DNA of 64,000 nt from Bacteroidota bacterium (GTDB lineage Bacteria; Bacteroidota; Bacteroidia; Bacteroidales; FEN-979), in the NCBI GenBank assembly GCA_026391835.1, contig JAPLDF010000067.1, positions 48,120 to 112,119 on the forward strand, given 5' to 3'. Below are positions 1 to 64,000 of the stretch, one piece after another. The notes under the pieces are model-generated. The model was not told the DNA's origin, did not search any database, and saw only the letters and a program-made list of their open reading frames with translations. Position numbers and translations under genes: made by a program. Numbering within the stretch: position 1 is the first letter of the stretch; every line of letters starts with the position of its first letter.

Positions 1-939
1 ATTCAGCAGGATCGGATGATTATACACCACATGGTTCCTGGGATTTCTTGTTGTGATATAGCGCACGGGCTGTTGCCCCGATTCCCGCAATTGATGCTGC
101 CACGCACTGTCAAGTTCAGTCAGCGATTGTTTGTACAGCTTTGTTTTCCACATCCCCGTTACCTTGCGGATACCGCTGTTAAACGGCACCACCATGAATG
201 GGTATTTTGCAACCCTGTCCATCGCGGTATTCCACAGGTCCGTGCCATACTTCTTTCGTGATTGGCCCACAAGGTAATAGCCCAGGGAGTAAGCATCAGG
301 GGTAAAAGTTTTGTAGGAACCCATCGTCGCTTTATCATAGGAGTAAAGTCCCTTTTCCACAACCTGCGCCCGGAGCGTACTTTCAAAGAGGGCCGACCGG
401 CCCCTTCCTGTTTTGGTCATGGCAGTTTCGGTTACCGTTGCATCTCCCTCGAGAAACCATGAGGGAACATACAACCCCAGGATCCCCCCGGTTATCTGTT
501 CACCAAAAATATAGTAAAGTGCCTTTGAAAATCCGCGGTTGACCTTGCTGATCTGGATGGCATGACGGTATTCATGAATGGCAAGCTGCTCCAGCCACTC
601 TTCGGCATAGGTCTGCTGTGGCGGGCAGGTATACAACTCAATGCGTTTTGGTGCCCATACCGTCAGCCCGTTGGAAGTGACAGTCTGGGTATGAAGAATG
701 ACCGGGATATGCGGAACCTTTGCAGACAGCGTTGTGGTTTCATTCCTGCAAATAATATCCATGATGTTGGCAAGATACTGTGCTTTTTTTTCGAAGGGTT
801 CCGGGAATATCAGCCGGTACCGGGCGGTTTTTATCTGCCGCCAGCGGATGGATGCCGGATCTTCACCTGAACTGTAATACTGGGCAAATCCGTTCAGGCC
901 CAGGAAAAGACATATAAAAAGCGATACCTTGATTTTCAT
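1..939 (-). CDS. Secreted/outer-membrane protein with N-terminal gluzincin-like (HEXXH...E) domain; runs off the left window edge
   Basis: Not in the ORF track. Manual translation from ATG at 939 gives MKIKVSLFICLFLGLNGFAQYYSSGEDP...LAIHEYRHAIQ...PSWFLEGDA, open to base 1, with a signal peptide. Confidence 0.75.
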   Translation of the reverse strand, partial: MKIKVSLFICLFLGLNGFAQYYSSGEDPASIRWRQIKTARYRLIFPEPFEKKAQYLANIMDIICRNETTTLSAKVPHIPVILHTQTVTSNGLTVWAPKRIELYTCPPQQTYAEEWLEQLAIHEYRHAIQISKVNRGFSKALYYIFGEQITGGILGLYVPSWFLEGDATVTETAMTKTGRGRSALFESTLRAQVVEKGLYSYDKATMGSYKTFTPDAYSLGYYLVGQSRKKYGTDLWNTAMDRVAKYPFMVVPFNSGIRKVTGMWKTKLYKQSLTELDSAWQHQLRESGQQPVRYITTRNPRNHVVYNHPILLN

Positions 940-1022
940 CTGGTTAAGTCACAGGTTGTCATTCCAAAATGGCAACCAGGCAATGGAATACAGGAACCTG
1001 GTCCATTCAGGGCTTTGGCTGC

Positions 1023-4000
1023 TTACCTGTTGATCAGCACTTTTCGTACTGTTTTGCCGGTGCCGTTGCTGAAAACGATCGAATAGAGCCCATTGGGCAC
1101 CGGGCGGAGGTCGATCTGCTGTTCAAGCATGCCATTGACCTGAACCTTTTCAAGTTCATAGATCTTATCGCCCAGTTGATTGTAAATCATGATGGTAAAG
1201 GTTTCCGGCGCCTGGCTCGTCATGCTGACCGTGAACTTCCCTTCGCTTGGTACCGGGTAAATGGTGAAATTGCCGGATTGCAACTCCTCCTGGCCGATCA
1301 TCACGACATAAACATGGTTGGAGGGAGGTGACGAGCATCCGTTCAGGGTGACAATACTCCAGTACCATCCCGACTGACTGGCATACAGTATTTGCCCGGT
1401 AGCTCCTGCAATAGCCCCGGTTCCTTCACGGTACCACTGGTTCCCGCCTGACGCGCTGCTGGTAATCACGTTGCCAGCCACGGTTACGACGGGGGCAGGA
1501 GGGACGGCATTCACGGTAACTGTGAAACCGGGTGACGGTGATCCGTTCCCGCAGCTGTTGTTGCCTGCCACGGTGATGGTGCCTGATACGGCATTCGCTG
1601 CGAAGTTGACGGTAATGTCATTGGTTCCGGCTCCTGACGCAATCGTGGCGCCTGCAGGAAGTGTCCAGACATATGCAGTGGCGTTCAGGATTTCGGCACA
1701 GGAGTATCCAACGCCATTTGTTCCTGCGCAAAGCGAGGCGGTTCCCGTAACAGGTCCTGCTGCGTTTGGCAGGGGATTTACAAACAGGTTGTATACGGTA
1801 GGTGTGACTGTAGTGCAACCGAATGAATTTGTAAAGCTGACATTAACCCATTGGGCTCCAACGCTGTTCCAGGTAACGTTTATAGTGCTTGTGCCCTGTC
1901 CCGAAACGAGAACTCCACCCGGACTGACGTTCCAGACGTAATTCGTCATCCCGGTATTGGTAAGATATTGGTTGTTGGTGGAATTGATACACGGGTCATT
2001 GCTGCTGCCGATATATGGAACCGCAGCAGGGTTTATCGTCACGTTGTAAACCGTTGGTGTAATTGCCACACACCCGGTGGGATTTGTATAGGTGACACTG
2101 ACTGTACGGTTCCCGGCATAAGGCCATGACACGGTGATGGCGTTTGTGCCCTGGCCAGAGATGATTGTCCCGCCAATGGAGACCGCCCAGTTGTAACTTG
2201 TCATGCCAGCCTCAGTTGAATAAACAATGTTTGCAGCATTGGCACAAACCACGCCTGGTCCCGAAATGGTCGGGACTGGAAGCGGAACCACCGTCAAAGC
2301 ATAGGAAGACGGGACAGCCGGTGTGCAACCTGTTGCATTTATATAGGTTACGGTTACTGTTTGAGGTCCCGCGGTGCCCCAGCTTACTGTGATGCTGTTG
2401 GATGTCGATCCACCCGTGATGGTACCGCCGGTCGAAACAGTCCATGCATACCCGGTCATCCCGGCTTCGGTGGTGTAGATATTTCCGGTGGAGTTGATGC
2501 AAACACTTGCCGGGCCTGAAATGGCAGGGACCGGCTGGGGAATCACAGTAACCGCCAGTGCGGTTCCGGGTGTTCCTGCGCCGCAAACACTGGTACCATA
2601 AACAGTAATGTTGCCAGACACGGCAGCGGCCGAAAAGCTAACGGTGATCGAGTTGGTATTCGTACCCGCGGTGATTGATGCCCCGGCAGGAAGCGTCCAT
2701 ACATAGGAAGTTGCATTGGCAATGACCGGCACAGTGTAAACATAGCCTGACCCGTTTTTGCAGACATTCGCAGGCCCGGTGATGGTACCTGCGGTTGATG
2801 GTGCAGGACAGGTCGTGGTAAAGGACAGGTCGTTTCCATAGGCCGTTCCCTGCACATTTGTACCGACAATCCTGAAATGATACGTAGTATTCTGCGTAAG
2901 GCCGGTGATGTTGCCAAAGGCGGAACTTGTACCTCCTCCGTTTACAGTTGCCGGGGTTGCAATAACAGTTGACCCGTAACTGGCAGTTAATCCGTATTCG
3001 AACGAAACGGCAGTGGTATTGTACATGGCGATCACTTCACCATTCAATGCGGCGGAATTGGGGCCGATCAAATTGGCAGGATTGGTAACAACAGCCGGTT
3101 TGGGTTGCGAACCGGTAAAGGTCCCAAAAGCGGAAAGACCCGGTGCAATGACCTGGTAAAGGCCATAGTCAACAATGCCGAAATCGGTGAACGGGGCAGG
3201 CACAACCTGCATCGAGAAGATCTGGGTATTGGTACCGGTCACATCGGCCGGGACATACTGGAATATTGCAGAACAATTGAAAGCCGTTATGGCCGAAGAT
3301 GTGACATTCCAATAACGGTTCAGGTAGCTTGAGGTATTCGGATCGGAAGGGAATTTGGCATTGACCAGGTTCACTGCTGTGAAATTGCCTGTTGCGAATA
3401 CCCCTGAGCTGAAGTTCAGGGTGACAGGCGAATATTCCGGGATGCCGGTATTGTCGCCAACCGGGAAGATGAAACTGCCGGTAAAGCCGGTAACGAAACT
3501 TTTCTGCAACTTGCCTGTACCGGTGGCAACAACCATGGCCAGCGACGACGGTGTGCCAATGATGGCAGAGGTAGCCGACAAATTCAGGTTGTTTGATCCG
3601 AGTGTGAGAAAACCGCTGGTCAGTTCCAGGTTACCGTTCAAATTCAACGGGGAATTCAGGCTGACACCTCCATTGCCTGCAATTTCGAGGCTAAGGTTTG
3701 AGTTCATTGTCATTGTTCCGTTGACTGTGACCGATTGGGGAGTGGTTCCCGACAACGTAAGGGTGGTTGCAGAAGCGGGGGTGAAATTCAGGATGGCGCC
3801 TGCCTGGACCAGGATGTTGCCTTTGACCTGGTGGAGGCCTGATGTCGGACCCGTCATGTTGAAGTTGAAGGTGCCATTGGTAATGGTCAGGTTATCGATT
3901 GAAACCGGGCTGCCGCCGGTAGGGGTGAGGGTTACCCCTGTTGCATCCATCTCGAAGTTTGCATACGTTCTTCCCGAAAATGACGGGGAGAGGTTGGCCA

Positions 4001-6380
4001 TAACCTTGAACAGGCTCCCGGTCTGGAATATGACAACGCTGTTGGGCTGACCTGCGCCGAAGGGATTGCTGCCGGCCAGCTGAAGGTAAGCGGAGCCACC
4101 TGCAAATATGACAGAGTTCAGGGAAGATGTGCCAAACGGGTTGCCCGAAAAAAAACTTCCTGCCGTGAAGGTTGAACCGGCATTGAACACAATGCTCCCT
4201 GGATCTGCACCGGTAAGCCGGTGAGCCGTGGTTGCAGTGGCTGAAAATTTCATATTTCCGCTGATGCTGCCGGTTGCAGTCGTTGCGACGATGATGGAGA
4301 TGGCATTGGCTGCATTCAGGTTCAGGGAGCAGCCTGCCGGGATTTCGAGGTCGGTGCCGGCAGACCCGGTGATGGTCAGAACCGCTGCAGCGGCGCTTTG
4401 AAGGTTGATGGTTGTATTGCTGGCCATAACCAGTTTCGAAATTGTCTGTGTCGTAACTCCTGTTACAGTTTTGGTGGTTCCGTCATTGAACTGGAGGATG
4501 TCTGCCGTTGTCGGGGTCGTCCGGGTTGGATTCCAGTTCCCCGGTGTGCCCCAGCTTCCGTTGTCGGCACCCTGCCAGGTGTAAATTGTTGAAGGAACTC
4601 CGGTGGTGGTTGCATTTGATGCGGGGATCACAGGCGCCGTATAGTAATTATAGGTTTGGTTGTTGGCTCCATCCCATGCAAACGGGATGATGGTAAAAGA
4701 ATACTGGGTTCCGGAAGATAATCCTGTAATTGATTTGTTCAATGCAGAGCCGGGGGTTACGATTGCTGCAACAACTCCGTCGCCAAGCACACTCCCCGGA
4801 AGGTAATCTGTTCCGTCGGCAGGAATTCCGCTGGGTGCGGCTGGTCCTGCTTTTTGCAGGATGATATATCCGTCGGCTCCGGCTGCAGCTGCACTCCAGG
4901 TGAGGTTTATGCTGGTGTTGCCCGTGGTGGTTGCAGTAAAACCTGTAACATGTGAAGCAGGTTCATCTGACAAGGTAAAGAAGGACCCTTCGCCTGTGAG
5001 GCTTGTTCCAACGCTGTTGCTTGCAAATGCCTTGAAATAAATATGGGTTTGCGGCGGAAGGCCGGTCCGTGGGTGTGAAAAAATACCGGTCAGGGTGCTG
5101 CCTTCAGGGAGTTTATTATTGGTGATCGTTACTCCCGGCGTTGTATTCCATACTGTGCCGCGTTCGGTAAGGACTGTGCCTCCATCGTATGTAACTGTTC
5201 CGCCAAGGGTGGCCGAGGTGTTGGTGATTGCTGCAACAGTCGGAAGTGAAATCGCCGGAGGTGTTAACAAAACAGGAGTGACCTGGCTGTTCGGGTTCAA
5301 GGTTGCGGTGGTGGTGAGATATTTGGTGGAACTGCCTGTTCCGTTATACTCATAAACCCTGTACCAGTAAGTTGTATTCCCCACCAGCCCGGTGACCGGG
5401 ATGGTGTTACCGGTTCCGTTGTATATCACCTGCTGGCCTGATCCTCCGTAAACGGGATTTGCAACCGGATCGGCACCATCGGCAGGACTGGTAAATGTAT
5501 TCGTGGTATTAACCAGGGTGATGCGTTTTGCGCCGTCACCATTGGTCCAGGTGGCTGTCATGGTATTGGCGGTAATTCCGCTGAAAGTGATGTCATGTGC
5601 CTGGATGGTCGGTGCAACAATTGCCACGGCTGGAACAACATCGGGCCAGGTAAGCCCGATCCTGATTCCATCCACCTGGAGTGCTGCAGCGCTTGTGGCT
5701 GAACCCTGCCTGAGGGCGATCAGGCCAATGTTCAATGCGTCGGTTTGCGTATTGTCAATATAGGAAATGGTTGGTGAACCCGGCTCAGGAGCGCCGATAG
5801 ACGGATTGATATAGATTGAAACATTGTCATCGGTAGTTGTCCCGGCAACAAACTGATATTTTAATACGATGAGATAAGTGGTATTCAATGCATATGTATA
5901 CCCGGTATAAGCAACAGTCGTGGATGATTTCGAAATCCCGAAGGCGATACTGCTGGTGGCGGCATCCTTTTTTATAAAAACGCGCCCCTTAAAAACATTT
6001 CCTGTGATGGGTGACTCGGCAAAATGAATAAAATAGTCACCGGTGGTTTGGGCCGAACTCACCGAAACCAGGAACCCGGCATATACGGAACCTGTTGTTT
6101 GCATAGCAAACGTGTTATTGACATCCTGACCGGTTGTGGTCATATCTGCAGCATTCCCAATGCCTGAAGATAGGTAACCTGCAAAATTAAGGCCGCTGGC
6201 AGATACCAGAATCGGGTTCGTCACCGTGGTGCCGGTTTGCACCCATCCGTTGGAAGTCAAAGGTGTTGCTGCCGCATAGTCGAAGTTTTCATTCAGCAAT
6301 AACTGTCCAAAACCAATTCCGTGAAAACCCAGTGTGATCACCGCTGAAATAAGGAATGTCAAAAATGTAAATTTTCTCAT
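1023..6380 (-). CDS. Large T9SS type-A cargo surface protein (~1785 aa) with N-terminal beta-sandwich, FnIII-like and PKD-like repeats, and CTD
   Basis: Signal peptide from MRKFTF (ATG 6380, downstream of the TATTTTTG promoter box). Thr/Gly/Ser-rich Ig-like repeats (ISGPxxVC...YxWxV). C-terminal IYPVPSEG...GLYSIVF...KVLINR sorting domain. Confidence 0.85.
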   Translation of the reverse strand: MRKFTFLTFLISAVITLGFHGIGFGQLLLNENFDYAAATPLTSNGWVQTGTTVTNPILVSASGLNFAGYLSSGIGNAADMTTTGQDVNNTFAMQTTGSVYAGFLVSVSSAQTTGDYFIHFAESPITGNVFKGRVFIKKDAATSSIAFGISKSSTTVAYTGYTYALNTTYLIVLKYQFVAGTTTDDNVSIYINPSIGAPEPGSPTISYIDNTQTDALNIGLIALRQGSATSAAALQVDGIRIGLTWPDVVPAVAIVAPTIQAHDITFSGITANTMTATWTNGDGAKRITLVNTTNTFTSPADGADPVANPVYGGSGQQVIYNGTGNTIPVTGLVGNTTYWYRVYEYNGTGSSTKYLTTTATLNPNSQVTPVLLTPPAISLPTVAAITNTSATLGGTVTYDGGTVLTERGTVWNTTPGVTITNNKLPEGSTLTGIFSHPRTGLPPQTHIYFKAFASNSVGTSLTGEGSFFTLSDEPASHVTGFTATTTGNTSINLTWSAAAAGADGYIILQKAGPAAPSGIPADGTDYLPGSVLGDGVVAAIVTPGSALNKSITGLSSGTQYSFTIIPFAWDGANNQTYNYYTAPVIPASNATTTGVPSTIYTWQGADNGSWGTPGNWNPTRTTPTTADILQFNDGTTKTVTGVTTQTISKLVMASNTTINLQSAAAAVLTITGSAGTDLEIPAGCSLNLNAANAISIIVATTATGSISGNMKFSATATTAHRLTGADPGSIVFNAGSTFTAGSFFSGNPFGTSSLNSVIFAGGSAYLQLAGSNPFGAGQPNSVVIFQTGSLFKVMANLSPSFSGRTYANFEMDATGVTLTPTGGSPVSIDNLTITNGTFNFNMTGPTSGLHQVKGNILVQAGAILNFTPASATTLTLSGTTPQSVTVNGTMTMNSNLSLEIAGNGGVSLNSPLNLNGNLELTSGFLTLGSNNLNLSATSAIIGTPSSLAMVVATGTGKLQKSFVTGFTGSFIFPVGDNTGIPEYSPVTLNFSSGVFATGNFTAVNLVNAKFPSDPNTSSYLNRYWNVTSSAITAFNCSAIFQYVPADVTGTNTQIFSMQVVPAPFTDFGIVDYGLYQVIAPGLSAFGTFTGSQPKPAVVTNPANLIGPNSAALNGEVIAMYNTTAVSFEYGLTASYGSTVIATPATVNGGGTSSAFGNITGLTQNTTYHFRIVGTNVQGTAYGNDLSFTTTCPAPSTAGTITGPANVCKNGSGYVYTVPVIANATSYVWTLPAGASITAGTNTNSITVSFSAAAVSGNITVYGTSVCGAGTPGTALAVTVIPQPVPAISGPASVCINSTGNIYTTEAGMTGYAWTVSTGGTITGGSTSNSITVSWGTAGPQTVTVTYINATGCTPAVPSSYALTVVPLPVPTISGPGVVCANAANIVYSTEAGMTSYNWAVSIGGTIISGQGTNAITVSWPYAGNRTVSVTYTNPTGCVAITPTVYNVTINPAAVPYIGSSNDPCINSTNNQYLTNTGMTNYVWNVSPGGVLVSGQGTSTINVTWNSVGAQWVNVSFTNSFGCTTVTPTVYNLFVNPLPNAAGPVTGTASLCAGTNGVGYSCAEILNATAYVWTLPAGATIASGAGTNDITVNFAANAVSGTITVAGNNSCGNGSPSPGFTVTVNAVPPAPVVTVAGNVITSSASGGNQWYREGTGAIAGATGQILYASQSGWYWSIVTLNGCSSPPSNHVYVVMIGQEELQSGNFTIYPVPSEGKFTVSMTSQAPETFTIMIYNQLGDKIYELEKVQVNGMLEQQIDLRPVPNGLYSIVFSNGTGKTVRKVLINR

Positions 6381-6428
6381 ACTGCTAAGTTTTTTAACCC
6401 GGGGCTTCAACCCCGGTATTAGAACATA

Positions 6429-6436
6429 CAAAAATA
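6429..6436 (-). promoter_or_regulatory. Bacteroidota sigma-70 -7 box (TAnnTTTG)
   Basis: TATTTTTG on the minus strand ~50 bp upstream of ATG 6380. Confidence 0.6.
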
Positions 6437-6479
6437 GGAACTAACTGGCACAATGCCTATGTTTTGTTAAGAATTAATG

Positions 6480-6517
6480 CAAAATAAAAGAGGCTGCCCC
6501 GGTTTTGGGATAGCCTC
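6480..6517 (-). terminator. Intrinsic terminator of the 6594-10310 gene
   Basis: Minus strand GAGGCTATCCC-AAAACC-GGGGCAGCCTC followed by TTTTATTTT. Confidence 0.65.
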
Positions 6518-6534
6518 CTTGCATATGTTAAATG

Positions 6535-6581
6535 ATGTAGGGACACACCATGGTGTGTCCCTACATGGTGTGTCCCTACAT
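6535..6581. repeat. GTAG-type REP-like palindrome with duplicated right arm
   Basis: Perfect 32-bp palindrome ATGTAGGGACACACCATGGTGTGTCCCTACAT (6535-6566). ATGGTGTGTCCCTAC is tandemly repeated (6550-6564, 6565-6579). Confidence 0.75.
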
Positions 6582-6593
6582 TGCGTTGGGAAT

Positions 6594-9500
6594 CTAATTG
6601 GTCAGGATGATTTTTACCGTTTGAACTTTTTCACCGGCAGAAACTTTCACAAAATAGATCCCCGGAGGGTTGCCTTTGATAGAGAGTTCCTGCTTGCGTA
6701 ACCCCTGGAATTCAGTGGTCAGGATTCTTCCTCCAAGTGTGCCCAATACTTCAACTTTAACCTGGCCTGAAGTAAGGTCGCCACGTTGTTCGATGGTGAA
6801 AACGCCGCTGGTCGGGTTCGGGTAAATTTTAAAGGAATTGTCCATGAGGCTGAGCCCGCTTTCTTCAACAGGTACAAGCTTCTCAGGTGCTTTGCCTGAA
6901 CAGTAAGGACCGGCAGGGGCGATATGTCCCCACATGTAACCGCCTGCATTAACTTTGGTGCCAGGCAGGTAGATGATGTTCTGGCCTGCAATCATCGTTG
7001 CGCCGCCATTCAGGAGAACCTCAAAGGTGGTACCATTGCCTGCCACGGTTATGGTTTGGGTGGCATTGTAGCAAATTGCTTCGCCTGCTGCAACCGTTCC
7101 GGTCACTGCCAGGGTCGATGGAATTCCGGTCACTGCCATCATGATCTGGTTGGAGTTGGCCGGGCTGCCTGTTGTGCATGAAATGCTTGAAGTAACGGTA
7201 CAGACCACAACATCATTGTTAAGAGGGACATAGGTATAGGTACTGCTGTTTGTTCCTACTGTAATACCGTTGACTTTCCAGACAAATACCGGGGTGATTC
7301 CTCCGTTTAAAGGAGTAGCGGTAAAGGTTACAGAAGTACCCGAATTCACCGGGTTTGCCGATGCCACAATTGAAACACTCACTGCTACCGGCTGGTTGGT
7401 AACAATCGGATAAAGTTCCGATCCGTTGCCGTCGCCGCATTCGTTGAATCCGAATACGCTGACATCTCCCGAAGAGGTGCCTGCATTGAACGTCACAGTT
7501 ACGGTATTGGTTGTTTCACCCGAAACAAAGGTTGTACCTAAGGGGAAGGACCATACATATTCTGTGGCATTCGCAATGGCAGGTACCGTGTAAATATATT
7601 GTGTGGTACCATTGGCACAAACAGTTGTCGGACCGGAAATCACGCCGGCATCGTCAGGGGTCGGGCAGGTGGTGGAGAAGACCTGGTCGGCTCCGTTGGA
7701 TGTACCATTGGTATTGCTGGCGGTAATTCTGAAATGGTAGGTTTTGTTGAACGCCAGGCCTGTAAGGTTAGCCGTTACAGGTGTAGTCAAATTACCCGTA
7801 ACCGAAGCAGGAACACCGGCGACTGTTGTACCATACGTTTCGGAAAGTCCATACTCAAAATTCACCGATGTGGTCTGGTTGTTTGCATTGACGGTGCCAT
7901 TCAGTATGGCAGTGGTGCTTCCAACGCTGGTGGCTAAATTCGTGATAACAGTAGGAGCCAGGGTTGTGGCTGCAGAAGCACGGATCACGATGTTATCGAG
8001 GCGGTTATTGCCGGTTGGTGAAGAAGCTCCATTGTATATGATTCTCAGGTATACTTCAGGTGCGCCATCCACTGCATTGATAGAACTCAGATCGAGGGTT
8101 TTGGTGACAAACGACGAGCCGGTGTTGGCTGTATTGGTTCCGAAATCTGTGAATGTTGATCCATTTATACTCCAGGCCCACTGGTGGGTGTTAAACCCTG
8201 TAGCGGTACCACGGGTTACAAATGTTAATATTGGATCCTGTAAGGCAGACATGGAGAATTTAATGACCATGGCTTTCCCATTTGCATAGGGGCTCACGCC
8301 TCCTGCAGGGCAATAGGAGACTCCTGATACAATTGCCGCACCTTCTCTCGGGTCATTCAGGGTGGTTCCGGAAAAGGCATCCAGTTCTGTATCCACGAGG
8401 GAGCATATGAACGCTGAAGATCCATTTGATCCATCAGCATATAAAGTTGCCGAGTTCATCTGAGTTCCAAAATTGGCAGGAACAAATAACGGGGTATTTG
8501 GCTTTGCAGGGGTGTCATCGAATGTCCATGCTGCGAGAGGTTGAATAAAAGCCGATGTAAAAACATCTGCTAAAGGAGCTGCCGGAATGAGTTTATAATC
8601 GATGCTGGTACCGGTATTGGTATAAGCATAGATCGCAAAATAATAGTGTGTGGAACTGGTTAACCCGGTCCAGGTATAGGTCTGAGCTCCGTGGTTTACA
8701 TATACGAAACCACTGCCATCGGTCAGGTTGGGATCGGAGGTTGGCTGGCTGCCATCAACAGGATTGGTGAAAGTGCCGGTAAGGTTGGCCATAATTAAAA
8801 ATCCTGTGGCAGCCTGGGTTCCGTCATTGTCAGCCCAGGTGTTGGTAACGGAAGAATAGCTTGGTGAGGTTGCTGCAAATGCAGAAGCCTGGTTTGTTGG
8901 TTCACCAAAAAGTGTTGTGAAACTTGATTCTGCTGAAAGTGACGGACCTGCATTATTGATTGCATAGGCGGCATAATGAATCAGCGTGTTAAACGGAAGT
9001 CCGGTACGGGTATGTGTGAATACACTTATTGCAGTTCCTCCTTCAGCAAGTTTGTTGTCGGAAATGGTTACAGGCGTTGTCAGACTCCAGACGGTACCCC
9101 GTTCTGTAATGGGGCTGCCTCCGTCGGCAGTAATAGTGCCGCCCAGCAAAGCAGAGGTAGCAGTGATGGCGGTGGCAGTCGGAGTGGTAACAATTGGAGG
9201 AGTCGCAGTGGCAGCGGTGGCCTGGCTTAGTGGGTTATTGGCGCCAACAAGACCGCAATAAACAGTACCTGCACCGGCTCCATTGTATTCCCATGCCTTG
9301 AACCAGTATGTGGTTGCGGTAGAAAGACCGGTTACGGTAACAGAACTCCCGGCTCCGTTATAGATCACCTGTTCACCGGGTCCGGTATATGCCGCACTGG
9401 CAGAGGGAGATGTACCATCACCGGGTGTGGTAAAGGAGTTGCTGGTATTGATCTTGACAACCCTGTTCGTGCCATTTCCATTGGTCCAGGCCACATCCAT

Positions 9501-10310
9501 CTGGTTTTGCAGAATGTTGGCAAACGTGAAATCCCGAGTCTGGGTGGTTGGTGCAGTGATCGTACCGGTCGGCGTTACATCTGCCCATGCCGTACCAATT
9601 CTGAATTCATCCATTTCGATAAAAGGGGTGGCGCTGGTACCGTCCTGGCGGATTAAGATGCGGTTAACATTGGCAAGGTCAGCCAGAGTGGCATTTTTAG
9701 CCACCACGGTTGGAGCAGGCGCTGTACCACCGAAAGTGGCGGCGTCAGGATTTATCCACATTTTAACAGAGTCATTTGATGCACCGGTTTCTATCTTATA
9801 AGCGATGACAACCAACATGGTTGAATTGAGAGCAGTTGTTCCTGCCGACCATACCGTATTGGCTGCTGTGGTTCTGGGATTTATACCCAGGTCAAAACCG
9901 GCACCGTCGCTCCTGCTCCATATTGTAGCACCAAAGGTGGTTGTAGTTCCTTCGGTAAATCCTCCAAAATACCCGCCGGTTGTATTTAAACTTCCCAAAG
10001 CGGTTATTTTCATGATAAATGAAAAATAAACGGTACCTGCTGTTTGCTGGGTGAACAATTTGGCGGCGTCAACACCGGCTGCATCAAAAGTTAATTTGTT
10101 ACCGCTTGAGGCAGCAAGGTTGGGGTATGTCAAATTGCCGGATGCAATTAAAAGGCTGTCTCCGGAATTTAATTTTGTCCAGTTTGCCTGGGACGACAGG
10201 GATAATCCTGGTGTATAGTTCAATGCATCGTAATGGGGCAATGTTACTTGTCCAAATCCAAGGATGCTAATGCCTATGGCCAGGATAAATAGTACTAAAT
10301 ACTTTTTCAT
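6594..10310 (-). CDS. T9SS type-A cargo surface protein (1238 aa), paralogue of the downstream gene
   Basis: Signal peptide, FnIII-like modules, CTD FKIYPNPTSG...PGIYFVKV...KIILTN. Shares N-terminal domains with 1023-6380. Confidence 0.85.
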   Translation of the reverse strand: MKKYLVLFILAIGISILGFGQVTLPHYDALNYTPGLSLSSQANWTKLNSGDSLLIASGNLTYPNLAASSGNKLTFDAAGVDAAKLFTQQTAGTVYFSFIMKITALGSLNTTGGYFGGFTEGTTTTFGATIWSRSDGAGFDLGINPRTTAANTVWSAGTTALNSTMLVVIAYKIETGASNDSVKMWINPDAATFGGTAPAPTVVAKNATLADLANVNRILIRQDGTSATPFIEMDEFRIGTAWADVTPTGTITAPTTQTRDFTFANILQNQMDVAWTNGNGTNRVVKINTSNSFTTPGDGTSPSASAAYTGPGEQVIYNGAGSSVTVTGLSTATTYWFKAWEYNGAGAGTVYCGLVGANNPLSQATAATATPPIVTTPTATAITATSALLGGTITADGGSPITERGTVWSLTTPVTISDNKLAEGGTAISVFTHTRTGLPFNTLIHYAAYAINNAGPSLSAESSFTTLFGEPTNQASAFAATSPSYSSVTNTWADNDGTQAATGFLIMANLTGTFTNPVDGSQPTSDPNLTDGSGFVYVNHGAQTYTWTGLTSSTHYYFAIYAYTNTGTSIDYKLIPAAPLADVFTSAFIQPLAAWTFDDTPAKPNTPLFVPANFGTQMNSATLYADGSNGSSAFICSLVDTELDAFSGTTLNDPREGAAIVSGVSYCPAGGVSPYANGKAMVIKFSMSALQDPILTFVTRGTATGFNTHQWAWSINGSTFTDFGTNTANTGSSFVTKTLDLSSINAVDGAPEVYLRIIYNGASSPTGNNRLDNIVIRASAATTLAPTVITNLATSVGSTTAILNGTVNANNQTTSVNFEYGLSETYGTTVAGVPASVTGNLTTPVTANLTGLAFNKTYHFRITASNTNGTSNGADQVFSTTCPTPDDAGVISGPTTVCANGTTQYIYTVPAIANATEYVWSFPLGTTFVSGETTNTVTVTFNAGTSSGDVSVFGFNECGDGNGSELYPIVTNQPVAVSVSIVASANPVNSGTSVTFTATPLNGGITPVFVWKVNGITVGTNSSTYTYVPLNNDVVVCTVTSSISCTTGSPANSNQIMMAVTGIPSTLAVTGTVAAGEAICYNATQTITVAGNGTTFEVLLNGGATMIAGQNIIYLPGTKVNAGGYMWGHIAPAGPYCSGKAPEKLVPVEESGLSLMDNSFKIYPNPTSGVFTIEQRGDLTSGQVKVEVLGTLGGRILTTEFQGLRKQELSIKGNPPGIYFVKVSAGEKVQTVKIILTN

Positions 10311-10338
10311 ACGGTTTGGTTTTTCGTTAAATTTTGTA

Positions 10339-10346
10339 CAAAAATA
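10339..10346 (-). promoter_or_regulatory. TAnnTTTG -7 box
   Basis: TATTTTTG upstream of ATG 10310. Confidence 0.6.
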
Positions 10347-10446
10347 GAAATTAAAAAAGGAGAAAATATCAAATGTTGAGAATTAATAAAAACTTAATAT
10401 GACCGAACCGGCCATCGACATTTGCTGGCTCTCAACGCAGAATATC

Positions 10447-10526
10447 TAACAGGTAACGGGTAACCTGTTCCCTGTCACCTGTCACTTGTCACTTGTCACT
10501 TGTCACTTGTCACTTGTCACTTGTCA
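10447..10526. repeat. 7-bp tandem array (CTTGTCA x6, CCTGTCA x2, CCTGTTC) with a short inverted arm (TAACAGG, TAACGGG)
   Basis: Units in register 10464-10526; the last TCA is the rfaD TGA stop. Confidence 0.95.
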
Positions 10527-11546
10527 ATAACATGTCCCTTCCACAAGATACCCCTGCACATACTCTGCAATGGCGGTTTCGAGTGTGTAAAAAGGTTTTG
10601 TATAACCTGCCGCCCGGAGTTTCCCCATCTTCGCCTCTGTGAAATACTGGTATTTGTCGCGGATATCGGCCGGCGTATCGATGAACTCAATGGTGGGAGG
10701 CAGATTGAGTGCCGAAAAAACTGCATTGACCAAATCGAGAAAAGTCCGGGCTTTCCCGGTTCCCAGGTTGTAAATACCACTTTGAACCTTGTTTTCCATC
10801 AGGAAGTAGAGCACGTCAATAACATCCTTCACATAGATAAAGTCGCGCAACTGCTCCCCGTCCCGGTAAGCCGGGCTGTGCGACCTGAACAACCGGACCT
10901 TACCGCCTGTCCGCCCGTCCGCCTGTCCGCCCGTCCGCCCGTCCGCCTGTCCGCCCGTCCGCCCGTCCGCCTGGTTAAAAGCATGGAACACCACCGAAGC
11001 CATCCTCCCTTTGTGATATTCGTTGGGTCCGAACACGTTGAAGAATTTCAGGCCATACCATCGCTGCGGGGTTTTTGTTTGTTGCAGGGCCCATATGTCG
11101 AATTCATTTTTTGAGATGCCATACGGGTTGAGGGGCTTAAGGCTGTTGCTCAGGCTGTCATTCATGTCGTCATAGCCCAGGGAACCGTCTCCGTATGTGG
11201 CGGCAGAAGATGCATAGATCATTGGGATGCCATATTCGCAGCAGGCATTCCAAACCTGTTTCGAGTAGTTAAGGTTCAATTCATCGAATACTGCCATGTT
11301 GAATTCTGTGGTGTTGGTTCGCGCCCCGATGTGAAAAATAAATTCCACCTCCCCGGCATGTTCGGCGAGCCACGGAAAAAACCGGGTGCGGTCAACTTTC
11401 CCGGAATAAATTTTCCTGGCAATATTCACCTGCTTCACGGGGTTCGAAAAATCATCCACGATGACAATGTCCTTGTATCCCTTGTTGTTGAGTTTGCCAA
11501 CCATGCAACTCCCGATGAATCCTGCGGCTCCTGTGACGATGACCAT
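10524..11546 (-). CDS. rfaD: ADP-L-glycero-D-manno-heptose 6-epimerase
   Basis: VTGAAGFIGS Rossmann motif, YASSAATYG, PLNPYGISK, FNVFGPNEYHKGRMASV, RDFIYVKD. Confidence 0.95.
   Translation of the reverse strand: MVIVTGAAGFIGSCMVGKLNNKGYKDIVIVDDFSNPVKQVNIARKIYSGKVDRTRFFPWLAEHAGEVEFIFHIGARTNTTEFNMAVFDELNLNYSKQVWNACCEYGIPMIYASSAATYGDGSLGYDDMNDSLSNSLKPLNPYGISKNEFDIWALQQTKTPQRWYGLKFFNVFGPNEYHKGRMASVVFHAFNQADGRTGGQADGRTGGQADGRTGGKVRLFRSHSPAYRDGEQLRDFIYVKDVIDVLYFLMENKVQSGIYNLGTGKARTFLDLVNAVFSALNLPPTIEFIDTPADIRDKYQYFTEAKMGKLRAAGYTKPFYTLETAIAEYVQGYLVEGTCY
10903..10974. repeat. 8-bp tandem array (CCGCCYGT x9) in frame within rfaD
   Basis: Nine units = 72 bp, encoding (QADGRTGG)x3. Confidence 0.95.
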
Positions 11547-11570
11547 GTTTCGCGAATTTGAATCTTTTCA

Positions 11571-11578
11571 CAAAAATA
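11571..11578 (-). promoter_or_regulatory. TAnnTTTG -7 box for rfaD
   Basis: TATTTTTG ~25 bp upstream of the ATG. Confidence 0.6.
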
Positions 11579-11735
11579 AACAATCTATAGGGAAATTGTA
11601 ACGGTTTATTTTTTTCTGACTACTTTTACAACCCGGTTTTATCAATATCATTCTTAATACCATGTTTCGGGGATTGTCTGCAAATATTTCTATTGATCGG
11701 ATCATTAATTTCAACAACATAAATAACAATAACTT

Positions 11736-12362
11736 ATGAAAAAATCACCAATCATGCACGGTTTACGGATCACCGTTGCCCTGTTTATCAGTTTGTCTAT
11801 TCTCCCAATGTTGATCCAGGCACAGGATAAAGGTACCTTCAAGGATGCCCGTGACGGCCATGTTTACAACTGGGTGAAAATTGGAACCCAGGTGTGGATG
11901 ACAACAAACATGAAATTCAATGTCCCTGCCGAAAGCTGGGCTTACAACAATGATTCCGCCACTGAAGCGCATTATGGGAAGCTCTATTCATGGAAGGGAG
12001 CCCAGGCCTCCTGCCCGAAAGGCTGGCACCTGCCCTCAGATAAAGAATGGACTACCGCCATCCAGTCACTGGGTGGAGCAAATGGCGCAGGTACCAGGTT
12101 GCAATCGATGGACACGGTTACTAATGCGCCCGTTGCTGCCGGTTCGGCTGTTCCGGGGCACATTTCTTCTTTGCTGGGAGGCGTAAGGCATCCTGACGGT
12201 TCCTGCATCGGGATCAATTCCTGGGGCGGCTGCTGGACCTCGGCAAAAGTGAACGACACTGTTGCCACCAATGTCCTGTTTGCCCATGGTTCCAAGGAAA
12301 TCGGCATCAGTACCAATGATAAAAAATCAGGATTTTCTGTCAGGTGTGTCAGGAATAAGTAA
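11736..12362 (+). CDS. FISUMP (Fibrobacter succinogenes major paralogous) domain protein
   Basis: Signal peptide; DARDGHVYNWVKIGTQVWM, YGKLYSW, CPKGWHLPSDKEW, GFSVRCVR. Confidence 0.9.
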   Translation: MKKSPIMHGLRITVALFISLSILPMLIQAQDKGTFKDARDGHVYNWVKIGTQVWMTTNMKFNVPAESWAYNNDSATEAHYGKLYSWKGAQASCPKGWHLPSDKEWTTAIQSLGGANGAGTRLQSMDTVTNAPVAAGSAVPGHISSLLGGVRHPDGSCIGINSWGGCWTSAKVNDTVATNVLFAHGSKEIGISTNDKKSGFSVRCVRNK

Positions 12363-12381
12363 CTATAATTGATCCAGTCTT

Positions 12382-12915
12382 ATGCCGGAAACAAATTTGG
12401 GAATCGGTTCACGGGTTAAACACCCGCAGTTCGGAAAAGGTGTTATCATCCAGGTTCGTTCCGATACCTGGGAAATTACATTCATTGAACATGGCACCCG
12501 TGTCATCATGCGTGATTTTGTGGGGCTTGAAACCATCGAAGCGGTTGAAACGTCGCCCGAAATGGTCACCTATGAAAAAATCGAGAAGAGTCTTATCCGG
12601 GTGCTTCAGCGTTTCAGCGACATTCACGAAACAGTTCCGCTCGGGGCCAAATGGACGGGTGGCAAGCTGGTGATGTTCCCCGGTGAAGCCGGGCTGAAGG
12701 AGAAGGAGGTGCCCATGGAGACCTTTTTTCATAAGATTGTGATGGTTCGCGACCGGCTTCGGGTATTGGAACAGAAACTCAATGCAAGTGAACTTACCGA
12801 CCAGGAAAAGGTGGACATGCAGCAATATATCACCAGGGTTTACGGCAGCTTAACGACATTCAACGTGCTCTTTAAAAACAAAGACGACCAGTTCGCCGGT
12901 GAACGCGGAGTATAG
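12382..12915 (+). CDS. Conserved hypothetical protein with N-terminal SH3/Tudor-like segment
   Basis: 177-aa ORF; VKHPQFGKGVI start; FFHKIVMVRDRLRVLEQ...YGSLTTFNVLF C-terminal block. Confidence 0.75.
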   Translation: MPETNLGIGSRVKHPQFGKGVIIQVRSDTWEITFIEHGTRVIMRDFVGLETIEAVETSPEMVTYEKIEKSLIRVLQRFSDIHETVPLGAKWTGGKLVMFPGEAGLKEKEVPMETFFHKIVMVRDRLRVLEQKLNASELTDQEKVDMQQYITRVYGSLTTFNVLFKNKDDQFAGERGV

Positions 12916-12926
12916 GGCGTCATTTG

Positions 12927-14246
12927 TCACTCCCAGAACCTGTATAGCTCTTCGAGCGTTTCCCGCTCTTTTAATACCTCAAAACGGTCATCACGGTAAC
13001 CGATGATCCCGGGGGTTTGCCTGCTGTTGTATCGCGACCACATGCTGAAGGTATACCCGCCGGTATCGTGAATTACGAGAAAATCACCCTCCTCAATCAC
13101 GGGCAAAACAACGTTTTTTGCAATGATGTCGCCGGAGAAACAGAGCGGGCCTGCCAGGTTGTACGGATGCGTGTCATTTCCTGACTTCAACAGGCCATTC
13201 TTGTCAAACACGCTGTATTCGTGATGCCAGTCCCGCGGGTTCAGGCATTCACGAACAAACAGGTCGGCCCCCACATGGATCATGGCGGTGTTTATGGCTG
13301 CATCGCGTTTAACATACTCCACGCGGCTTGCCGTCCAGCCTGAATTGGTATAGCTCCACCGGCCAAATTCGGTTATCAGCCTGAATGCATCAGGATTGAA
13401 GAGTTGGGGAGCCCGCTGCGCGATTTTTTCAACATACTCCTTCATGGAAGGAGGCTGGGTACCCCGGTCGTAGGCTATGGGAAGCCCGCCGCCGATATCA
13501 AATACAGAAATTAACGGGAAGCCGAGTTTGATCCTTTGCTCATTCATCTCCAGCACAAAATCGTACAAAACGCCGATGCCATCAGTCAGCATTTGCATGG
13601 CACAGCCCTGTGACCCGACATGGAGATGAACTCCCGTGAGCCACGGGTGGGTCAGAAAGGCAAGCTCAAGGCCTTCGCGGCCGTTTTTGACAGGTACGCC
13701 AAATTTGGAATATTCGCCTGCGACGCTTGATTCAAGGATGGTTCCCATACCAACCTGGGGGTTTATCCTGAGCCCGACTGACGTAGTCGGGGTGCAGGAC
13801 CCGGCCAGGGCTTTATTTACCCGTTCAAGTTCCGAAAGATTGTCAACATTCAAATGAATGCCTTTCGCGAGGGCGAACCTGATGTCGGCAACTGTTTTTA
13901 CTGGTGAGTCAAATACCACCTGCCCGGGCCGGAACCCGGCCCTCAGTGCCATGGTCACCTCGCCAATGGAAGCCGCTTCAACGCCGATATTGGGCGCAAT
14001 GTTTTTTACAAACTCCATGATCCTGCTCAACGGATTGGCTTTGATGGCCAGCCCATGCAGTGTGTTTTGGGGAAAACATGAGGCAAGGTACCTGATGCGT
14101 GATTCAAGAAAATCAAGATCATAAAAAATCACAGCAGTATCTTCTTCCCTTATAATTTCCTGTGAAAGTGCCAGGCGCAGCGCCTTTCCAATGGAATCAT
14201 CACTCAGGTTCTGTTGAATCATAAGATGTTTTTCGGAATCATTCAC
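12927..14246 (-). CDS. lysA: Group IV PLP-dependent decarboxylase, diaminopimelate decarboxylase-like
   Basis: AIKANP (PLP Lys), HLHVGSQ, DIGGG, EFGR, GPLCFSGD, DTGGY. Start is GTG 14246 or ATG 14222. Confidence 0.7.
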   Translation of the reverse strand: MNDSEKHLMIQQNLSDDSIGKALRLALSQEIIREEDTAVIFYDLDFLESRIRYLASCFPQNTLHGLAIKANPLSRIMEFVKNIAPNIGVEAASIGEVTMALRAGFRPGQVVFDSPVKTVADIRFALAKGIHLNVDNLSELERVNKALAGSCTPTTSVGLRINPQVGMGTILESSVAGEYSKFGVPVKNGREGLELAFLTHPWLTGVHLHVGSQGCAMQMLTDGIGVLYDFVLEMNEQRIKLGFPLISVFDIGGGLPIAYDRGTQPPSMKEYVEKIAQRAPQLFNPDAFRLITEFGRWSYTNSGWTASRVEYVKRDAAINTAMIHVGADLFVRECLNPRDWHHEYSVFDKNGLLKSGNDTHPYNLAGPLCFSGDIIAKNVVLPVIEEGDFLVIHDTGGYTFSMWSRYNSRQTPGIIGYRDDRFEVLKERETLEELYRFWE

Positions 14247-14264
14247 GCGTTCGCGTGTTTGGTG

Positions 14265-15068
14265 TCATGCCTTGATAAGTCCTTTATCCCTCGCAATCTT
14301 CTGCAGTTTTGCGAGCGCCACCTTTCCCCCGGTTCCAAGGCTCAGCGTATTTTCGTTGACATAGAGATGAATATGTTTTTGCATCACTTCGTCGTCCATT
14401 TCCTGTGCATGCTCACGCACGAACGGCATGGCTTCAGCCGGGTGTTTAAGGGCATATTCCACACTGCGGTACATGATCCTGTTCAGTTTATTGATCACAT
14501 TGTAGCCCAGCCCTTTTCTGGCAATAATTCCCCCCAGCGGTATAGGTGAACCGGTAAGTTGTTCCCAGTATTGTCCAAGGTCCAGGATTTTTTTAAGCCC
14601 CCGCTGTTCATAGGTGAACCTGTTCTCGTGGATGATCACCCCTGCATCGACCTTTCCTGTTATAATTGCATCCTCAATTTCGGAAAACATCATGAATTCC
14701 TTTTTCTTTACTCCCGGCGAGGCAATCCTGAAAAGCATATGTGCCGTGGTGTATTGCCCCGGAATAGCAACTGTAAGGCCCGGAAGGTCCTCAAGCGTAT
14801 AATCCTTCTTGCTGATCAGCAACGGGCCGTTGCCAAAACCCATGGCGCTGCCTGAATCAAGCAATACGAAATTCTGTTGCAGCAGGAGGTATGTGAAGAA
14901 ACTGACTTTCAGCATGTCGATGCCGCCATTCAGCGCCATGTTGTTGAGCGTCTCTACATCGTGTAACTGGCAATCAAATTTTAATCCTTCAAGATTGATC
15001 CTGTTGTGAATGATTGCATCAAAAATAAAAGTGTCGTTGGGGCAGGGAGAGATCGCGAGGGACAACAT
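14265..15068 (-). CDS. mqnD: 1,4-dihydroxy-6-naphthoate synthase
   Basis: SPCPNDTFIF, DVETLN, GVIIHENRFTY, PIPLGGI, HIHLYVN. Confidence 0.93.
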   Translation of the reverse strand: MLSLAISPCPNDTFIFDAIIHNRINLEGLKFDCQLHDVETLNNMALNGGIDMLKVSFFTYLLLQQNFVLLDSGSAMGFGNGPLLISKKDYTLEDLPGLTVAIPGQYTTAHMLFRIASPGVKKKEFMMFSEIEDAIITGKVDAGVIIHENRFTYEQRGLKKILDLGQYWEQLTGSPIPLGGIIARKGLGYNVINKLNRIMYRSVEYALKHPAEAMPFVREHAQEMDDEVMQKHIHLYVNENTLSLGTGGKVALAKLQKIARDKGLIKA

Positions 15069-15234
15069 AGCGGTTAACTGTTAGGTATTTTGGCGTTAAA
15101 AATAAATGTTTACCCGGGTAGTCGATAATAGGGAAACAGCAAATTTAATAACAAAATACCTAATCTGTTAATTAATTAACATGAGATTTGTGAGCATATC
15201 GATTAATAAATATCAATGAAAGCATAGAGGTCTG

Positions 15235-15942
15235 TCAATTCCCGAGGGTAGGCGAGGTGACCATTTTCCACAAGATCCTGTTCAGGTTTTTAAGCGCCAG
15301 GTCAAGGTTCCAGCGTGATTTGTCGCGTTCTTCAACAAGGTTTGAGATCGACCTGATCTGCAGGCACGGGACACGCCCGCTCAGGCAGGCATAGAAAAAA
15401 GCCGCACCCTCCATGCTCTCAATATCAGCCGGTGAGATCCGGAGAATTCTGTCGATACTCTCTCCGTTGCCGCGAACGGTGTTCGAAGTTATTGCCTTGA
15501 CATACGGAAGCTTGCCGATGATCGTATATTTTTTTAAAATTTCTGACAGGATTGGCTCAACGGTCAGTTTGCCACCATGGTACGGGTGGGCGTCAGGATC
15601 TGACAACCCAAGTTCGAAAACAGACAGGAACCTGTCGCCATCCTCCGCCCCCAGTTCGGGCACGCAATCTTCAACCACATTGACAACCGTCCCGATCGGC
15701 AATGATTTATTGAAGGTTCCGGCAATGCCTGCATTGATGGCCAGATCATACTGCTGAACAGCCAGTTGCCTCCCGAGATGGTAAGCTGTAGGAACCATGC
15801 CGATGCCCGGGATCAGCACATCAATAAAGTGACTGTGGTATTGATACAGGCTGAGATAATCATCTTGTCTTCCAATCAATGTCAGCCTGTCAAGAATTGG
15901 CCTGACCTCAAATGTGGTGGCCGCAACAAGGAGGAACCTCAT
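15235..15942 (-). CDS. mqnB: Futalosine hydrolase
   Basis: PNP/UDP fold: INAGIAG, ELGAEDG, ESMEGAAFFYAC, RSISNLVEERDKSRW; adjacent to mqnD. Confidence 0.88.
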   Translation of the reverse strand: MRFLLVAATTFEVRPILDRLTLIGRQDDYLSLYQYHSHFIDVLIPGIGMVPTAYHLGRQLAVQQYDLAINAGIAGTFNKSLPIGTVVNVVEDCVPELGAEDGDRFLSVFELGLSDPDAHPYHGGKLTVEPILSEILKKYTIIGKLPYVKAITSNTVRGNGESIDRILRISPADIESMEGAAFFYACLSGRVPCLQIRSISNLVEERDKSRWNLDLALKNLNRILWKMVTSPTLGN

Positions 15943-17372
15943 TATTCAGGCCTTTTATTGTATTTTGTTCCATATTCGAGGCCATGGGCGTTCGGCCCTT
16001 TTTCGTTCCGCCTCAGCATAAAGGCAAAAAACAACCCGAAAAAGCCGAGACTGCTGAAAATCCACATTCCCAAATGGTAGCCCCCGGGGTTGGACGCGCT
16101 TGCCCCCGTAAAGTCGTTTGACCACCCGATCATCAGGTTAAAGCCGGCGAGCCCGATATTCTGGATCATGGTCATCAGGCCGTAGGCAGTTCCAAGTTTG
16201 GAATTGTCTACAATAAGGGCAACAGACGGCCACATGATGGCTGGGATCAGCGAAAAGGCGATTCCCATGATGACCATCGGGATCGCAATGTTGGGGAAAT
16301 AGGAGAACAGCGTACCCACGAGTGTTCCGAAGTAGACCACGCCACCTATAAAACCAGTGCTTTGGTCGGCGCTTGAAAAAATGGTAACAACAGAGGGGGG
16401 CAGGGCAACCGTGCGCACAACATAAGCCATCACGAGGTACACGGGGATGATCAGCAATGACCCGAACATCATCAGCAGGGAGCGCTTTCCGATTTTATCC
16501 GACAATAACCCGAAGAGCGGGGTGAGGATCATGGCTGAAAGAGTCAGCAGGCTCGACAAAAATCCGCCCATGCCGCGGGCAACGTCGTCGGGAAGCCCTG
16601 CCAGGTGAACATCCTTGAAAAATTTCACGGCAAAGGTCTGGAACGGGAACATGGCCGAATAAAAGGTGATGCAGAGCAGGGTGATGAACCAGAAGGATTT
16701 CCCAAATTTGAAAAGGTCTTTCAGCACGACTTTGTCCTGGTTGCCCTCTTTTTGCAGCGAATAGTTTTTTTCCGAATAAATGTCAATCACGTAATAGATC
16801 AGCAGGGTAACCACCGCGATCACACCTGCGCCGACAGCTACCCACAGCGGCTTTTGCCAGTGTTCAAACATTGATTTCCCCCAGGTTGGGGAGTTAAGGG
16901 CAAGAAATGAACCCAACCGGGCAATGCTCAGGTTCAGCCCGAATGCAAATGAAAGCTCTTTTCCCTTGAACCACCTGGCAAGGATCGTTGTGATGGCCAC
17001 GATCATTGATTCAGCGCCGAGGCCGAAGATCAAACGGCCGGTTGCCATAAACACGATATCTCCTTTCAGCGTGGTGAAGAGGGCCCCGATGAATACAAGG
17101 CAGGCAAAGATGAGGGCAGCTTTTTTTGTCCCGATCTTATCAATGATGATGCCCCCGATGAGCACCATGAAAATGTTCGGGATGCTGTAGATTCCCTGCA
17201 GGAGGCCAAGATTCTTATCTGTAAAATGAAGTTGTGTTTTCAGTACATCCGCCAGCGGACTGATGCAGTCATAAATATAATAGTTGCCAAACATGGCCAG
17301 ACTGATGAAGACCAGCACCACCCACCGCAATATTGCCGGGGGATCTTTTTTTAGGTTAACAGATTGATCCAT
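15942..17372 (-). CDS. MFS transporter (MFSD1-like)
   Basis: About 12 hydrophobic segments, GIIIDKIGTKK motif A; stop overlaps the mqnB start (TAATG). Confidence 0.88.
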   Translation of the reverse strand: MDQSVNLKKDPPAILRWVVLVFISLAMFGNYYIYDCISPLADVLKTQLHFTDKNLGLLQGIYSIPNIFMVLIGGIIIDKIGTKKAALIFACLVFIGALFTTLKGDIVFMATGRLIFGLGAESMIVAITTILARWFKGKELSFAFGLNLSIARLGSFLALNSPTWGKSMFEHWQKPLWVAVGAGVIAVVTLLIYYVIDIYSEKNYSLQKEGNQDKVVLKDLFKFGKSFWFITLLCITFYSAMFPFQTFAVKFFKDVHLAGLPDDVARGMGGFLSSLLTLSAMILTPLFGLLSDKIGKRSLLMMFGSLLIIPVYLVMAYVVRTVALPPSVVTIFSSADQSTGFIGGVVYFGTLVGTLFSYFPNIAIPMVIMGIAFSLIPAIMWPSVALIVDNSKLGTAYGLMTMIQNIGLAGFNLMIGWSNDFTGASASNPGGYHLGMWIFSSLGFFGLFFAFMLRRNEKGPNAHGLEYGTKYNKRPE

Positions 17373-17447
17373 ATATTTTTAATTGAGAAGGATGAAGTTT
17401 TTCTTCCAGGGCATAAAAGTAGCTTTTTTTACAATATCTGAAAGCAT

Positions 17448-17455
17448 TACCTTTG
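17448..17455 (+). promoter_or_regulatory. TAnnTTTG -7 box
   Basis: TACCTTTG upstream of ATG 17473/17482. Confidence 0.6.
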
Positions 17456-17472
17456 TAATTTCTAATTGTAAC

Positions 17473-19944
17473 ATGCGTAATATGCAAAACAGGCTACTTT
17501 TACTTTCAGCCCTCACTTTTCTGATGGTGCCCTGTATGCTCAAAGGCCAGGGTGCCTCGGGGAGAGTAGCACACCAGGCTGCCGTGGGAGTAAGAGAGCA
17601 GCTGCCGATGTTGTCGACCAAATGGGCGCAGGGCTGCCTGTACAATGCCGCCTGCCCTATTGATACGGCTTCACACACAACCTGTCTTCATGTTCCTGCC
17701 GGAACAGCCGCAGTGGCCATGGCCCAGCTGATGAAATTTTATCAATATCCGGCCCACGGAACCGGGGAGCACGGATATGCCCATCCTAAATATGGCATTC
17801 AATACGCCAACTTCGGGGCAACAAATTTCAACTGGAGCGCCATGCCCGACTCGCTTACGACAGGCAGCGACGGCCTTGCCACCCTGGTTTATCTATGCGG
17901 TGTGGCGCAAAACATGAACTACGGCACCACAGGAGCATCATCGGTACCGGAAGATGTTGATTCGGCCTTCGTGAAATATTTCGGCTATCCCGACGGGGCC
18001 AGCTGGAAATTAAAAGGACATTACACCAAACCGGAATGGCGTGCCATGCTGAAAACGGAGCTGGATGCATCGCACCCTGTCCTGACTGTTGCATACGACA
18101 ATACAGCCCAGCACCAGCGCTATTTTATCTGCGACGGGTATAAAAACGATTCGTTGTTCCACATCAGCTGGGGTGAAGGTGGTGCCGGGGATGGCTATTA
18201 CTGGCTGGACAGCCTTTTTTACAACTCAATAAATTATTCCATAATACAGCGGGCGTTGTTTGATCTTGCTCCAGTTCCGCCAGGCCCGGCCAGCTATATC
18301 ATGAACTTTGAGAATGTACCTGATTTTTCGCTGGCATTCAATGACTGGACGGTAAACGATGTTGACAGGCACGACACATACGGCATTACCAATTTCAGCT
18401 TCAGTCACCAGACCGAACCCATGGCATTCCTCAGCTTCAACCCTGCGCAGGTAACACCAACCATGGCATCCGACCAGGCAATACAGCCGCATGGCGGTTT
18501 GCGGTTTGGTGCATGTTTTTCCTCAAACCCGCCGTCCAACAATGACTGGTTTATTTCGCCGCAAATTCAGCTTGGGACCGATGGCAGTTTCTCCTTCTGG
18601 ATCAAATCCTACACCGATCTGTATGGACTGGACAACTATACCGTAGCTGTTTCGACCACCGACAACAACCCGGGAAGTTTTACCGTGATTTCCGGGACGC
18701 AACCGCTGCAAACGACCACCAGCTGGGCAAAGAGGACCTTCAACCTTTCGGGTTACAACAACCGGAAGGTGTATGTGGCCATCAATTGTGTTTCGACGGA
18801 CCACTTCCTGATGATGATCGATGACCTGGAAGTGAAACCACAGTCATCATCTGTCCTTACAGCCGATTTTACCTCCGATAAAATTTCCCTGAGGGTTGGA
18901 GAAAAAGTCAGTTTTACCGACCAGTCTTCCGGGCTGCCTGCTGCATGGGCATGGAAATTCACAGGTGGGACTCCATCCACCTCCGTCCTCCAAAACCCTG
19001 CGGATATACAATATAATACACCCGGGAGTTACGCCGTGAGCCTGAAGGTGAGCAACGGAACCGCAAGCGATTCAGTTACAAAAACGGCCTATATCACAGT
19101 CAATGGTTATCCCGCTTTCATGTCCCTGGATTTTGAGTCGCCGGATGACTTTACAATGGCTTTCAACCCGTGGACCGTAAACGATGTCAACGGCGGAGAA
19201 ACATACGGCATCAAGTCCGTTACATTTCTGCATAACTATTTGCCAATGGCCTATATCTGCTTCAACCCGGAAAAAACAACCCCGCCGCTCGATAGTACCA
19301 ACATGCATGCGCACGGGGGACAAAAGCTTGGATGCAGTTTCTCCTCCGTACCACCCAACAACCCGAATGACAAATGGCTGATCTCCCCAAAAATGAGCCT
19401 GGGACTTAACCCCCAGGTGGAATTATGGGTAAAAACCTACAACGATCAGTTTGCTGGGAAAGAACGTTACAATATTGCTGTTTCAACAACGGAACTCACG
19501 CCTTCAAGTTTCACGCCTCTTACTGCGCAGCCGGAGTCGGCTCCGACCGTTTGGACAAGGAAAACCTACAGCCTTGCAAACTATACGAACCAGGATGTAT
19601 ACATTGGTATCCAGTGTGTCACTAACGATGGTTTTATCTTCATGATTGATGATATTTCAATTACCTCCTCCCTGGGTACCGGTGCAACCAATTCACTCGA
19701 AAGGCTCGTTATTTTTCCAAACCCGGCCAAAGATCATTTAATGATCAATTGCCCTGCCAGCAGTAATCTGCCTTATACCATCGAAATGATCAATGTACTT
19801 GGAGAAAAAATAGCCTCATGGAGTGAAGTGCCCGTTTCCGGAAGGATCACGCTCGGCATTCAACAAATTCCCCGGGGCATCTACCTGGTCCGGGTGGCAT
19901 CAGGTGCTGAGGAGGTGATACGTAAAATTTCAATTATCAATTAA
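17473..19944 (+). CDS. T9SS cargo: peptidase C10 (streptopain)-like domain, apparently inactive, plus two cleaved-adhesin (choice-of-anchor J) domains, PKD and CTD
   Basis: W-x-Q...YN...P, AMAQLMKF, FICDGY, HISWG; two NDW/DKW-xISP...MIDD adhesin modules; PKD (FTDQSSG...WAWKF); CTD IFPNPAKD...GIYLVRV. Confidence 0.85.
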   Translation: MRNMQNRLLLLSALTFLMVPCMLKGQGASGRVAHQAAVGVREQLPMLSTKWAQGCLYNAACPIDTASHTTCLHVPAGTAAVAMAQLMKFYQYPAHGTGEHGYAHPKYGIQYANFGATNFNWSAMPDSLTTGSDGLATLVYLCGVAQNMNYGTTGASSVPEDVDSAFVKYFGYPDGASWKLKGHYTKPEWRAMLKTELDASHPVLTVAYDNTAQHQRYFICDGYKNDSLFHISWGEGGAGDGYYWLDSLFYNSINYSIIQRALFDLAPVPPGPASYIMNFENVPDFSLAFNDWTVNDVDRHDTYGITNFSFSHQTEPMAFLSFNPAQVTPTMASDQAIQPHGGLRFGACFSSNPPSNNDWFISPQIQLGTDGSFSFWIKSYTDLYGLDNYTVAVSTTDNNPGSFTVISGTQPLQTTTSWAKRTFNLSGYNNRKVYVAINCVSTDHFLMMIDDLEVKPQSSSVLTADFTSDKISLRVGEKVSFTDQSSGLPAAWAWKFTGGTPSTSVLQNPADIQYNTPGSYAVSLKVSNGTASDSVTKTAYITVNGYPAFMSLDFESPDDFTMAFNPWTVNDVNGGETYGIKSVTFLHNYLPMAYICFNPEKTTPPLDSTNMHAHGGQKLGCSFSSVPPNNPNDKWLISPKMSLGLNPQVELWVKTYNDQFAGKERYNIAVSTTELTPSSFTPLTAQPESAPTVWTRKTYSLANYTNQDVYIGIQCVTNDGFIFMIDDISITSSLGTGATNSLERLVIFPNPAKDHLMINCPASSNLPYTIEMINVLGEKIASWSEVPVSGRITLGIQQIPRGIYLVRVASGAEEVIRKISIIN

Positions 19945-19957
19945 TAACTGTCGTCGC

Positions 19958-21622
19958 ATGAAATCAAATTTGAACCGCATCCTGTGTTTTTTTATTCTGA
20001 TGGTGGGTATTCTGCCCCTGGAACTTTCAGCGCAAATCAGTATTGGTGGCGTCCCGTCCAGTTTTTCCCAGGCCATTGCCCCCGATACGAGCCAGGTTGT
20101 TATCACTCCGTCTGCATCAATTGATGCATTGGCCATGGAGGATCAACAATCGCCGCTGCCTTATCGTTTTGCGGTGAACCTGCCTGTCAATCTTGGAATA
20201 AGCACATCAGGGCACTGGTTTACTGCTGCCAATGGTAACAAGGGCTGGCGGCTCAATATTTCATCACCCGGCGCCCTTGCCCTGGTCCTCTACTTCGACA
20301 AGTTTGACATTCCTGAAGGTGCACGGGTTTTTGTGTACAATCCCAAACGGACACAACTGCTTGGTGCCTTTACTTCCCTGAATAACAATCGCCTGTCAAC
20401 GTTTGCAACGGCCCTGATCTATGGTGATGCCCTCACCCTTGAATACGATGCACCGGAAGATCTGCCGTTGCCTCAACTCCATATTTCAGAGGTAGGCCAT
20501 GCTTATCGCGGGGTTTCAGACTATTCCGGGTTGAAAAATGGTTTTGGCGGAGCGGGCTCCTGTGAAGTGAATGTCAATTGCAGCGAAGGCGCAAGCTGGC
20601 AGAATGAAAAGCGGGGCGTGGCGCGCATCATGGTAAAGCGCGGAGGAAGCAGTGTCTGGTGTACCGGATCGCTTGTGAATAACGTGCGGAACGATGGAAA
20701 ACCCTATTTACTTACCGCTGACCATTGTGGAAACCAGTCCACACCGACTGAATTAAGCCAGTGGGTTTTTTATTTCAATTACGAGGGCCCCGGCTGCACG
20801 AACCCAACAACTGAACCTCCTTTGAAGTCGGTAACCGGCGCAACAATGATCGCACACGGAGGCAATTCAGGGGCTTCGGGATCTGATTTTTTCCTGGTTT
20901 TGCTGCAATCGGCCATACCTGCATCCTACAATGTTTATTTCAACGGCTGGAGCCGCGATACAAGTCCCCCGAGTCCGTCGGGAACCTGCATCCACCAACC
21001 TTCCGGCGATATCAAAAAAATTTCAACCTACACGGCCCCCCTGCAGCAATCCATATGGATAAACGGTTCCAAACTTGCCCACTGGAAAGTAAGATGGGTG
21101 CAAACCGATCATGGCCACGGTACAACTGAAGGCGGTTCGTCAGGTTCACCCCTGTTCGACAACCTTGGCAGGCTGGTCGGGACACTCACAGGTGGTGACT
21201 CCAAATGCGATTCAGCCTCCCTGAATTTACCCGACTGGTATGGCATGTTCTCCTATTCCTGGGATCAGAATGGTACCGATTCCACCGAAGTGCTGAAATA
21301 CTGGCTGGATCCTGACAACACTGGCGTTATGACCCTGAATGGCTGGACTGTTTCGGTGCCGGAACCGCTAAATGATTCGCAGATCACCATTTTCCCAAAC
21401 CCGGTGACAGATCAGTTGAATTTGAAATATTCAGTTGCCGGTGCAAAAAATTGCCAGGTGACAATCCAAGATGTTTTTGGGAACCTGCGCATGAAATCCG
21501 ACTGGGATACCGGTGCCGGTCCTGAAAAGCAGGTTGATGTGTCCGGATTCCCTTCAGGGATGTACTTTGTCAGGATATCTGACGGCAATTACCAGCTGGT
21601 TCGGAAGTTTGTCAAAAAATAG
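19958..21622 (+). CDS. T9SS-secreted trypsin-like (lysyl endopeptidase/PepK-like) serine protease
   Basis: CTGSLVN, LTADHC, SDFFL, TEGGSSGSPLF triad motifs; CTD IFPNPVTD...SGMYFVRI. Confidence 0.9.
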   Translation: MKSNLNRILCFFILMVGILPLELSAQISIGGVPSSFSQAIAPDTSQVVITPSASIDALAMEDQQSPLPYRFAVNLPVNLGISTSGHWFTAANGNKGWRLNISSPGALALVLYFDKFDIPEGARVFVYNPKRTQLLGAFTSLNNNRLSTFATALIYGDALTLEYDAPEDLPLPQLHISEVGHAYRGVSDYSGLKNGFGGAGSCEVNVNCSEGASWQNEKRGVARIMVKRGGSSVWCTGSLVNNVRNDGKPYLLTADHCGNQSTPTELSQWVFYFNYEGPGCTNPTTEPPLKSVTGATMIAHGGNSGASGSDFFLVLLQSAIPASYNVYFNGWSRDTSPPSPSGTCIHQPSGDIKKISTYTAPLQQSIWINGSKLAHWKVRWVQTDHGHGTTEGGSSGSPLFDNLGRLVGTLTGGDSKCDSASLNLPDWYGMFSYSWDQNGTDSTEVLKYWLDPDNTGVMTLNGWTVSVPEPLNDSQITIFPNPVTDQLNLKYSVAGAKNCQVTIQDVFGNLRMKSDWDTGAGPEKQVDVSGFPSGMYFVRISDGNYQLVRKFVKK

Positions 21623-21680
21623 CAGGGAAACCAGATTTGGTGTATTGCGAAAGCAGTCAATTATTGTAGAAGAAAACAGG

Positions 21681-22796
21681 ATGGAGAAACAAATTATACA
21701 GATTGCCCTAGGTAATGTTGTCATTTCGGATATTTTATCAGGGATCGCCCAGAAAGTGGTTCGTGGCGAAAGGGTTTTACCTGCCGAAGGTCTGTTACTT
21801 TTTGAGCAGGGTGACCTGGGTTTTCTGGGAAAACTCGCTGATCTGGTGCGTGTAAGAAAAAACGGTAACAATGCGTACTTTATCCGGAATTTTCACATAG
21901 AACCAACCAATATCTGCATCAATAAATGCAAATTTTGTTCCTACTCGCACCATTTCAGCAAAACCAGCTGGGAGCTTACGGTTGATGAGATCCTGGAAAA
22001 AGTTTGTGCACAGGAAACAAATGTATCGGAATTGCACATTACCGGGGCGGTTCACCCCGACCGGGATATATACTATTATGGCGAATTGCTGGCAAAGATC
22101 AGGACAGCGCGGCCCCACCTGCATGTAAAAGCTTATTCGGCAGTTGAACTTGACTATATGATTAAGAAAGCCGGCCTGGGCGTCAGTGAAGGCCTGGCTT
22201 ACCTTAAATCCTGCGGCCTCGATTCAATACCGGGCGGAGGGGCTGAAATCTTTGATGAAACCCTGCGCAGGGATATCTGCGGCATGAAATCGACAGCCGC
22301 CGCATGGCTTGAGATCCACGAAGAGGCGCATCGCCTCGGGATCCCATCCAATGCGACCATGCTGTATGGACACAAGGAGAATTATGCACAAAGGATTGAC
22401 CACCTTGAAAGGTTACGACAGGTCCAGGACCGCACCGGGGGATTCAATGCCTTTATCCCGCTGAAGTTCCGCAACAGCAACAATGAAATGTCGGATGTCA
22501 GGGAAGTTTCGGTTACGGAGGACATGAAAATGTACGCCATATCCCGGATCTATCTTGACAATTTTTCGCACCTGAAAGCCTATTGGCCCGCAGTTGGCAG
22601 AAAACTTGCCCAGGTGTCGCTCTCATTCGGTGTTGACGACCTTGATGGCACCATCAATGACTCCACCAGGATTTATTCACTTGCAGGGGCCGAAGACCAG
22701 AACCCGGTAATGAGTGTATCCCAGATGATTGCCATGATCACCGAATCCAACCGTACACCGGTGGAACGGGATTCATACTACAATCGGCGCGCTTAA
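21681..22796 (+). CDS. mqnE: Aminofutalosine synthase (radical SAM, CofH/MqnC-like family)
   Basis: PTNICINKCKFC, PGGGAEIF, ATMLYGH, FIPLKF, HLKAYW, FGVDDLDGT; start taken at MEKQII. Confidence 0.85.
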   Translation: MEKQIIQIALGNVVISDILSGIAQKVVRGERVLPAEGLLLFEQGDLGFLGKLADLVRVRKNGNNAYFIRNFHIEPTNICINKCKFCSYSHHFSKTSWELTVDEILEKVCAQETNVSELHITGAVHPDRDIYYYGELLAKIRTARPHLHVKAYSAVELDYMIKKAGLGVSEGLAYLKSCGLDSIPGGGAEIFDETLRRDICGMKSTAAAWLEIHEEAHRLGIPSNATMLYGHKENYAQRIDHLERLRQVQDRTGGFNAFIPLKFRNSNNEMSDVREVSVTEDMKMYAISRIYLDNFSHLKAYWPAVGRKLAQVSLSFGVDDLDGTINDSTRIYSLAGAEDQNPVMSVSQMIAMITESNRTPVERDSYYNRRA

Positions 22797-22802
22797 CCTC
22801 AA

Positions 22803-22837
22803 CTTTGCATTTTGATCCTGCATTTTGCATCTTGCAT
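22803..22837. repeat. Degenerate 7-bp array (TTTGCAT-like x5)
   Basis: tttgcat tttgatc ctgcat tttgcat cttgcat between mqnE and thiF. Confidence 0.6.
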
Positions 22838-22855
22838 TTATAGAACTACCGCCCA

Positions 22856-23452
22856 ATGACCTTTGACCAACTATCAGCCATCCTCAAAACCAAAAAAGTG
22901 GGCATTGCCGGCTGCGGCGGATTGGGGTCCAATTGTGCTGTCGCCCTTGCCAGGGTTGGTATAGGAACATTGGTTGTTGCTGATTTTGATGTGGTGGCCA
23001 GGAGCAACCTGAACCGGCAGTATTATTTCCTTGACCAGGTTGGCTTGAAAAAGGTGCTGGCGCTTGCAGCAAATATCCTGCGGATTGATCCGCAGGTCAA
23101 CCTCATCTGTCACGATACCAGGCTGACTAGCGAAAACATACCGTCCATCTTCGCAGGTTGTGACATAATTGTTGAAGCCTTCGACCTTGCCGGTCAGAAG
23201 GAGATGATCATTGAAACCATTCTTTCGGAGATGCCCTTAACCCCGCTTGTGGTCGGCCTGGGCATGGCCGGATGGGGCATGAATGATACCGTTCATTGCC
23301 GCAGGATTGATAACCTCTATATTTGCGGCGATGAAATTTCGGAAATCAGCCCCGACCTGCCGCCAATCGCCCCACGGGTTGGGATGGTAGCCAGTATGCA
23401 GGCGAATGTGGTGCTGGAGATATTATTAAATAGCGAAATGACTAAAATATGA
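22856..23452 (+). CDS. thiF: Sulfur-carrier protein adenylyltransferase (short ThiF)
   Basis: GCGGLGS, DFDVV..SNLNRQ, EAFD, PRVG. Confidence 0.88.
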   Translation: MTFDQLSAILKTKKVGIAGCGGLGSNCAVALARVGIGTLVVADFDVVARSNLNRQYYFLDQVGLKKVLALAANILRIDPQVNLICHDTRLTSENIPSIFAGCDIIVEAFDLAGQKEMIIETILSEMPLTPLVVGLGMAGWGMNDTVHCRRIDNLYICGDEISEISPDLPPIAPRVGMVASMQANVVLEILLNSEMTKI

Positions 23453-23652
23453 AAATCACCTTAAACAACAACGCCGAAGAATTTGCCGGGGAATCAATGA
23501 CAATCAGCGGGTTGTTGAAAGAAAAGAATTTTACGTTTAAAATGCTGGTCATCAAGATCAATGGCACCCTGGTTAAAAAGACCGCGTATGAAACTGCAAT
23601 GGTCCACGATGGCGACGAAGTCCACGTCCTCCATCTCATCTCCGGCGGCTAG
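23449..23652 (+). CDS. thiS: Sulfur carrier protein
   Basis: 67 aa, C-terminal GG, overlaps the thiF stop. Confidence 0.88.
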   Translation: MKITLNNNAEEFAGESMTISGLLKEKNFTFKMLVIKINGTLVKKTAYETAMVHDGDEVHVLHLISGG

Positions 23653-23671
23653 CCCTCCCTGTTATCCCTTA

Positions 23672-23748
23672 TTCGTCATTCATCATTCGTCACTCTCCAT
23701 TTGTCATTTGTCATTTGTCACTTGTCACTTGTCACTTGTCACTTGTCA
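23672..23748. repeat. 7-bp tandem array, 11 units (TTCGTCA-like > TTTGTCA x3 > CTTGTCA x4)
   Basis: Unbroken 7-nt register; the final TCA is the folC TGA stop. Confidence 0.95.
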
Positions 23749-25041
23749 AACCACCTCCGCCACCACAAAAGTACTCCCACCTATAAATACCAGGTCATTT
23801 TTCCCTGCTTCCAGTTGTGCCGCATCAAATGCTTCTTTTACAGATGGGTACGAAAACCCTTTCAACCCGGATGCCAGGGCAGCCTGCTGCAGGTCGGTTG
23901 CTTCCATCCCCCGGGGAATATCGGGTTTGCAGAAATAGTAGCGGGCGTTGCGCGGTAACATATTCAGAATTGGCGGAAGGTGCTTGTCATTTACCACCCC
24001 GAATACAAAGTGCAGCTGGTCGTGCGGTGTTGTGGCAATCTGCGCAAGGACTTCCTGCAACCCTCCTTCATTATGGCCTGTATCGCAGATGGTGAGTGGA
24101 TTTCTTCGCAGGATTTGCCACCGGCCGGCCAGGCCGGTATTTTTAATGACATCTTTGATGCCGTTCCTGATAATTGCGGGAGACAATCCAAAATCTTGTT
24201 TGTTGAGCTGCCGGCAAACACCCAGCACTGTCAGGATGTTTTTTCGCTGGTACAACCCGGCAAGCGGAGATATCAGTTGTGTCATGAATGGTTCCCCGTC
24301 GCATACAATATCCATCGAACGCCGGTTGCCAGGTTTTCCTGCGAGGTTGTAATTATCGGCACGGTAATGCTGGTCGGCAAAAAGGATCTCTGACTTGCAC
24401 AACTCGGCCATTTGTTCGAAAACAGGCACTGTGGCTTTCTGTGTTTCCCCGATCACAACAGGAACTCCCGGTTTGATAATGCCTGCTTTTTCGATGGCGA
24501 TTTTTTCCAGCGTATCCCCCAGGAATTGCATGTGATCAAAACTCACATTGGTGATTACCGACAGCAACGGGGTGATGATGTTGGTTGAATCAAGCCTGCC
24601 ACCCAGCCCGACTTCCACAATGGCTATTTCGGCCTGTTGCTCCCTGAAGTAGTCAAAAGCCATGCCCACGGTGAGTTCGAAAAAGGAGGGCTGGATGGAT
24701 TCAAACTGTTCCCGGTATTTTCGTACAAAGGACGTCACAAAGCCTTTGTGGATCATTTTGCCATTGACACGGATCCGTTCCCGAAAGTCTTTCAGATGGG
24801 GGGATGTGTAAAGCCCGGTGCGAAATCCCGCGGTTTGAAGGATGGAAGCCAGCATATGCGATACGGAACCTTTGCCGTTGGTTCCTGTGACATGGATTGA
24901 CCTGAATGAATTCTGCGGATTATTAAGCAATTCGCAAAGCTCAATGGTATTGTCGAGGTTTGCCTTGTAGGCCTGCACGCCTACCCGGTGATACATCGGG
25001 AGCTGGGAATACAGGTAATCAAGTGTTTGAGAATAATTCAT
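23746..25041 (-). CDS. folC: Folylpolyglutamate/dihydrofolate synthase
   Basis: HVTGTNGKGS, YTSPHL, EVGLGGRLDSTN, DTGHN; start MNYSQ. Confidence 0.95.
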   Translation of the reverse strand: MNYSQTLDYLYSQLPMYHRVGVQAYKANLDNTIELCELLNNPQNSFRSIHVTGTNGKGSVSHMLASILQTAGFRTGLYTSPHLKDFRERIRVNGKMIHKGFVTSFVRKYREQFESIQPSFFELTVGMAFDYFREQQAEIAIVEVGLGGRLDSTNIITPLLSVITNVSFDHMQFLGDTLEKIAIEKAGIIKPGVPVVIGETQKATVPVFEQMAELCKSEILFADQHYRADNYNLAGKPGNRRSMDIVCDGEPFMTQLISPLAGLYQRKNILTVLGVCRQLNKQDFGLSPAIIRNGIKDVIKNTGLAGRWQILRRNPLTICDTGHNEGGLQEVLAQIATTPHDQLHFVFGVVNDKHLPPILNMLPRNARYYFCKPDIPRGMEATDLQQAALASGLKGFSYPSVKEAFDAAQLEAGKNDLVFIGGSTFVVAEVV

Positions 25042-25111
25042 GTAAAAAAAACAAGGCAGGGATTCCAGCCCCAAAGGTAATACAAAAATGCCGGGAAAAG
25101 GTGTGAGCAGC

Positions 25112-26164
25112 TCAATAAATAGCCCCGCCTGACGAGTCCTTCGCCGCACCGGTAACGCTTTGCAGGCAGTTCACCTCATTGCGCCACCGCAATACTCCCA
25201 GGAACGCGAAAATCAAAGCCTCCTTGAAATTAATGGTAAGTGAATCAGGGATGATGATCTCCGGTACAGCGTGGTGACGGATCCTGCCGATAAGAAATTC
25301 GTTGAAAGCTCCGCCCCCGGTGATGAGCATTTTTGAACCGGTTTTTATTCCTGCGGCAGCGGCAACCTGTACCGAGATGTGTTCGCAAAATGTTGCCAGC
25401 AGGTCTTTGACCGGCAGCCCGCTCATTTTCAGCAACGGGGAGATGTGTTCAAGTACCCACTCCTTGCCGAGCGATTTTGGAAATGGCTGTTGATAGAACG
25501 GAAGGTGGTTGAGAGCATGGAGCAATTGTGGATCGATCGTCCCGCTTTCAGCCAGTATGCCGGCAGGATCATAGTCATAACCGGCCAGCGAAGCAAGCTG
25601 GTTCATAACGATGTTGGCAGGGCAAATGTCATATGCAATCCGCTTTCCCGATGCGTCGCAGGAAATGTTGGCAAATCCCCCGATATTCAGGCAAAAGTCG
25701 AATTCACTGAAAAGCAGCTTGTCGCCGATCGGTACAAGTGGTGCCCCCTGCCCGCCCAGGGCAACATCGTATGACCTGAAATCGCACACAACATGAAGCC
25801 CGGTTTCTGCGGCAATGGCGGAACCACGGCCGATCTGGCTTGTAATCCTGCTTCCCGGCTGGTGAAAGATGGTATGGCCGTGCGAGGCAATGAAATCAGC
25901 AGCGATATGGTTCCGTTCGATAAAACCCTTTGTAAGTTGCCCCAGCAAATGGCCGTATTCGATGTCGGCGGTTACAAAATCCAGCGCCGGTCCCGATTCA
26001 ATACCCGGTAACACCTTCTTCCATTGATCCGTGTATGGTATGGTCTCCGCACAGTGAATGGTATATTCCCAGTGGTTTCCCTCCCTGCTGAACTCGCAGA
26101 AAGCGATGTCAAGCCCGTCAAGACTGGTCCCCGACATTAATCCTATTACCTTGTATTTCAACAC
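25112..26164 (-). CDS. anmK: Anhydro-N-acetylmuramic acid kinase
   Basis: GLMSGTSLDG, SHGHT, GGQGAPLVP, NIGGFAN, KEALIFA. Confidence 0.95.
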   Translation of the reverse strand: MLKYKVIGLMSGTSLDGLDIAFCEFSREGNHWEYTIHCAETIPYTDQWKKVLPGIESGPALDFVTADIEYGHLLGQLTKGFIERNHIAADFIASHGHTIFHQPGSRITSQIGRGSAIAAETGLHVVCDFRSYDVALGGQGAPLVPIGDKLLFSEFDFCLNIGGFANISCDASGKRIAYDICPANIVMNQLASLAGYDYDPAGILAESGTIDPQLLHALNHLPFYQQPFPKSLGKEWVLEHISPLLKMSGLPVKDLLATFCEHISVQVAAAAGIKTGSKMLITGGGAFNEFLIGRIRHHAVPEIIIPDSLTINFKEALIFAFLGVLRWRNEVNCLQSVTGAAKDSSGGAIY

Positions 26165-26185
26165 GGATGATGGTTAATAAAATAT

Positions 26186-27481
26186 CTAAAGTACATTGAC
26201 AAGGCTTTCAAGTTTTATCCCCCGTGATCCTTTTATCAGTATCGTGGCGTTTTCCAGCTTATGATGTTCCAGCCACAGGCCGGCAAGGCTGCTGTCCTGG
26301 AAACAGATGTTCTCACGTTTCGTATTCAGACGGGTAAAAACGGGTCCGACCAGGAAAACCTGTTTAAAAAGAATTTTATCGAGCCATTCAAGAATGAGCA
26401 GGTGCTCCTGGTCCGCATCGGTGCCAAGTTCAAGCATGTCGCCGAGAATGACAATTTTTTCAGGGTAAGCTGATGCTGCAAAGGATTCGATTGCTGCCTT
26501 CATGCTGCTTGGATTTGCATTGTAGGCATCAAGAATGACCAGGTTGTGGACTGTTTTTGTGATTTGCGAACGGTTGTTGCCGGGTTGGTACGCTTCGATG
26601 GCCGCTTTTATCAACTCCGGCGCGACATGGAAATGCTGCCCGATACATGCAGCGGCAAGGATGTTTCCTGCATTGTACCTGCCGTAGAGTTTCGATTCAA
26701 TGCTGAGTGCGACACCATCATGGAGCTGAAGGTCCATTGTCACAAAGGGGTCAGCGGTAATGCTGGTTGCAGCAACATCGGCCGGCAAACGGCCATAGGT
26801 GACCTGCCGCAGGCCGGTGGCATGCTCCCGAAGTATTTCATCTTCATTGTTTAAAAAAACCTCCCCTTCATGTTCCCGGATGAAATGATATAGTTCGGTC
26901 TTGGTTCTCACAACACCTTCAAAGCTGCCAAACCCTTCAAGATGAGCCTTGCCGACGTTGGTGATAAGCCCGCAGGTGGGCAAGGCGATGTTGCAGAGGA
27001 AATCGATTTCGCCGGGGTGGTTTGCGCCCATCTCAACAATGGCAATTTCGGTTTCGGCAGTGAGGTTGAGCAGGGTAAGCGGCACCCCGATGTGATTGTT
27101 TAAATTGCCCCGGGTAGCGAGTGTCCTGTATTTTTTAGAAAGTACGCCATTGATGAGTTCCTTTGTTGTGGTTTTGCCATTTGTTCCGGTTACCGCAATC
27201 ACGGGGATGTCGAACTGCATGCGGTGGAACCGCGACAAGGCCTGCAGGGTTGCAAGCGCATCATCGACCAGGATGCAGGACTTGCCCGGGGCATACCGGG
27301 GCTCGTCAACTATGGCATACGCGGCACCTGATTCAAGGGCCAGGGCTGCATATTCGTTGCCGTTGAACGATTCTCCGCGCAAGGCGAAAAATATTGAACC
27401 GGGCCTTACCTGGCGGCTGTCGGTCGACACAAAGGGGTGTGCCTGGAAAATGGGATAAATTTCGTTGATCTTGTCATCCAT
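26186..27481 (-). CDS. murF: UDP-MurNAc-tripeptide--D-Ala-D-Ala ligase
   Basis: TDSR, TGTNGKTTTKE, GNLNNHIGVP, DAYNANP, KGSRG. Confidence 0.95.
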   Translation of the reverse strand: MDDKINEIYPIFQAHPFVSTDSRQVRPGSIFFALRGESFNGNEYAALALESGAAYAIVDEPRYAPGKSCILVDDALATLQALSRFHRMQFDIPVIAVTGTNGKTTTKELINGVLSKKYRTLATRGNLNNHIGVPLTLLNLTAETEIAIVEMGANHPGEIDFLCNIALPTCGLITNVGKAHLEGFGSFEGVVRTKTELYHFIREHEGEVFLNNEDEILREHATGLRQVTYGRLPADVAATSITADPFVTMDLQLHDGVALSIESKLYGRYNAGNILAAACIGQHFHVAPELIKAAIEAYQPGNNRSQITKTVHNLVILDAYNANPSSMKAAIESFAASAYPEKIVILGDMLELGTDADQEHLLILEWLDKILFKQVFLVGPVFTRLNTKRENICFQDSSLAGLWLEHHKLENATILIKGSRGIKLESLVNVL

Positions 27482-27485
27482 ATAA

Positions 27486-27518
27486 ATAAAACCCCGTCTC
27501 CTTTCCGAAACGGGGTTT
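27486..27518 (-). terminator. Intrinsic terminator after gldJ
   Basis: AAACCCCGT...ACGGGGTTT hairpin with A/T-rich flanks. Confidence 0.65.
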
Positions 27519-27545
27519 AATTTTGTTAACGCGTAAGTACTTTAA

Positions 27546-29021
27546 TTATCTTCCGGCAATGGAGCCACCAACGCGGGTCATGGCGCAGCGGAACCCGATG
27601 GCGTCAGAAGCTTCGCTTTCATCAAGGTAACGGCGGGTACCCGGGCTCATGTAAAACGCCTGGTCCCTCCAGCTTCCTCCCTTGTATACGCGGGCATGAT
27701 CGGTGATCAGTGAACTCACACCATACTGGTACATCTGGTTGGTTGAGCTGCTGTCTTTGGCGCCCTCTTTCCATGCTGCGTTGTCAATGCTTGAAGCGTA
27801 ATCACCATCAAGATAATTGATGTTGTCGGCCTGACGGTAATTTTTTCGGTTCATCGCCTCAGCAGTGGTGATGTCGCGGTATTTCAGGTGTCCGAGGCTG
27901 TCTTTTTCAGCGAGGAAGCCTTCGGCATCACGAACCGGTGTCTTAAATACATTGCCACGGAACGGGCGAAGATCAGAAACTTCGTACGAGTTCAGCGGGC
28001 GGTAAACATCAAGTACCCATTCGCTTACATTACCTGCCATGTTGTAAAGGCCGTAATCGTTCGGGAAGTATGATCCGCAGGCTGCAGGAATGTCGGCACC
28101 ATCATTCAGGTTGCCGGCAACACCCATGTAGTCACCTTTTCCACGTTTGAAGTTATCCATGAAGGTGCCGTAATTTCTCGGCTCATTGGTACGTACATAG
28201 TTGCCGTTCCAGGGATAGTTCTTACGTTCAACAACTCTTTCATAAAGGGTATTCCCGATGAGTCCGAGCGCGGCATATTCCCATTCGGCTTCCGTCGGCA
28301 GCCGGTATTTTGGCAGAAGGATGCCATCTTCCATTTTTACTTTTCTTGTGCCTGTTCCGTTTGGGTTTAAATCGGGCAGCTGCTTGTCGGGAAGTCCTTC
28401 GTACTGGCCGGCAAGATATGCTTCGGTGTTAAAGTTGTTTTCATTCTTCTGGGCAGGATCCATGGTAAGGATACCCCGCTGGATGAGCAGCATTTCGTTC
28501 ACACGGTCGGTTCTCCACTGGCAGTAATCATTGGCCTGTACCCATGAAACACCTACAACCGGGTAGTTGCGGTATGCGGGATGACGGAAGTAATACTCCA
28601 GGAGGGGCTCGTTGTAAGCCAGTTTCTGACGCCAAACCAGTGAGTCGGGAAGCGCTTTGCGGTATACACCGGGATAGTCAGTTGCATACACACGGTTGAG
28701 CCAGTAAAGGTATTCGAGATAATCGAGGTTGCTCACCTCGGTTTCATCCATGTAAAAACTGGCAACAGTAACCCTGCGGGGACTGTTGTTCCATTCAAAC
28801 ATAACGTCGTCCTGGGTGTTTCCCATGGTGAATGTTCCGCCTTCAACGAACACCAGCCCCGGTCCGGTTTGCTGATCTGCAAACTGGGGTTTTTCAAATC
28901 CCCCGTTTTTGGGATTGTTATATTCCCAGCCGGTAGAACGTGATGCTTCTTTCTTACAGCCAGCAATCATGAAAATGGCCGCCGCGATGGCACTTACCTG
29001 AAAAATTCTGTTAATTCTCAT
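27546..29021 (-). CDS. gldJ: Gliding motility lipoprotein GldJ (FGE-sulfatase-like fold)
   Basis: Lipobox IAGC; SRSTGW, GLVFVEGGTFTMG..QDDVM, YRLPTEAEWEYAA, GFRCAM; located between murF and porU. Confidence 0.85.
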   Translation of the reverse strand: MRINRIFQVSAIAAAIFMIAGCKKEASRSTGWEYNNPKNGGFEKPQFADQQTGPGLVFVEGGTFTMGNTQDDVMFEWNNSPRRVTVASFYMDETEVSNLDYLEYLYWLNRVYATDYPGVYRKALPDSLVWRQKLAYNEPLLEYYFRHPAYRNYPVVGVSWVQANDYCQWRTDRVNEMLLIQRGILTMDPAQKNENNFNTEAYLAGQYEGLPDKQLPDLNPNGTGTRKVKMEDGILLPKYRLPTEAEWEYAALGLIGNTLYERVVERKNYPWNGNYVRTNEPRNYGTFMDNFKRGKGDYMGVAGNLNDGADIPAACGSYFPNDYGLYNMAGNVSEWVLDVYRPLNSYEVSDLRPFRGNVFKTPVRDAEGFLAEKDSLGHLKYRDITTAEAMNRKNYRQADNINYLDGDYASSIDNAAWKEGAKDSSSTNQMYQYGVSSLITDHARVYKGGSWRDQAFYMSPGTRRYLDESEASDAIGFRCAMTRVGGSIAGR

Positions 29022-29082
29022 CCGTTGAAAATTTTTGCAAACCTACGTGAATTACTCAAATTAAGCAAATATTAATACATAA

Positions 29083-30075
29083 CTAAAACCTCGGGCATTT
29101 TATTGCCCTGATATGTCTTCTTTTTTCGATACAGGGGAACTGCCAGGAAGCTGATACTTCATGAGCCCCGCCTGATGCGCTTCTTAGCTTGCTGATTGTA
29201 AAATCATAGCTGTAGCCGATGCGCAGGTTTTTGTAGTGAAGCCCTAACATCGGAATGATTGCATCCGCGTTTTCAAAATTGTGGCGGAACCAGACCCCCC
29301 CGATGAACGGGTCAACCGTGAGGTACATCCCGATGTTCAACTGGTGGAATTTGAACTGCTGCTGGTATAAAATATTGGGTGAAAGTGAAAATTCCCTGTC
29401 TTCACTGGCACTCCCGTTTTTATGGAGGTTGATCACCGACCCGGCCTGCACGGTATATTTCATATACAGTTTCGTTACATTGTCGGCGTAAAACCCTATT
29501 TTCGGTTGCGTCAGGTGGTCAACTGCTATGCCGCCATAAACGAGATCGTCATAAGCGAGAAATATCCCGGTCGAGAAATCCGGCACCCCAACACTGAGGT
29601 TGTCAGGATATTTTTCGGCAGTGGGAAGGATAAAACCCCCGATGGGATCGATCATGTCTTCGAACTGCAGTTTATCCCATACGAGACGGCGCTGGTAATA
29701 GCCAACTTTGAGCGCCCCGCTGGCCTGGAGATGTTCGCTCAGGTTGAATTTATAGGCGTACATCAAACTGATTGCAGTGGTATTCAAACTCCCGCTGCCG
29801 GCACGGTCTGCCGTAATCAGCACCCCAAGCCCGCCATGAAGGAAATTGACATACTGGTCGTAGGAAATGTTATAGGTAACGAACGCTTTGCCGATCCCCG
29901 GCCACTGGTTGCGGTAGTTGGCATTGGTCTTCGGACAAACGGTAACCCCGGCAAGTGCAGGGTTCAGGTACAGGGGGTTTGAATAGAATTGAGAAAACTC
30001 AGGATCCTGAGCAAACAATTCCCCGATAAAAAACGGAATAGAAAGCAATACGATAACCGCAAATCGTTTGATCAT
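29083..30075 (-). CDS. PorP/SprF family T9SS outer-membrane barrel
   Basis: QDPEFSQFYSNPLYLNPALAG, YRNQW, GYSYD, GAHEVS. Confidence 0.92.
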   Translation of the reverse strand: MIKRFAVIVLLSIPFFIGELFAQDPEFSQFYSNPLYLNPALAGVTVCPKTNANYRNQWPGIGKAFVTYNISYDQYVNFLHGGLGVLITADRAGSGSLNTTAISLMYAYKFNLSEHLQASGALKVGYYQRRLVWDKLQFEDMIDPIGGFILPTAEKYPDNLSVGVPDFSTGIFLAYDDLVYGGIAVDHLTQPKIGFYADNVTKLYMKYTVQAGSVINLHKNGSASEDREFSLSPNILYQQQFKFHQLNIGMYLTVDPFIGGVWFRHNFENADAIIPMLGLHYKNLRIGYSYDFTISKLRSASGGAHEVSASWQFPCIEKRRHIRAIKCPRF

Positions 30076-30270
30076 GAATGTTCCTGTATCCTGGTTAAAT
30101 ATGCTCTACAATATTACAAAAATAATGAATATACTGAAACGGCTGCTGACAATAATAACTAACAGCCAGCGTTAAAAATTGTACCAAATATAATATTTTA
30201 AAAATATTCGTTTCTGGCAGCAACTTTCTTGTCAGAAATTTTGTCTTTATATAATCATCGACATCTCCAT

Positions 30271-33200
30271 ATGAACACAAGAAAACAGCACGTTGCCATC
30301 GCCCTTTTTCTCTTCCTGGCTATTGCACCCGTTTTTTCAATAATGGCCGGAGGAACTGGCACATCCGGCAGGTACAAACTATCATGGAATGCACCGGAAG
30401 TGGTCAGGAGAGCCGATTCTACGGGGGAAGCTATTTTGTCATTCCAGGGATCTGTCAGCCGAAACGAATATGGTATGTTGCCGGTATTCATGACCTCTTT
30501 CCCGTTCGATCCGGGGCAGGATTCCCTTGCCGAAGTAATTCTCCGCAACCAGGTGTATGAACAGGCCGAAGATGCCGGTGCATCAACTGTACCAGGGGTG
30601 GATAAAATCACTGCAGATATCCCCCTGTTCCACCAGCTGTCGGTTGCCAGGAAAAAGACATCCCTGCAGGTTGGGTTGCTTCCGTTTCGCCGAAATTCCG
30701 AAACCGGCAGGATAGAGCGGCTGGTGTCATTCGATCTTGAAATCAGGGTGGTTCCGGTCCGGCACCAGCTTCCCCTCAAATCTGTGAATGCATACGTGCC
30801 AAATTCAGTACTGGCCTCCGGGGCCTGGTTCAAACTTGCTGTAAATGCAAACGGCATATATAAACTTAGCTATGAAGACCTGAAAAAAGCGGGTATTGAG
30901 GTAGCAGGGATCAACCCGCACAACCTGCGCATTTATGGCAACGGGGGGGGCATGCTTCCCGAAGCAAACTCGGCTGCGCGGATCGACGACCTGATGGAGA
31001 ATACCATTTTTGTATCGGGCGAAAATGATGGCAGTTTTGATCCCGGTGATTACCTGTTGTTTTACGGGCAGCGCCCCGATAAATGGGATTACAATAAAAC
31101 CGACAAGCTTTTCCACAACCGGAAAAATGTCTATTCCGACCGGATGTACTACTTCCTGAATTTTGACAAGGGGCCCGGAAAACGAATTACGGCTGAGCCT
31201 TCAACAACAAAGGCCCCCACCTTTTTTGCCACGAAATTCGAAGATTATGGCTCGTATGAAAAAGATGACATCAATCTTATCAAATCGGGCCGCGAATGGT
31301 GGGACAAGCAAAATTTTGATATCACCACGGTACGTGACTATTCCTTCACATTCCCGAATCTTGATGTCAATAGTCCTGTATCCGTCAAAGCTTTCGTGGC
31401 GGCCCGTTCCATCACCGGAAATACCTCCTTTGTCGTATCGGCCCAGGGAAAAACCCTGATGACGCTTGACGTTGACAGAATAATCGAAGGATTTGAAAAT
31501 GTTTTTGCAAACGTCAAAGCTTCAACAGCAACCTTCCTTTCCAACAATTCAACGATTGATCTGAAAATGACCTACCTGAAAAGTTCTTCGAGTTCGGTAG
31601 GATACCTGAATTATATTGAAGTAAATGCCATGCGTTCGCTTGCAATGTACGGCTCGCAGATGTCGTTCAGGTCGGCGGCAGGAACCGGAGCGAATGGCGT
31701 GACCGAGTTTACCATGAACGGCAATGGCCAGGATGTGCAGATCTGGGATGTCACCAAGGGCAATTACATAAGGAAGGTTGAGTCAACCCGCAATGGAGGC
31801 AATTATGTTTTCAGGGTGGAGACCGATACCCTGCGCGAATTCCTGGCATTTGACGGAGCCTCGTTCTATGCACCCGAATTCATTGGCCGCGTTGAAAACC
31901 AGGATCTTCACGGCACGGCAACAGCTGATTACCTGATCGTCAGCAATCCATCCTTCCTGTCTGAAGCCGAACGGCTTGCTCAATTTCACCGGGCGAACAG
32001 CGGAATGTCCGTCTTCATTACAACACCTGATAAAATATACAATGAATTTTCTTCGGGTGCACAGGACATTACAGCCATCCGTGACTTCGTGAAAATGATG
32101 TATGACAAGGCAGAAAGCGGAAAGGGCCCCAAATTCCTGTTGCTGTTTGGCGATGCTTCCTACGATTATAAAAACCGTACCCAAAAAAATACGAATTATG
32201 TTCCGGCATACGAATCCCCGGAATCGCTCTCCCCGATCTCTTCCTTTGTCACAGATGATTATTTCGGCATGCTTGATGCCGGTGAAGGGCAGTCGGTTGA
32301 GGGCAGTCTTGATATCGGCATCGGGCGTTTCCCGGTCGATTCACCCGAACAGGCACAGGAAGCGGTTGATAAGGTGATCCACTACTGTTCCCCCGATTTG
32401 AGTGTGAAAAACGACTGGCGCAATGTTGTAACATTTGTCGGTGATGATCAGAATGAAGGCGGGAACCTCTTTGTCGACTACTCTGAAGACCTCGCCGGGA
32501 TCATTGACGGTTCGTATAAAAAATACAACGTGGATAAAATTTATTCTGATGCATATACCATGATATCCACCCCCGGCGGCGCCCGTTACCCCGACGTCAA
32601 TGTGGCCATCAACAAGCGCGTTGAAAAGGGATCGCTGATCATGAACTACATCGGCCACGGTGGCGAGGTAGGCTGGGCGCATGAGCGGATACTGGAAGTG
32701 GCGGATATTCAGAACTGGCGCAATTTTGACAATATGCCGGTATTTGTTACCGCAACCTGTGAATTCAGCCGCTTTGACGATCCCGAACGTGTTTCGGCCG
32801 GCGAGTGGGTTTTTCTGAACAGCCGCGGGGGAGGGGTTGCCCTGTTTACCACTTCCCGCCTTACATTCGCAGGTACCAACCAGTCACTGCTTATCAATTT
32901 CTACAACAGTGTTTTCAAAAAATTCTCCGGCAGCTATTTGAAGATGGGCGACCTGCTGCGGGTTGCCAAAACCGACATGGGGAATACTTCCAACGTTCAT
33001 GCATTTGTCCTGCTGGGTGATCCGGCCATGCAGATGGCTTATCCAAGCCTCGACGTTGCCACCACTTCGATCAATTCCCACATGCCGTCGGCAGTGCCTG
33101 ATACCCTGAAGGCGCTTTCTGAAGTGACCATTACCGGTGAGATCCGAGATCTGTCGGGCGAAAAAGCTGTCAACTTTTCGGGAACTATCTTCCCTACAGT

Positions 33201-34128
33201 ATTCGACAAAACATCGGAGAACTGGACAAAAGCCAATACCGGTGAATACCCGCCGGTGCAGTTCTTCCTGCGCAAAAACCCGGTTTACAAGGGGCAGGTT
33301 GAAGTGATCAATGGTTCCTTTTCTTTCTCATTCATTGTACCCAAGGATATTGCCCTGAAATACGGCGTTGGCAAGATAAGCTACTATGCCAGGAGTGCCG
33401 AAACCGATGCCAACGGGTATGACAACCACATCCAGGTTGGAGGGTACAACAACGAGGCATTGCCCGACAACGAGGGCCCCCAGCTTGCTTTGTATATGAA
33501 CGACAGGAGTTTCCGCTCCGGCGGCGTCACCAGCCAGAACCCGGTGCTCCTGGTGGATGTTACCGATACTTCCGGGGTAAATGCCGTTGGAAATGGAATT
33601 GGCCATGACATCACGGCGGTGCTCGACAACAAGTCAACCACCCCCATGATTCTCAATGATTATTATGTCTCGGATCTCAACACCTTTAAAAGCGGGGAGA
33701 TCGATTATCCGCTCAGTTCCCTCAGCGACGGACCGCACCAGATCGTCGTAAAAGTATGGGATGTCCACAACAACTCCACCGATGCCAGCATTGATTTTGT
33801 GGTAGTCTCTTCTGCACAGTTTGCACTGGAGCACCTGATGAACTATCCCAATCCCATGAAGGACCATACTACTTTTGCATGGGAGACAAACCAGGCAGAC
33901 CAGGCAGTGGATGTCGAAATAAAAATTTTCACCCTGAACGGGCGCCCGGTGAAAACCCTTAAACAGACAATTTATCCGCAGGGTTATCACACATCAACCC
34001 TGGAATGGGATGGTACACAGGATGATGGAAATAAAATCAGTGCAGGGATGTATGTTTTCGCTGTACAGTTGAATACACAGGGTGGTCCTTCGGCAAAACA
34101 AACCTCGAAGTTGGTGGTTATCCGTTAA
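30271..34128 (+). CDS. porU: T9SS sortase PorU, copy 1 (long form, ~1285 aa)
   Basis: NSVLASGAWFK, YGNGGGMLPE, LLFGDASYD, NYIGHGGE, TATCEFSRFD, GIGHDI, CTD. Confidence 0.93.
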   Translation: MNTRKQHVAIALFLFLAIAPVFSIMAGGTGTSGRYKLSWNAPEVVRRADSTGEAILSFQGSVSRNEYGMLPVFMTSFPFDPGQDSLAEVILRNQVYEQAEDAGASTVPGVDKITADIPLFHQLSVARKKTSLQVGLLPFRRNSETGRIERLVSFDLEIRVVPVRHQLPLKSVNAYVPNSVLASGAWFKLAVNANGIYKLSYEDLKKAGIEVAGINPHNLRIYGNGGGMLPEANSAARIDDLMENTIFVSGENDGSFDPGDYLLFYGQRPDKWDYNKTDKLFHNRKNVYSDRMYYFLNFDKGPGKRITAEPSTTKAPTFFATKFEDYGSYEKDDINLIKSGREWWDKQNFDITTVRDYSFTFPNLDVNSPVSVKAFVAARSITGNTSFVVSAQGKTLMTLDVDRIIEGFENVFANVKASTATFLSNNSTIDLKMTYLKSSSSSVGYLNYIEVNAMRSLAMYGSQMSFRSAAGTGANGVTEFTMNGNGQDVQIWDVTKGNYIRKVESTRNGGNYVFRVETDTLREFLAFDGASFYAPEFIGRVENQDLHGTATADYLIVSNPSFLSEAERLAQFHRANSGMSVFITTPDKIYNEFSSGAQDITAIRDFVKMMYDKAESGKGPKFLLLFGDASYDYKNRTQKNTNYVPAYESPESLSPISSFVTDDYFGMLDAGEGQSVEGSLDIGIGRFPVDSPEQAQEAVDKVIHYCSPDLSVKNDWRNVVTFVGDDQNEGGNLFVDYSEDLAGIIDGSYKKYNVDKIYSDAYTMISTPGGARYPDVNVAINKRVEKGSLIMNYIGHGGEVGWAHERILEVADIQNWRNFDNMPVFVTATCEFSRFDDPERVSAGEWVFLNSRGGGVALFTTSRLTFAGTNQSLLINFYNSVFKKFSGSYLKMGDLLRVAKTDMGNTSNVHAFVLLGDPAMQMAYPSLDVATTSINSHMPSAVPDTLKALSEVTITGEIRDLSGEKAVNFSGTIFPTVFDKTSENWTKANTGEYPPVQFFLRKNPVYKGQVEVINGSFSFSFIVPKDIALKYGVGKISYYARSAETDANGYDNHIQVGGYNNEALPDNEGPQLALYMNDRSFRSGGVTSQNPVLLVDVTDTSGVNAVGNGIGHDITAVLDNKSTTPMILNDYYVSDLNTFKSGEIDYPLSSLSDGPHQIVVKVWDVHNNSTDASIDFVVVSSAQFALEHLMNYPNPMKDHTTFAWETNQADQAVDVEIKIFTLNGRPVKTLKQTIYPQGYHTSTLEWDGTQDDGNKISAGMYVFAVQLNTQGGPSAKQTSKLVVIR

Positions 34129-34133
34129 ATACA

Positions 34134-34141
34134 TATCTTTG
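34134..34141 (+). promoter_or_regulatory. TAnnTTTG -7 box in front of the second porU
   Basis: TATCTTTG between the porU1 stop and ATG 34157. Confidence 0.5.
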
Positions 34142-34156
34142 CAAATCAATTTTACG

Positions 34157-37100
34157 ATGCTGGTGAAAAAAATATCCATATTCCTTTGCTTCTTACTCCC
34201 GCTGCTTGGGACAGGGGCAACGCCTCATGCCGATTCATCTGTGCTGGCGAAAGGCCAATGGTATAAGTTCGTGATCACGCATACCGGGATTCACCAGATT
34301 ACATACCAGGATCTTAGTGCGATGGGTGTTGATCCGTCAACCATCGATGTTGACAAAATCCGCTTGTTTGGCAACGGTTCAGGGATGTTGCCCGAAGTGA
34401 ATTCAGCACCCCGGGTTGACGACCTCCGCGAAATTTCAATCCAGGTTGAGGATGGGGGCGACGGCCATTTCGATGCAACCGATTACCTCCTTTTTTATGG
34501 CGAGGGTGCCGACAAATGGAATTATGACAGGTTGTCGCGTTCCTATTCCCATCAACGCAACCTCTATTCCGATTCAACGTACTATTTTTTGAATTTCGAC
34601 CAGGGATCCGGAAAACGTGTTGGACCGTTGCCGGCCGATCCTTCTACCCCGAACTACTTTTCCACAGTTTTCGACGATTATTTGCTCCACGAACTCGACC
34701 AGTTGAATTTAATCAGGTCCGGCAGGGAATGGTACGGCGAAACCTTTGATAACCAGGTAAAAAAGCGGGACTTCCCGTTTTATTTCCCAAACATTGATTC
34801 GTTGTCGTCGGTGAAGGTCAAATGGTATGCCGCCGCAAGTGCACCGGTGGCAAACTATTTTTATCTCTCGCAGGCCGGGAAAAAGATCGACTCCCTGCGC
34901 ATCGATTCCACCAACCCGACAGATTATACGCTGGCCGGAATGCCAAAATATAAAATTACGTCGATCCCGGCTCCATCACCGGATCAGACCATGACGATAA
35001 CCTACGGCATGCCGACTTCAAACTCAAAAGGCTGGCTCAACTTCCTCGAACTGAGCTGCAGGAGAAACCTGGTATGGGTTGGCCCCCAGATGTTGTTCAG
35101 GGACCTGCAGAGCCTCGGCCAGGGCAGGATCACTGAATTTGCGATGAAGAATACAAGCACAGCTGTAAAGGTATGGGATGTTACCACCCCGTCATCAATA
35201 AAAGCCATCGACGCCGCCCTTGACAACGGAATACTCAGGTTCAGGCGTGCAACCGACAGCCTCCGCGAATTTATAGCCTTCGATGGTACATCCTATTACC
35301 CTGTAACCTATTGCGGAGTGGTTCAAAACCAGAACCTGCATGCAAACCAGCCAACTTCCCTGGTCATTGTCTCAAACCCGCTGTTCCTGGCACAGGCGGA
35401 TCAGCTTGGTGAATTTCACAGGCAGCACAACGGTTTGTCGGTGCAGGTTGTTTCCGTTGCGGATATTTACAACGAGTTTGCCTGCGGACAAGGTGATCCC
35501 ACCGCCATCCGGGATTACATGAAGATGTTGTACGACAGGGGAAGTGCAGAGAGCCGACCAAAGTACCTGTTGCTTTTCGGCGATGGATCCTACGATCCGA
35601 AAAACCGGATCCCGGGTAACAACAACCTCATCCCGACATTTCAGTCGGTTGAATCACTCAATTCCACCAAATCGTATGTCACCGACGACTACTTCGGCAT
35701 TATGGCGGATAACTCCGGGCAGGAAGCAAACGGCGCAATAGATATCGGTATCGGCAGGTTCCCGGTTTCGACCCTTGCCGAAGCTCAGACAATGGTTGAT
35801 AAAATCATCCACTATTCGGCAGTTGCCTATCCTGTTACATCCGACTGGCGGAATATTGTGACTTTTGTTGCCGATGACGAAAACCAGAACCTCCATTTTC
35901 AGCAGGCCGAGGAATTGTGTGCCATTGTGAAAAGCAAGTACCCGGTATTCAATGTGAACAAAATCTATTTCGATGCCTACCAGTTGATACAAATCCCTGG
36001 CGGCGAACGGTTTCCTGATGCCAGTGCGGCACTCAATGATGTTGTAGATAAAGGATCGCTCATCATCAATTATACCGGCCATGGCGGCGAAACCGGATGG
36101 AGCTTTGAGCAGGTGCTCACCACAACCGATATTCTTGCATGGAAAAACAAAGATAAACTCCCGGTTTTTGTTACTGCAACCTGTGAGTTCAGCAGGTTTG
36201 ACAATCCCGAACGGTTTACTGCCGGCGAGATGCTCATCCTGCAGCCAGGCGGCGGCGCCATAGCACTATACTCCACCACGCGGCTCGCATTCGCCGGTTT
36301 GAACATCCAGCTGAACACAAGTTTTTTTAATCACCTGATGGATATGGATGCCGATGGGAAATATATCAGGATGGGAGACCTGATCCGCCTGTCGAAGAAT
36401 GAAAATAGCAACAATTTCCAACTCCGCAACTTTTTACTCCTCGGGGATCCGGCTCAGAATATCGCTTTTTCAGGTTACAATGTGAAAACCACTTCAATTA
36501 ACGAGCAGCCTGTAAACCAGACTGATACTGTCGTTGGAATGTCAACGGTTACGGTCCGTGGGATCATCGAAGATGGCGGAGGCCAGAAAATAAGTACCTT
36601 CAATGGCACCGTGAATTGCAAGTTGTATGATAAACCGGTCACCAATACGACACTGGGCAACCGTCCCGAAAACCATGAGTCCTATCCTGCAAATTTCAAT
36701 ATCCAGAACAGCCTGCTTTTTAAAGGCGATGTTCCTGTTGTCGCAGGTGAATTCCTTTGCTCTTTTGTCGTTCCAAAAAACATTCTGCTTCAATATGGGA
36801 AAGGCAAGCTGAGTTATTTTGCATTCAACGATGATTCTGAAGCGTCAGGCTTCTTCGATCAGATTGTCGTCGGCGGACGCGACGGATCAGTTAACCCAGT
36901 AAACCAGGGCCCGGATATTTCCCTTTACCTTGACGACCGTTCCTTTGTATCCGGAGGAGAAACAGGCAGTGCGGCAATCCTGCTGGTGGATCTTTTTGAC
37001 ACCAACGGGATCAACAGCCTTGGGCTGGGGATCGGGCATGAAATTGAAGCTGTTCTCGACAACGACAGGGCCAATGCAATGGTGCTGAACGACTATTATG

Positions 37101-37570
37101 CTGCTGATTTCAATTCCTACACCCGCGGAACCCTTGCGTACCCGCTGGATGGTCTTACCTCAGGAACGCATACCCTGACATTGAAAGCATGGGACATGTT
37201 TGATAATTCTTCATTGAAGGAGATCACTTTTTACGTGCCCGCATCACATACAGAAGGAGTGCTGGTGAAAAATGTAATGAATGCACCAAATCCACTGGTT
37301 GATCAAACGAATTTCATCTTTCAGCCCCAGCAGTCCGGTGGCGGAGGACTTGATGTGCAGATTAAAATCTATAACCTGAAAGGCATACAGGTTTACACAA
37401 TTTTGAAAAGTTACAGTGACCCACTCATTTCGACACCGAAAATTTCATGGGATGGAACCGATTCGAATGGAAAAAAACTCAGCAACGGGATCTATCCGTA
37501 TAAAATTACTTTTAAATCAAATAATGGTGCTTACAGCGAAACATCTCAAAAGCTTATGATTATGAGGTGA
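34157..37570 (+). CDS. porU: T9SS sortase PorU, copy 2 (short form, ~1137 aa)
   Basis: Signal peptide then SSVLAKGQWYK, FGNGSGMLPE, LLFGDGSYD, NYTGHGGE, TATCEFSRFD, GIGHEI, CTD. Confidence 0.9.
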   Translation: MLVKKISIFLCFLLPLLGTGATPHADSSVLAKGQWYKFVITHTGIHQITYQDLSAMGVDPSTIDVDKIRLFGNGSGMLPEVNSAPRVDDLREISIQVEDGGDGHFDATDYLLFYGEGADKWNYDRLSRSYSHQRNLYSDSTYYFLNFDQGSGKRVGPLPADPSTPNYFSTVFDDYLLHELDQLNLIRSGREWYGETFDNQVKKRDFPFYFPNIDSLSSVKVKWYAAASAPVANYFYLSQAGKKIDSLRIDSTNPTDYTLAGMPKYKITSIPAPSPDQTMTITYGMPTSNSKGWLNFLELSCRRNLVWVGPQMLFRDLQSLGQGRITEFAMKNTSTAVKVWDVTTPSSIKAIDAALDNGILRFRRATDSLREFIAFDGTSYYPVTYCGVVQNQNLHANQPTSLVIVSNPLFLAQADQLGEFHRQHNGLSVQVVSVADIYNEFACGQGDPTAIRDYMKMLYDRGSAESRPKYLLLFGDGSYDPKNRIPGNNNLIPTFQSVESLNSTKSYVTDDYFGIMADNSGQEANGAIDIGIGRFPVSTLAEAQTMVDKIIHYSAVAYPVTSDWRNIVTFVADDENQNLHFQQAEELCAIVKSKYPVFNVNKIYFDAYQLIQIPGGERFPDASAALNDVVDKGSLIINYTGHGGETGWSFEQVLTTTDILAWKNKDKLPVFVTATCEFSRFDNPERFTAGEMLILQPGGGAIALYSTTRLAFAGLNIQLNTSFFNHLMDMDADGKYIRMGDLIRLSKNENSNNFQLRNFLLLGDPAQNIAFSGYNVKTTSINEQPVNQTDTVVGMSTVTVRGIIEDGGGQKISTFNGTVNCKLYDKPVTNTTLGNRPENHESYPANFNIQNSLLFKGDVPVVAGEFLCSFVVPKNILLQYGKGKLSYFAFNDDSEASGFFDQIVVGGRDGSVNPVNQGPDISLYLDDRSFVSGGETGSAAILLVDLFDTNGINSLGLGIGHEIEAVLDNDRANAMVLNDYYAADFNSYTRGTLAYPLDGLTSGTHTLTLKAWDMFDNSSLKEITFYVPASHTEGVLVKNVMNAPNPLVDQTNFIFQPQQSGGGGLDVQIKIYNLKGIQVYTILKSYSDPLISTPKISWDGTDSNGKKLSNGIYPYKITFKSNNGAYSETSQKLMIMR

Positions 37571-37630
37571 GAATTTTGGTGGAGCAATATCTAATTTTAA
37601 TTTGAAGCAATAACTGAAAAGGAAAAGCGT

Positions 37631-37638
37631 TATTTTTG
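37631..37638 (+). promoter_or_regulatory. TAnnTTTG -7 box for porV
   Basis: TATTTTTG ~40 bp upstream of ATG 37680. Confidence 0.55.
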
Positions 37639-37679
37639 CGCCCTTTTATCTATTTAGTACTTATTTTACAATTCTACAG

Positions 37680-38918
37680 ATGAAGATCAGGTTATCATTT
37701 CTTTTTTTATGTGCCCTGGCGATGACCAGTAGCTACGGACAGACGGGCGCTTCTTCAGATTCACGAACTGAACAAAGCGACGGAAGCCGGGTGATATCTA
37801 CTGCCGTGCCTTTTTTAACGATTGCCCCCGATGCCCGCGCCGGTGGTATGGGAAATGTGGGTGTTGCAACTACGCCGGATGCCTATTCCATGTTCTGGAA
37901 CCCTGCAAAATATGCTTTTATCGATAAAACATTTGGTTTTGGGATTGGTTATGTGCCCTGGTTGCGCCAGCTTGTAAATGATATCGGTTTGTATTCTGTT
38001 GTTGGTTATGGTAAAATCGGCGACAAGCAGGCAATCGCCGGATCCCTGCGTTTCTTTTCAATGGGGGAAGTACAGTTTACGAATGATTACGGCGAAAATA
38101 CCATCCTGGTTAAACCAAACGAATTTGCCCTCGATGCAACCTATGCAAGGAAGTTTTCCCGCGAGTTTTCAGGTGCTGTTGCCGGGCGGTTTGTCTATTC
38201 CAACCTTATCCCGGGCGGCGGCGATGGTACCACCCAGGCCAGGCCGGGAACATCTGTTGCGGCCGATGTCGCCATCTATTACCACCACGAAATGGAAGTG
38301 AAGGGTATCTCCGGTGCATCAATCGATTTCGGTCTCAATATTTCCAACATCGGATCAAAAATGTCATACAGCAGCTCATCCATTGTGCGTGATTTCATCC
38401 CTACTACCCTGCGCCTTGGCCCGTCATTTACCATGGATATTGATGATTATAACAGGTTTTCCATCTCCCTCGATTTGTCGAAGCTGCTTGTTCCGACACC
38501 ACCGGTGTATTTAAAGGATCATACGGGGTCCAGCGACAGTATCAAGGACAATAAAAAGGTCATCTATAAAGGTAAGAATCCTGACGTCTCGCCGGTTATG
38601 GGAATGATCCAGTCCTTCTACGATGCCCCTTACGGGTTTAAGGAGGAGATGCAGGAAATCAATATAGCACTTGCCGCCGAATATTGGTACAACAAACTGT
38701 TTTCGGTCAGGGCCGGTTATTTCTATGAATCCGTATACAAGGGCGATCGCCAGTTTTTCACACTTGGTGCCGGTTTGCGGTACAACGTGTTCGGACTCGA
38801 TTTTTCTTACCTGATTCCCATCAGGAGCAACAACCCGTTGCAGCACACCCTGCAGTTTACGTTGCTGTTTAACTTCGACAATACCAAAAAGCCCGAAAAA
38901 GCCGGCGCAACGAACTAA
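37680..38918 (+). CDS. porV: T9SS outer membrane shuttle PorV
   Basis: TAVPFLTIAPDARAGGMG, WNPAKY, KLLVPTPP, RAGYFYE..KG.R, DFSYL; follows porU. Confidence 0.95.
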   Translation: MKIRLSFLFLCALAMTSSYGQTGASSDSRTEQSDGSRVISTAVPFLTIAPDARAGGMGNVGVATTPDAYSMFWNPAKYAFIDKTFGFGIGYVPWLRQLVNDIGLYSVVGYGKIGDKQAIAGSLRFFSMGEVQFTNDYGENTILVKPNEFALDATYARKFSREFSGAVAGRFVYSNLIPGGGDGTTQARPGTSVAADVAIYYHHEMEVKGISGASIDFGLNISNIGSKMSYSSSSIVRDFIPTTLRLGPSFTMDIDDYNRFSISLDLSKLLVPTPPVYLKDHTGSSDSIKDNKKVIYKGKNPDVSPVMGMIQSFYDAPYGFKEEMQEINIALAAEYWYNKLFSVRAGYFYESVYKGDRQFFTLGAGLRYNVFGLDFSYLIPIRSNNPLQHTLQFTLLFNFDNTKKPEKAGATN

Positions 38919-38969
38919 GTTCGTTGTCAGGGCTGCCATCGGGATACAACCATTTGCCATTTTTCTTAT

Positions 38970-39446
38970 ATGTTCCGGATCGGTTTCGGCTTCGATACAC
39001 ACAAACTTGAATATGACCAGCAATTCTGGCTGGGGGGCGTGCTGGTTCCGCATAGCAAGGGTGCTGTGGGACATTCTGATGCCGATACCCTGATCCATGC
39101 CATCATTGATGCGTTGCTTGGGGCGGCCGGTTTGCGCGACATCGGAAACCAGTTTCCCGATACCTCGCCCGAATTCAAAGGGATAGACAGCAAACTGCTA
39201 CTCAGGCATACACTTGAGATGATTACCGCCAAAGGATATGTTATCGGGAACATCGACTGCACGATCGTCCTGCAAAACCCCAGGATCAATGCCGTTATCC
39301 CCGAAATGGTCAAAACGCTTGCGTCTGTGTTGAAAATAGATGAGGGTCAATTGTCGGTTAAAGCAAAAACCAGCGAAAAACTGGGCTTTATCGGCCGGGA
39401 AGAGGGAATCTCAGCCTATGCGGTTGTACTGTTGCAGAAGGGTTAG
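38970..39446 (+). CDS. ispF: 2-C-methyl-D-erythritol 2,4-cyclodiphosphate synthase
   Basis: RIGFGFDTH, HSDAD, DIG..FPD, GREEGI. Confidence 0.96.
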   Translation: MFRIGFGFDTHKLEYDQQFWLGGVLVPHSKGAVGHSDADTLIHAIIDALLGAAGLRDIGNQFPDTSPEFKGIDSKLLLRHTLEMITAKGYVIGNIDCTIVLQNPRINAVIPEMVKTLASVLKIDEGQLSVKAKTSEKLGFIGREEGISAYAVVLLQKG

Positions 39447-41287
39447 CGGTCCATTACCCGGTAGAAACTCAGTTTAAAATCGTCGATGAGGATCGGTTTC
39501 CTGCCCGGATTCCAGATATAGATCTTCAGGATCCCATTCCTGTTTACAATCTCCGGCAGGGTAAGTGAGAACCTGCATTTTCGCCAGTATTTCATTTTCT
39601 TTTCAGGGATGTCGTTCAGCCGGAAACCCTGCCAGTAACTTTTCCTTAGATTGATGCTGTCCATGCTCAGCACAACGAGAGCCGCATTGCTCGCGCCTAT
39701 GGCACTGTCCCAAACCATCACTTCCCCTTCCACAAAAAACCTGGAAGGTAATTTCCCAAGTTGATCTGCAGGTAGAACGAGCCCGGGGCCAAATTGATTG
39801 AGAGAATCAAGATAACCAGCATGGCATGGTGAATATGACCTGGGCGATTGGCGGAATGAAATGTTGTTCCAGTAGTTGGGTGCAGACTCAAAGTCATTTT
39901 GCAAAACCAGTGTTGGCTTATCACGGTCAACCGTAAATTCAGGGAGTTCAAGGTTGCCACCCAAACCATTGATATGCGCTGAATCAGCCCTCATGAAAAT
40001 AAAGCAGTATTTTGCACGGTTCATGCTGTTGGGCTGTATGATGTTATGGGTATACTGCCATGTTTGAAACAGGTTCAGGAAAACCAGCGGCAGAATTATG
40101 GCCATGACGACCGGAAGCGCATGTTTCCCCGGCAATGCGTTTATTGCTACCGCCAGGAGCAGGCAGTAAATCCCGTAATAGTCAATGAAGGCCCGCAACC
40201 CGAAACTGTCGCCATAATACCAGTTCCACCAGATTGAAATCGTGTAAGTACTGATGGCAATGAAAAAGAGCATGCTGAAAAAGCGGGTACGGCTGGTAAA
40301 CGCCAGGAATGCCAGTCCCGACCAGGAAAGAAGGATCAGCGGGGTATAAATGAACAACCCCTTCCGGAAACTGAACAGGACATTGCTGATCTCAGGCCTT
40401 GAAAACAGGAATCCTTCATTGTCATACGACCAGATGAACATTTTTCCCGTTTGTAAAAACCAGAGAAATGGCTGAATGGATACCAGTACAAAAAGTACCA
40501 GGAAGAAGAGCATGGAAACGCTTTTCCTTTGCCACAAACTCTTAAAAAAAGCGGTAAATGTGGCCATGTCCCCGGCAAGAAAAGGCAGCAGCAGGAGAAC
40601 CAATACGTTGGTCGGGCGGATCAGGATGACAATTCCAAGAAACAAACCTGTCGGCAGTGCCGACCTGAGGTTCCACGTTTTTATTGCAGCCAGGGCGTAA
40701 AAGATCAGGCCATTGATGGCAAAGAATGAGTAGAGGTGCGACATCGTAGGCTGCCAGATGGTGTAATATAATAGATTGGTCCCCAGTAAAATGGCCGGTA
40801 GGAGTACGGAGGCTATTGCCGGCCTGATGCGGAAATGCAACAGGATTTTCGACAGGAAGATCAGCCCGGCCATGGCATAAAACAGGGCCCCCAGCCCGAT
40901 GGAAACCTGGAAACAGAAATTGTACCCGTCGGCAGGCACACCCGATAAAAATGACAGCAGCAAACCCAGCAGGAAAAAGGGGAGCAGCAGCAGGGCTTCA
41001 CCCGAAAAATATTTATTTACAGGATGGCCGTCTACATTGACAATGTAACTGGGTTTATAATCAGGAATACCGAGGAACCGGGATTCCATTTCCACGCCCT
41101 TCCGGAAGGTCGGATCGCCGCAAAGGATAAGGGATGGCAGGTAGGCATAATAGCCGCGCCCGTCGCTGTTGACGATGTGTTTCCAGCCCGTTCCGTTGCC
41201 ATCGAACATCCTGAGGCTGATAAAAAACACCAGAAGAAAACAGAAAATTTCGAACAACGCATTCCCGGAATACCTGATGTTGTGCAT
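39443..41287 (-). CDS. Polytopic membrane protein, probable GT-C glycosyltransferase with C-terminal soluble domain
   Basis: SDGRGYYAYLPS, RPTN, KGLFIYTP, WYYGDSFGLRAF; many TM segments; start MHNIRY. Confidence 0.7.
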   Translation of the reverse strand: MHNIRYSGNALFEIFCFLLVFFISLRMFDGNGTGWKHIVNSDGRGYYAYLPSLILCGDPTFRKGVEMESRFLGIPDYKPSYIVNVDGHPVNKYFSGEALLLLPFFLLGLLLSFLSGVPADGYNFCFQVSIGLGALFYAMAGLIFLSKILLHFRIRPAIASVLLPAILLGTNLLYYTIWQPTMSHLYSFFAINGLIFYALAAIKTWNLRSALPTGLFLGIVILIRPTNVLVLLLLPFLAGDMATFTAFFKSLWQRKSVSMLFFLVLFVLVSIQPFLWFLQTGKMFIWSYDNEGFLFSRPEISNVLFSFRKGLFIYTPLILLSWSGLAFLAFTSRTRFFSMLFFIAISTYTISIWWNWYYGDSFGLRAFIDYYGIYCLLLAVAINALPGKHALPVVMAIILPLVFLNLFQTWQYTHNIIQPNSMNRAKYCFIFMRADSAHINGLGGNLELPEFTVDRDKPTLVLQNDFESAPNYWNNISFRQSPRSYSPCHAGYLDSLNQFGPGLVLPADQLGKLPSRFFVEGEVMVWDSAIGASNAALVVLSMDSINLRKSYWQGFRLNDIPEKKMKYWRKCRFSLTLPEIVNRNGILKIYIWNPGRKPILIDDFKLSFYRVMDR

Positions 41288-41371
41288 AATTTCTTTACAA
41301 GGATAACCCAGACAATGAACAGGAAGCAAATTTAGAGAAGTTTACCATTTGGTAGTATAATTTATTTTTTG

Positions 41372-41379
41372 TACTTTTG
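41372..41379 (+). promoter_or_regulatory. TAnnTTTG -7 box of the rpsF operon
   Basis: TACTTTTGC upstream of rpsF. Confidence 0.7.
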
Positions 41380-41423
41380 CAGTCCTTTTTAAAAATCTAT
41401 ATATTCATTAAAATCAACGAGAA

Positions 41424-41777
41424 ATGTTAAAACAGTACGAAACCGTTTTCATTATGACTCCCGTTTTGTCTGATGAACAGATGAAGGAAACGGTAGAAAA
41501 GTATCAGAAGTTCCTCGTCAGCAAAGGTGCTGAGATCGTTCATGAGGATCATTGGGGGTTGCGCAAGCTCGCCTATCCCATTCAGAAAAAGGCCACAGGA
41601 TTCTATCATCTGATCGAATTCAAAGCCGAACCGACACTGATCAGGGAGTGGGAAGTAACCTTTAAACGTGACGAGCGGATTCTCCGCTTTTTAACGGTGG
41701 TTTTTGACAAGCACATGCTCGCCTACAGCGAGAAAAAACGTGCCCGGTCCAAGGCTGCAAAGGAAGTAAAAGAATAG
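41424..41777 (+). CDS. rpsF: 30S ribosomal protein bS6
   Basis: YETVFI, WGLRKLAYPI, RDERILRFL. Confidence 0.97.
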   Translation: MLKQYETVFIMTPVLSDEQMKETVEKYQKFLVSKGAEIVHEDHWGLRKLAYPIQKKATGFYHLIEFKAEPTLIREWEVTFKRDERILRFLTVVFDKHMLAYSEKKRARSKAAKEVKE

Positions 41778-41801
41778 TAACCATCCAAAAACTGTTTGAT
41801 C

Positions 41802-42074
41802 ATGGCAACACAACAACAAGGTGAAATAAAGTATCTTACCCCGATTGCGGTTGATACGAAAAGAAAAAAATATTGCCGTTTCAAGAAGAGCGGTATCAAA
41901 TACATCGATTTTAAGGATGCTGACTTTCTGCTTAAGTTCGTCAACGAACAGGGCAAACTGCTTCCCCGCCGTATCACCGGTACATCCACCAAATACCAGC
42001 GGAAAGTAGCACAGGCAGTTAAACGGGCGAGGCACATTGCCCTCATGCCCTATGTTGGAGATTTATTAAAATAA
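41802..42074 (+). CDS. rpsR: 30S ribosomal protein bS18
   Basis: [34 protein letters not shown]. Confidence 0.97.
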
Positions 42075-42087
42075 GGAGGCACGAACC

Positions 42088-42537
42088 ATGGAAGTAATTT
42101 TAAAACAAGACGTCCTCAACCTGGGCTATACAAACGAAAAGGTAAATGTTAAGCCCGGATATGCCAGGAATTTTCTGATTCCCCAGGGCATCGCAATTCT
42201 GGCCACCGAATCCAATAAAAAAGTTTTAGCTGAAACCCTGAAACAAAAAGCACACAAAGAGGCTAAAATCAGGAAATCGGCAGAAGACTTGTCGGAAGGT
42301 TTGAAAAACCTGACAGTGAAAATCGGTGCAAAAGCTGCTGAAAGCGGCAAGATCTTCGGATCGGTGAATGCCATCCAGGTATCACAGGCATTGAAAGAAC
42401 AATTCGATATCGATATTGACCGTAAGAAAATTCATGTTGATCATGAGCATATCAAGGAACTGGGATCCTACAAGGCAAAAATTCATTTGCACAAAGATGT
42501 CCAGGTAGAAATCAGCCTCGAAGTTTTTGCAGAATAG
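42088..42537 (+). CDS. rplI: 50S ribosomal protein bL9
   Basis: MEVILKQDV..LG, VKPGYARNFLIP, GKIFGSV. Confidence 0.97.
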   Translation: MEVILKQDVLNLGYTNEKVNVKPGYARNFLIPQGIAILATESNKKVLAETLKQKAHKEAKIRKSAEDLSEGLKNLTVKIGAKAAESGKIFGSVNAIQVSQALKEQFDIDIDRKKIHVDHEHIKELGSYKAKIHLHKDVQVEISLEVFAE

Positions 42538-42563
42538 CTGCTATTCGTAAAAGTTGTAATTTT

Positions 42564-42597
42564 ATCCCGGAATCCCAAAGATTCCGGGATTTTTTTT
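42564..42597 (+). terminator. Intrinsic terminator of rpsF-rpsR-rplI
   Basis: 11-bp stem ATCCCGGAATC/GATTCCGGGAT plus T-run. Confidence 0.85.
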
Positions 42598-43425
42598 ATG
42601 CTGTCACAAAGCCAGATCAAACATATTACCGCCCTGAAGGTTAAAAAGTTCCGCGAGGAATTCAACCAGTTTATTGCCGAAGGCACTAAACTGGTGATGG
42701 ACATGGCTGACAGCCAGTTCCAGGTTGCCGGTATTTATGCTTCCGGCGAATGGATTGTTGCAAACCTTCCACTGATCCGGAAAAAAAACATCCCCGTTTT
42801 TGAAACGGTTCCCCGCGAAATGGAGCGGCTCTCGGCCCTCTCAACCCCGAGCCCCGTGCTTGCGGTTGTAAATATCCCCTCTGATAACGACCTGAAATCA
42901 AAATTTGATGCACTTTTCTGCACATCGTCGCTGTACGGGGCCGAAACATTGGTATTGGCGCTCGACGACATCCGCGATCCGGGAAATTTCGGGACGATCA
43001 TCCGAATCGCCGATTGGTTTGGCATCGGAACAATCCTCTGTTCCGAAAGTTGTGTCGACCTCTACAGTCCGAAGGTTGTACAAGCCTCCATGGGCTCAAT
43101 TACACGGGTGACGGTGATCCGATGCAAGCTGGCAGAAACCCTGAACACCCTGTCGGGGAGGTTCACCCTGTCAGCGCATGGTGAAGGTTTGCCTGTGTAC
43201 GGGACGTTTCTTGAGGGAGATTCAGTATTCTCCCAAACCCTTACAGAGCATGGAATTGTTGTTATCGGCAACGAGTCGCGCGGAATTTCGCCCGACCTTG
43301 TTCCATTCATCACGCATAAGCTCTTCATTCCTTCATTTGGATCATCTGCCCCGGGCAAAGCCGAATCGCTCAACGCATCGATTGCTGCTGCCATCATTTG
43401 TGCCGAATTCAGGAGAGGAAAATAA
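42598..43425 (+). CDS. TrmH/SpoU family RNA 2'-O-methyltransferase
   Basis: DPGNFGTIIRIADWFG, GNESRG, ESLNASIA. Confidence 0.92.
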   Translation: MLSQSQIKHITALKVKKFREEFNQFIAEGTKLVMDMADSQFQVAGIYASGEWIVANLPLIRKKNIPVFETVPREMERLSALSTPSPVLAVVNIPSDNDLKSKFDALFCTSSLYGAETLVLALDDIRDPGNFGTIIRIADWFGIGTILCSESCVDLYSPKVVQASMGSITRVTVIRCKLAETLNTLSGRFTLSAHGEGLPVYGTFLEGDSVFSQTLTEHGIVVIGNESRGISPDLVPFITHKLFIPSFGSSAPGKAESLNASIAAAIICAEFRRGK

Positions 43426-43436
43426 AATTTTAAACG

Positions 43437-44726
43437 ATGCGGTCTCAACATACTATGTCATACCTGTTAACCTGTGGCTTGCTGGTCATTCATACTGTGT
43501 CCGTATGGGCGGCCGGTGATGTTCCCAATGAGAATATCTGTTATGATCCGTCAATAAAAACAATCCAGGTGTTCAAGGAGGGGTTTGAGCTGTCACCTCC
43601 CGTGATCATGTTAAACTCGACAGATAAGCTCTCTGTTCAATTCGATGACCTCGATCCTGACCTGAAGCGATACAAATACACGATCGTGCACTGTGAAGCC
43701 GACTGGCAGGTCTCCGCCGATCTTACCGTGGCAGAATATATCGAGGGTTACCGCGAGGAGAATATCGACCAGTACGAATATTCCTACAACACAACTGTAC
43801 GGTACACGCATTTCACAGCGCTGTTTCCAACCGCTAACATGCGTCCCAAACTCTCGGGAAACTATATGCTGGTGGTGTATGAAGACGATCCTTCGCAAAT
43901 GGCGTTTACGGCCAGGTTCATGGTTGTGGAAGCCTCACCTGTTGTTGCGGCCGGCAACATTGTGCAGAGCGCTCAGCTTGCCGAACGCAGTTCACGCCAG
44001 CAGATCGACTTTGTTGTCAAACTGAATGGATTCCAGGTGATTGATGTCGGGCGCGAAATCAAAATCATCCTTCAGCAGAATGGCCGCACCGACAACGTAC
44101 TCCAGCTTTCGAAACCGCGGTTTGCCAGGACTGATGAACTTGATTACCGGTATGATGAGGCAATCTCTTTCAGGGGAGGAAACCAGTTCAGGAATTTTGA
44201 TATCAAGAGCCTTCAGTACCAGTCGGACCATATTGCCAGGATCGCTTATGATACAACCAACCAGGTCTATTTGCTCGCCGACCAGCCCCGGACTTTCAAA
44301 CAATACAGTTTTGAAAAAGATCTTAACGGGCGCTTTTTTATTAAAAATGAAGAACATACCGAAAACAGCAACACCGAAGCGGATTATGCCTGGGTGCATT
44401 TTTTTCTTCCGTATCCCGTATTGATTACCACCGGAACTTTTCATGTGCTGGGTGAACTCACCTCCTGGCAGGTAGGCAACGTCAGCAGGATGTATTTCAA
44501 TCCCGAACACAAGGGATATGAACTCAATCTCTTCCTGAAGCAAGGGTACTACAATTACATGTATGTGCTGAAAGAAAAAGGTAAAGCCACCGGGGATGAG
44601 TCACTGATCGAAGGCAGCCACTGGGAAACGGAAAACGACTATACCATCTATGTCTATTTCCATGAAACCGGTTCCCTCTATGACCGTTTGATAGCAGTGA
44701 ACTTTCTGAACACCATCCGGCCCTGA
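43437..44726 (+). CDS. T9SS plug protein family (DUF5103)
   Basis: FDDL, HCEADW, SYNTTVRYTH, SGNY, LKQGYYNY, EGSHWETENDY. Confidence 0.8.
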   Translation: MRSQHTMSYLLTCGLLVIHTVSVWAAGDVPNENICYDPSIKTIQVFKEGFELSPPVIMLNSTDKLSVQFDDLDPDLKRYKYTIVHCEADWQVSADLTVAEYIEGYREENIDQYEYSYNTTVRYTHFTALFPTANMRPKLSGNYMLVVYEDDPSQMAFTARFMVVEASPVVAAGNIVQSAQLAERSSRQQIDFVVKLNGFQVIDVGREIKIILQQNGRTDNVLQLSKPRFARTDELDYRYDEAISFRGGNQFRNFDIKSLQYQSDHIARIAYDTTNQVYLLADQPRTFKQYSFEKDLNGRFFIKNEEHTENSNTEADYAWVHFFLPYPVLITTGTFHVLGELTSWQVGNVSRMYFNPEHKGYELNLFLKQGYYNYMYVLKEKGKATGDESLIEGSHWETENDYTIYVYFHETGSLYDRLIAVNFLNTIRP

Positions 44727-44766
44727 ATCGCAAATCGTAAATCGCAAATCGTAAATCGTAAATCAG
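44725..44766. repeat. 7-bp array (AAATCGY x6) filling the whole convergent intergenic gap
   Basis: gaatcgc aaatcgt aaatcgc aaatcgt aaatcgt aaatcag; overlaps both TGA stops. Confidence 0.93.
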
Positions 44767-47114
44767 AATGGGTACCCAATCCCAAAGTTCCACACGATGT
44801 CAGCGATCTGCATCTTGTTGAAATACCAGCGGTCATCTTTTGGGTAGGATGGCACATAGACGCGAATTGCAGGGTCAAACCGGAAAATAAAAAAATCAAA
44901 ATCGAGGCGGATCCCAACACCGGCATCAATGGCAATCTGGCTGAGGAAATCGGGAAATTTAAACTTCCCTCCGGGCAGGTCCGGTGATTCTTTCAGCAGC
45001 CAGATATTGCCTGCATCCGCATATACTGCCCCGCGGATCCAGTGATAAACCGGGAACCGGTATTCGATGTTGCCCTCAAGCTGCATATCGCCGATCTGGT
45101 TGAATGTGGCACTCCCGTCAAGGTTGTTGTAACTTCCGGGGCCGAGCGAGTACATTTTCCATCCGCGCATTCCATTTGCCCCGCCTGCAAAAAAGGCCTT
45201 CTCAAACGGCAACAGGGTAACATTGCCATACGGGATCCCGATGCCGCCGTAAAAGCGGAAAACCAATGAGAAATTGTCGGGGTAGACATTGTAATACCGG
45301 AAATCAACATCCGGGCGCACGTATTGGGCATAAGGCAGGCCAAACACCGTAAATGCACCATTCGGCCTTGGCGTATTGAAAACCGAATTGATGACATATA
45401 GAAGGTTTCCCCCGGTTTCGAAATTTGCCCGGATATAGGCGAAATCCTTAACCTTGCTTACCTGCTGACTGCTGAACGTAAAGGAGTATTTCAGGCCGGC
45501 AACCATATGGTCGGTATACTGGTTTTTAAGCCGGTTATCCTTGTTCGTGTTCATGACTGAATCGAAGTAGGAATCTGTATAGACTTTTACCAGTGAAATC
45601 TCAATCGGGTTCAGGACGTGCTGGATGATGTTCTTCTGCAACCAGGAATACCCGAAGTTGATGTTTGAAATATGACGGACATAATGCTGCTGATGCTGGT
45701 AGTTGTAACCGATGCTGACGATGGTTTTTGGCTTGAAATTTTTCGGCAGTGTTTCAGGCCTTATCGGGATCAGGAACTGCGGGAATGTAATTCCTGCGTT
45801 TACCCCCAGTTCGATGGTATTGAAGAATGAAGTGCCGCTTGAGCCATTTGTAGCCTGCATCTGGAGTGATCCGCTCAGGTTCAGCCTGAAAAGCTGTGCG
45901 CCCCTGAAAACATTGCGGTTCTGGTACCCAAGGTTGGCCTGGATACCAAACGCCCCTCCCGAGTTTGTGCCATCGGTGGTTACCGAGAAAGACTGGGCCG
46001 GCGTACGGGAAAGTTCAACATGGCAATCGACAACATCTTTGTTGCGCAGCAGAAAAAGCTTGCCGTTTTCAACTTCCCTGAACTGGATATTGATGTATTT
46101 GAATACCTGCAGCCCCGACAGCTGCGCATAACTTTGATTGACATCCAGCAGGTTGTAGTTGGAACCAGGCGTTATAAAGATTGACTGGGCAATGGTCCTC
46201 GGTTTTACCTTGAAACGATCCTGGTACAGGAAATAGTAAGCGTTCGGGGGCTGGCCCCTGACCGGGCTTTGATACGTCTTTACCAGCGTATCGTAGGTGC
46301 CGGTAAAAGTGACCAGGTGGTCGAATTCAGGATAAATATACACCCTGTTGATGAAATACCGCTTGTGCGGAACCTGCTGAACCGTGTTGAAATTGTCGAA
46401 GGATGGCATCACCCTGTTGATGATTTCAAGGGTAATATCACAGGCATGTTCCCTGAAACTGGTGTCAATACTGTATTTGATATAGATGTTCGAAAACCTG
46501 AAAAATCCGTGGTTCTGCAGGTTTCCCGTAATTCGTGTGCGTTCGTCATCCAGGATATAGGCATCGTAATTCCGGCCCTTTTTTATCAGGCATTTTGATG
46601 TGTCGGGGAAAACGAAGGAAGCCACCTGGGTGTCGGCAATGGCATACGACAGGTTTCTGACCAGGTAAGGCGTTGAAGCCTGGATCCGGTAATGGACCAC
46701 CGCTTTTTTCTTTTTCACAACAATGGAATCGCTGATAACTGAATGGAAATATCCCTTGTTGGCGAGATACATATTCATCTGTTTGCTCGAAACTGATACA
46801 AGGCTGGTATCGAGGATAACCGGTTCAGATCCTACTTTTGTCCTCAGCCATTTCTTGAACTTGGTATCTTTCCCTTTGCTTCCCATATTATAAATGGCAA
46901 TGTTGGAGCGGAACAATCCAAAAAGCTTTGTGTTTGGTTTTTGCTGGATATATGGCTCCAGCTCTTCGGGCAGGATCTTCCGGTCGGAAATCTTTATCTT
47001 GTTTTTAATGAGGAGATGTTCACCGGGGTTCAGATTTTTAGTAACACTGCAGCCATTCAGGAGCAGCAGGGCAGAAATGAAAAAACAAAGAAATGAGAAA
47101 GATTTATTATTCAA
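44763..47114 (-). CDS. tamL: Omp85/BamA-family lipoprotein TamL
   Basis: Lipobox LNGC, POTRA region, FFAGGANGMRGW, DAGNIW, C-terminal NFGIGYPF; TTG start uncertain. Confidence 0.88.
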   Translation of the reverse strand: MNNKSFSFLCFFISALLLLNGCSVTKNLNPGEHLLIKNKIKISDRKILPEELEPYIQQKPNTKLFGLFRSNIAIYNMGSKGKDTKFKKWLRTKVGSEPVILDTSLVSVSSKQMNMYLANKGYFHSVISDSIVVKKKKAVVHYRIQASTPYLVRNLSYAIADTQVASFVFPDTSKCLIKKGRNYDAYILDDERTRITGNLQNHGFFRFSNIYIKYSIDTSFREHACDITLEIINRVMPSFDNFNTVQQVPHKRYFINRVYIYPEFDHLVTFTGTYDTLVKTYQSPVRGQPPNAYYFLYQDRFKVKPRTIAQSIFITPGSNYNLLDVNQSYAQLSGLQVFKYINIQFREVENGKLFLLRNKDVVDCHVELSRTPAQSFSVTTDGTNSGGAFGIQANLGYQNRNVFRGAQLFRLNLSGSLQMQATNGSSGTSFFNTIELGVNAGITFPQFLIPIRPETLPKNFKPKTIVSIGYNYQHQQHYVRHISNINFGYSWLQKNIIQHVLNPIEISLVKVYTDSYFDSVMNTNKDNRLKNQYTDHMVAGLKYSFTFSSQQVSKVKDFAYIRANFETGGNLLYVINSVFNTPRPNGAFTVFGLPYAQYVRPDVDFRYYNVYPDNFSLVFRFYGGIGIPYGNVTLLPFEKAFFAGGANGMRGWKMYSLGPGSYNNLDGSATFNQIGDMQLEGNIEYRFPVYHWIRGAVYADAGNIWLLKESPDLPGGKFKFPDFLSQIAIDAGVGIRLDFDFFIFRFDPAIRVYVPSYPKDDRWYFNKMQIADIVWNFGIGYPF

Positions 47115-47311
47115 CTTTTGCCACGATTAATCGGTTCACAGGACTGATTCACAAATGATTTCATCTGTTTGGGATACGCCTGTAAATTCCTGGTTTTTCC
47201 GAAGGACAAAAATAGGGATTTTAATTCAATTACCTGAAATCCTTTCTGATGTGGGGCACCCTGTTGCAGCGATCCGCAGGATAAGTAGGGCGGACTCTTT
47301 ATTTGCAGGGC

Positions 47312-47719
47312 TTACCGGGCGGGAACCTGTTTCAAATAAGGTGAAATCTTCTGATACAACTCTTCCTTGTTGATGGGTGATTTGGAAATGATACCATTCA
47401 TGCTGCATTCCATGATCTGTTTCGGGTCGGGAGTTGCACTGAAAGCAAATATGGGCAGGTTCCTGTAATAGGTGCCTTCCCTGGAGCGGATGATACGTGT
47501 TGCTTCATACCCGTCCAGTTCCGGCATCATGAGGTCCATCAGCACAACATCATAGATTTCCCTCGACATCAGCTCCAGGGCAATTTTCCCGTTGATGGCT
47601 GTGTCAACAGATGCGTGCCATTGCTTGAGGATATGGCATGTCAATCGCTGGAGGATGGAATTGTCTTCCACAACCAAAACACGCATCCCTTCAAGGCTAC
47701 TGTATTCGGGAATTTCCAT
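47312..47719 (-). CDS. Single-domain response regulator
   Basis: VLVVEDN, LMDLMMPELDG, SKSP; start MEIPEY. Confidence 0.88.
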   Translation of the reverse strand: MEIPEYSSLEGMRVLVVEDNSILQRLTCHILKQWHASVDTAINGKIALELMSREIYDVVLMDLMMPELDGYEATRIIRSREGTYYRNLPIFAFSATPDPKQIMECSMNGIISKSPINKEELYQKISPYLKQVPAR

Positions 47720-48001
47720 AGTATGACATAAGCAATATCCCCCTGCAATAACCATTCCACACCCATTACACAGTAACAACATCCTGATAATGAATCAGCT
47801 TTATATCATGAAAGTCATGAATATTTTCCCAAAATGAGATTTTTATTACCAGAATTGGAGAAATGAGCACGTTATTCACACATTTTTCGATGTGTGAATA
47901 ATGTAACTCTTTGATAAAGTTATGTAACACTGCCGGCAATGAATCGGCTCACCTTTGCTTCATCCTGGTAACATTCAAACCAGGTCATATAAACCAATCC
48001 A

Positions 48002-48997
48002 ATGAACAAGGTAATCCTGTTGAATAAAAGGCCCGTAGGCAGGCCAACTTTAGACGATTTCAAATTTACCAGCGCCGCGATACCGGTACCTCCTGCCGGG
48101 AATGTTTTAATAAAGACGTTGTATGTATCGGTGGATCCATATTTACGCGGCCGGATGAGTGATTCCAGGTCATACGTTTCCTCCTTCGTTTTGGGCGAGC
48201 CAATGCAGTCGGGAATAATCGGCCAGGTGATCGATTCAAAGCACCCGGAATTCAGGAAGGGGGATTTCGTTTCGGGAATCCTGGAATGGAAAGAATACCA
48301 GGTTTCCGATGGCAAAGGGTTGATCAAGGTAGATGACAGGGTTTCGCCGTTATCATCCTACCTTGGCGCGCTGGGTATGACAGGGCTCACTGCCTACCTT
48401 GGGTTGACCGAAATAGGTGTTCCAAAGGCAGGTGAAACTATTGTTGTTTCGGGGGCGGCAGGAGCCGTAGGAAGCATGGTAGGGCAGATTGGGAAAATTA
48501 TGCGATGTAACACGGTGGGTATAACAGGCACTGACGAAAAAGCAGACCTGCTTAAATCAAAATTCAAATTTGATCATGCTGTCAATTACAGGACTACACC
48601 GGATTTAAAGGAGGCAATCCGCAATACCTGCCCGGATGGGGTTGATATTTATTTTGACAACGTGGGTGGGGAAATTTCAGATGCCGTCCTGGCCAATATT
48701 AATAAATATGCCAGGTTGCCAGTATGCGGCGCCATTTCTCTGTACAACGCTACTGAAGTCCCTGTAGGGCCCCGCCTTCAGCCTGTCCTCCTAACTAAAA
48801 GTGCAACGATGAGAGGTTTTATTGTCAGTGATTTTTCAGCAAAATTTCCGGCAGCAATAAATCAGCTGGCGATGTGGCTTAAAGAAGGGAAGCTGACCTA
48901 TGTCGAGACAATTGTCGAAGGGTTTGAAAATACGCCACAAGCGTTCCTGGACCTTTTTGACGGGAAAAATAAAGGTAAAATGATCGTTAAAGTCTAG
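48002..48997 (+). CDS. NADP-dependent alkenal reductase (CurA/prostaglandin reductase-like, MDR)
   Basis: SVDPYLRGRM, LGMTGLTAY, SGAAGAVGS, YFDNVGG, GKNKGK. Confidence 0.93.
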   Translation: MNKVILLNKRPVGRPTLDDFKFTSAAIPVPPAGNVLIKTLYVSVDPYLRGRMSDSRSYVSSFVLGEPMQSGIIGQVIDSKHPEFRKGDFVSGILEWKEYQVSDGKGLIKVDDRVSPLSSYLGALGMTGLTAYLGLTEIGVPKAGETIVVSGAAGAVGSMVGQIGKIMRCNTVGITGTDEKADLLKSKFKFDHAVNYRTTPDLKEAIRNTCPDGVDIYFDNVGGEISDAVLANINKYARLPVCGAISLYNATEVPVGPRLQPVLLTKSATMRGFIVSDFSAKFPAAINQLAMWLKEGKLTYVETIVEGFENTPQAFLDLFDGKNKGKMIVKV

Positions 48998-49026
48998 GTT
49001 AAATACATTATTAAGCCCTATTTATC

Positions 49027-49783
49027 ATGCCAATACAAACAATCAATCCCAATACGAACAAGCTTGTCAGGTCGTTTGAAGAAATGACAGACAGCGTGGT
49101 TTATGATGCCGTAAGCCTGGCGGAAGAAACATTCGGCAAGTGGAGAAACACCACCTTTAAGCAGCGCGCTGACTTAATGCACCAGGTAGCTTCGCTGATG
49201 CGCGCCAAAAAAGAGCCATTGGCTAAACTCATTACCCTGGAAATGGGGAAACTTATTTCGCAGGCTGGTGGTGGGTGACCCCATGGACAGGGCTGCGGAA
49301 CTGGGACCGTTGTGCAATGAAGAAGCGGCAGTTTTGCTTGCCGACCAGGTAGTACGTTCGGTTAATGAAGGTGCAACCGTATTGCTGGGCGGAGAAAGAT
49401 TAAACCGCCCGGGTGCTTTCATGGCGCCTACGATACTTACCAACCTGAAACCTGGAATGGCCGCATACCAAGAAGAACTGTTCGGGCCTGTCGCCTCATT
49501 CTACCGGGTGAAAGATGAGCAGGCAGCAATTGACCTGGCAAATGATTCACCTTTTGGCCTGGGTGGTTCCGTATTTGCAGGAAACATCGATCGGGGCCTG
49601 CTGGTGGCAGCCCGGATTGACAGCGGTATGGTGTTTATCAATCATCCCATATGGACACAGGCAGATCTTTCTTTTGGCGGAACCAAGCGTTCGGGCTATG
49701 GGAGGGAACTGTTGGAACTTGGAATTAAAGAGTTTATCAATAAAAAACTTATTCGCATCAGTGAACTCAACGATCCGTTTTGA
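49027..49783 (+). pseudogene. Succinate-semialdehyde dehydrogenase-like ALDH with large internal deletion and frameshift
   Basis: N-terminal 80 aa (TINP...LEMGK) joined out of frame at ~49265 to the C-terminal part (GDPM...EELFGP...FGGTKRSGYGRE); ELGG and catalytic-Cys regions absent. Confidence 0.88.
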
Positions 49784-49840
49784 GTTTGTCAAATCGCATC
49801 GTATTAAAAATGATACAACACCTTAAAAAGAAAATACACA

Positions 49841-50239
49841 ATGAAAGGATTTAAAAGCAACATCGAAAAAGATACACTTGAAAATAACTATTTCCGGAAA
49901 GTGCTTTACACAGGCAAGCATCTTCAACTGGTACTCATGAGCCTCAAGGCAGGTGAAGATATTGGTGCGGAAGTACATCTCAACAATGACCAGTTTTTCA
50001 GGTTTGAAAGTGGTTCGGGGAAATGTGTCATTGATGGAAATGAATATGCCGTGCAGGATGGCGACATAATTATTGTGCCGGCCGGCGCCAGACATAATGT
50101 TATCAATACCGGGGCCGTAAAGGAATTGAAAATGTATACGATTTATGGCCCGCCCAACCACCAGGACGGCACGATCAGGGAAACGAAGGAAGATGCACAG
50201 AAAAGGGATGAAGAATTTGACGGCAAAACAAGCGAATAA
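49841..50239 (+). CDS. Cupin domain protein
   Basis: FRKVLYTG, EDIGAEVH..NDQFFR, VPAGARHNV, YGPPNH. Confidence 0.92.
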   Translation: MKGFKSNIEKDTLENNYFRKVLYTGKHLQLVLMSLKAGEDIGAEVHLNNDQFFRFESGSGKCVIDGNEYAVQDGDIIIVPAGARHNVINTGAVKELKMYTIYGPPNHQDGTIRETKEDAQKRDEEFDGKTSE

Positions 50240-50496
50240 CTGCTCAAATCCTGCGGTTGGCAACCTCTGTTGGAGCAAATTACCGCTCTGCACGACGCGC
50301 GAAATCAAAACGGGATTTTGTCAATAAATTAAAAATAGTTGAGGAAGAGACTGTTGAAATACTTAATTGGCTTGGATTGATTCAACGGTCAGGAAAAATA
50401 AAGCCTGAGAAATTGCAGGACCTGGTGAATGAAGCAACCGAATTGCCGGCAATATTTATGCGAGCATTAAAACGGCTAAGTTGGATACCGGGGTAA
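50236..50496 (+). pseudogene. 5'-truncated four-helix-bundle protein (23S rRNA IVP/TIGR02436-like)
   Basis: ITAQILRLATSVGANYRSARRAKSKRDFVNKLKIVEEE..E...WL...L..EA.EL; first helix and start codon missing. Confidence 0.82.
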
Positions 50497-50551
50497 AAGT
50501 ACGAAGTACAAAGTCATTTGTACTTCGTCATTCGTACCTCGTACCTCGCGG
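50496..50551. repeat. Inverted pair of 7-bp arrays (RAAGTAC / YTYGTAC) forming a hairpin
   Basis: aaagtac gaagtac aaagtca tttgtac ttcgtca ttcgtac ctcgtac; perfect 12-bp stem 50501-50512/50517-50528. Confidence 0.85.
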
Positions 50552-50592
50552 TATACCGCACTAAATGTCCGAAGTCAGAAAATAGCTGGTTC

Positions 50593-51123
50593 CTATTCGG
50601 GAATGTTGTACAACTTGCAGATCTCTTTGTAGGACATGCTTTGCAACTCCTCCTTGCTCCTGTACCCGGGTGCACCTGATTTTAAGGCAGGGATGGTGCC
50701 GGGGATGGCAATAAACCGGAACCTGTTGCCGGAGGTGAGCGGCGGCGCAAACATGTCGCAGTTGAATTCAATGCTTCCGTACTGGTGGATCAGAAAGTCC
50801 CAGTTTGCACCCACGGCATAAGCCGGAAGGGGGCGCACCGAAGACCCTTCGTATACGTCATTGGCCAGCCATGCATAGGCCAGTACCACACCGCCCTCAA
50901 CAATATCCTGGGTGAGATCGGGGGCAGTGGCTGCGAAAAACCAGTCGCCTGAACCGCCCGACCATGAGGTGGGGGAGAACCATTCGGAATAGTAGACCGT
51001 GGCATTTTGCCCGGCAGGTCCCTGTGGCCCCTGTGGTCCCACTGGCCCTTCTTTATTGCATCCTGCAAACACAAAGGCCGAAATGGCGGCGAATAAAAAA
51101 AATGTCCTGATTGCTGTTTTCAT
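50593..51123 (-). CDS. Lipoprotein with short Gly-X-Y linker
   Basis: Lipobox FAGC, GPVGPQGPQGPAGQ, VYYSEW; TATTTTTG box at 51187-51194. Confidence 0.85.
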   Translation of the reverse strand: MKTAIRTFFLFAAISAFVFAGCNKEGPVGPQGPQGPAGQNATVYYSEWFSPTSWSGGSGDWFFAATAPDLTQDIVEGGVVLAYAWLANDVYEGSSVRPLPAYAVGANWDFLIHQYGSIEFNCDMFAPPLTSGNRFRFIAIPGTIPALKSGAPGYRSKEELQSMSYKEICKLYNIPE

Positions 51124-51340
51124 TTTATCGGATTTTTAAGGTTAATTAATTTTTATAAGGCGATGAGTTCATCCTTGTTTTCGGAGCAAAAATAAGACCA
51201 TTGTTCTTTAAAATTGTTACATAATTATTTATTACGCATTAAATTGTCAAAAAACAATCCTGAATAATCCTTCCTGGCTACACCCCGGATAGGCTAGCGT
51301 TTGTACACCGCGTCCTCTCCGAAAAATAATAAGCAGGCTA

Positions 51341-51773
51341 ATGCCACAAAGCCATTGTACTGGTTATGCTGGTAGTTCCGTGCATGTCATTAAAAACACA
51401 GCTTTCATTAAAATATGAAACCATATGCAAGACATGGATGGCAGATGCCATTGAAGCGCAAATGCACTTCCCCATTGATACAACAATGGTTGTTTTTTCA
51501 AGATCCTCTAAAGTTGATTCAAACGGTTATTCCGATTTGCGAATGACATTCAGCAAGAACGGTGATTATTCATCCATCTCCAAAAAAGGGAAACCATGAA
51601 CAGGGACCTCCAGGTGGGAATTTTCCAAAGATGAATCGAAGGTGACTATTATCAAAAAACACGGGAAACAGGAACAGTTCTCCATTCAAAGACTCAATCC
51701 GACTTACCTGGAACTGGCAATTAAAAAGAGAGGGATTAACATGGTGTTTAAAATGGTGCCGGAAAAAAAATAA
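51341..51773 (+). pseudogene. Degraded lipocalin-like secreted protein gene
   Basis: The frame of ORF 51366 continues past TGA 51597-51599 (TGTSRWEFSKDESKVTII...IQRLNPTYLELAI) to TAA 51773; the signal-like N-terminus is out of frame with ATG 51341. Confidence 0.55.
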
Positions 51774-51822
51774 ATCCTATTTATAGCAGCCTGCTCCAGG
51801 TGAATGCAAATTGACAGCAAAG

Positions 51823-51919
51823 CATTGCAGGGGTTAATCCCATTATGTAAAAAACCATTGGGGCTAAAGCCCAATGAACCTGATCAACCTTAAACAGTTG
51901 GCTAAAGCCAACTGCAATG
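51823..51919. mobile_element. Non-autonomous multi-hairpin (GGCTAAAGCC) REP/MITE-like element, copy 1
   Basis: CATTGCAG...CTGCAATG ends; hairpins GGGCTAAAGCCC and CAGTTGGCTAAAGCCAACTG; 28 bp identical (inverted) to 62847-62874. Confidence 0.7.
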
Positions 51920-52052
51920 GATGAGAGAGATGCATTATTTCGTCCTGTCCGGGACGAAATGGCTAATCGAACTTCTAATAAAGCTATATTTACGCGTTAT
52001 TAAACGGAAAATATCCGGGCAGTCATTTCTTATGCTTACAAAGGAGGGAAAA

Positions 52053-53390
52053 ATGAATTATTTAATGAAAACATCCAGTTTGGCTGTTGTTGTGATTCTG
52101 GCATGTGCGTTTTGTTCGTTCAAACAACCAGGTTCAGAAATCCCTGTTAATCCGGCGACTGATCCTTTCTCCAATGGGGGCAGCGAAAGGAACATGATAG
52201 TTGTCATAAGCGATTTGCATCTTGGCGCCAACCTTGCGTATGCAGAGATTAACAGGAACTGCAGCATTCTTGTAAAGCTGCTGCAACAGGTCAGCGCAGC
52301 ACGAAATGTAAAGGAACTCGTCATCGCGGGGGACCTGCTTGACGAATGGTTTGTGCCGGCAACCATCAATACCTACGACGGCAAGGACCAGCATGATTTT
52401 GTTCAGCGGATCGCTGCAACCAACCAGGATGTGTTCGATGCGTTTAACAGGATAATCCGGGAAGGGAAGATAGCTGTTACTTATGTGCCGGGAAATCATG
52501 ACTTAAGCATCACTGCCGAAAATGTTGCCGGCATTCTTCCCGGGATAAACCAGGCCCGTGATAATATGCAGGGCCTGGGGACATATTCACCTGCCGGAAA
52601 TCCCCGGATAGCAATTGAACATGGGCACCGCTATAATTTTTTCTGTGCGCCGGATCCGATCTCAAACCAGGACATAGCCCCCGGAACCATCATGCCCCCG
52701 GGATACTTTTTTACGAGAATCGCGGCACTCCATGTAATGCAACACAATCCGGCACCGGGCGAAGCCGTGGCGGTTGTCACCCCCAATCCTGCGGGCGGCG
52801 TAAGCCAGAACATGTTGTATGCTTACTGGAGTTTATGGAAATGGGCAATCAAATTGATGTCCATCGAAAATAAGCTGGATGAGAAAATCATCGTTACCAA
52901 TGTTGGTGGTTTCACCGGGGCCTGTGCAGTCAATGACTTGCTGCCATTCCAGTTGACAACCGGTGGGGATCTCGATGTGAAGCTTTATAAGGGAATCCAG
53001 GACACCTGGGACCAGAGGCAAACGATCAACAAGGTGGCTGTGAAAATCCCGGTTATGTCGGCCATTGTGAATGCAGCTTCCGATACCGCCATTGACAACC
53101 AGGCCAAGGTGCAATATTTCATGAACCCGAATTCCAACACGCGTATCGTAGTGTTCGGGCATACACACGTTGCTAAAATGACCTCGTCGGCGAACTGCAA
53201 GGGCCAAAAGTCAATCTATGTGAATTCCGGAACCTGGATCGATAACAATAATAGCAGCCCGGGCATTTCATGCACATTTGTTGTCATCACACCTCCGAAG
53301 ACCGGTACGCATGCCGAAACCCGGGTGAAACTATATAATTTCAACAATTCAGTGATGACAGAAATGGCACAGGACTCACTGCGCTATTGA
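52053..53390 (+). CDS. Secreted calcineurin-like metallophosphoesterase
   Basis: SDLH, GDLLD, GNHD, EHGH, GHTH; hydrophobic N-terminus; start 52053 or 52065. Confidence 0.88.
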   Translation: MNYLMKTSSLAVVVILACAFCSFKQPGSEIPVNPATDPFSNGGSERNMIVVISDLHLGANLAYAEINRNCSILVKLLQQVSAARNVKELVIAGDLLDEWFVPATINTYDGKDQHDFVQRIAATNQDVFDAFNRIIREGKIAVTYVPGNHDLSITAENVAGILPGINQARDNMQGLGTYSPAGNPRIAIEHGHRYNFFCAPDPISNQDIAPGTIMPPGYFFTRIAALHVMQHNPAPGEAVAVVTPNPAGGVSQNMLYAYWSLWKWAIKLMSIENKLDEKIIVTNVGGFTGACAVNDLLPFQLTTGGDLDVKLYKGIQDTWDQRQTINKVAVKIPVMSAIVNAASDTAIDNQAKVQYFMNPNSNTRIVVFGHTHVAKMTSSANCKGQKSIYVNSGTWIDNNNSSPGISCTFVVITPPKTGTHAETRVKLYNFNNSVMTEMAQDSLRY

Positions 53391-53445
53391 CCATTGCCTG
53401 TCATCCTACTTCCTGGCAAACAGATTCTGCCCGTGGATTCCCCAT

Positions 53446-53847
53446 TCATGGTTTCCGGTCCTGTTTATACTTTTCCATCAAGGCAATAAGATCAACCCGG
53501 GCGCAATCATCAAGCAATTCCCTGACAATATCCAAAGGCATTTCTTCTGCTTTTTTAAAATTAATGCAACCTTTCTGGAATTTAGCTTTGTTTAAAAGGT
53601 TTTTATACGTGGCATGAAGTGCCGGTGATGCATAAATTGGCATTAAATGCAACGAAAAATGGCTTTTGGTGATTGACAATCCATATTTAAAAAAACCTTT
53701 GGTTTTATAGAGGATCATTTCAATTCCCATCATTAACCCGATCTCAGCCGTTACATTTTTGTCGGCATTCACGATGATGTCATTTATTTCTGTAAGGATC
53801 AACCTGTTTTCAGGAGATTGTTCTGATAAAAATTCTGTTACTGTCAT
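53446..53847 (-). CDS. DUF1801 (YdhG-like) protein
   Basis: 133 aa; KSHFSLHLMPIY, KGCINFKK. Confidence 0.7.
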   Translation of the reverse strand: MTVTEFLSEQSPENRLILTEINDIIVNADKNVTAEIGLMMGIEMILYKTKGFFKYGLSITKSHFSLHLMPIYASPALHATYKNLLNKAKFQKGCINFKKAEEMPLDIVRELLDDCARVDLIALMEKYKQDRKP

Positions 53848-53933
53848 AAGATATCTGTTTATATAATTTGGTCTGCGGTTTTCTCAAGAATCCCGGAATG
53901 TAAAATTATAATAAAAACAGTATCGTCCTGATA

Positions 53934-53971
53934 GTGGAAAAACCGGAACCTCAGGCCACGCTTTGCCGGTT
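53934..53971 (+). mobile_element. Isolated IS21-like terminal sequence
   Basis: 31/38 identity to 58368-58405 (GTGGAAAAACCGGA...CCAC...TGCCGGTT). Confidence 0.55.
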
Positions 53972-53995
53972 CAGGCTCAGACTGCGGCCTCATCT

Positions 53996-54619
53996 TTATT
54001 CTGAAATGTGTGAATCCTGTAAGTATTTATCAACGTTATGTAACTCTTCAGAGGGAGAGGAAACTTGTAACTTTATAATGCTGTCGTTTACTGAATCAGG
54101 TTTGACTGCTTTTTTTATGTTTACGACCTGTATTTTTGTGGGTACTTTTTCGATTTTAAAGAATTGGTTTGTAAAGAGCAGAACTATTGAAAACAGTAAA
54201 GCCACGGTGGTCAGCCTGACTGCGACAATATACTGTTTATTGCCTTTTTCGGTGATTATTTTATTTTGTCTGTACGACAGGGTGTTTGCCCCGATTTCAC
54301 TTAAAAGGATCTCTTTATAGGTTTTGGTCAATGATCCCTGGTACTTTTCGACATTATAAGCCTGGTCGAGCGGTTTTGTCTTAAAGATGTCCAGCATTAA
54401 AAGGATCGCCCAAATAAAAAGCGCTATCGGAATAACCGAAATCAGCTGAATTACCTGGAAAGTCCCCACAAGGCTGCTCAGGAAAAAAGGGATGAACAAG
54501 GCTGTTACGCCAATAATTGTCCCGGCATACGAATGTTGCTGCCGATATGAATCTACCTGCTTTTCAACAATTTCTTTTGAATTGACCGCAAAGAATTCCA
54601 GGTGGCGTAAGTCTTCCAT
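53996..54619 (-). CDS. Hypothetical membrane protein (3 TM)
   Basis: 207-aa AT-rich ORF with three hydrophobic segments. Confidence 0.7.
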   Translation of the reverse strand: MEDLRHLEFFAVNSKEIVEKQVDSYRQQHSYAGTIIGVTALFIPFFLSSLVGTFQVIQLISVIPIALFIWAILLMLDIFKTKPLDQAYNVEKYQGSLTKTYKEILLSEIGANTLSYRQNKIITEKGNKQYIVAVRLTTVALLFSIVLLFTNQFFKIEKVPTKIQVVNIKKAVKPDSVNDSIIKLQVSSPSEELHNVDKYLQDSHISE

Positions 54620-54633
54620 TCCGTGTTTTATAA

Positions 54634-54769
54634 ATGAGGTTGTCTTAAATGCCTAATTTCACCGCTAAGACGCTAAGACGCGAAAAATGACATTGCTGAT
54701 TTTTTAATTCTTTGCGCCTTAGCGTCTTCGCGGTAATGATGACAATTCAGACTTTTGAGGTAACCTCAT
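54634..54769. mobile_element. MITE-like element: outer inverted repeats enclosing inverted 8-bp arrays
   Basis: ATGAGGTTGTCTTAAA ... TTTGAGGTAACCTCAT; inner arms 54661-54686 / 54709-54734 are 22/26 complementary (CGCTAAGA units). Confidence 0.65.
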
Positions 54770-54796
54770 CAGGAAAATCATGATTTAACCAATTGG

Positions 54797-55167
54797 CTAA
54801 TCATCGAAATAATAGTCAACTTCCAAATCGTTTTGTACGAACCATATGCCGGGAGTCTTCCAGGCAATCCGGCCGGCTTCGTCTTTCTGATACCAGGAAG
54901 GCACTGTTCCTGTAAGGGTCACCGTTGTTCCGGAAACTTTGACGCTGATGTCGTTATCATCTGCTGCCAGGCTTCTGCCGATGACTTTCTCAACATCTTT
55001 TTGTTCAATCTTGTCGTGTATTTCCGATTTGATTTTAATGTTGTTGGTTACCATACAACACTGTCTTTTGCTGTAACCCCGATTTCTGCCGCATTCAACA
55101 ACGACTCCCGTTTGATGGCGTTTTGAACGTCTGCCTGTAATTCTGCATTGGTTTTAATTATCAACAT
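54797..55167 (-). pseudogene. BON-domain protein with internal deletion and frameshift
   Basis: KTNAELQADVQNAIKRESLLNAAEIGVTAKDSVV joined out of frame at ~55054 to VTNNIKIK...VTLTGTVPSWYQKDEAGRIAWKTPG. Confidence 0.82.
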
Positions 55168-55367
55168 TTTATAATTGTGAAAATATTGACATAACGTCAC
55201 AAAAGTATTTCCATTCGCTGGCTAAACCCTTACGCAATTGTTGAAATGATTTACATGATTCACACATTTTCGCTTGTCCACCTTCCGGCTTTTGTTAAAA
55301 AACTACCTGAACCTTGTTTAAGGACCAGGCCGGGAGCGGAAATTGTGTCATTTGGCAGGATGCAATG

Positions 55368-56855
55368 TCAATTTATGCGCTTTCCAGTGCCGCTGTTGAA
55401 TCTTATCTCAAATTCAACCGAATCGGGGAGTATGTCCTTTTCCGGAAATTTAAACCGCCAGTCCTGGTCCGGAACCAGGAACTCAGTTTCACTTACCGGG
55501 TATAGCTTATATGATTTACCATCGTCATTAAAGTATAAACCATCGGATTTTTGTACAAAATCAAATGTATACTCCTTGTTTCCTTCCAGCAACGCCTTGA
55601 AAGTTCCCGCATATTTTGACAGCACCGATGATGGAACCTCAACTGTTTTTATTGTTGCAGGCTTAAAATAAGGCCAGCCATACGCTGTTGCCAGGCTTCT
55701 GTAAATCTCCTGGATCAGCATATACCCGTTGTTTGAATTGGTCATGATGACAACGCCATTTCCTGTTTTTAAATAGCTGTATACATCACAAATGTACCCC
55801 TCATTCCATCCGCCATAAGCCAAAGCAAGGCTGTCGCCATTGTTTTTCAATACAATTCCGAGGGCCATATCGCCCCTGTATCTTTTGAGCATTTTACGGC
55901 TGGTTTCAGGACGGATGATTTTACCGGGTTCCCCGAGGTAAGACTTTTCAAGTTCAATCATCATCCTGGCATAGTCCATGGATGTGGTCCATAACCCTGC
56001 TGCTGCTTTTTCAGGATAAATATGGTAACCGCCACCGACCATTTTCCCGTCTTCCTTATATGCTTTTGCGATCGATTTTTGTTGTTTTTTCGTTAAATTA
56101 TGTTCAAATGTGCTGTTGCTGAGGTTCAGGGGGTCAAAGAGATCATCCTTCATCAACTTCGGAAAAGATTTACCGGATACCTCCTCCATCAGAAGTTGAA
56201 GTACTGTATAACCTCCGCCTGAATAGCTCCATTTTGAACCCGGGACCAGTACCACTTTTACGGCTTCCGTATTTGATGGAGATGTACCATTCAGGATGTC
56301 TTTTACACCAGGAATGGAATCATATTTGGAGTAACCGGGGAAAGAAGGAACATTCAATCCACCTAAATGGAGCATCAGCAATCCTGGTGTGACAGCTCTT
56401 TGCCTGGTAAATTCGTTTTCAGGCAAATGCCATGTTTTCAACTGCTGGTTGATGTCCTGTTCCAGGTTGATTTTTTTCTCTTCTTCGAGTTTTAAAGCAA
56501 TCATTGCAGTGACCGGCTTGCTCATGGAGGCGGCCTGGAACATCGTATTCAAAGTGACGCTGTCATTTGTCCCTTTTTCTTTAACGCCATACGATTTGGC
56601 CCATTCGATCTGATGATCTTTCATTACTGCGATGCTCAGGCCGGGCACATCAAAATATTGCATTCTGTCCCTGATGGAAAACGTTTTGCACGGCTCTCCT
56701 GCGATGATGCCGGCAGGCAACAACCCGTTTTCAATTCTCAGGATACTTTCATTGATGGCCTGCGTACCTTTTCCTTTGTAAATGGTTTCTGGCTTGGGAT
56801 TGCAACTGAAAGTAATGAATGCTACAATACTCATCAGGAAATAAGATTTTTTCAT
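55368..56855 (-). CDS. Beta-lactamase/AmpC-family serine hydrolase lipoprotein
   Basis: Lipobox TFSC; FQAASMSK (SxxK), WSYSGGGY, AAAGLWTT, VVIMTNS. Confidence 0.9.
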   Translation of the reverse strand: MKKSYFLMSIVAFITFSCNPKPETIYKGKGTQAINESILRIENGLLPAGIIAGEPCKTFSIRDRMQYFDVPGLSIAVMKDHQIEWAKSYGVKEKGTNDSVTLNTMFQAASMSKPVTAMIALKLEEEKKINLEQDINQQLKTWHLPENEFTRQRAVTPGLLMLHLGGLNVPSFPGYSKYDSIPGVKDILNGTSPSNTEAVKVVLVPGSKWSYSGGGYTVLQLLMEEVSGKSFPKLMKDDLFDPLNLSNSTFEHNLTKKQQKSIAKAYKEDGKMVGGGYHIYPEKAAAGLWTTSMDYARMMIELEKSYLGEPGKIIRPETSRKMLKRYRGDMALGIVLKNNGDSLALAYGGWNEGYICDVYSYLKTGNGVVIMTNSNNGYMLIQEIYRSLATAYGWPYFKPATIKTVEVPSSVLSKYAGTFKALLEGNKEYTFDFVQKSDGLYFNDDGKSYKLYPVSETEFLVPDQDWRFKFPEKDILPDSVEFEIRFNSGTGKRIN

Positions 56856-56917
56856 TTCGTTTATAAGATTTTAAAATCTATGCAATGACGAACGGAAAAA
56901 CCAAACGTTGCAAAATG

Positions 56918-57044
56918 CCATGCTTCTCCATGCTTTCACCATGCTTTCACCATGCTTCTCCATGCTGTTACCATGCTTTTCCATGCTGTTACCATGCTTT
57001 TCCATCCTGTTCCCATGCTTTTCCATCCTATCACCATGGTTTTA
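56918..57044. repeat. CCATGCT-core tandem array, 12 units of 10 or 11 bp (21-bp higher-order period)
   Basis: Unit lengths 10,11,11,10,11,10,11,10,11,10,11,11. Confidence 0.93.
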
Positions 57045-57170
57045 CCGTTTATCCTCCATATAAGGCCCAAGTAAGGACCATGGTTCGTCCATGCTCAGAC
57101 TGTCATATAATTTAGATTTGCAGGTTCAACGGGTAAAACTCAATGAAAGGTTTTAGGAGCGTTGTTCAGG

Positions 57171-57274
57171 CGGGAAAAACGGAGCCTGTGACCATTCTCT
57201 TCCGATGTTTGCTGACCATCCTGTATTCTTAACAATCAACAAGGTGAGGTGGACAGATCGCTCCGGCGAAAACA
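57171..57274. mobile_element. IS21-end-like miniature element remnant
   Basis: TGACCA motifs 24 bp apart (57189, 57213); inverted GGTGGACA...CTCCGGCGAAAACA arm. Confidence 0.5.
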
Positions 57275-57494
57275 GGTTAAGGGGTGCGTTGTTTTCATAT
57301 GCCTGGCGTAGAAATTCGACGGGCTTTTTTATTTTTGCAGGTTACTATTGATATTATCATAGCTTTACAGATTACTGAATGCAACCACAACCAGTTGCGG
57401 TTATTCAATAGTTAAGCGTCATGCCTGGAAACCTCACCAGTGCTAACTTGAAACTGACTGGAAGAAGTTGACTTTGGAAATAAACTAAAACAAG

Positions 57495-58340
57495 ATGGAA
57501 CAACATTTAGAAGATATCCGTGAACAGCAAAAAGCATCATGGAATAAATTTTCTCCCGGCTGGAAAAAATGGGATGGCCTGAATATGGATTTATTAAAAC
57601 CAACGTGTGATGAAATCATAGGTTTAATTAATCCCAAAGGTGCAGATGTTGTGTTAGATATTGCAGCCGGAACAGGAGAACCCGGTTTAACAATTGCAAC
57701 CATGTTAAAGGGCGGGAAAGTTGTTATTACAGACCTTTCAGATGACATGCTGGAAATAGCCCGTGAAAATGCAATGAAAAGAGGAATTACAAACGTTGAA
57801 ACCCTTGCCTGCGATGTTAGCGAACTTCCTTTTACGGACAATACCTTTGATGCAATTAGTTGTCGTTTTGGTTTTATGTTTTTTCCAGACATGCTTTTAG
57901 CATCAAAAGAAATAGTTCGTGTTCTGAAACCCGGCGGAAAAATCGCTGCTTCTGTTTGGAATGTACCTGAAAATAATTTCTGGGTTACAGCTATTATGGG
58001 AACAATCAGTAGAAATATGGAATTGCCTGCACCTCTGCCAGGTTCCCCGGGAATGTTTCGTTGTGCTAAAGATGGTTTTATCTCCGGTTTATTTTTGCAG
58101 GCAGGATTGAAAAATATCAGGCAAAAGGAAATTGCAGGAAAAATGAACTTCAAAACAATTGATGTTTACTGGAGCATGATGACAGAAGTAGTTTCTCTTG
58201 TTGTTGCTGCTCTTAATAAAGCGGATGGTGACATGAAAAATAAAATTAAGAAAGAAGTTTATCAGGAGTTGAACCAAAAATATTCTGATGGAAATATTTT
58301 GATGGACTCAAGCGCTTTTGTAATTTATGGTGAGAAATAG
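57495..58340 (+). CDS. Class I SAM-dependent methyltransferase (UbiE/COQ5-like)
   Basis: VLDIAAGTGEP, LPFTDNTFD, RVLKPGG. Confidence 0.92.
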   Translation: MEQHLEDIREQQKASWNKFSPGWKKWDGLNMDLLKPTCDEIIGLINPKGADVVLDIAAGTGEPGLTIATMLKGGKVVITDLSDDMLEIARENAMKRGITNVETLACDVSELPFTDNTFDAISCRFGFMFFPDMLLASKEIVRVLKPGGKIAASVWNVPENNFWVTAIMGTISRNMELPAPLPGSPGMFRCAKDGFISGLFLQAGLKNIRQKEIAGKMNFKTIDVYWSMMTEVVSLVVAALNKADGDMKNKIKKEVYQELNQKYSDGNILMDSSAFVIYGEK

Positions 58341-58367
58341 GCTGATAAATTGTTGCATGCACGCATT

Positions 58368-58496
58368 GTGGAAAAACCGGAGTCACTGACCACCCTGTGC
58401 CGGTTTATCGATACCATTGTATTTGTCTGATAATTATTTATTTAAGGTGGTCAATTTAAAATGGCGGCAGGTGGACGTTGTGTTCGGCGTATCCAC
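58368..58496. mobile_element. IS21-derived MITE-like element (~127 bp)
   Basis: GTGGA...TCCAC ends; ~50-bp imperfect inverted arms, each with two TGACCACC-like motifs spaced 24 bp; no ORF. Confidence 0.6.
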
Positions 58497-58503
58497 GTAC
58501 TCC

Positions 58504-59436
58504 TTATCTCAATGTTTCGTAATGCTTTTTTACATCTTCTTTGTGCAGAGAGGCTGTGTATCTGGTATCACGATTTGAGGAGCTTTTTAAAAGATCATTA
58601 ATGTTCCCCTGGATCGTTCTTGCTGAGACTGGTTTTTTTCCTGCACAAATGATTTCCGCAACTTTTTTATACATTTCTGTTTTTGTTGCCGCAAACTCGG
58701 ATTGATAATAATGGATGAAGCCGAGGAAATCAAACATGGCAATTTTATAGGGAACATCATTTGAATAAACAAGCTTTATAAGTTCATCCTTTGATTGTTC
58801 GTTAAGTACACTGACTTTTGGTAGGTTCAGGAACCCATTTTCATACAATGCCAGTTTCAGTATTTCAAAGGATCCAATCGGAATATCGAACACTTGTCTC
58901 GGCAAATTCAAATTATTCAGTGATGGATATTGTATATTAATGGTGTCCGTGGGGAACCCAAGTTTCAGGCAAATATCAGTAAAGGGGATTTCATAGATAC
59001 CGCAGCATTTTTGCAATTCAGCAAAGAGCAAATGATACAGGATGTTACAGCCCTTCATGAACTTTAGATCATGGTCTGGGAGGTGTGAATTATCCAGTAC
59101 CAGTAAATTTCCAATCTTGTTTAACACAGGAGCACGATCGTTAATGCCTTTTTTAGAAAGGTTGGCATGTAAATCAGGCTTACTCGCTGTGAAGGACACA
59201 TGGTTTTTGGACTTCATCAACCTGGACACGTAGAGCTTGACGATGTCAGCCTTTTGTTCAACGGTAGTATTGACCACCAAATTGTTTTCAAGTTCATTGC
59301 CGAAGGGCTCAACAAAAAACTCAGCGATATTCTCCTCAGATTCCAGGAGGGTGGACTCTTGCGGGTGTCCCGGAGAAAGACGATCAACGGGCGTTTTCAG
59401 CAAATCAACACATTGGTCTAAGTAGGAATATTGCAT
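58504..59436 (-). CDS. Hypothetical protein
   Basis: 310-aa AT-rich ORF directly downstream of tRNA-Val; no motif recognised. Confidence 0.7.
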   Translation of the reverse strand: MQYSYLDQCVDLLKTPVDRLSPGHPQESTLLESEENIAEFFVEPFGNELENNLVVNTTVEQKADIVKLYVSRLMKSKNHVSFTASKPDLHANLSKKGINDRAPVLNKIGNLLVLDNSHLPDHDLKFMKGCNILYHLLFAELQKCCGIYEIPFTDICLKLGFPTDTINIQYPSLNNLNLPRQVFDIPIGSFEILKLALYENGFLNLPKVSVLNEQSKDELIKLVYSNDVPYKIAMFDFLGFIHYYQSEFAATKTEMYKKVAEIICAGKKPVSARTIQGNINDLLKSSSNRDTRYTASLHKEDVKKHYETLR

Positions 59437-59517
59437 TATGGGTTAAATTGTATTAAATTGAGTGCTTAGAAAAATGTGCGTTTTCGAATGTTCTGAGGTT
59501 ACATTTAGGGTTACATG

Positions 59518-59554
59518 AAAAAAGGGTTTCAGATTTTTATTCTCTGAAACCCTT
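59518..59554 (-). terminator. Intrinsic terminator after tRNA-Val
   Basis: AAGGGTTTCAG / CTGAAACCCTT stem with T-run on the minus strand. Confidence 0.75.
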
Positions 59555-59562
59555 GTCTTTGT

Positions 59563-59640
59563 TGGTGGGAGCAACAGGATTCGAACCTGTGACCCTCTGC
59601 TTGTAAGGCAGATGCTCTGAACCGGCTGAGCTATGCTCCC
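59563..59640 (-). tRNA. tRNA-Val (anticodon TAC)
   Basis: GGGAGCATAGCTCAGCCGGTTCAGAGCATCTGCC-TTACAA-GCAGAGGGTCACAGGTTCGAATCCTGTTGCTCCCACCA; cloverleaf, encoded CCA; TACATTTG promoter box upstream. Confidence 0.97.
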
Positions 59641-59716
59641 TCAATTGAGGGTGCAAATGTAAAAAGATTTCCCGGATATCCAAGCGCGTTCACAATGTTT
59701 CTGACAGTTAATTTTC

Positions 59717-59724
59717 TAATTTTG
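59717..59724 (+). promoter_or_regulatory. TAnnTTTG -7 box for the MFS gene
   Basis: TAATTTTGC, divergent from the tRNA promoter. Confidence 0.6.
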
Positions 59725-59777
59725 CACACGGGTTCGATCCCTGTTGCTACAAATATCGTTTTTACTGCCCCACTGCC

Positions 59778-60944
59778 ATGAATGACAAACTCTGGAACAG
59801 GGATTTTACCTTGCTCACCCTTTCCAATTTTTTGATGTGTTGCGCCTATTATTCACTGATCTCAACACTTCCCGTCTATATATCGCATGAGCTGCTTGCC
59901 CCCGAAAGCCTGGTCGGGCTGGTGATGGCCAGCTACGTGGTTGCAGCGATCCTGATCCGCCCGTTTTGCGGGTTCAGCCTCGACAAATATGGCAGAAAGG
60001 CAATTTTCCTGGCATCCCTGCTTATTTATGCCTTCACCTTCAATGGTTACCTCATTGCAACCTCCATCCTGATGATGACCGGGGTCCGCTTTGTGCATGG
60101 CATGACCTGGGGGCTGACCACCACCTCCAATTCAACCGTGGCCGGGGATATCATCCCTGGAAACAAAAGGGGAGAGGGCTTTGGCTACTTTGGCGTTTCG
60201 ACCACTGCCGGGATGGCCCTCGGACCCATGATCGGGGCGATCATCTTCCAGCATGGCGGTTATACGGCGATGTTCCTGGCAGGCTGCCTCATCAGCCTTG
60301 TCAGCATGGGGCTTGCCGCCCTGATCAGGTACCCGGCCTATTATATGCCAAAAGCAAATCTTGAATTCAAATGGAAGAACCTGGTTGAGACGAGCACCGT
60401 AATCCCCTCCCTCAATTTGCTGATCATCATGCTGACCTACGGCGGACTGATCTCCTTCGTTGCCCTGTTCGGGCATGAAATCGGCATCGGCAACCCGTCC
60501 GGTTTCTTCCTGATCTACGCCATCGGGATCATCAGTTCGAGGTTCGCCGTTGGAAAAGCCCTTGACCGCAACGGACCACGCATCATCATCATGTTCTGTC
60601 TTTCGCTGCTGATCATCGGGTTTCCGCTCCTTGCCCTCTGGCAAAACCAGGCAGGGTTTTTTACTGCCGCACTGATCCTCGGGTTTGGAAATGGCGTTGT
60701 ATTCCCAACCTTTCAAACCATGACAAACAACATGGTGCCTGCTTCCCGCCGGGGGGCAGCCAGCTCCACGCTGTTTATCGCAGTCGATATCGGGATGGGC
60801 CTGGGAATGATCCTCGTGGGTGTGATCGCCCAGTATTTCTCCATTTCAACGGCCTTCCTCGTATGTTCCGGTATCGGGGCGGCAGGGCTGGCCATGTTCC
60901 TGATCACTACGCTAAAGTACTACCAACACCATAAGAACAATTGA
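59778..60944 (+). CDS. MFS transporter
   Basis: KLWNRDF start, GFSLDKYGRK motif A, RGEGFGYFG, ~12 TM. Confidence 0.92.
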   Translation: MNDKLWNRDFTLLTLSNFLMCCAYYSLISTLPVYISHELLAPESLVGLVMASYVVAAILIRPFCGFSLDKYGRKAIFLASLLIYAFTFNGYLIATSILMMTGVRFVHGMTWGLTTTSNSTVAGDIIPGNKRGEGFGYFGVSTTAGMALGPMIGAIIFQHGGYTAMFLAGCLISLVSMGLAALIRYPAYYMPKANLEFKWKNLVETSTVIPSLNLLIIMLTYGGLISFVALFGHEIGIGNPSGFFLIYAIGIISSRFAVGKALDRNGPRIIIMFCLSLLIIGFPLLALWQNQAGFFTAALILGFGNGVVFPTFQTMTNNMVPASRRGAASSTLFIAVDIGMGLGMILVGVIAQYFSISTAFLVCSGIGAAGLAMFLITTLKYYQHHKNN

Positions 60945-61044
60945 TTTACGAATTACGATTTACGATTTTCGATTGAGTGCTAAAATGACGATCACGGATC
61001 AGCAACCGCCAATCGTAAATCCAAAATCGTAAATCGTAAATCCC
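60942..61044. repeat. Inverted pair of 7-bp arrays (CGATTTA-like x5 ... AAATCGT-like x5)
   Basis: Left arm begins with the MFS TGA stop; right arm ends just before the stop of the convergent gene. Confidence 0.92.
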
Positions 61045-61045
61045 C

Positions 61046-61501
61046 TTATTTTGGAAGACGCCCAAAAAACCTTTTCAGGTTCCTGTGAAATTTATGAAAC
61101 CCCGTCACGGGATCGGCATACATCAGGATGCACTCCCCGGTGACCAGGTTTCCTGTGTAGCCCTTTGTTAATTCAAGGGTTTCGGGCGTATCGGACATCT
61201 GCTGGATCCAGATGTTTTTGATCCCGCCTGCCATGGCTTCGGCCACAACCTCCCTGGTCTGTTTTTTCCCCGTAACGATGATTAAACTTTGAGTCCCGGG
61301 GGGTAAAGCGCTAACGCTGCGGAAACAGGGGGTGCCTGCAATGTCATCCGTTCCGGGGTTGATCGGAAGGACTTCAAATCCTTTCTCCTTGAGCTGTTTG
61401 AAAACGACGTGTCCAAACTTTTTCGGGTCCCTTGAAACACCCGCGATGGCGATGCTGTGCGCCGAAAGAAAGGAGTCAATGGATGCTTTGGTTGCTTTCA
61501 T
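61046..61501 (-). CDS. CoA-binding protein (YccU-like)
   Basis: IAIAGVSRDPKKFG, PINP, IWIQ, GECILM. Confidence 0.9.
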   Translation of the reverse strand: MKATKASIDSFLSAHSIAIAGVSRDPKKFGHVVFKQLKEKGFEVLPINPGTDDIAGTPCFRSVSALPPGTQSLIIVTGKKQTREVVAEAMAGGIKNIWIQQMSDTPETLELTKGYTGNLVTGECILMYADPVTGFHKFHRNLKRFFGRLPK

Positions 61502-62445
61502 GGTTTGTTTTTTAGGTTGTTGCCAAACTCAGGCGAAATATAGTTGTCAAGGCCCAGGCATACATCGGCAGAAAAACGGATGGCCGATTCAATAAGGCAA
61601 TCCAGCAGCCATGCAGGCAGGGTACCGGGCATTGGCAGCATGGAAGTTCCCGGCAGGGTGGTTGCCGCATGGATGATCCCTGCATTGAAGGCGTCACCAG
61701 CCCCGATGGTGCTTACCGGCTCTATCTGGGGTACGCGATATGTTGTGGCCACCCCGTCCTGAATTACCTCGACACCCTTACTGCTCTTTGTATAAACCAG
61801 CAGGGGGCACCCTGCCTCATGCACATGGCGGAATGCTTGCTGTGCATCGGGCGCGTTGAAAATATTTTTGAAGTCTTCATCCGACCCCCGCACCAGGTTG
61901 GCCATGCCCATGTTCTCCATGATCCATGGCCTGACGGTTTCGAGTTCACCGAGGTGGGCGCTCCTGAAGTTCGGGTCATAGATGATAAATGCCCCACCGG
62001 CTTTTGCAGCCCGGACGAATCCCGTTATTTTTGAACGGAGAGAATTCGTGATGGCGTAAATGGAGCCGAACAGAACAATATCACCGGGTTCCACCCCGGG
62101 AAAGGGGCAGATGAGCCGTTCTTCGGGCAGTATCTTGTAGAAAGAATAATCCGCGTTTTTCTGCTGATCGAGAAAAGCCAGGGCAAGCGACGTTTTGCCG
62201 TTGCTGTAACGGCTGACATATTCGGTAGATACGCCATTGTTTGATAAAAACTCCTGGATGATATTCCCGGGATGGTCGGTGCCGAAATCACTTATAAAGA
62301 AGACCTTTGTTCCCGCCCTGCCGAGCGACACGGCAGAATTAAGCATCGAGCCGCCGGGGGTGGCCGACAAGGGCTGATCCTCCCTGAAAATGATGTCGAG
62401 AACCGTCTCCCCGATACAAAATACCCTGCCGGCTTCTTTAGTCAT
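61498..62445 (-). CDS. PfkB family carbohydrate kinase (fructokinase-like)
   Basis: IGETVLD, PGGSMLN, YDPNFR, STIGAGDAFNAG. Confidence 0.92.
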   Translation of the reverse strand: MTKEAGRVFCIGETVLDIIFREDQPLSATPGGSMLNSAVSLGRAGTKVFFISDFGTDHPGNIIQEFLSNNGVSTEYVSRYSNGKTSLALAFLDQQKNADYSFYKILPEERLICPFPGVEPGDIVLFGSIYAITNSLRSKITGFVRAAKAGGAFIIYDPNFRSAHLGELETVRPWIMENMGMANLVRGSDEDFKNIFNAPDAQQAFRHVHEAGCPLLVYTKSSKGVEVIQDGVATTYRVPQIEPVSTIGAGDAFNAGIIHAATTLPGTSMLPMPGTLPAWLLDCLIESAIRFSADVCLGLDNYISPEFGNNLKNKP

Positions 62446-62527
62446 TTGGTATGTTCATGTGATAGGATTTATTTTTTTGGCCATATGGAAAATCCGGAAT
62501 TTAGTCCAGTCCGAAAGGTGTTTATTA

Positions 62528-62707
62528 GTCACAAAGTCACAAAGTCACAAAGTCACAAAGTCACAAGGTCACAAAGTCACAAGGTCACAAAGTCACAAGG
62601 TCACAAAGTCACAAAGTCACAAGGTCAAAAGGTCACAAGGTTTCACCAGGCTTATACTGCAGATATACACTGCTTTGTGCATCTTTGTGTTTTGGTGTCC
62701 TGGTGGC
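62528..62707. repeat. 8-bp tandem array (GTCACAAR x14) with a degenerate inverted arm
   Basis: 14 units 62528-62639; CTTTGTGC..CTTTGTGT TTTGGTGT CCTGGTGGC at 62673-62707. Confidence 0.95.
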
Positions 62708-62845
62708 ATTTTCCTGTTTGCAGTTTTTTAGAGTAAATTCGGTTTTCATGAAATTTGTTCCTATGGATATTCATGTGTCAATGATGTAAATCCGGTTTTT
62801 AAAATACTCCCACAAGGTACAAAAACTACTTTGAATGCTTGCATC

Positions 62846-62987
62846 TATTGCAGTTGGCTTTAGCCAACTGTTTATGGGGTGATGTAATTCATCTGGCTTT
62901 AGCCACATTGTGTCTCAAATAAATAGGGCTGAAGCCCCTGCTTTGCAGAATCATCAAGTTAGCAGTCAGCTGAAGCAGACTGCAATA
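62846..62987. mobile_element. Non-autonomous multi-hairpin (GGCTTTAGCC/GGCTGAAGCC) element, copy 2
   Basis: TATTGCAG...CTGCAATA ends, four hairpins with TTTA/TGAA centres; matches 51823-51919. Confidence 0.7.
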
Positions 62988-63141
62988 AATAGTTCTTCAA
63001 ATGTTTACCGCAGCTTTGCTTCAATTACCTTTCAATCCTTGATTTACATTGATAATTTGTTCCACTGGATATTTCATGCTTGCAGTTAAAACGATGTCTA
63101 AGGTTTATTTCGCTGGGATCATCCGAAACAGGGCAGGCAGA

Positions 63142-64000
63142 TCAATATTCAATTTCAAGATCCAGCTCCTCCCTGAGGGTACGCAGGGCGGGATTTTTGC
63201 CGGCCATCAGTTCAAACTTTTCTTTGTCGGTGTATGGCTTCAGTGTTTGCTGCGATTCGGCAATGGTTGTTTTGAGTTGAATTTTAAAGTTGTTCAGCTG
63301 CATGCGTAAAAATTCCATCATATCGGTCTTGCGCAGGGTGAGCTCATCTTCAAGCACCTTGTTGTCGAGCGTGAAGGTGATGTTCCAGTTATCCTGGAGC
63401 ACCGGCCGTGAATTTTTCAACGTGGAGTAGAGGTGCGGCGACTCATTTTTCAACTTATCGGCATATTCGTCCCAGCAAAGGATCAGTTCCGTCTGGGTAA
63501 ACGGGGTGGTTATCTCATACCTGGCAAGGTCCTCGTCGTTGGCCAGGGCGTCATTCCCTGTTTTTGACACCGGTTTCCTGATCGAGGTGGTGCTGGTAAA
63601 ATCACTTTTAATGTCCCGCATCCTGACTGTTTCCGACGGTTTCCTTGGAGGAGTTTCTGCCGGGGATCCCGAAGATTCCGGTTGCCCGGGCCCGGCTTCG
63701 GCATGCTGTACGACGGGGGCGGGAGGTTGTGGGTGGGAAGCCGGCGGTTGCACGGTTGTTTCCTGTGATGGCAAGCCCGGAACAACCGCTACAGGCGCGG
63801 GTTTTGGCGGGGCAGGCGGTGCGATGGCAGCAGCGGGAGGCGCTGTTTGACCACCGTTTTGCCGGATCATCGGGGCGCACATCTGCATCAGCGAAAGTTC
63901 AAGATGCAGACGCTTGTTGTTGCTGGTTTTGTAGTTCAGGTCGCAACGGTTGTTGATGTCGAGCAGCGTCAGCAACAGGCTTACAGGGCACCGGGCCGAC
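63142..64000 (-). CDS. dnaX: DNA polymerase III subunit gamma/tau, C-terminal part (5' end beyond the window)
   Basis: CDLNYKTSNNKRLHLELSLMQ, Pro/Ala linker, C-terminal PYTDKEKF...KNPAL..LREELDL. Confidence 0.85.
   Translation of the reverse strand, partial: SARCPVSLLLTLLDINNRCDLNYKTSNNKRLHLELSLMQMCAPMIRQNGGQTAPPAAAIAPPAPPKPAPVAVVPGLPSQETTVQPPASHPQPPAPVVQHAEAGPGQPESSGSPAETPPRKPSETVRMRDIKSDFTSTTSIRKPVSKTGNDALANDEDLARYEITTPFTQTELILCWDEYADKLKNESPHLYSTLKNSRPVLQDNWNITFTLDNKVLEDELTLRKTDMMEFLRMQLNNFKIQLKTTIAESQQTLKPYTDKEKFELMAGKNPALRTLREELDLEIEY

Follow-up and report, generated by a model that had tools for sequence, protein, structure and literature searches.

Seven- and eight-base tandem arrays of a Bacteroidota genome may be arm material of hairpin-armed small-gene cassettes

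Short tandemly repeated repetitive (STRR) sequences were reportedly first described by Mazel in 1990, in heterocystous cyanobacteria. STRR sequences and the long simple-sequence repeats (LSSR) of prokaryotes are tandem heptamers (with units of 5-11 nt) found at many, mostly intergenic, places; each genome uses a small set of units, in copy numbers that vary. Polymerase slippage was proposed as the cause of the heptanucleotide repeats in the LSSR survey (Mrazek 2007, in PMC4679880). Direct repeats of another heptamer, TAACTGA, occur in marine Beggiatoaceae, Cyanobacteria and five Bacteroidetes (MacGregor 2015, PMC4679880). The relevant passages of that study deal with one unit, mostly repeated 2-6 times immediately before start codons, for which translational regulation was proposed. 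They also report several kinds of heptamer repeat in some Bacteroidetes spacers, point out that a repeat carrying stops in every frame is bound to terminate an ORF, and mention neither inverted arms nor a link to PF05635/PF13366 (PMC4679880). A different kind of system is the S23p intervening sequence (IVS). In Warrier 2016 (PMC4990558), the S23p ORF lies in a loop; the stem that closes it is 28 bp long, and the whole IVS sits within a helix of 23S rRNA. The 5' part of the IVS contains 2-4 tandem GACAGAT heptamers in strain-variable number, RNase III makes its 5' cut at the first repeat, and the IVS is termed selfish and horizontally acquired (PMC4990558).

We analyzed a stretch of 64,000 nucleotides (the window) from a Bacteroidota genome of 5.35 Mb. 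On balance, we lean towards reading its nine short-period arrays as typical of the roughly 600 that are spread over the whole genome, arrays of this kind supplying the arms of hairpin-armed small-gene cassettes. A full cassette consists of a gene of 100-140 aa between two arrays of one unit in inverted orientation. The gene encodes either a TIGR02436/PF05635 four-helix bundle (the 23S-rRNA-intervening-sequence protein family) or a TIGR04256/PF13366 GxxExxY protein of PD-(D/E)XK fold. Since the arms are inverted copies of the same unit, a transcript or single strand can fold into a long stem that encloses the gene. The window arrays share with STRR/LSSR loci their tandem units, their dispersal over mostly intergenic places, the small set of units and the variable copy number. 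However, those accounts concern arrays alone, whereas here paired inverted arms surround two small gene families that are gained and lost at one orthologous site. Also unlike STRR/LSSR, the 8-bp class is tied here to one protein clade. The cyanobacterial loci covered here were seven plasmid loci. With the TAACTGA repeats, the arrays share their nature of intergenic heptamer direct repeats and a patchy distribution over the same phyla (PMC4679880). With the S23p IVS (PMC4990558), the cassettes have in common a PF05635 gene whose loop is bounded by inverted repeats at the ends of the element. Unlike the IVS, the cassettes lie between protein-coding genes and have tandem-array arms of up to hundreds of bases, their unit changes between copies, and there are many more gene-less arms than genes. 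In the literature searched, we found no printed account of a general link between arrays and cassette genes. Such a link would tie the dispersed bacterial heptamer repeats, an old puzzle, to a family of small, selfish genes gained and lost between species.

In the whole genome, 414 of the 500 arrays with at least 4 copies and a score of at least 50 had a period of 7 (249 arrays) or 8 (165), and no other period accounted for more than 20. At cut-offs of at least 3 copies and a score of at least 40, the real genome contained 760 arrays and a first-order-Markov whole-genome shuffle contained none. Arrays of 7-/8-bp units, 612 by our count, made up 0.55% of the genome, and their density in the window was average (7 arrays versus 7.3 expected). 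Units recurred at unlinked loci, namely AAATCGT, the commonest, in 82 arrays, ACRGGCGG in 66, AAGTGAC in 52 and AACACTT in 24. Same-unit pairs were inverted in 90 cases and direct in 41. The gap was 10-80 bp in 54 of the inverted pairs, and no direct pair had a gap below 40 bp. The original prediction of an excess of periods 7 and 8, of shared units at unlinked loci and of frequent inverted arms was thus borne out. Most arrays were solitary: only about 100 of the 612 had an inverted partner (at least 2 units, within 160 bp), and only 21 had a TIGR02436 or TIGR04256 match no more than 500 bp away, so that most arrays are tied to cassettes by shared units alone. Plain replication slippage, in which arrays arise and expand independently at each site and small genes just happen to sit in array-rich spacers, would account for this solitary majority. 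Among long simple-sequence repeats, heptanucleotides are reported to be the most frequent class in the majority of prokaryotic genomes (Mrazek 2007, in the summary of PMC4679880). Yet hundreds of unlinked arrays come from few units, and we consider slippage on its own unlikely, also in light of the arm comparisons given below.

Table 1. Arrays and related features of the window, with the stop codons next to them.
Feature	Position	Strand	Description	Stop codon
Short GGTAAC-type hairpin	10447-10472		Precedes the (GTGACAA)n array	
(GTGACAA)n array	10473-10526	-	7.7 copies; directly after the heptose epimerase (HldD/rfaD) gene	HldD/rfaD TGA, 10524-10526 (-), within the last unit
8-bp array, ACRGGCGG on coding strand	10903-10973	-	8.6 (~9) copies, 72 bp; in frame within the heptose epimerase gene	
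(TTTGCAT)n array	22804-22839	+	5.3 copies; between a CofH/MqnE-like radical-SAM gene and thiF	Array begins 7 nt past the stop of its gene
7-bp array	23671-23748	-	~11 units, drifting ATTCGTC -> ATTTGTC -> ACTTGTC; between thiS and convergent folC	FolC, 23746-23748 (-), within the last unit
(AAATCGY)n array	44726-44764	+	5.6 copies; fills the spacer of convergent T9SS-plug and Omp85 genes	T9SS-plug, 44724-44726, and Omp85, 44763-44765, touching opposite ends
Truncated TIGR02436 four-helix-bundle gene	50221-50496	+	91 aa; without ~22 N-terminal profile positions	50494-50496, 1-nt overlap with the following array
Right-arm region of remnant cassette	50496-50548		(AAGTACR)n then inverted (GTACYTC)n, a small hairpin; called as two weak period-7 runs of 2.7 and 2.4 copies	
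Gene-less CGCNAAGA-family hairpin	54661-54735		2.4 units (weak period-8 run of 2.4 copies, 54663-54681), ~28-bp loop, inverted units	
Gene-less hairpin	60943-61043		(GATTTAC)4.6 (60943-60974), 36-bp loop, (AAATCGT)4.7 (61011-61043); between convergent MFS and CoA-ligase-like genes	MFS, 60942-60944, 2-nt overlap with the first unit
(AGTCACAA)14 array	62527-62638		Followed by ~30 bp and a degenerate inverted arm, 62670-62700	

Within the window, Tandem Repeats Finder called all nine arrays of the earlier list, with the units given there (Table 1). An inverted second arm was clear for the arrays at 60943 (14/14 bases) and 54663 (14/16), degenerate for those at 62527 (12/16) and 50496 (11/14), and absent from the other five, which brings the count to four of nine instead of the five first claimed. 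The 60943 hairpin folded as RNA at -35.7 kcal/mol (z = -6.9). Among 12 syntenic genomes, the host included, this site carried a hairpin in five (four with the same unit, one with AAATGAC), was empty in five (22-47 bp) and held other sequence in two; the loops could not be aligned, and a gene was present in 0 of the 12. The four-helix remnant at 50221 matched TIGR02436 with 63 bits (cut-off 24) and was 72% identical to a paralogue on contig C13. It had no left arm, and (AAGTACG)x9.3 is found on the side of its right arm in its closest paralogues (contigs C13 and C47). Units related to that of the (AGTCACAA)14 array flank subfamily-A four-helix genes at other loci. An 11/21-bp array at 56918-57046, missing from the earlier list, was also observed.

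Orthologous spacers varied. At the position of the 22804 array, two relatives had other heptamers (GATTTTR, ACTTTGT), one had an empty spacer of 13 bp and the rest were arrayless. In place of the 23671 array, one relative had (GTGTCAC)x5, one an 8-mer array and two about 1.5 CCGCCTGT units; three were arrayless, and in one (empty allele L299) thiS and folC overlapped and FolC was 3 residues longer. At these two spacers, arrays differed in unit and period between species, and a gene was present in no relative; such differences at one spacer are what slippage would give. In the heptose epimerase gene, the 10903 array codes for (QADGRTGG)x3 and splits the TIGR02197 match into two stretches. The insertion lies in a loop, and other insertions are found there in 3 of 8 aligned relatives and none in 5.

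A stop codon did overlap five of the six 7-bp arrays, as claimed, at rfaD, folC, plug plus tamL (Omp85), MFS and the four-helix remnant, the 22804 array being the exception. Genome-wide, 37% of arrays lay within 5 bp of a stop, compared with 20% under random placement in their own spacer, and heptamer arrays had their stop-bearing strand toward the upstream gene in 105 cases versus 62. Relatives' heptose epimerases end at the same residue, indicating that the (GTGACAA)n array abuts an ancestral stop. FolC, longer in L299, is terminated here by the TGA of the array. Most units contain TAA, TAG or TGA, which a repeat length of 7 or 8 brings into every reading frame, so an array entering the last codons supplies a stop. 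Some arrays also occur in frame inside genes. The specific anchoring to stop codons that had been proposed did not hold up: stop overlap is explained more simply, without targeting, by gene ends that tolerate arrays and by the stop triplets of most units.

The link with the two gene families was strong. A 7-/8-bp array was located within 150 bp on both sides of 9 of the 14 TIGR02436 matches, compared with 98 of 3557 crude genes (odds ratio 64, p = 2.5e-11), and inverted copies of one unit were present on both sides of 7 of the 14, compared with 9 of 3557. Arms were of 8 bp at 4/4 subfamily-A genes and of 7 bp at 6/7 subfamily-B genes in this genome, and the match at C63:93956 had no arrays. 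GxxExxY genes sat in similar hairpins with arms of 8-10-bp units. At 14 of 28 such loci, 8-10-bp repeats flanked the gene both upstream, where CACAGAGNN was typical, and downstream, where CTCTGTGNN was. When the loops of gene-less hairpins were compared with four-helix proteins, 3 of 31 were significant, all of them known cassettes, and controls were equally low; gene-less loops contain no recognisable gene remnants. The original prediction, which took arrays for the footprints of small genes that come and go, was therefore supported in part, for the arms around cassette genes, and not for the bulk of arrays, few of which lie near such a gene or have an inverted partner.

The array-gene-array layout extends across many phyla, and was observed at 137 of 160 related loci. 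Indeed, short-period arrays were located within 700 bp of the gene in 71/80 subfamily-A and 66/80 subfamily-B relatives, from Bacteroidota, Verrucomicrobiota, Planctomycetota, Chloroflexota, Pseudomonadota, Nitrospirota and others. All eight named plasmid loci (Nostoc x3, Planktothrix, Gloeocapsa, Dolichospermum, Pseudanabaena, Chlorohelix), seven of them cyanobacterial, had this layout. The AAATCGT unit lay beside subfamily-B genes in several phyla, which slippage would not predict any more than the 64-fold excess of arrays around cassette genes. Of the 83 loci that had an array on each side, 68 gave an arm duplex below -20 kcal/mol, and the mean energy was -30.2 kcal/mol for a locus's own arms versus -11.4 for arms paired across loci. 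This far better match within loci again counts against slippage. The order of variant units, which was not mirrored between arms beyond chance (7 of 96 pairs with p <= 0.05; z positive in 44, negative in 38), is in line with it.

Arm period followed the protein tree: the label "8" required 10 changes compared with 24.1 on average after shuffling, and none of the 500 shuffles went that low. Most major unit families also had a paralogue flanked by its own unit, such as AAATCGT (C72), ACRGGCGG (C82), GGGTRAAC (C22), AGGGTAAC (C39), AAAATGC (C61) and GATTTCG (C12). Both observations would fit a code in which each four-helix paralogue binds its own unit in DNA or RNA, gene-side arrays being autoregulatory and dispersed gene-end arrays being targets, e.g., for termination, RNA stability or nucleoid structure. 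Avd, the accessory protein of diversity-generating retroelements, binds nucleic acids. The family studied here is related to Avd and has a homologous four-helix-bundle fold (cd16375/PF05635; PMC10053308), and the solved relatives 2GSC and 2RLD each have five chains of one sequence. Unlike Avd, the genes here have no adjoining reverse transcriptase, template repeat or variable repeat. However, the unrelated GxxExxY fold occupies the same architecture and even the same site, no cassette of this genome has AAGTGAC or AACACTT arms, so that these two large unit families lack a cognate gene (which counts against the cassette reading as well), and simple co-inheritance of gene and arm predicts the tracking of period with clade equally well. 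We therefore regard a binding code as improbable.

Gain and loss were visible at one orthologous site in 32 genomes of the same genus, where the empty, array-only and array-gene-array alleles foreseen for relatives were all found. There were 14 filled alleles and 11 empty ones (13-36 bp); 2 consisted of an array only, and the remaining 5 were decayed or of another kind. The filled alleles had five distinct left-arm units (six with L328, read by eye), and their arms were always complementary, with 0-2 mismatches within an allele versus at least 3 in 55 of 132 cross pairs. Arms thus keep their complementarity when the unit changes, a further point against slippage. In one filled allele, a TIGR04256 gene lay behind the same leader sequence as in the others, that is, the cargo had been swapped between the two gene families. 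The flanking-gene tree, with good support for 6 of 29 branches, is too weak to prove one gain followed by several losses. The switch of both arms together, the period and unit vocabulary shared by unlinked sites, and the kinship of the gene family with a retroelement accessory protein might point to a dedicated process that writes repeats at gene ends, as in the strongest form of the original prediction, for example by a reverse transcriptase, primase or telomerase-like enzyme. No such process was found: the genome's two RVT_1 matches (C1, C32) lie on contigs without a cassette, arrays drift and decay as ordinary DNA does, and none of the data demand templated synthesis, making a writing enzyme very improbable.

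In the cassette reading that we prefer, replication slippage would lengthen, shorten and homogenise the arms, and gene-less hairpins and solitary arrays would be kin of cassette arms, perhaps leftovers or self-spreading arm-only copies. By analogy with the S23p-bearing intervening sequence of 23S rRNA, the arms may pair in RNA, which would make a cassette harmless inside or beside host transcription units. A folded cassette RNA closed its arms around the gene (z = -5.2). Duplex energies favoured the gene's strand in 42 cases versus 40, a lack of strand preference with which pairing at the RNA and DNA levels are indistinguishable.

Last, the hairpins have some features of REP, REPIN and MITE elements, being inverted repeats scattered over intergenic regions and frequently located where two genes converge. 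They might be DNA-level mobile elements, moved in trans by a hairpin-recognising transposase with genes as passenger cargo. The fixed polarity of each unit family (17/17 AAATCGT hairpins, 5/5 or 6/6 for three others) agrees with this. However, no target-site duplication was seen when filled and empty alleles were compared by eye, and most hairpins have tandem-unit arms and, outside the CGCNAAGA family, unique loops, which means that they are not copies of a single element. Such mobility seems quite unlikely as a general account. It suits the CGCNAAGA family best, which behaves like REP/MITE elements: its 16 empty copies, in either orientation, have partly conserved loops of 27-39 bp, and at one locus, C12:336803-337428, arms of this family surround a TIGR04256 gene.

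Dispersed heptamer arrays have been known for decades in cyanobacteria and, since the genome surveys, in many other bacteria; to our knowledge, there is no agreed origin or function for them. The most likely reading of our data is that the arrays are arm material of hairpin-armed selfish gene cassettes, in which a small gene lies between two inverted arrays (arms) of one 7- or 8-bp unit, and of gene-less relatives of these cassettes. That arrays and cassettes are one phenomenon appears to us highly probable. We scanned the 5.35-Mb, 86-contig Bacteroidota genome that carries the window on its contig C41. With at least three copies and a score of at least 40, it held 760 arrays (395 of period 7 and 209 of period 8) vs none in a first-order-Markov shuffled genome. 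With at least four copies and a score of at least 50, there were 500, with 249 of period 7, 165 of period 8, and at most 20 of every other period. These are short-period tandem repeats, that is, units of 5-11 nt repeated head to tail at least three times, above chance. The dominant units were AAATCGT (82 arrays), AAGTGAC (52), ACAGGCGG and ACGGGCGG (66 together), and AACACTT (24). As in the published dispersed repeats named STRR and LSSR, one unit recurred at many unlinked, mainly intergenic loci, with AAATCGT and its 82 arrays as the example. The units are contiguous, with no unique spacers of similar length between the repeats of the kind that define a CRISPR array. As a gene reference, we used a crude set of 3557 long ORFs filtered by codon usage, on which basis the genome is 86% coding. 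Among 612 arrays of period 7 or 8, 399 were intergenic, 98 lay over a gene 3' end, 29 over a 5' end, and 86 within an ORF call. Array density was about 0.95/kb in spacers facing at least one 3' end vs 0.46/kb between two 5' ends. The window contained 7 arrays as against 7.3 expected from the genome, and it is therefore typical.

Tandem Repeats Finder recovered all nine arrays that the original prediction had listed in the window, with sequences matching their description, and the gene names it had given stood on checking (see the table). Its claim of stop overlap was likewise borne out: a stop codon lay in or at the edge of five of the six 7-bp arrays. It had also counted five arrays with an inverted second arm; such arms were clear in two and degenerate in two more, that is, four of nine. 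In Rfam, no family matched the arrays, the single match in the window being a tRNA. Contigs assembled from four DNA runs (window 44000-63000) broke at arrays, where word depth went up, for instance at 44634-45267 and 62386-63000. Some run contigs did span array parts (50498 to 50534 or 50541, and 60974 to 61011), metagenome joints inside repeats being unreliable. Incidentally, a tandem array of period 11/21, absent from the original list and not of the 7/8-bp kind, occupies window 56918-57046, with about 12 or 5.5 copies of the unit CCATGCTTTCA.

Arrays and genes of the window, and alleles of the orthologous site on contig C72 of the same genome (G000)
Feature	Position or number of genomes	Strand	Detail
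Period-7 array	10473-10526		Tandem Repeats Finder
Period-7 array	22804-22839		Tandem Repeats Finder
Period-7 array	23671-23748		Tandem Repeats Finder
Period-7 array	44726-44764		Tandem Repeats Finder
Period-7 array, weak	50496-50548		Tandem Repeats Finder
Period-7 array and inverted partner	60943-60974, 61011-61043		Tandem Repeats Finder
Period-8 array	10903-10973		Tandem Repeats Finder
Period-8 array, weak	54663-54681		Tandem Repeats Finder; 2.4 copies
Period-8 array	62527-62638		Tandem Repeats Finder; 14 copies
ADP-glyceromanno-heptose 6-epimerase	10524-11546	-	
FolC	23746-25149	-	
T9SS plug	43437-44726	+	
Omp85	44763-47114	-	
MFS	59778-60944	+	
Truncated TIGR02436 gene	50221-50496	+	
C72 cassette (orthologous-site reference)	G000:C72:160293-160799		left host gene, (ATTTACG)6.6, TIGR02436 gene (-), (AAATCGT)4.6, right host gene
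C72-site spacer, filled	14/32 genomes		500-670 bp
C72-site spacer, empty	11/32 genomes		13-36 bp, without array
C72-site spacer, single array only	2/32 genomes		(AATCGTM)x7 in 57 bp; (AATGACA)x3 in 35 bp
C72-site spacer, decayed or other	5/32 genomes		four of 105-380 bp without intact gene, one of these with a decayed 57-aa remnant; one of 2438 bp
C72-site arm pair			GATTTAC / AAATCGT
C72-site arm pair			GATATAC / ATATCGT
C72-site arm pair			GACAAGT / ACTTGTC
C72-site arm pair			CCAATGA / TCATTGG
C72-site arm pair			CGATGTN / ACATCGA
C72-site arm pair			GAATGAC / GTCATTC

The original prediction took the stop codons as anchors at which a dedicated process writes or delivers arrays at gene 3' ends. 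Genome-wide, 37% of array edges facing a 3' end lay within 5 bp of the stop vs 20% for random placement in the same spacer, and 18% vs 14% for edges facing a 5' end. Since a period of 7 or 8 shows each trinucleotide in three frames, a unit with TAA, TAG, or TGA closes all frames on its strand; MacGregor 2015 argues likewise for TAACTGA repeats and stops in all frames (PMC4679880). Most units of this genome have a stop triplet on one strand only, and in co-directional spacers the stop-bearing strand was turned toward the upstream gene in 105 vs 62 cases for 7-mers and 41 vs 30 for 8-mers. FolC in the window's genome is ended by the terminal TGA of an array; in a same-genus locus (L299), there is no thiS-folC spacer, and FolC is 3 residues longer and overlaps thiS. 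The heptose epimerase of relatives stops at the identical residue, so that here the array merely abuts an old stop. Stop overlap therefore looks like the outcome of where arrays are tolerated rather than of targeting. Units stop-free on both strands (ACRGGCGG) were those found in frame within genes. The array at 10903-10973 adds 72 bp in frame to the minus-strand epimerase gene and encodes (QADGRTGG)x3. The protein loop that takes up this stretch has other, partly similar insertions in three relatives and no insertion in five. Such in-frame arrays may give rise to variable protein loops. Elsewhere in the genome (contig C24, G000:C24:3936-4763), a heptamer array of the AAATCGT type is translated in frame as SIVNRKSSIVNRKS within a host protein that resembles YdcF by eye.

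Same-unit array pairs within 1.5 kb were inverted in 90 cases vs direct in 41; gaps of 10-80 bp occurred in 54 inverted pairs, whereas direct pairs were never closer than 40 bp. Polarity was fixed for each unit family, with (ATTTACG)n...(AAATCGT)n in 17/17 pairs and 5/5, 5/5, and 6/6 in three other families. An inverted partner of at least two units within 160 bp existed for about 100 of the 612 arrays, as compared with 12 direct and 24-28 foreign-unit partners. The two arms agree in their consensus unit without forming an exact palindrome, and the order of variant units was not mirrored between arms above chance. An intrinsic terminator has a G+C-rich stem and then a run of T; the arms are for the most part A+T-rich. 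The arms showed no strand asymmetry from RNA-specific G-U pairing, duplex energies favoring the gene strand in 42 cases vs 40. The majority of the 612 arrays are solitary. These would descend from cassette arms, and we hold the chances that most of them do so, rather than arise by independent slippage, to be evenly balanced.

Many inverted pairs enclose no gene. Loops of such hairpins were unique in every family except CGCNAAGA, which has 16 gene-less copies with partly conserved loops of 27-39 bp, window 54661-54735 among them. Near-identical copies including the internal sequence, as in MITE or REP elements, were therefore found for the CGCNAAGA family alone and not in general. Among 12 syntenic genomes (the window's included), the site of the hairpin next to the MFS gene had a hairpin in five, was empty in five, and had other sequence in two; its arms were conserved and its loops could not be aligned. 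The two spacers around thiF-thiS never held a gene in eight same-genus genomes; they contained different 7-mers or 8-mers, lacked an array, or were missing altogether. The idea that gene-less loops are remnants of four-helix genes was rejected, as there was no recognizable resemblance.

We then turned to the small genes flanked by arrays. The genome has 14 matches to TIGR02436 (PF05635, four-helix-bundle genes) and 8 to TIGR04256 (PF13366, GxxExxY genes). A 7/8-bp array lay within 150 bp on both sides of 9 of the 14 TIGR02436 matches, as compared with 98 of the 3557 crude genes (odds ratio 64, p = 2.5e-11), and on one side of 4 more. Inverted arms of one unit enclosed 7/14 TIGR02436 matches vs 9/3557 crude genes; the other genes in this position looked by eye like ordinary host genes (PdxJ-like, PabA-like, and DNA-alkylation-repair-like). 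The TIGR02436 paralogues form two subfamilies. The four genes of subfamily A share 48-56% identity, and each has 8-bp arms; the seven of subfamily B share 34-72%, six having 7-bp arms and one, a pseudogene, 8-bp arms. The unit differs between all TIGR02436 copies of the genome. Around the GxxExxY genes, the repeats are inverted and of 8-10 bp; one of these genes lies between CGCNAAGA arms. The structures 2GSC and 2RLD, solved for relatives of the two subfamilies, are of uncharacterized proteins and were deposited with five chains each. A diversity-generating retroelement was also considered and rejected, the Avd-like genes not lying beside a reverse transcriptase with template and variable repeats: the two RVT_1 matches of the genome are on contigs C1 and C32, neither of which holds a TIGR02436 match, and none is near a cassette.

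Gain and loss could be followed at one site. The cassette on contig C72, whose right host gene is RecQ-like by eye, was used to search 40 same-genus genomes, and both host genes were on one contig in 32. The original prediction had proposed a comparison of relatives for empty, array-only, and filled alleles of a single site, and all three were present among these 32 (see the table). A flank tree, quick and weak with 6 of 29 branches well supported, gave a basal group of six empty alleles and one other, and a group of 25 with all filled alleles, five empty, two array-only, and four other. Its well-supported branches force at least three changes at the site, and the simplest history, though not a proven one, is a single gain with several later losses. 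Filled alleles had five distinct left-arm units (six with locus L328, read by eye). In every filled allele, the right arm was the complement of the left, with 0-2 mismatches vs at least 3 in 55/132 cross pairs. In one genome (locus L327, G165), a TIGR04256 gene (134 bits) replaces the four-helix gene that 13 genomes hold; the leader sequence next to the right (near) arm is as in other filled alleles, and 23-bp repeats lie on the far side. This swap showed that four-helix and GxxExxY families can occupy one chassis. All filled alleles retain a block beside the right arm, 'aaaaagtaNtaYgtttgttaataa' (L301-L312; for example, L085:1040-1068). It includes TAnnTTTG on the plus strand, which we take to be the Bacteroidetes -7 promoter motif. 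The block might promote expression of the host gene downstream, which is cut off by the cassette from its upstream neighbor.

The nearest studied parallel to the cassettes is the intervening sequence (IVS) of 23S rRNA with its S23p ORF. Both have an ORF of the PF05635/TIGR02436 family enclosed by terminal inverted repeats able to form a stem. In contrast, the IVS is inserted in a 23S rRNA helix, whereas all cassettes examined lie between protein-coding genes. According to the IVS paper, the S23p ORF lies in the loop of a 28-bp stem, the 5' part of the IVS carries 2-4 GACAGAT heptamers in tandem, varying between strains, and RNase III cuts the stem at the first repeat (PMC4990558). By analogy, the arms of a cassette would form a stem in its RNA and be cleaved, and cleavage would free the cassette from host transcripts, making insertions in or between operons harmless. 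RNase III-type processing is thus a tentative proposal for the role of the arms. Dispersed heptamer arrays (STRR, LSSR), heptamer repeats in Bacteroidetes spacers, and the IVS case are already published. A general link of arrays to TIGR02436/PF05635 or TIGR04256/PF13366 genes was not found beyond the IVS paper in the full text searched, which takes in few subscription journals, and an earlier mention is possible.

We searched the subfamily A and B alignments against one genome per species and took the best 80 loci of each. Short-period arrays were present within 700 bp, mostly directly adjoining the gene, in 71/80 (A) and 66/80 (B) of these best loci. The array-flanked loci came from Bacteroidota, Verrucomicrobiota, Planctomycetota, Chloroflexota, Pseudomonadota, Nitrospirota, Thermodesulfobacteriota, Patescibacteria-type, and other phyla. 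Subfamily-B genes of several phyla had (ATTTACG)n upstream and (AAATCGT)n downstream in common; arms of subfamily A were 8-bp in 23/34 Bacteroidota loci and mostly 7-bp in other phyla. Where arrays were on both sides, the arm duplex was below -20 kcal/mol in 68/83 loci, with a mean of -30.2 kcal/mol for own arms vs -11.4 for arms of different loci. One draw (L239, titled picocyanobacterium) is of doubtful bin or label: its 'phylum' draw shares genomes with the Bacteroidota class draw, and its 30 loci, about 20 of which by reading had 7/8-bp arrays beside the gene, were for this reason counted as Bacteroidota.

On a tree of 126 proteins, the period label was clustered, '8' requiring 10 changes vs a shuffled mean of 24.1, and 0/500 shuffles were as low. 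This is the result expected from simple co-inheritance of gene and arms. Another possibility was that each four-helix paralogue recognizes its own 7-/8-nt unit and helps to create, copy, or home arrays, the GxxExxY nuclease cutting for its own family. We consider it unlikely; if true, heptamer and octamer arrays of Bacteroidota, of cyanobacteria (the STRR puzzle), and of other phyla would be the product of a protein-guided repeat-propagating element and not of passive slippage. The arrays are now tied to two widespread, uncharacterized small-gene families, annotated as "four helix bundle protein" and "GxxExxY protein" in thousands of genomes. With a common architecture in many phyla and one site at which presence, absence, and decay can be compared, the question becomes open to experiment. 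Practical nuisances also find an explanation, namely assembly breaks at arrays and the reshaping by arrays of gene ends and protein loops.

In the class sample, which includes one unpublished genome, TIGR02436 occurred in 97/121 genomes and TIGR04256 in 78/121. TIGR04256 loci of the class, counted without one locus from an unpublished genome, had 8-10-bp repeats on both sides in 14/28 and on one side in 6, typically CACAGAGNN upstream and CTCTGTGNN downstream. A phage collection gave one weak, unannotated match to the subfamily-B protein. True cyanobacteria were sampled via named plasmids, where 31 records, 16 of them Nostoc, encode a subfamily-B relative. All eight plasmid loci opened had arrays on both sides (heptamers in seven, a 14-mer in one), often between genes of defence operons. 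Within one group of plasmid loci (L389, L390, L392, and L394), the heptamer-armed four-helix gene lies between DrmD and MmeI in Planktothrix, between DUF1156 and Swt1-HEPN in Gloeocapsa and Chlorohelix, and beside cas1 in Pseudanabaena. One four-helix gene of Vreelandella sedimenti (L125) has very long arms, with (GGTGAGT)x15 as a 14-mer upstream and (ACTCACA)x94, 658 bp, downstream.
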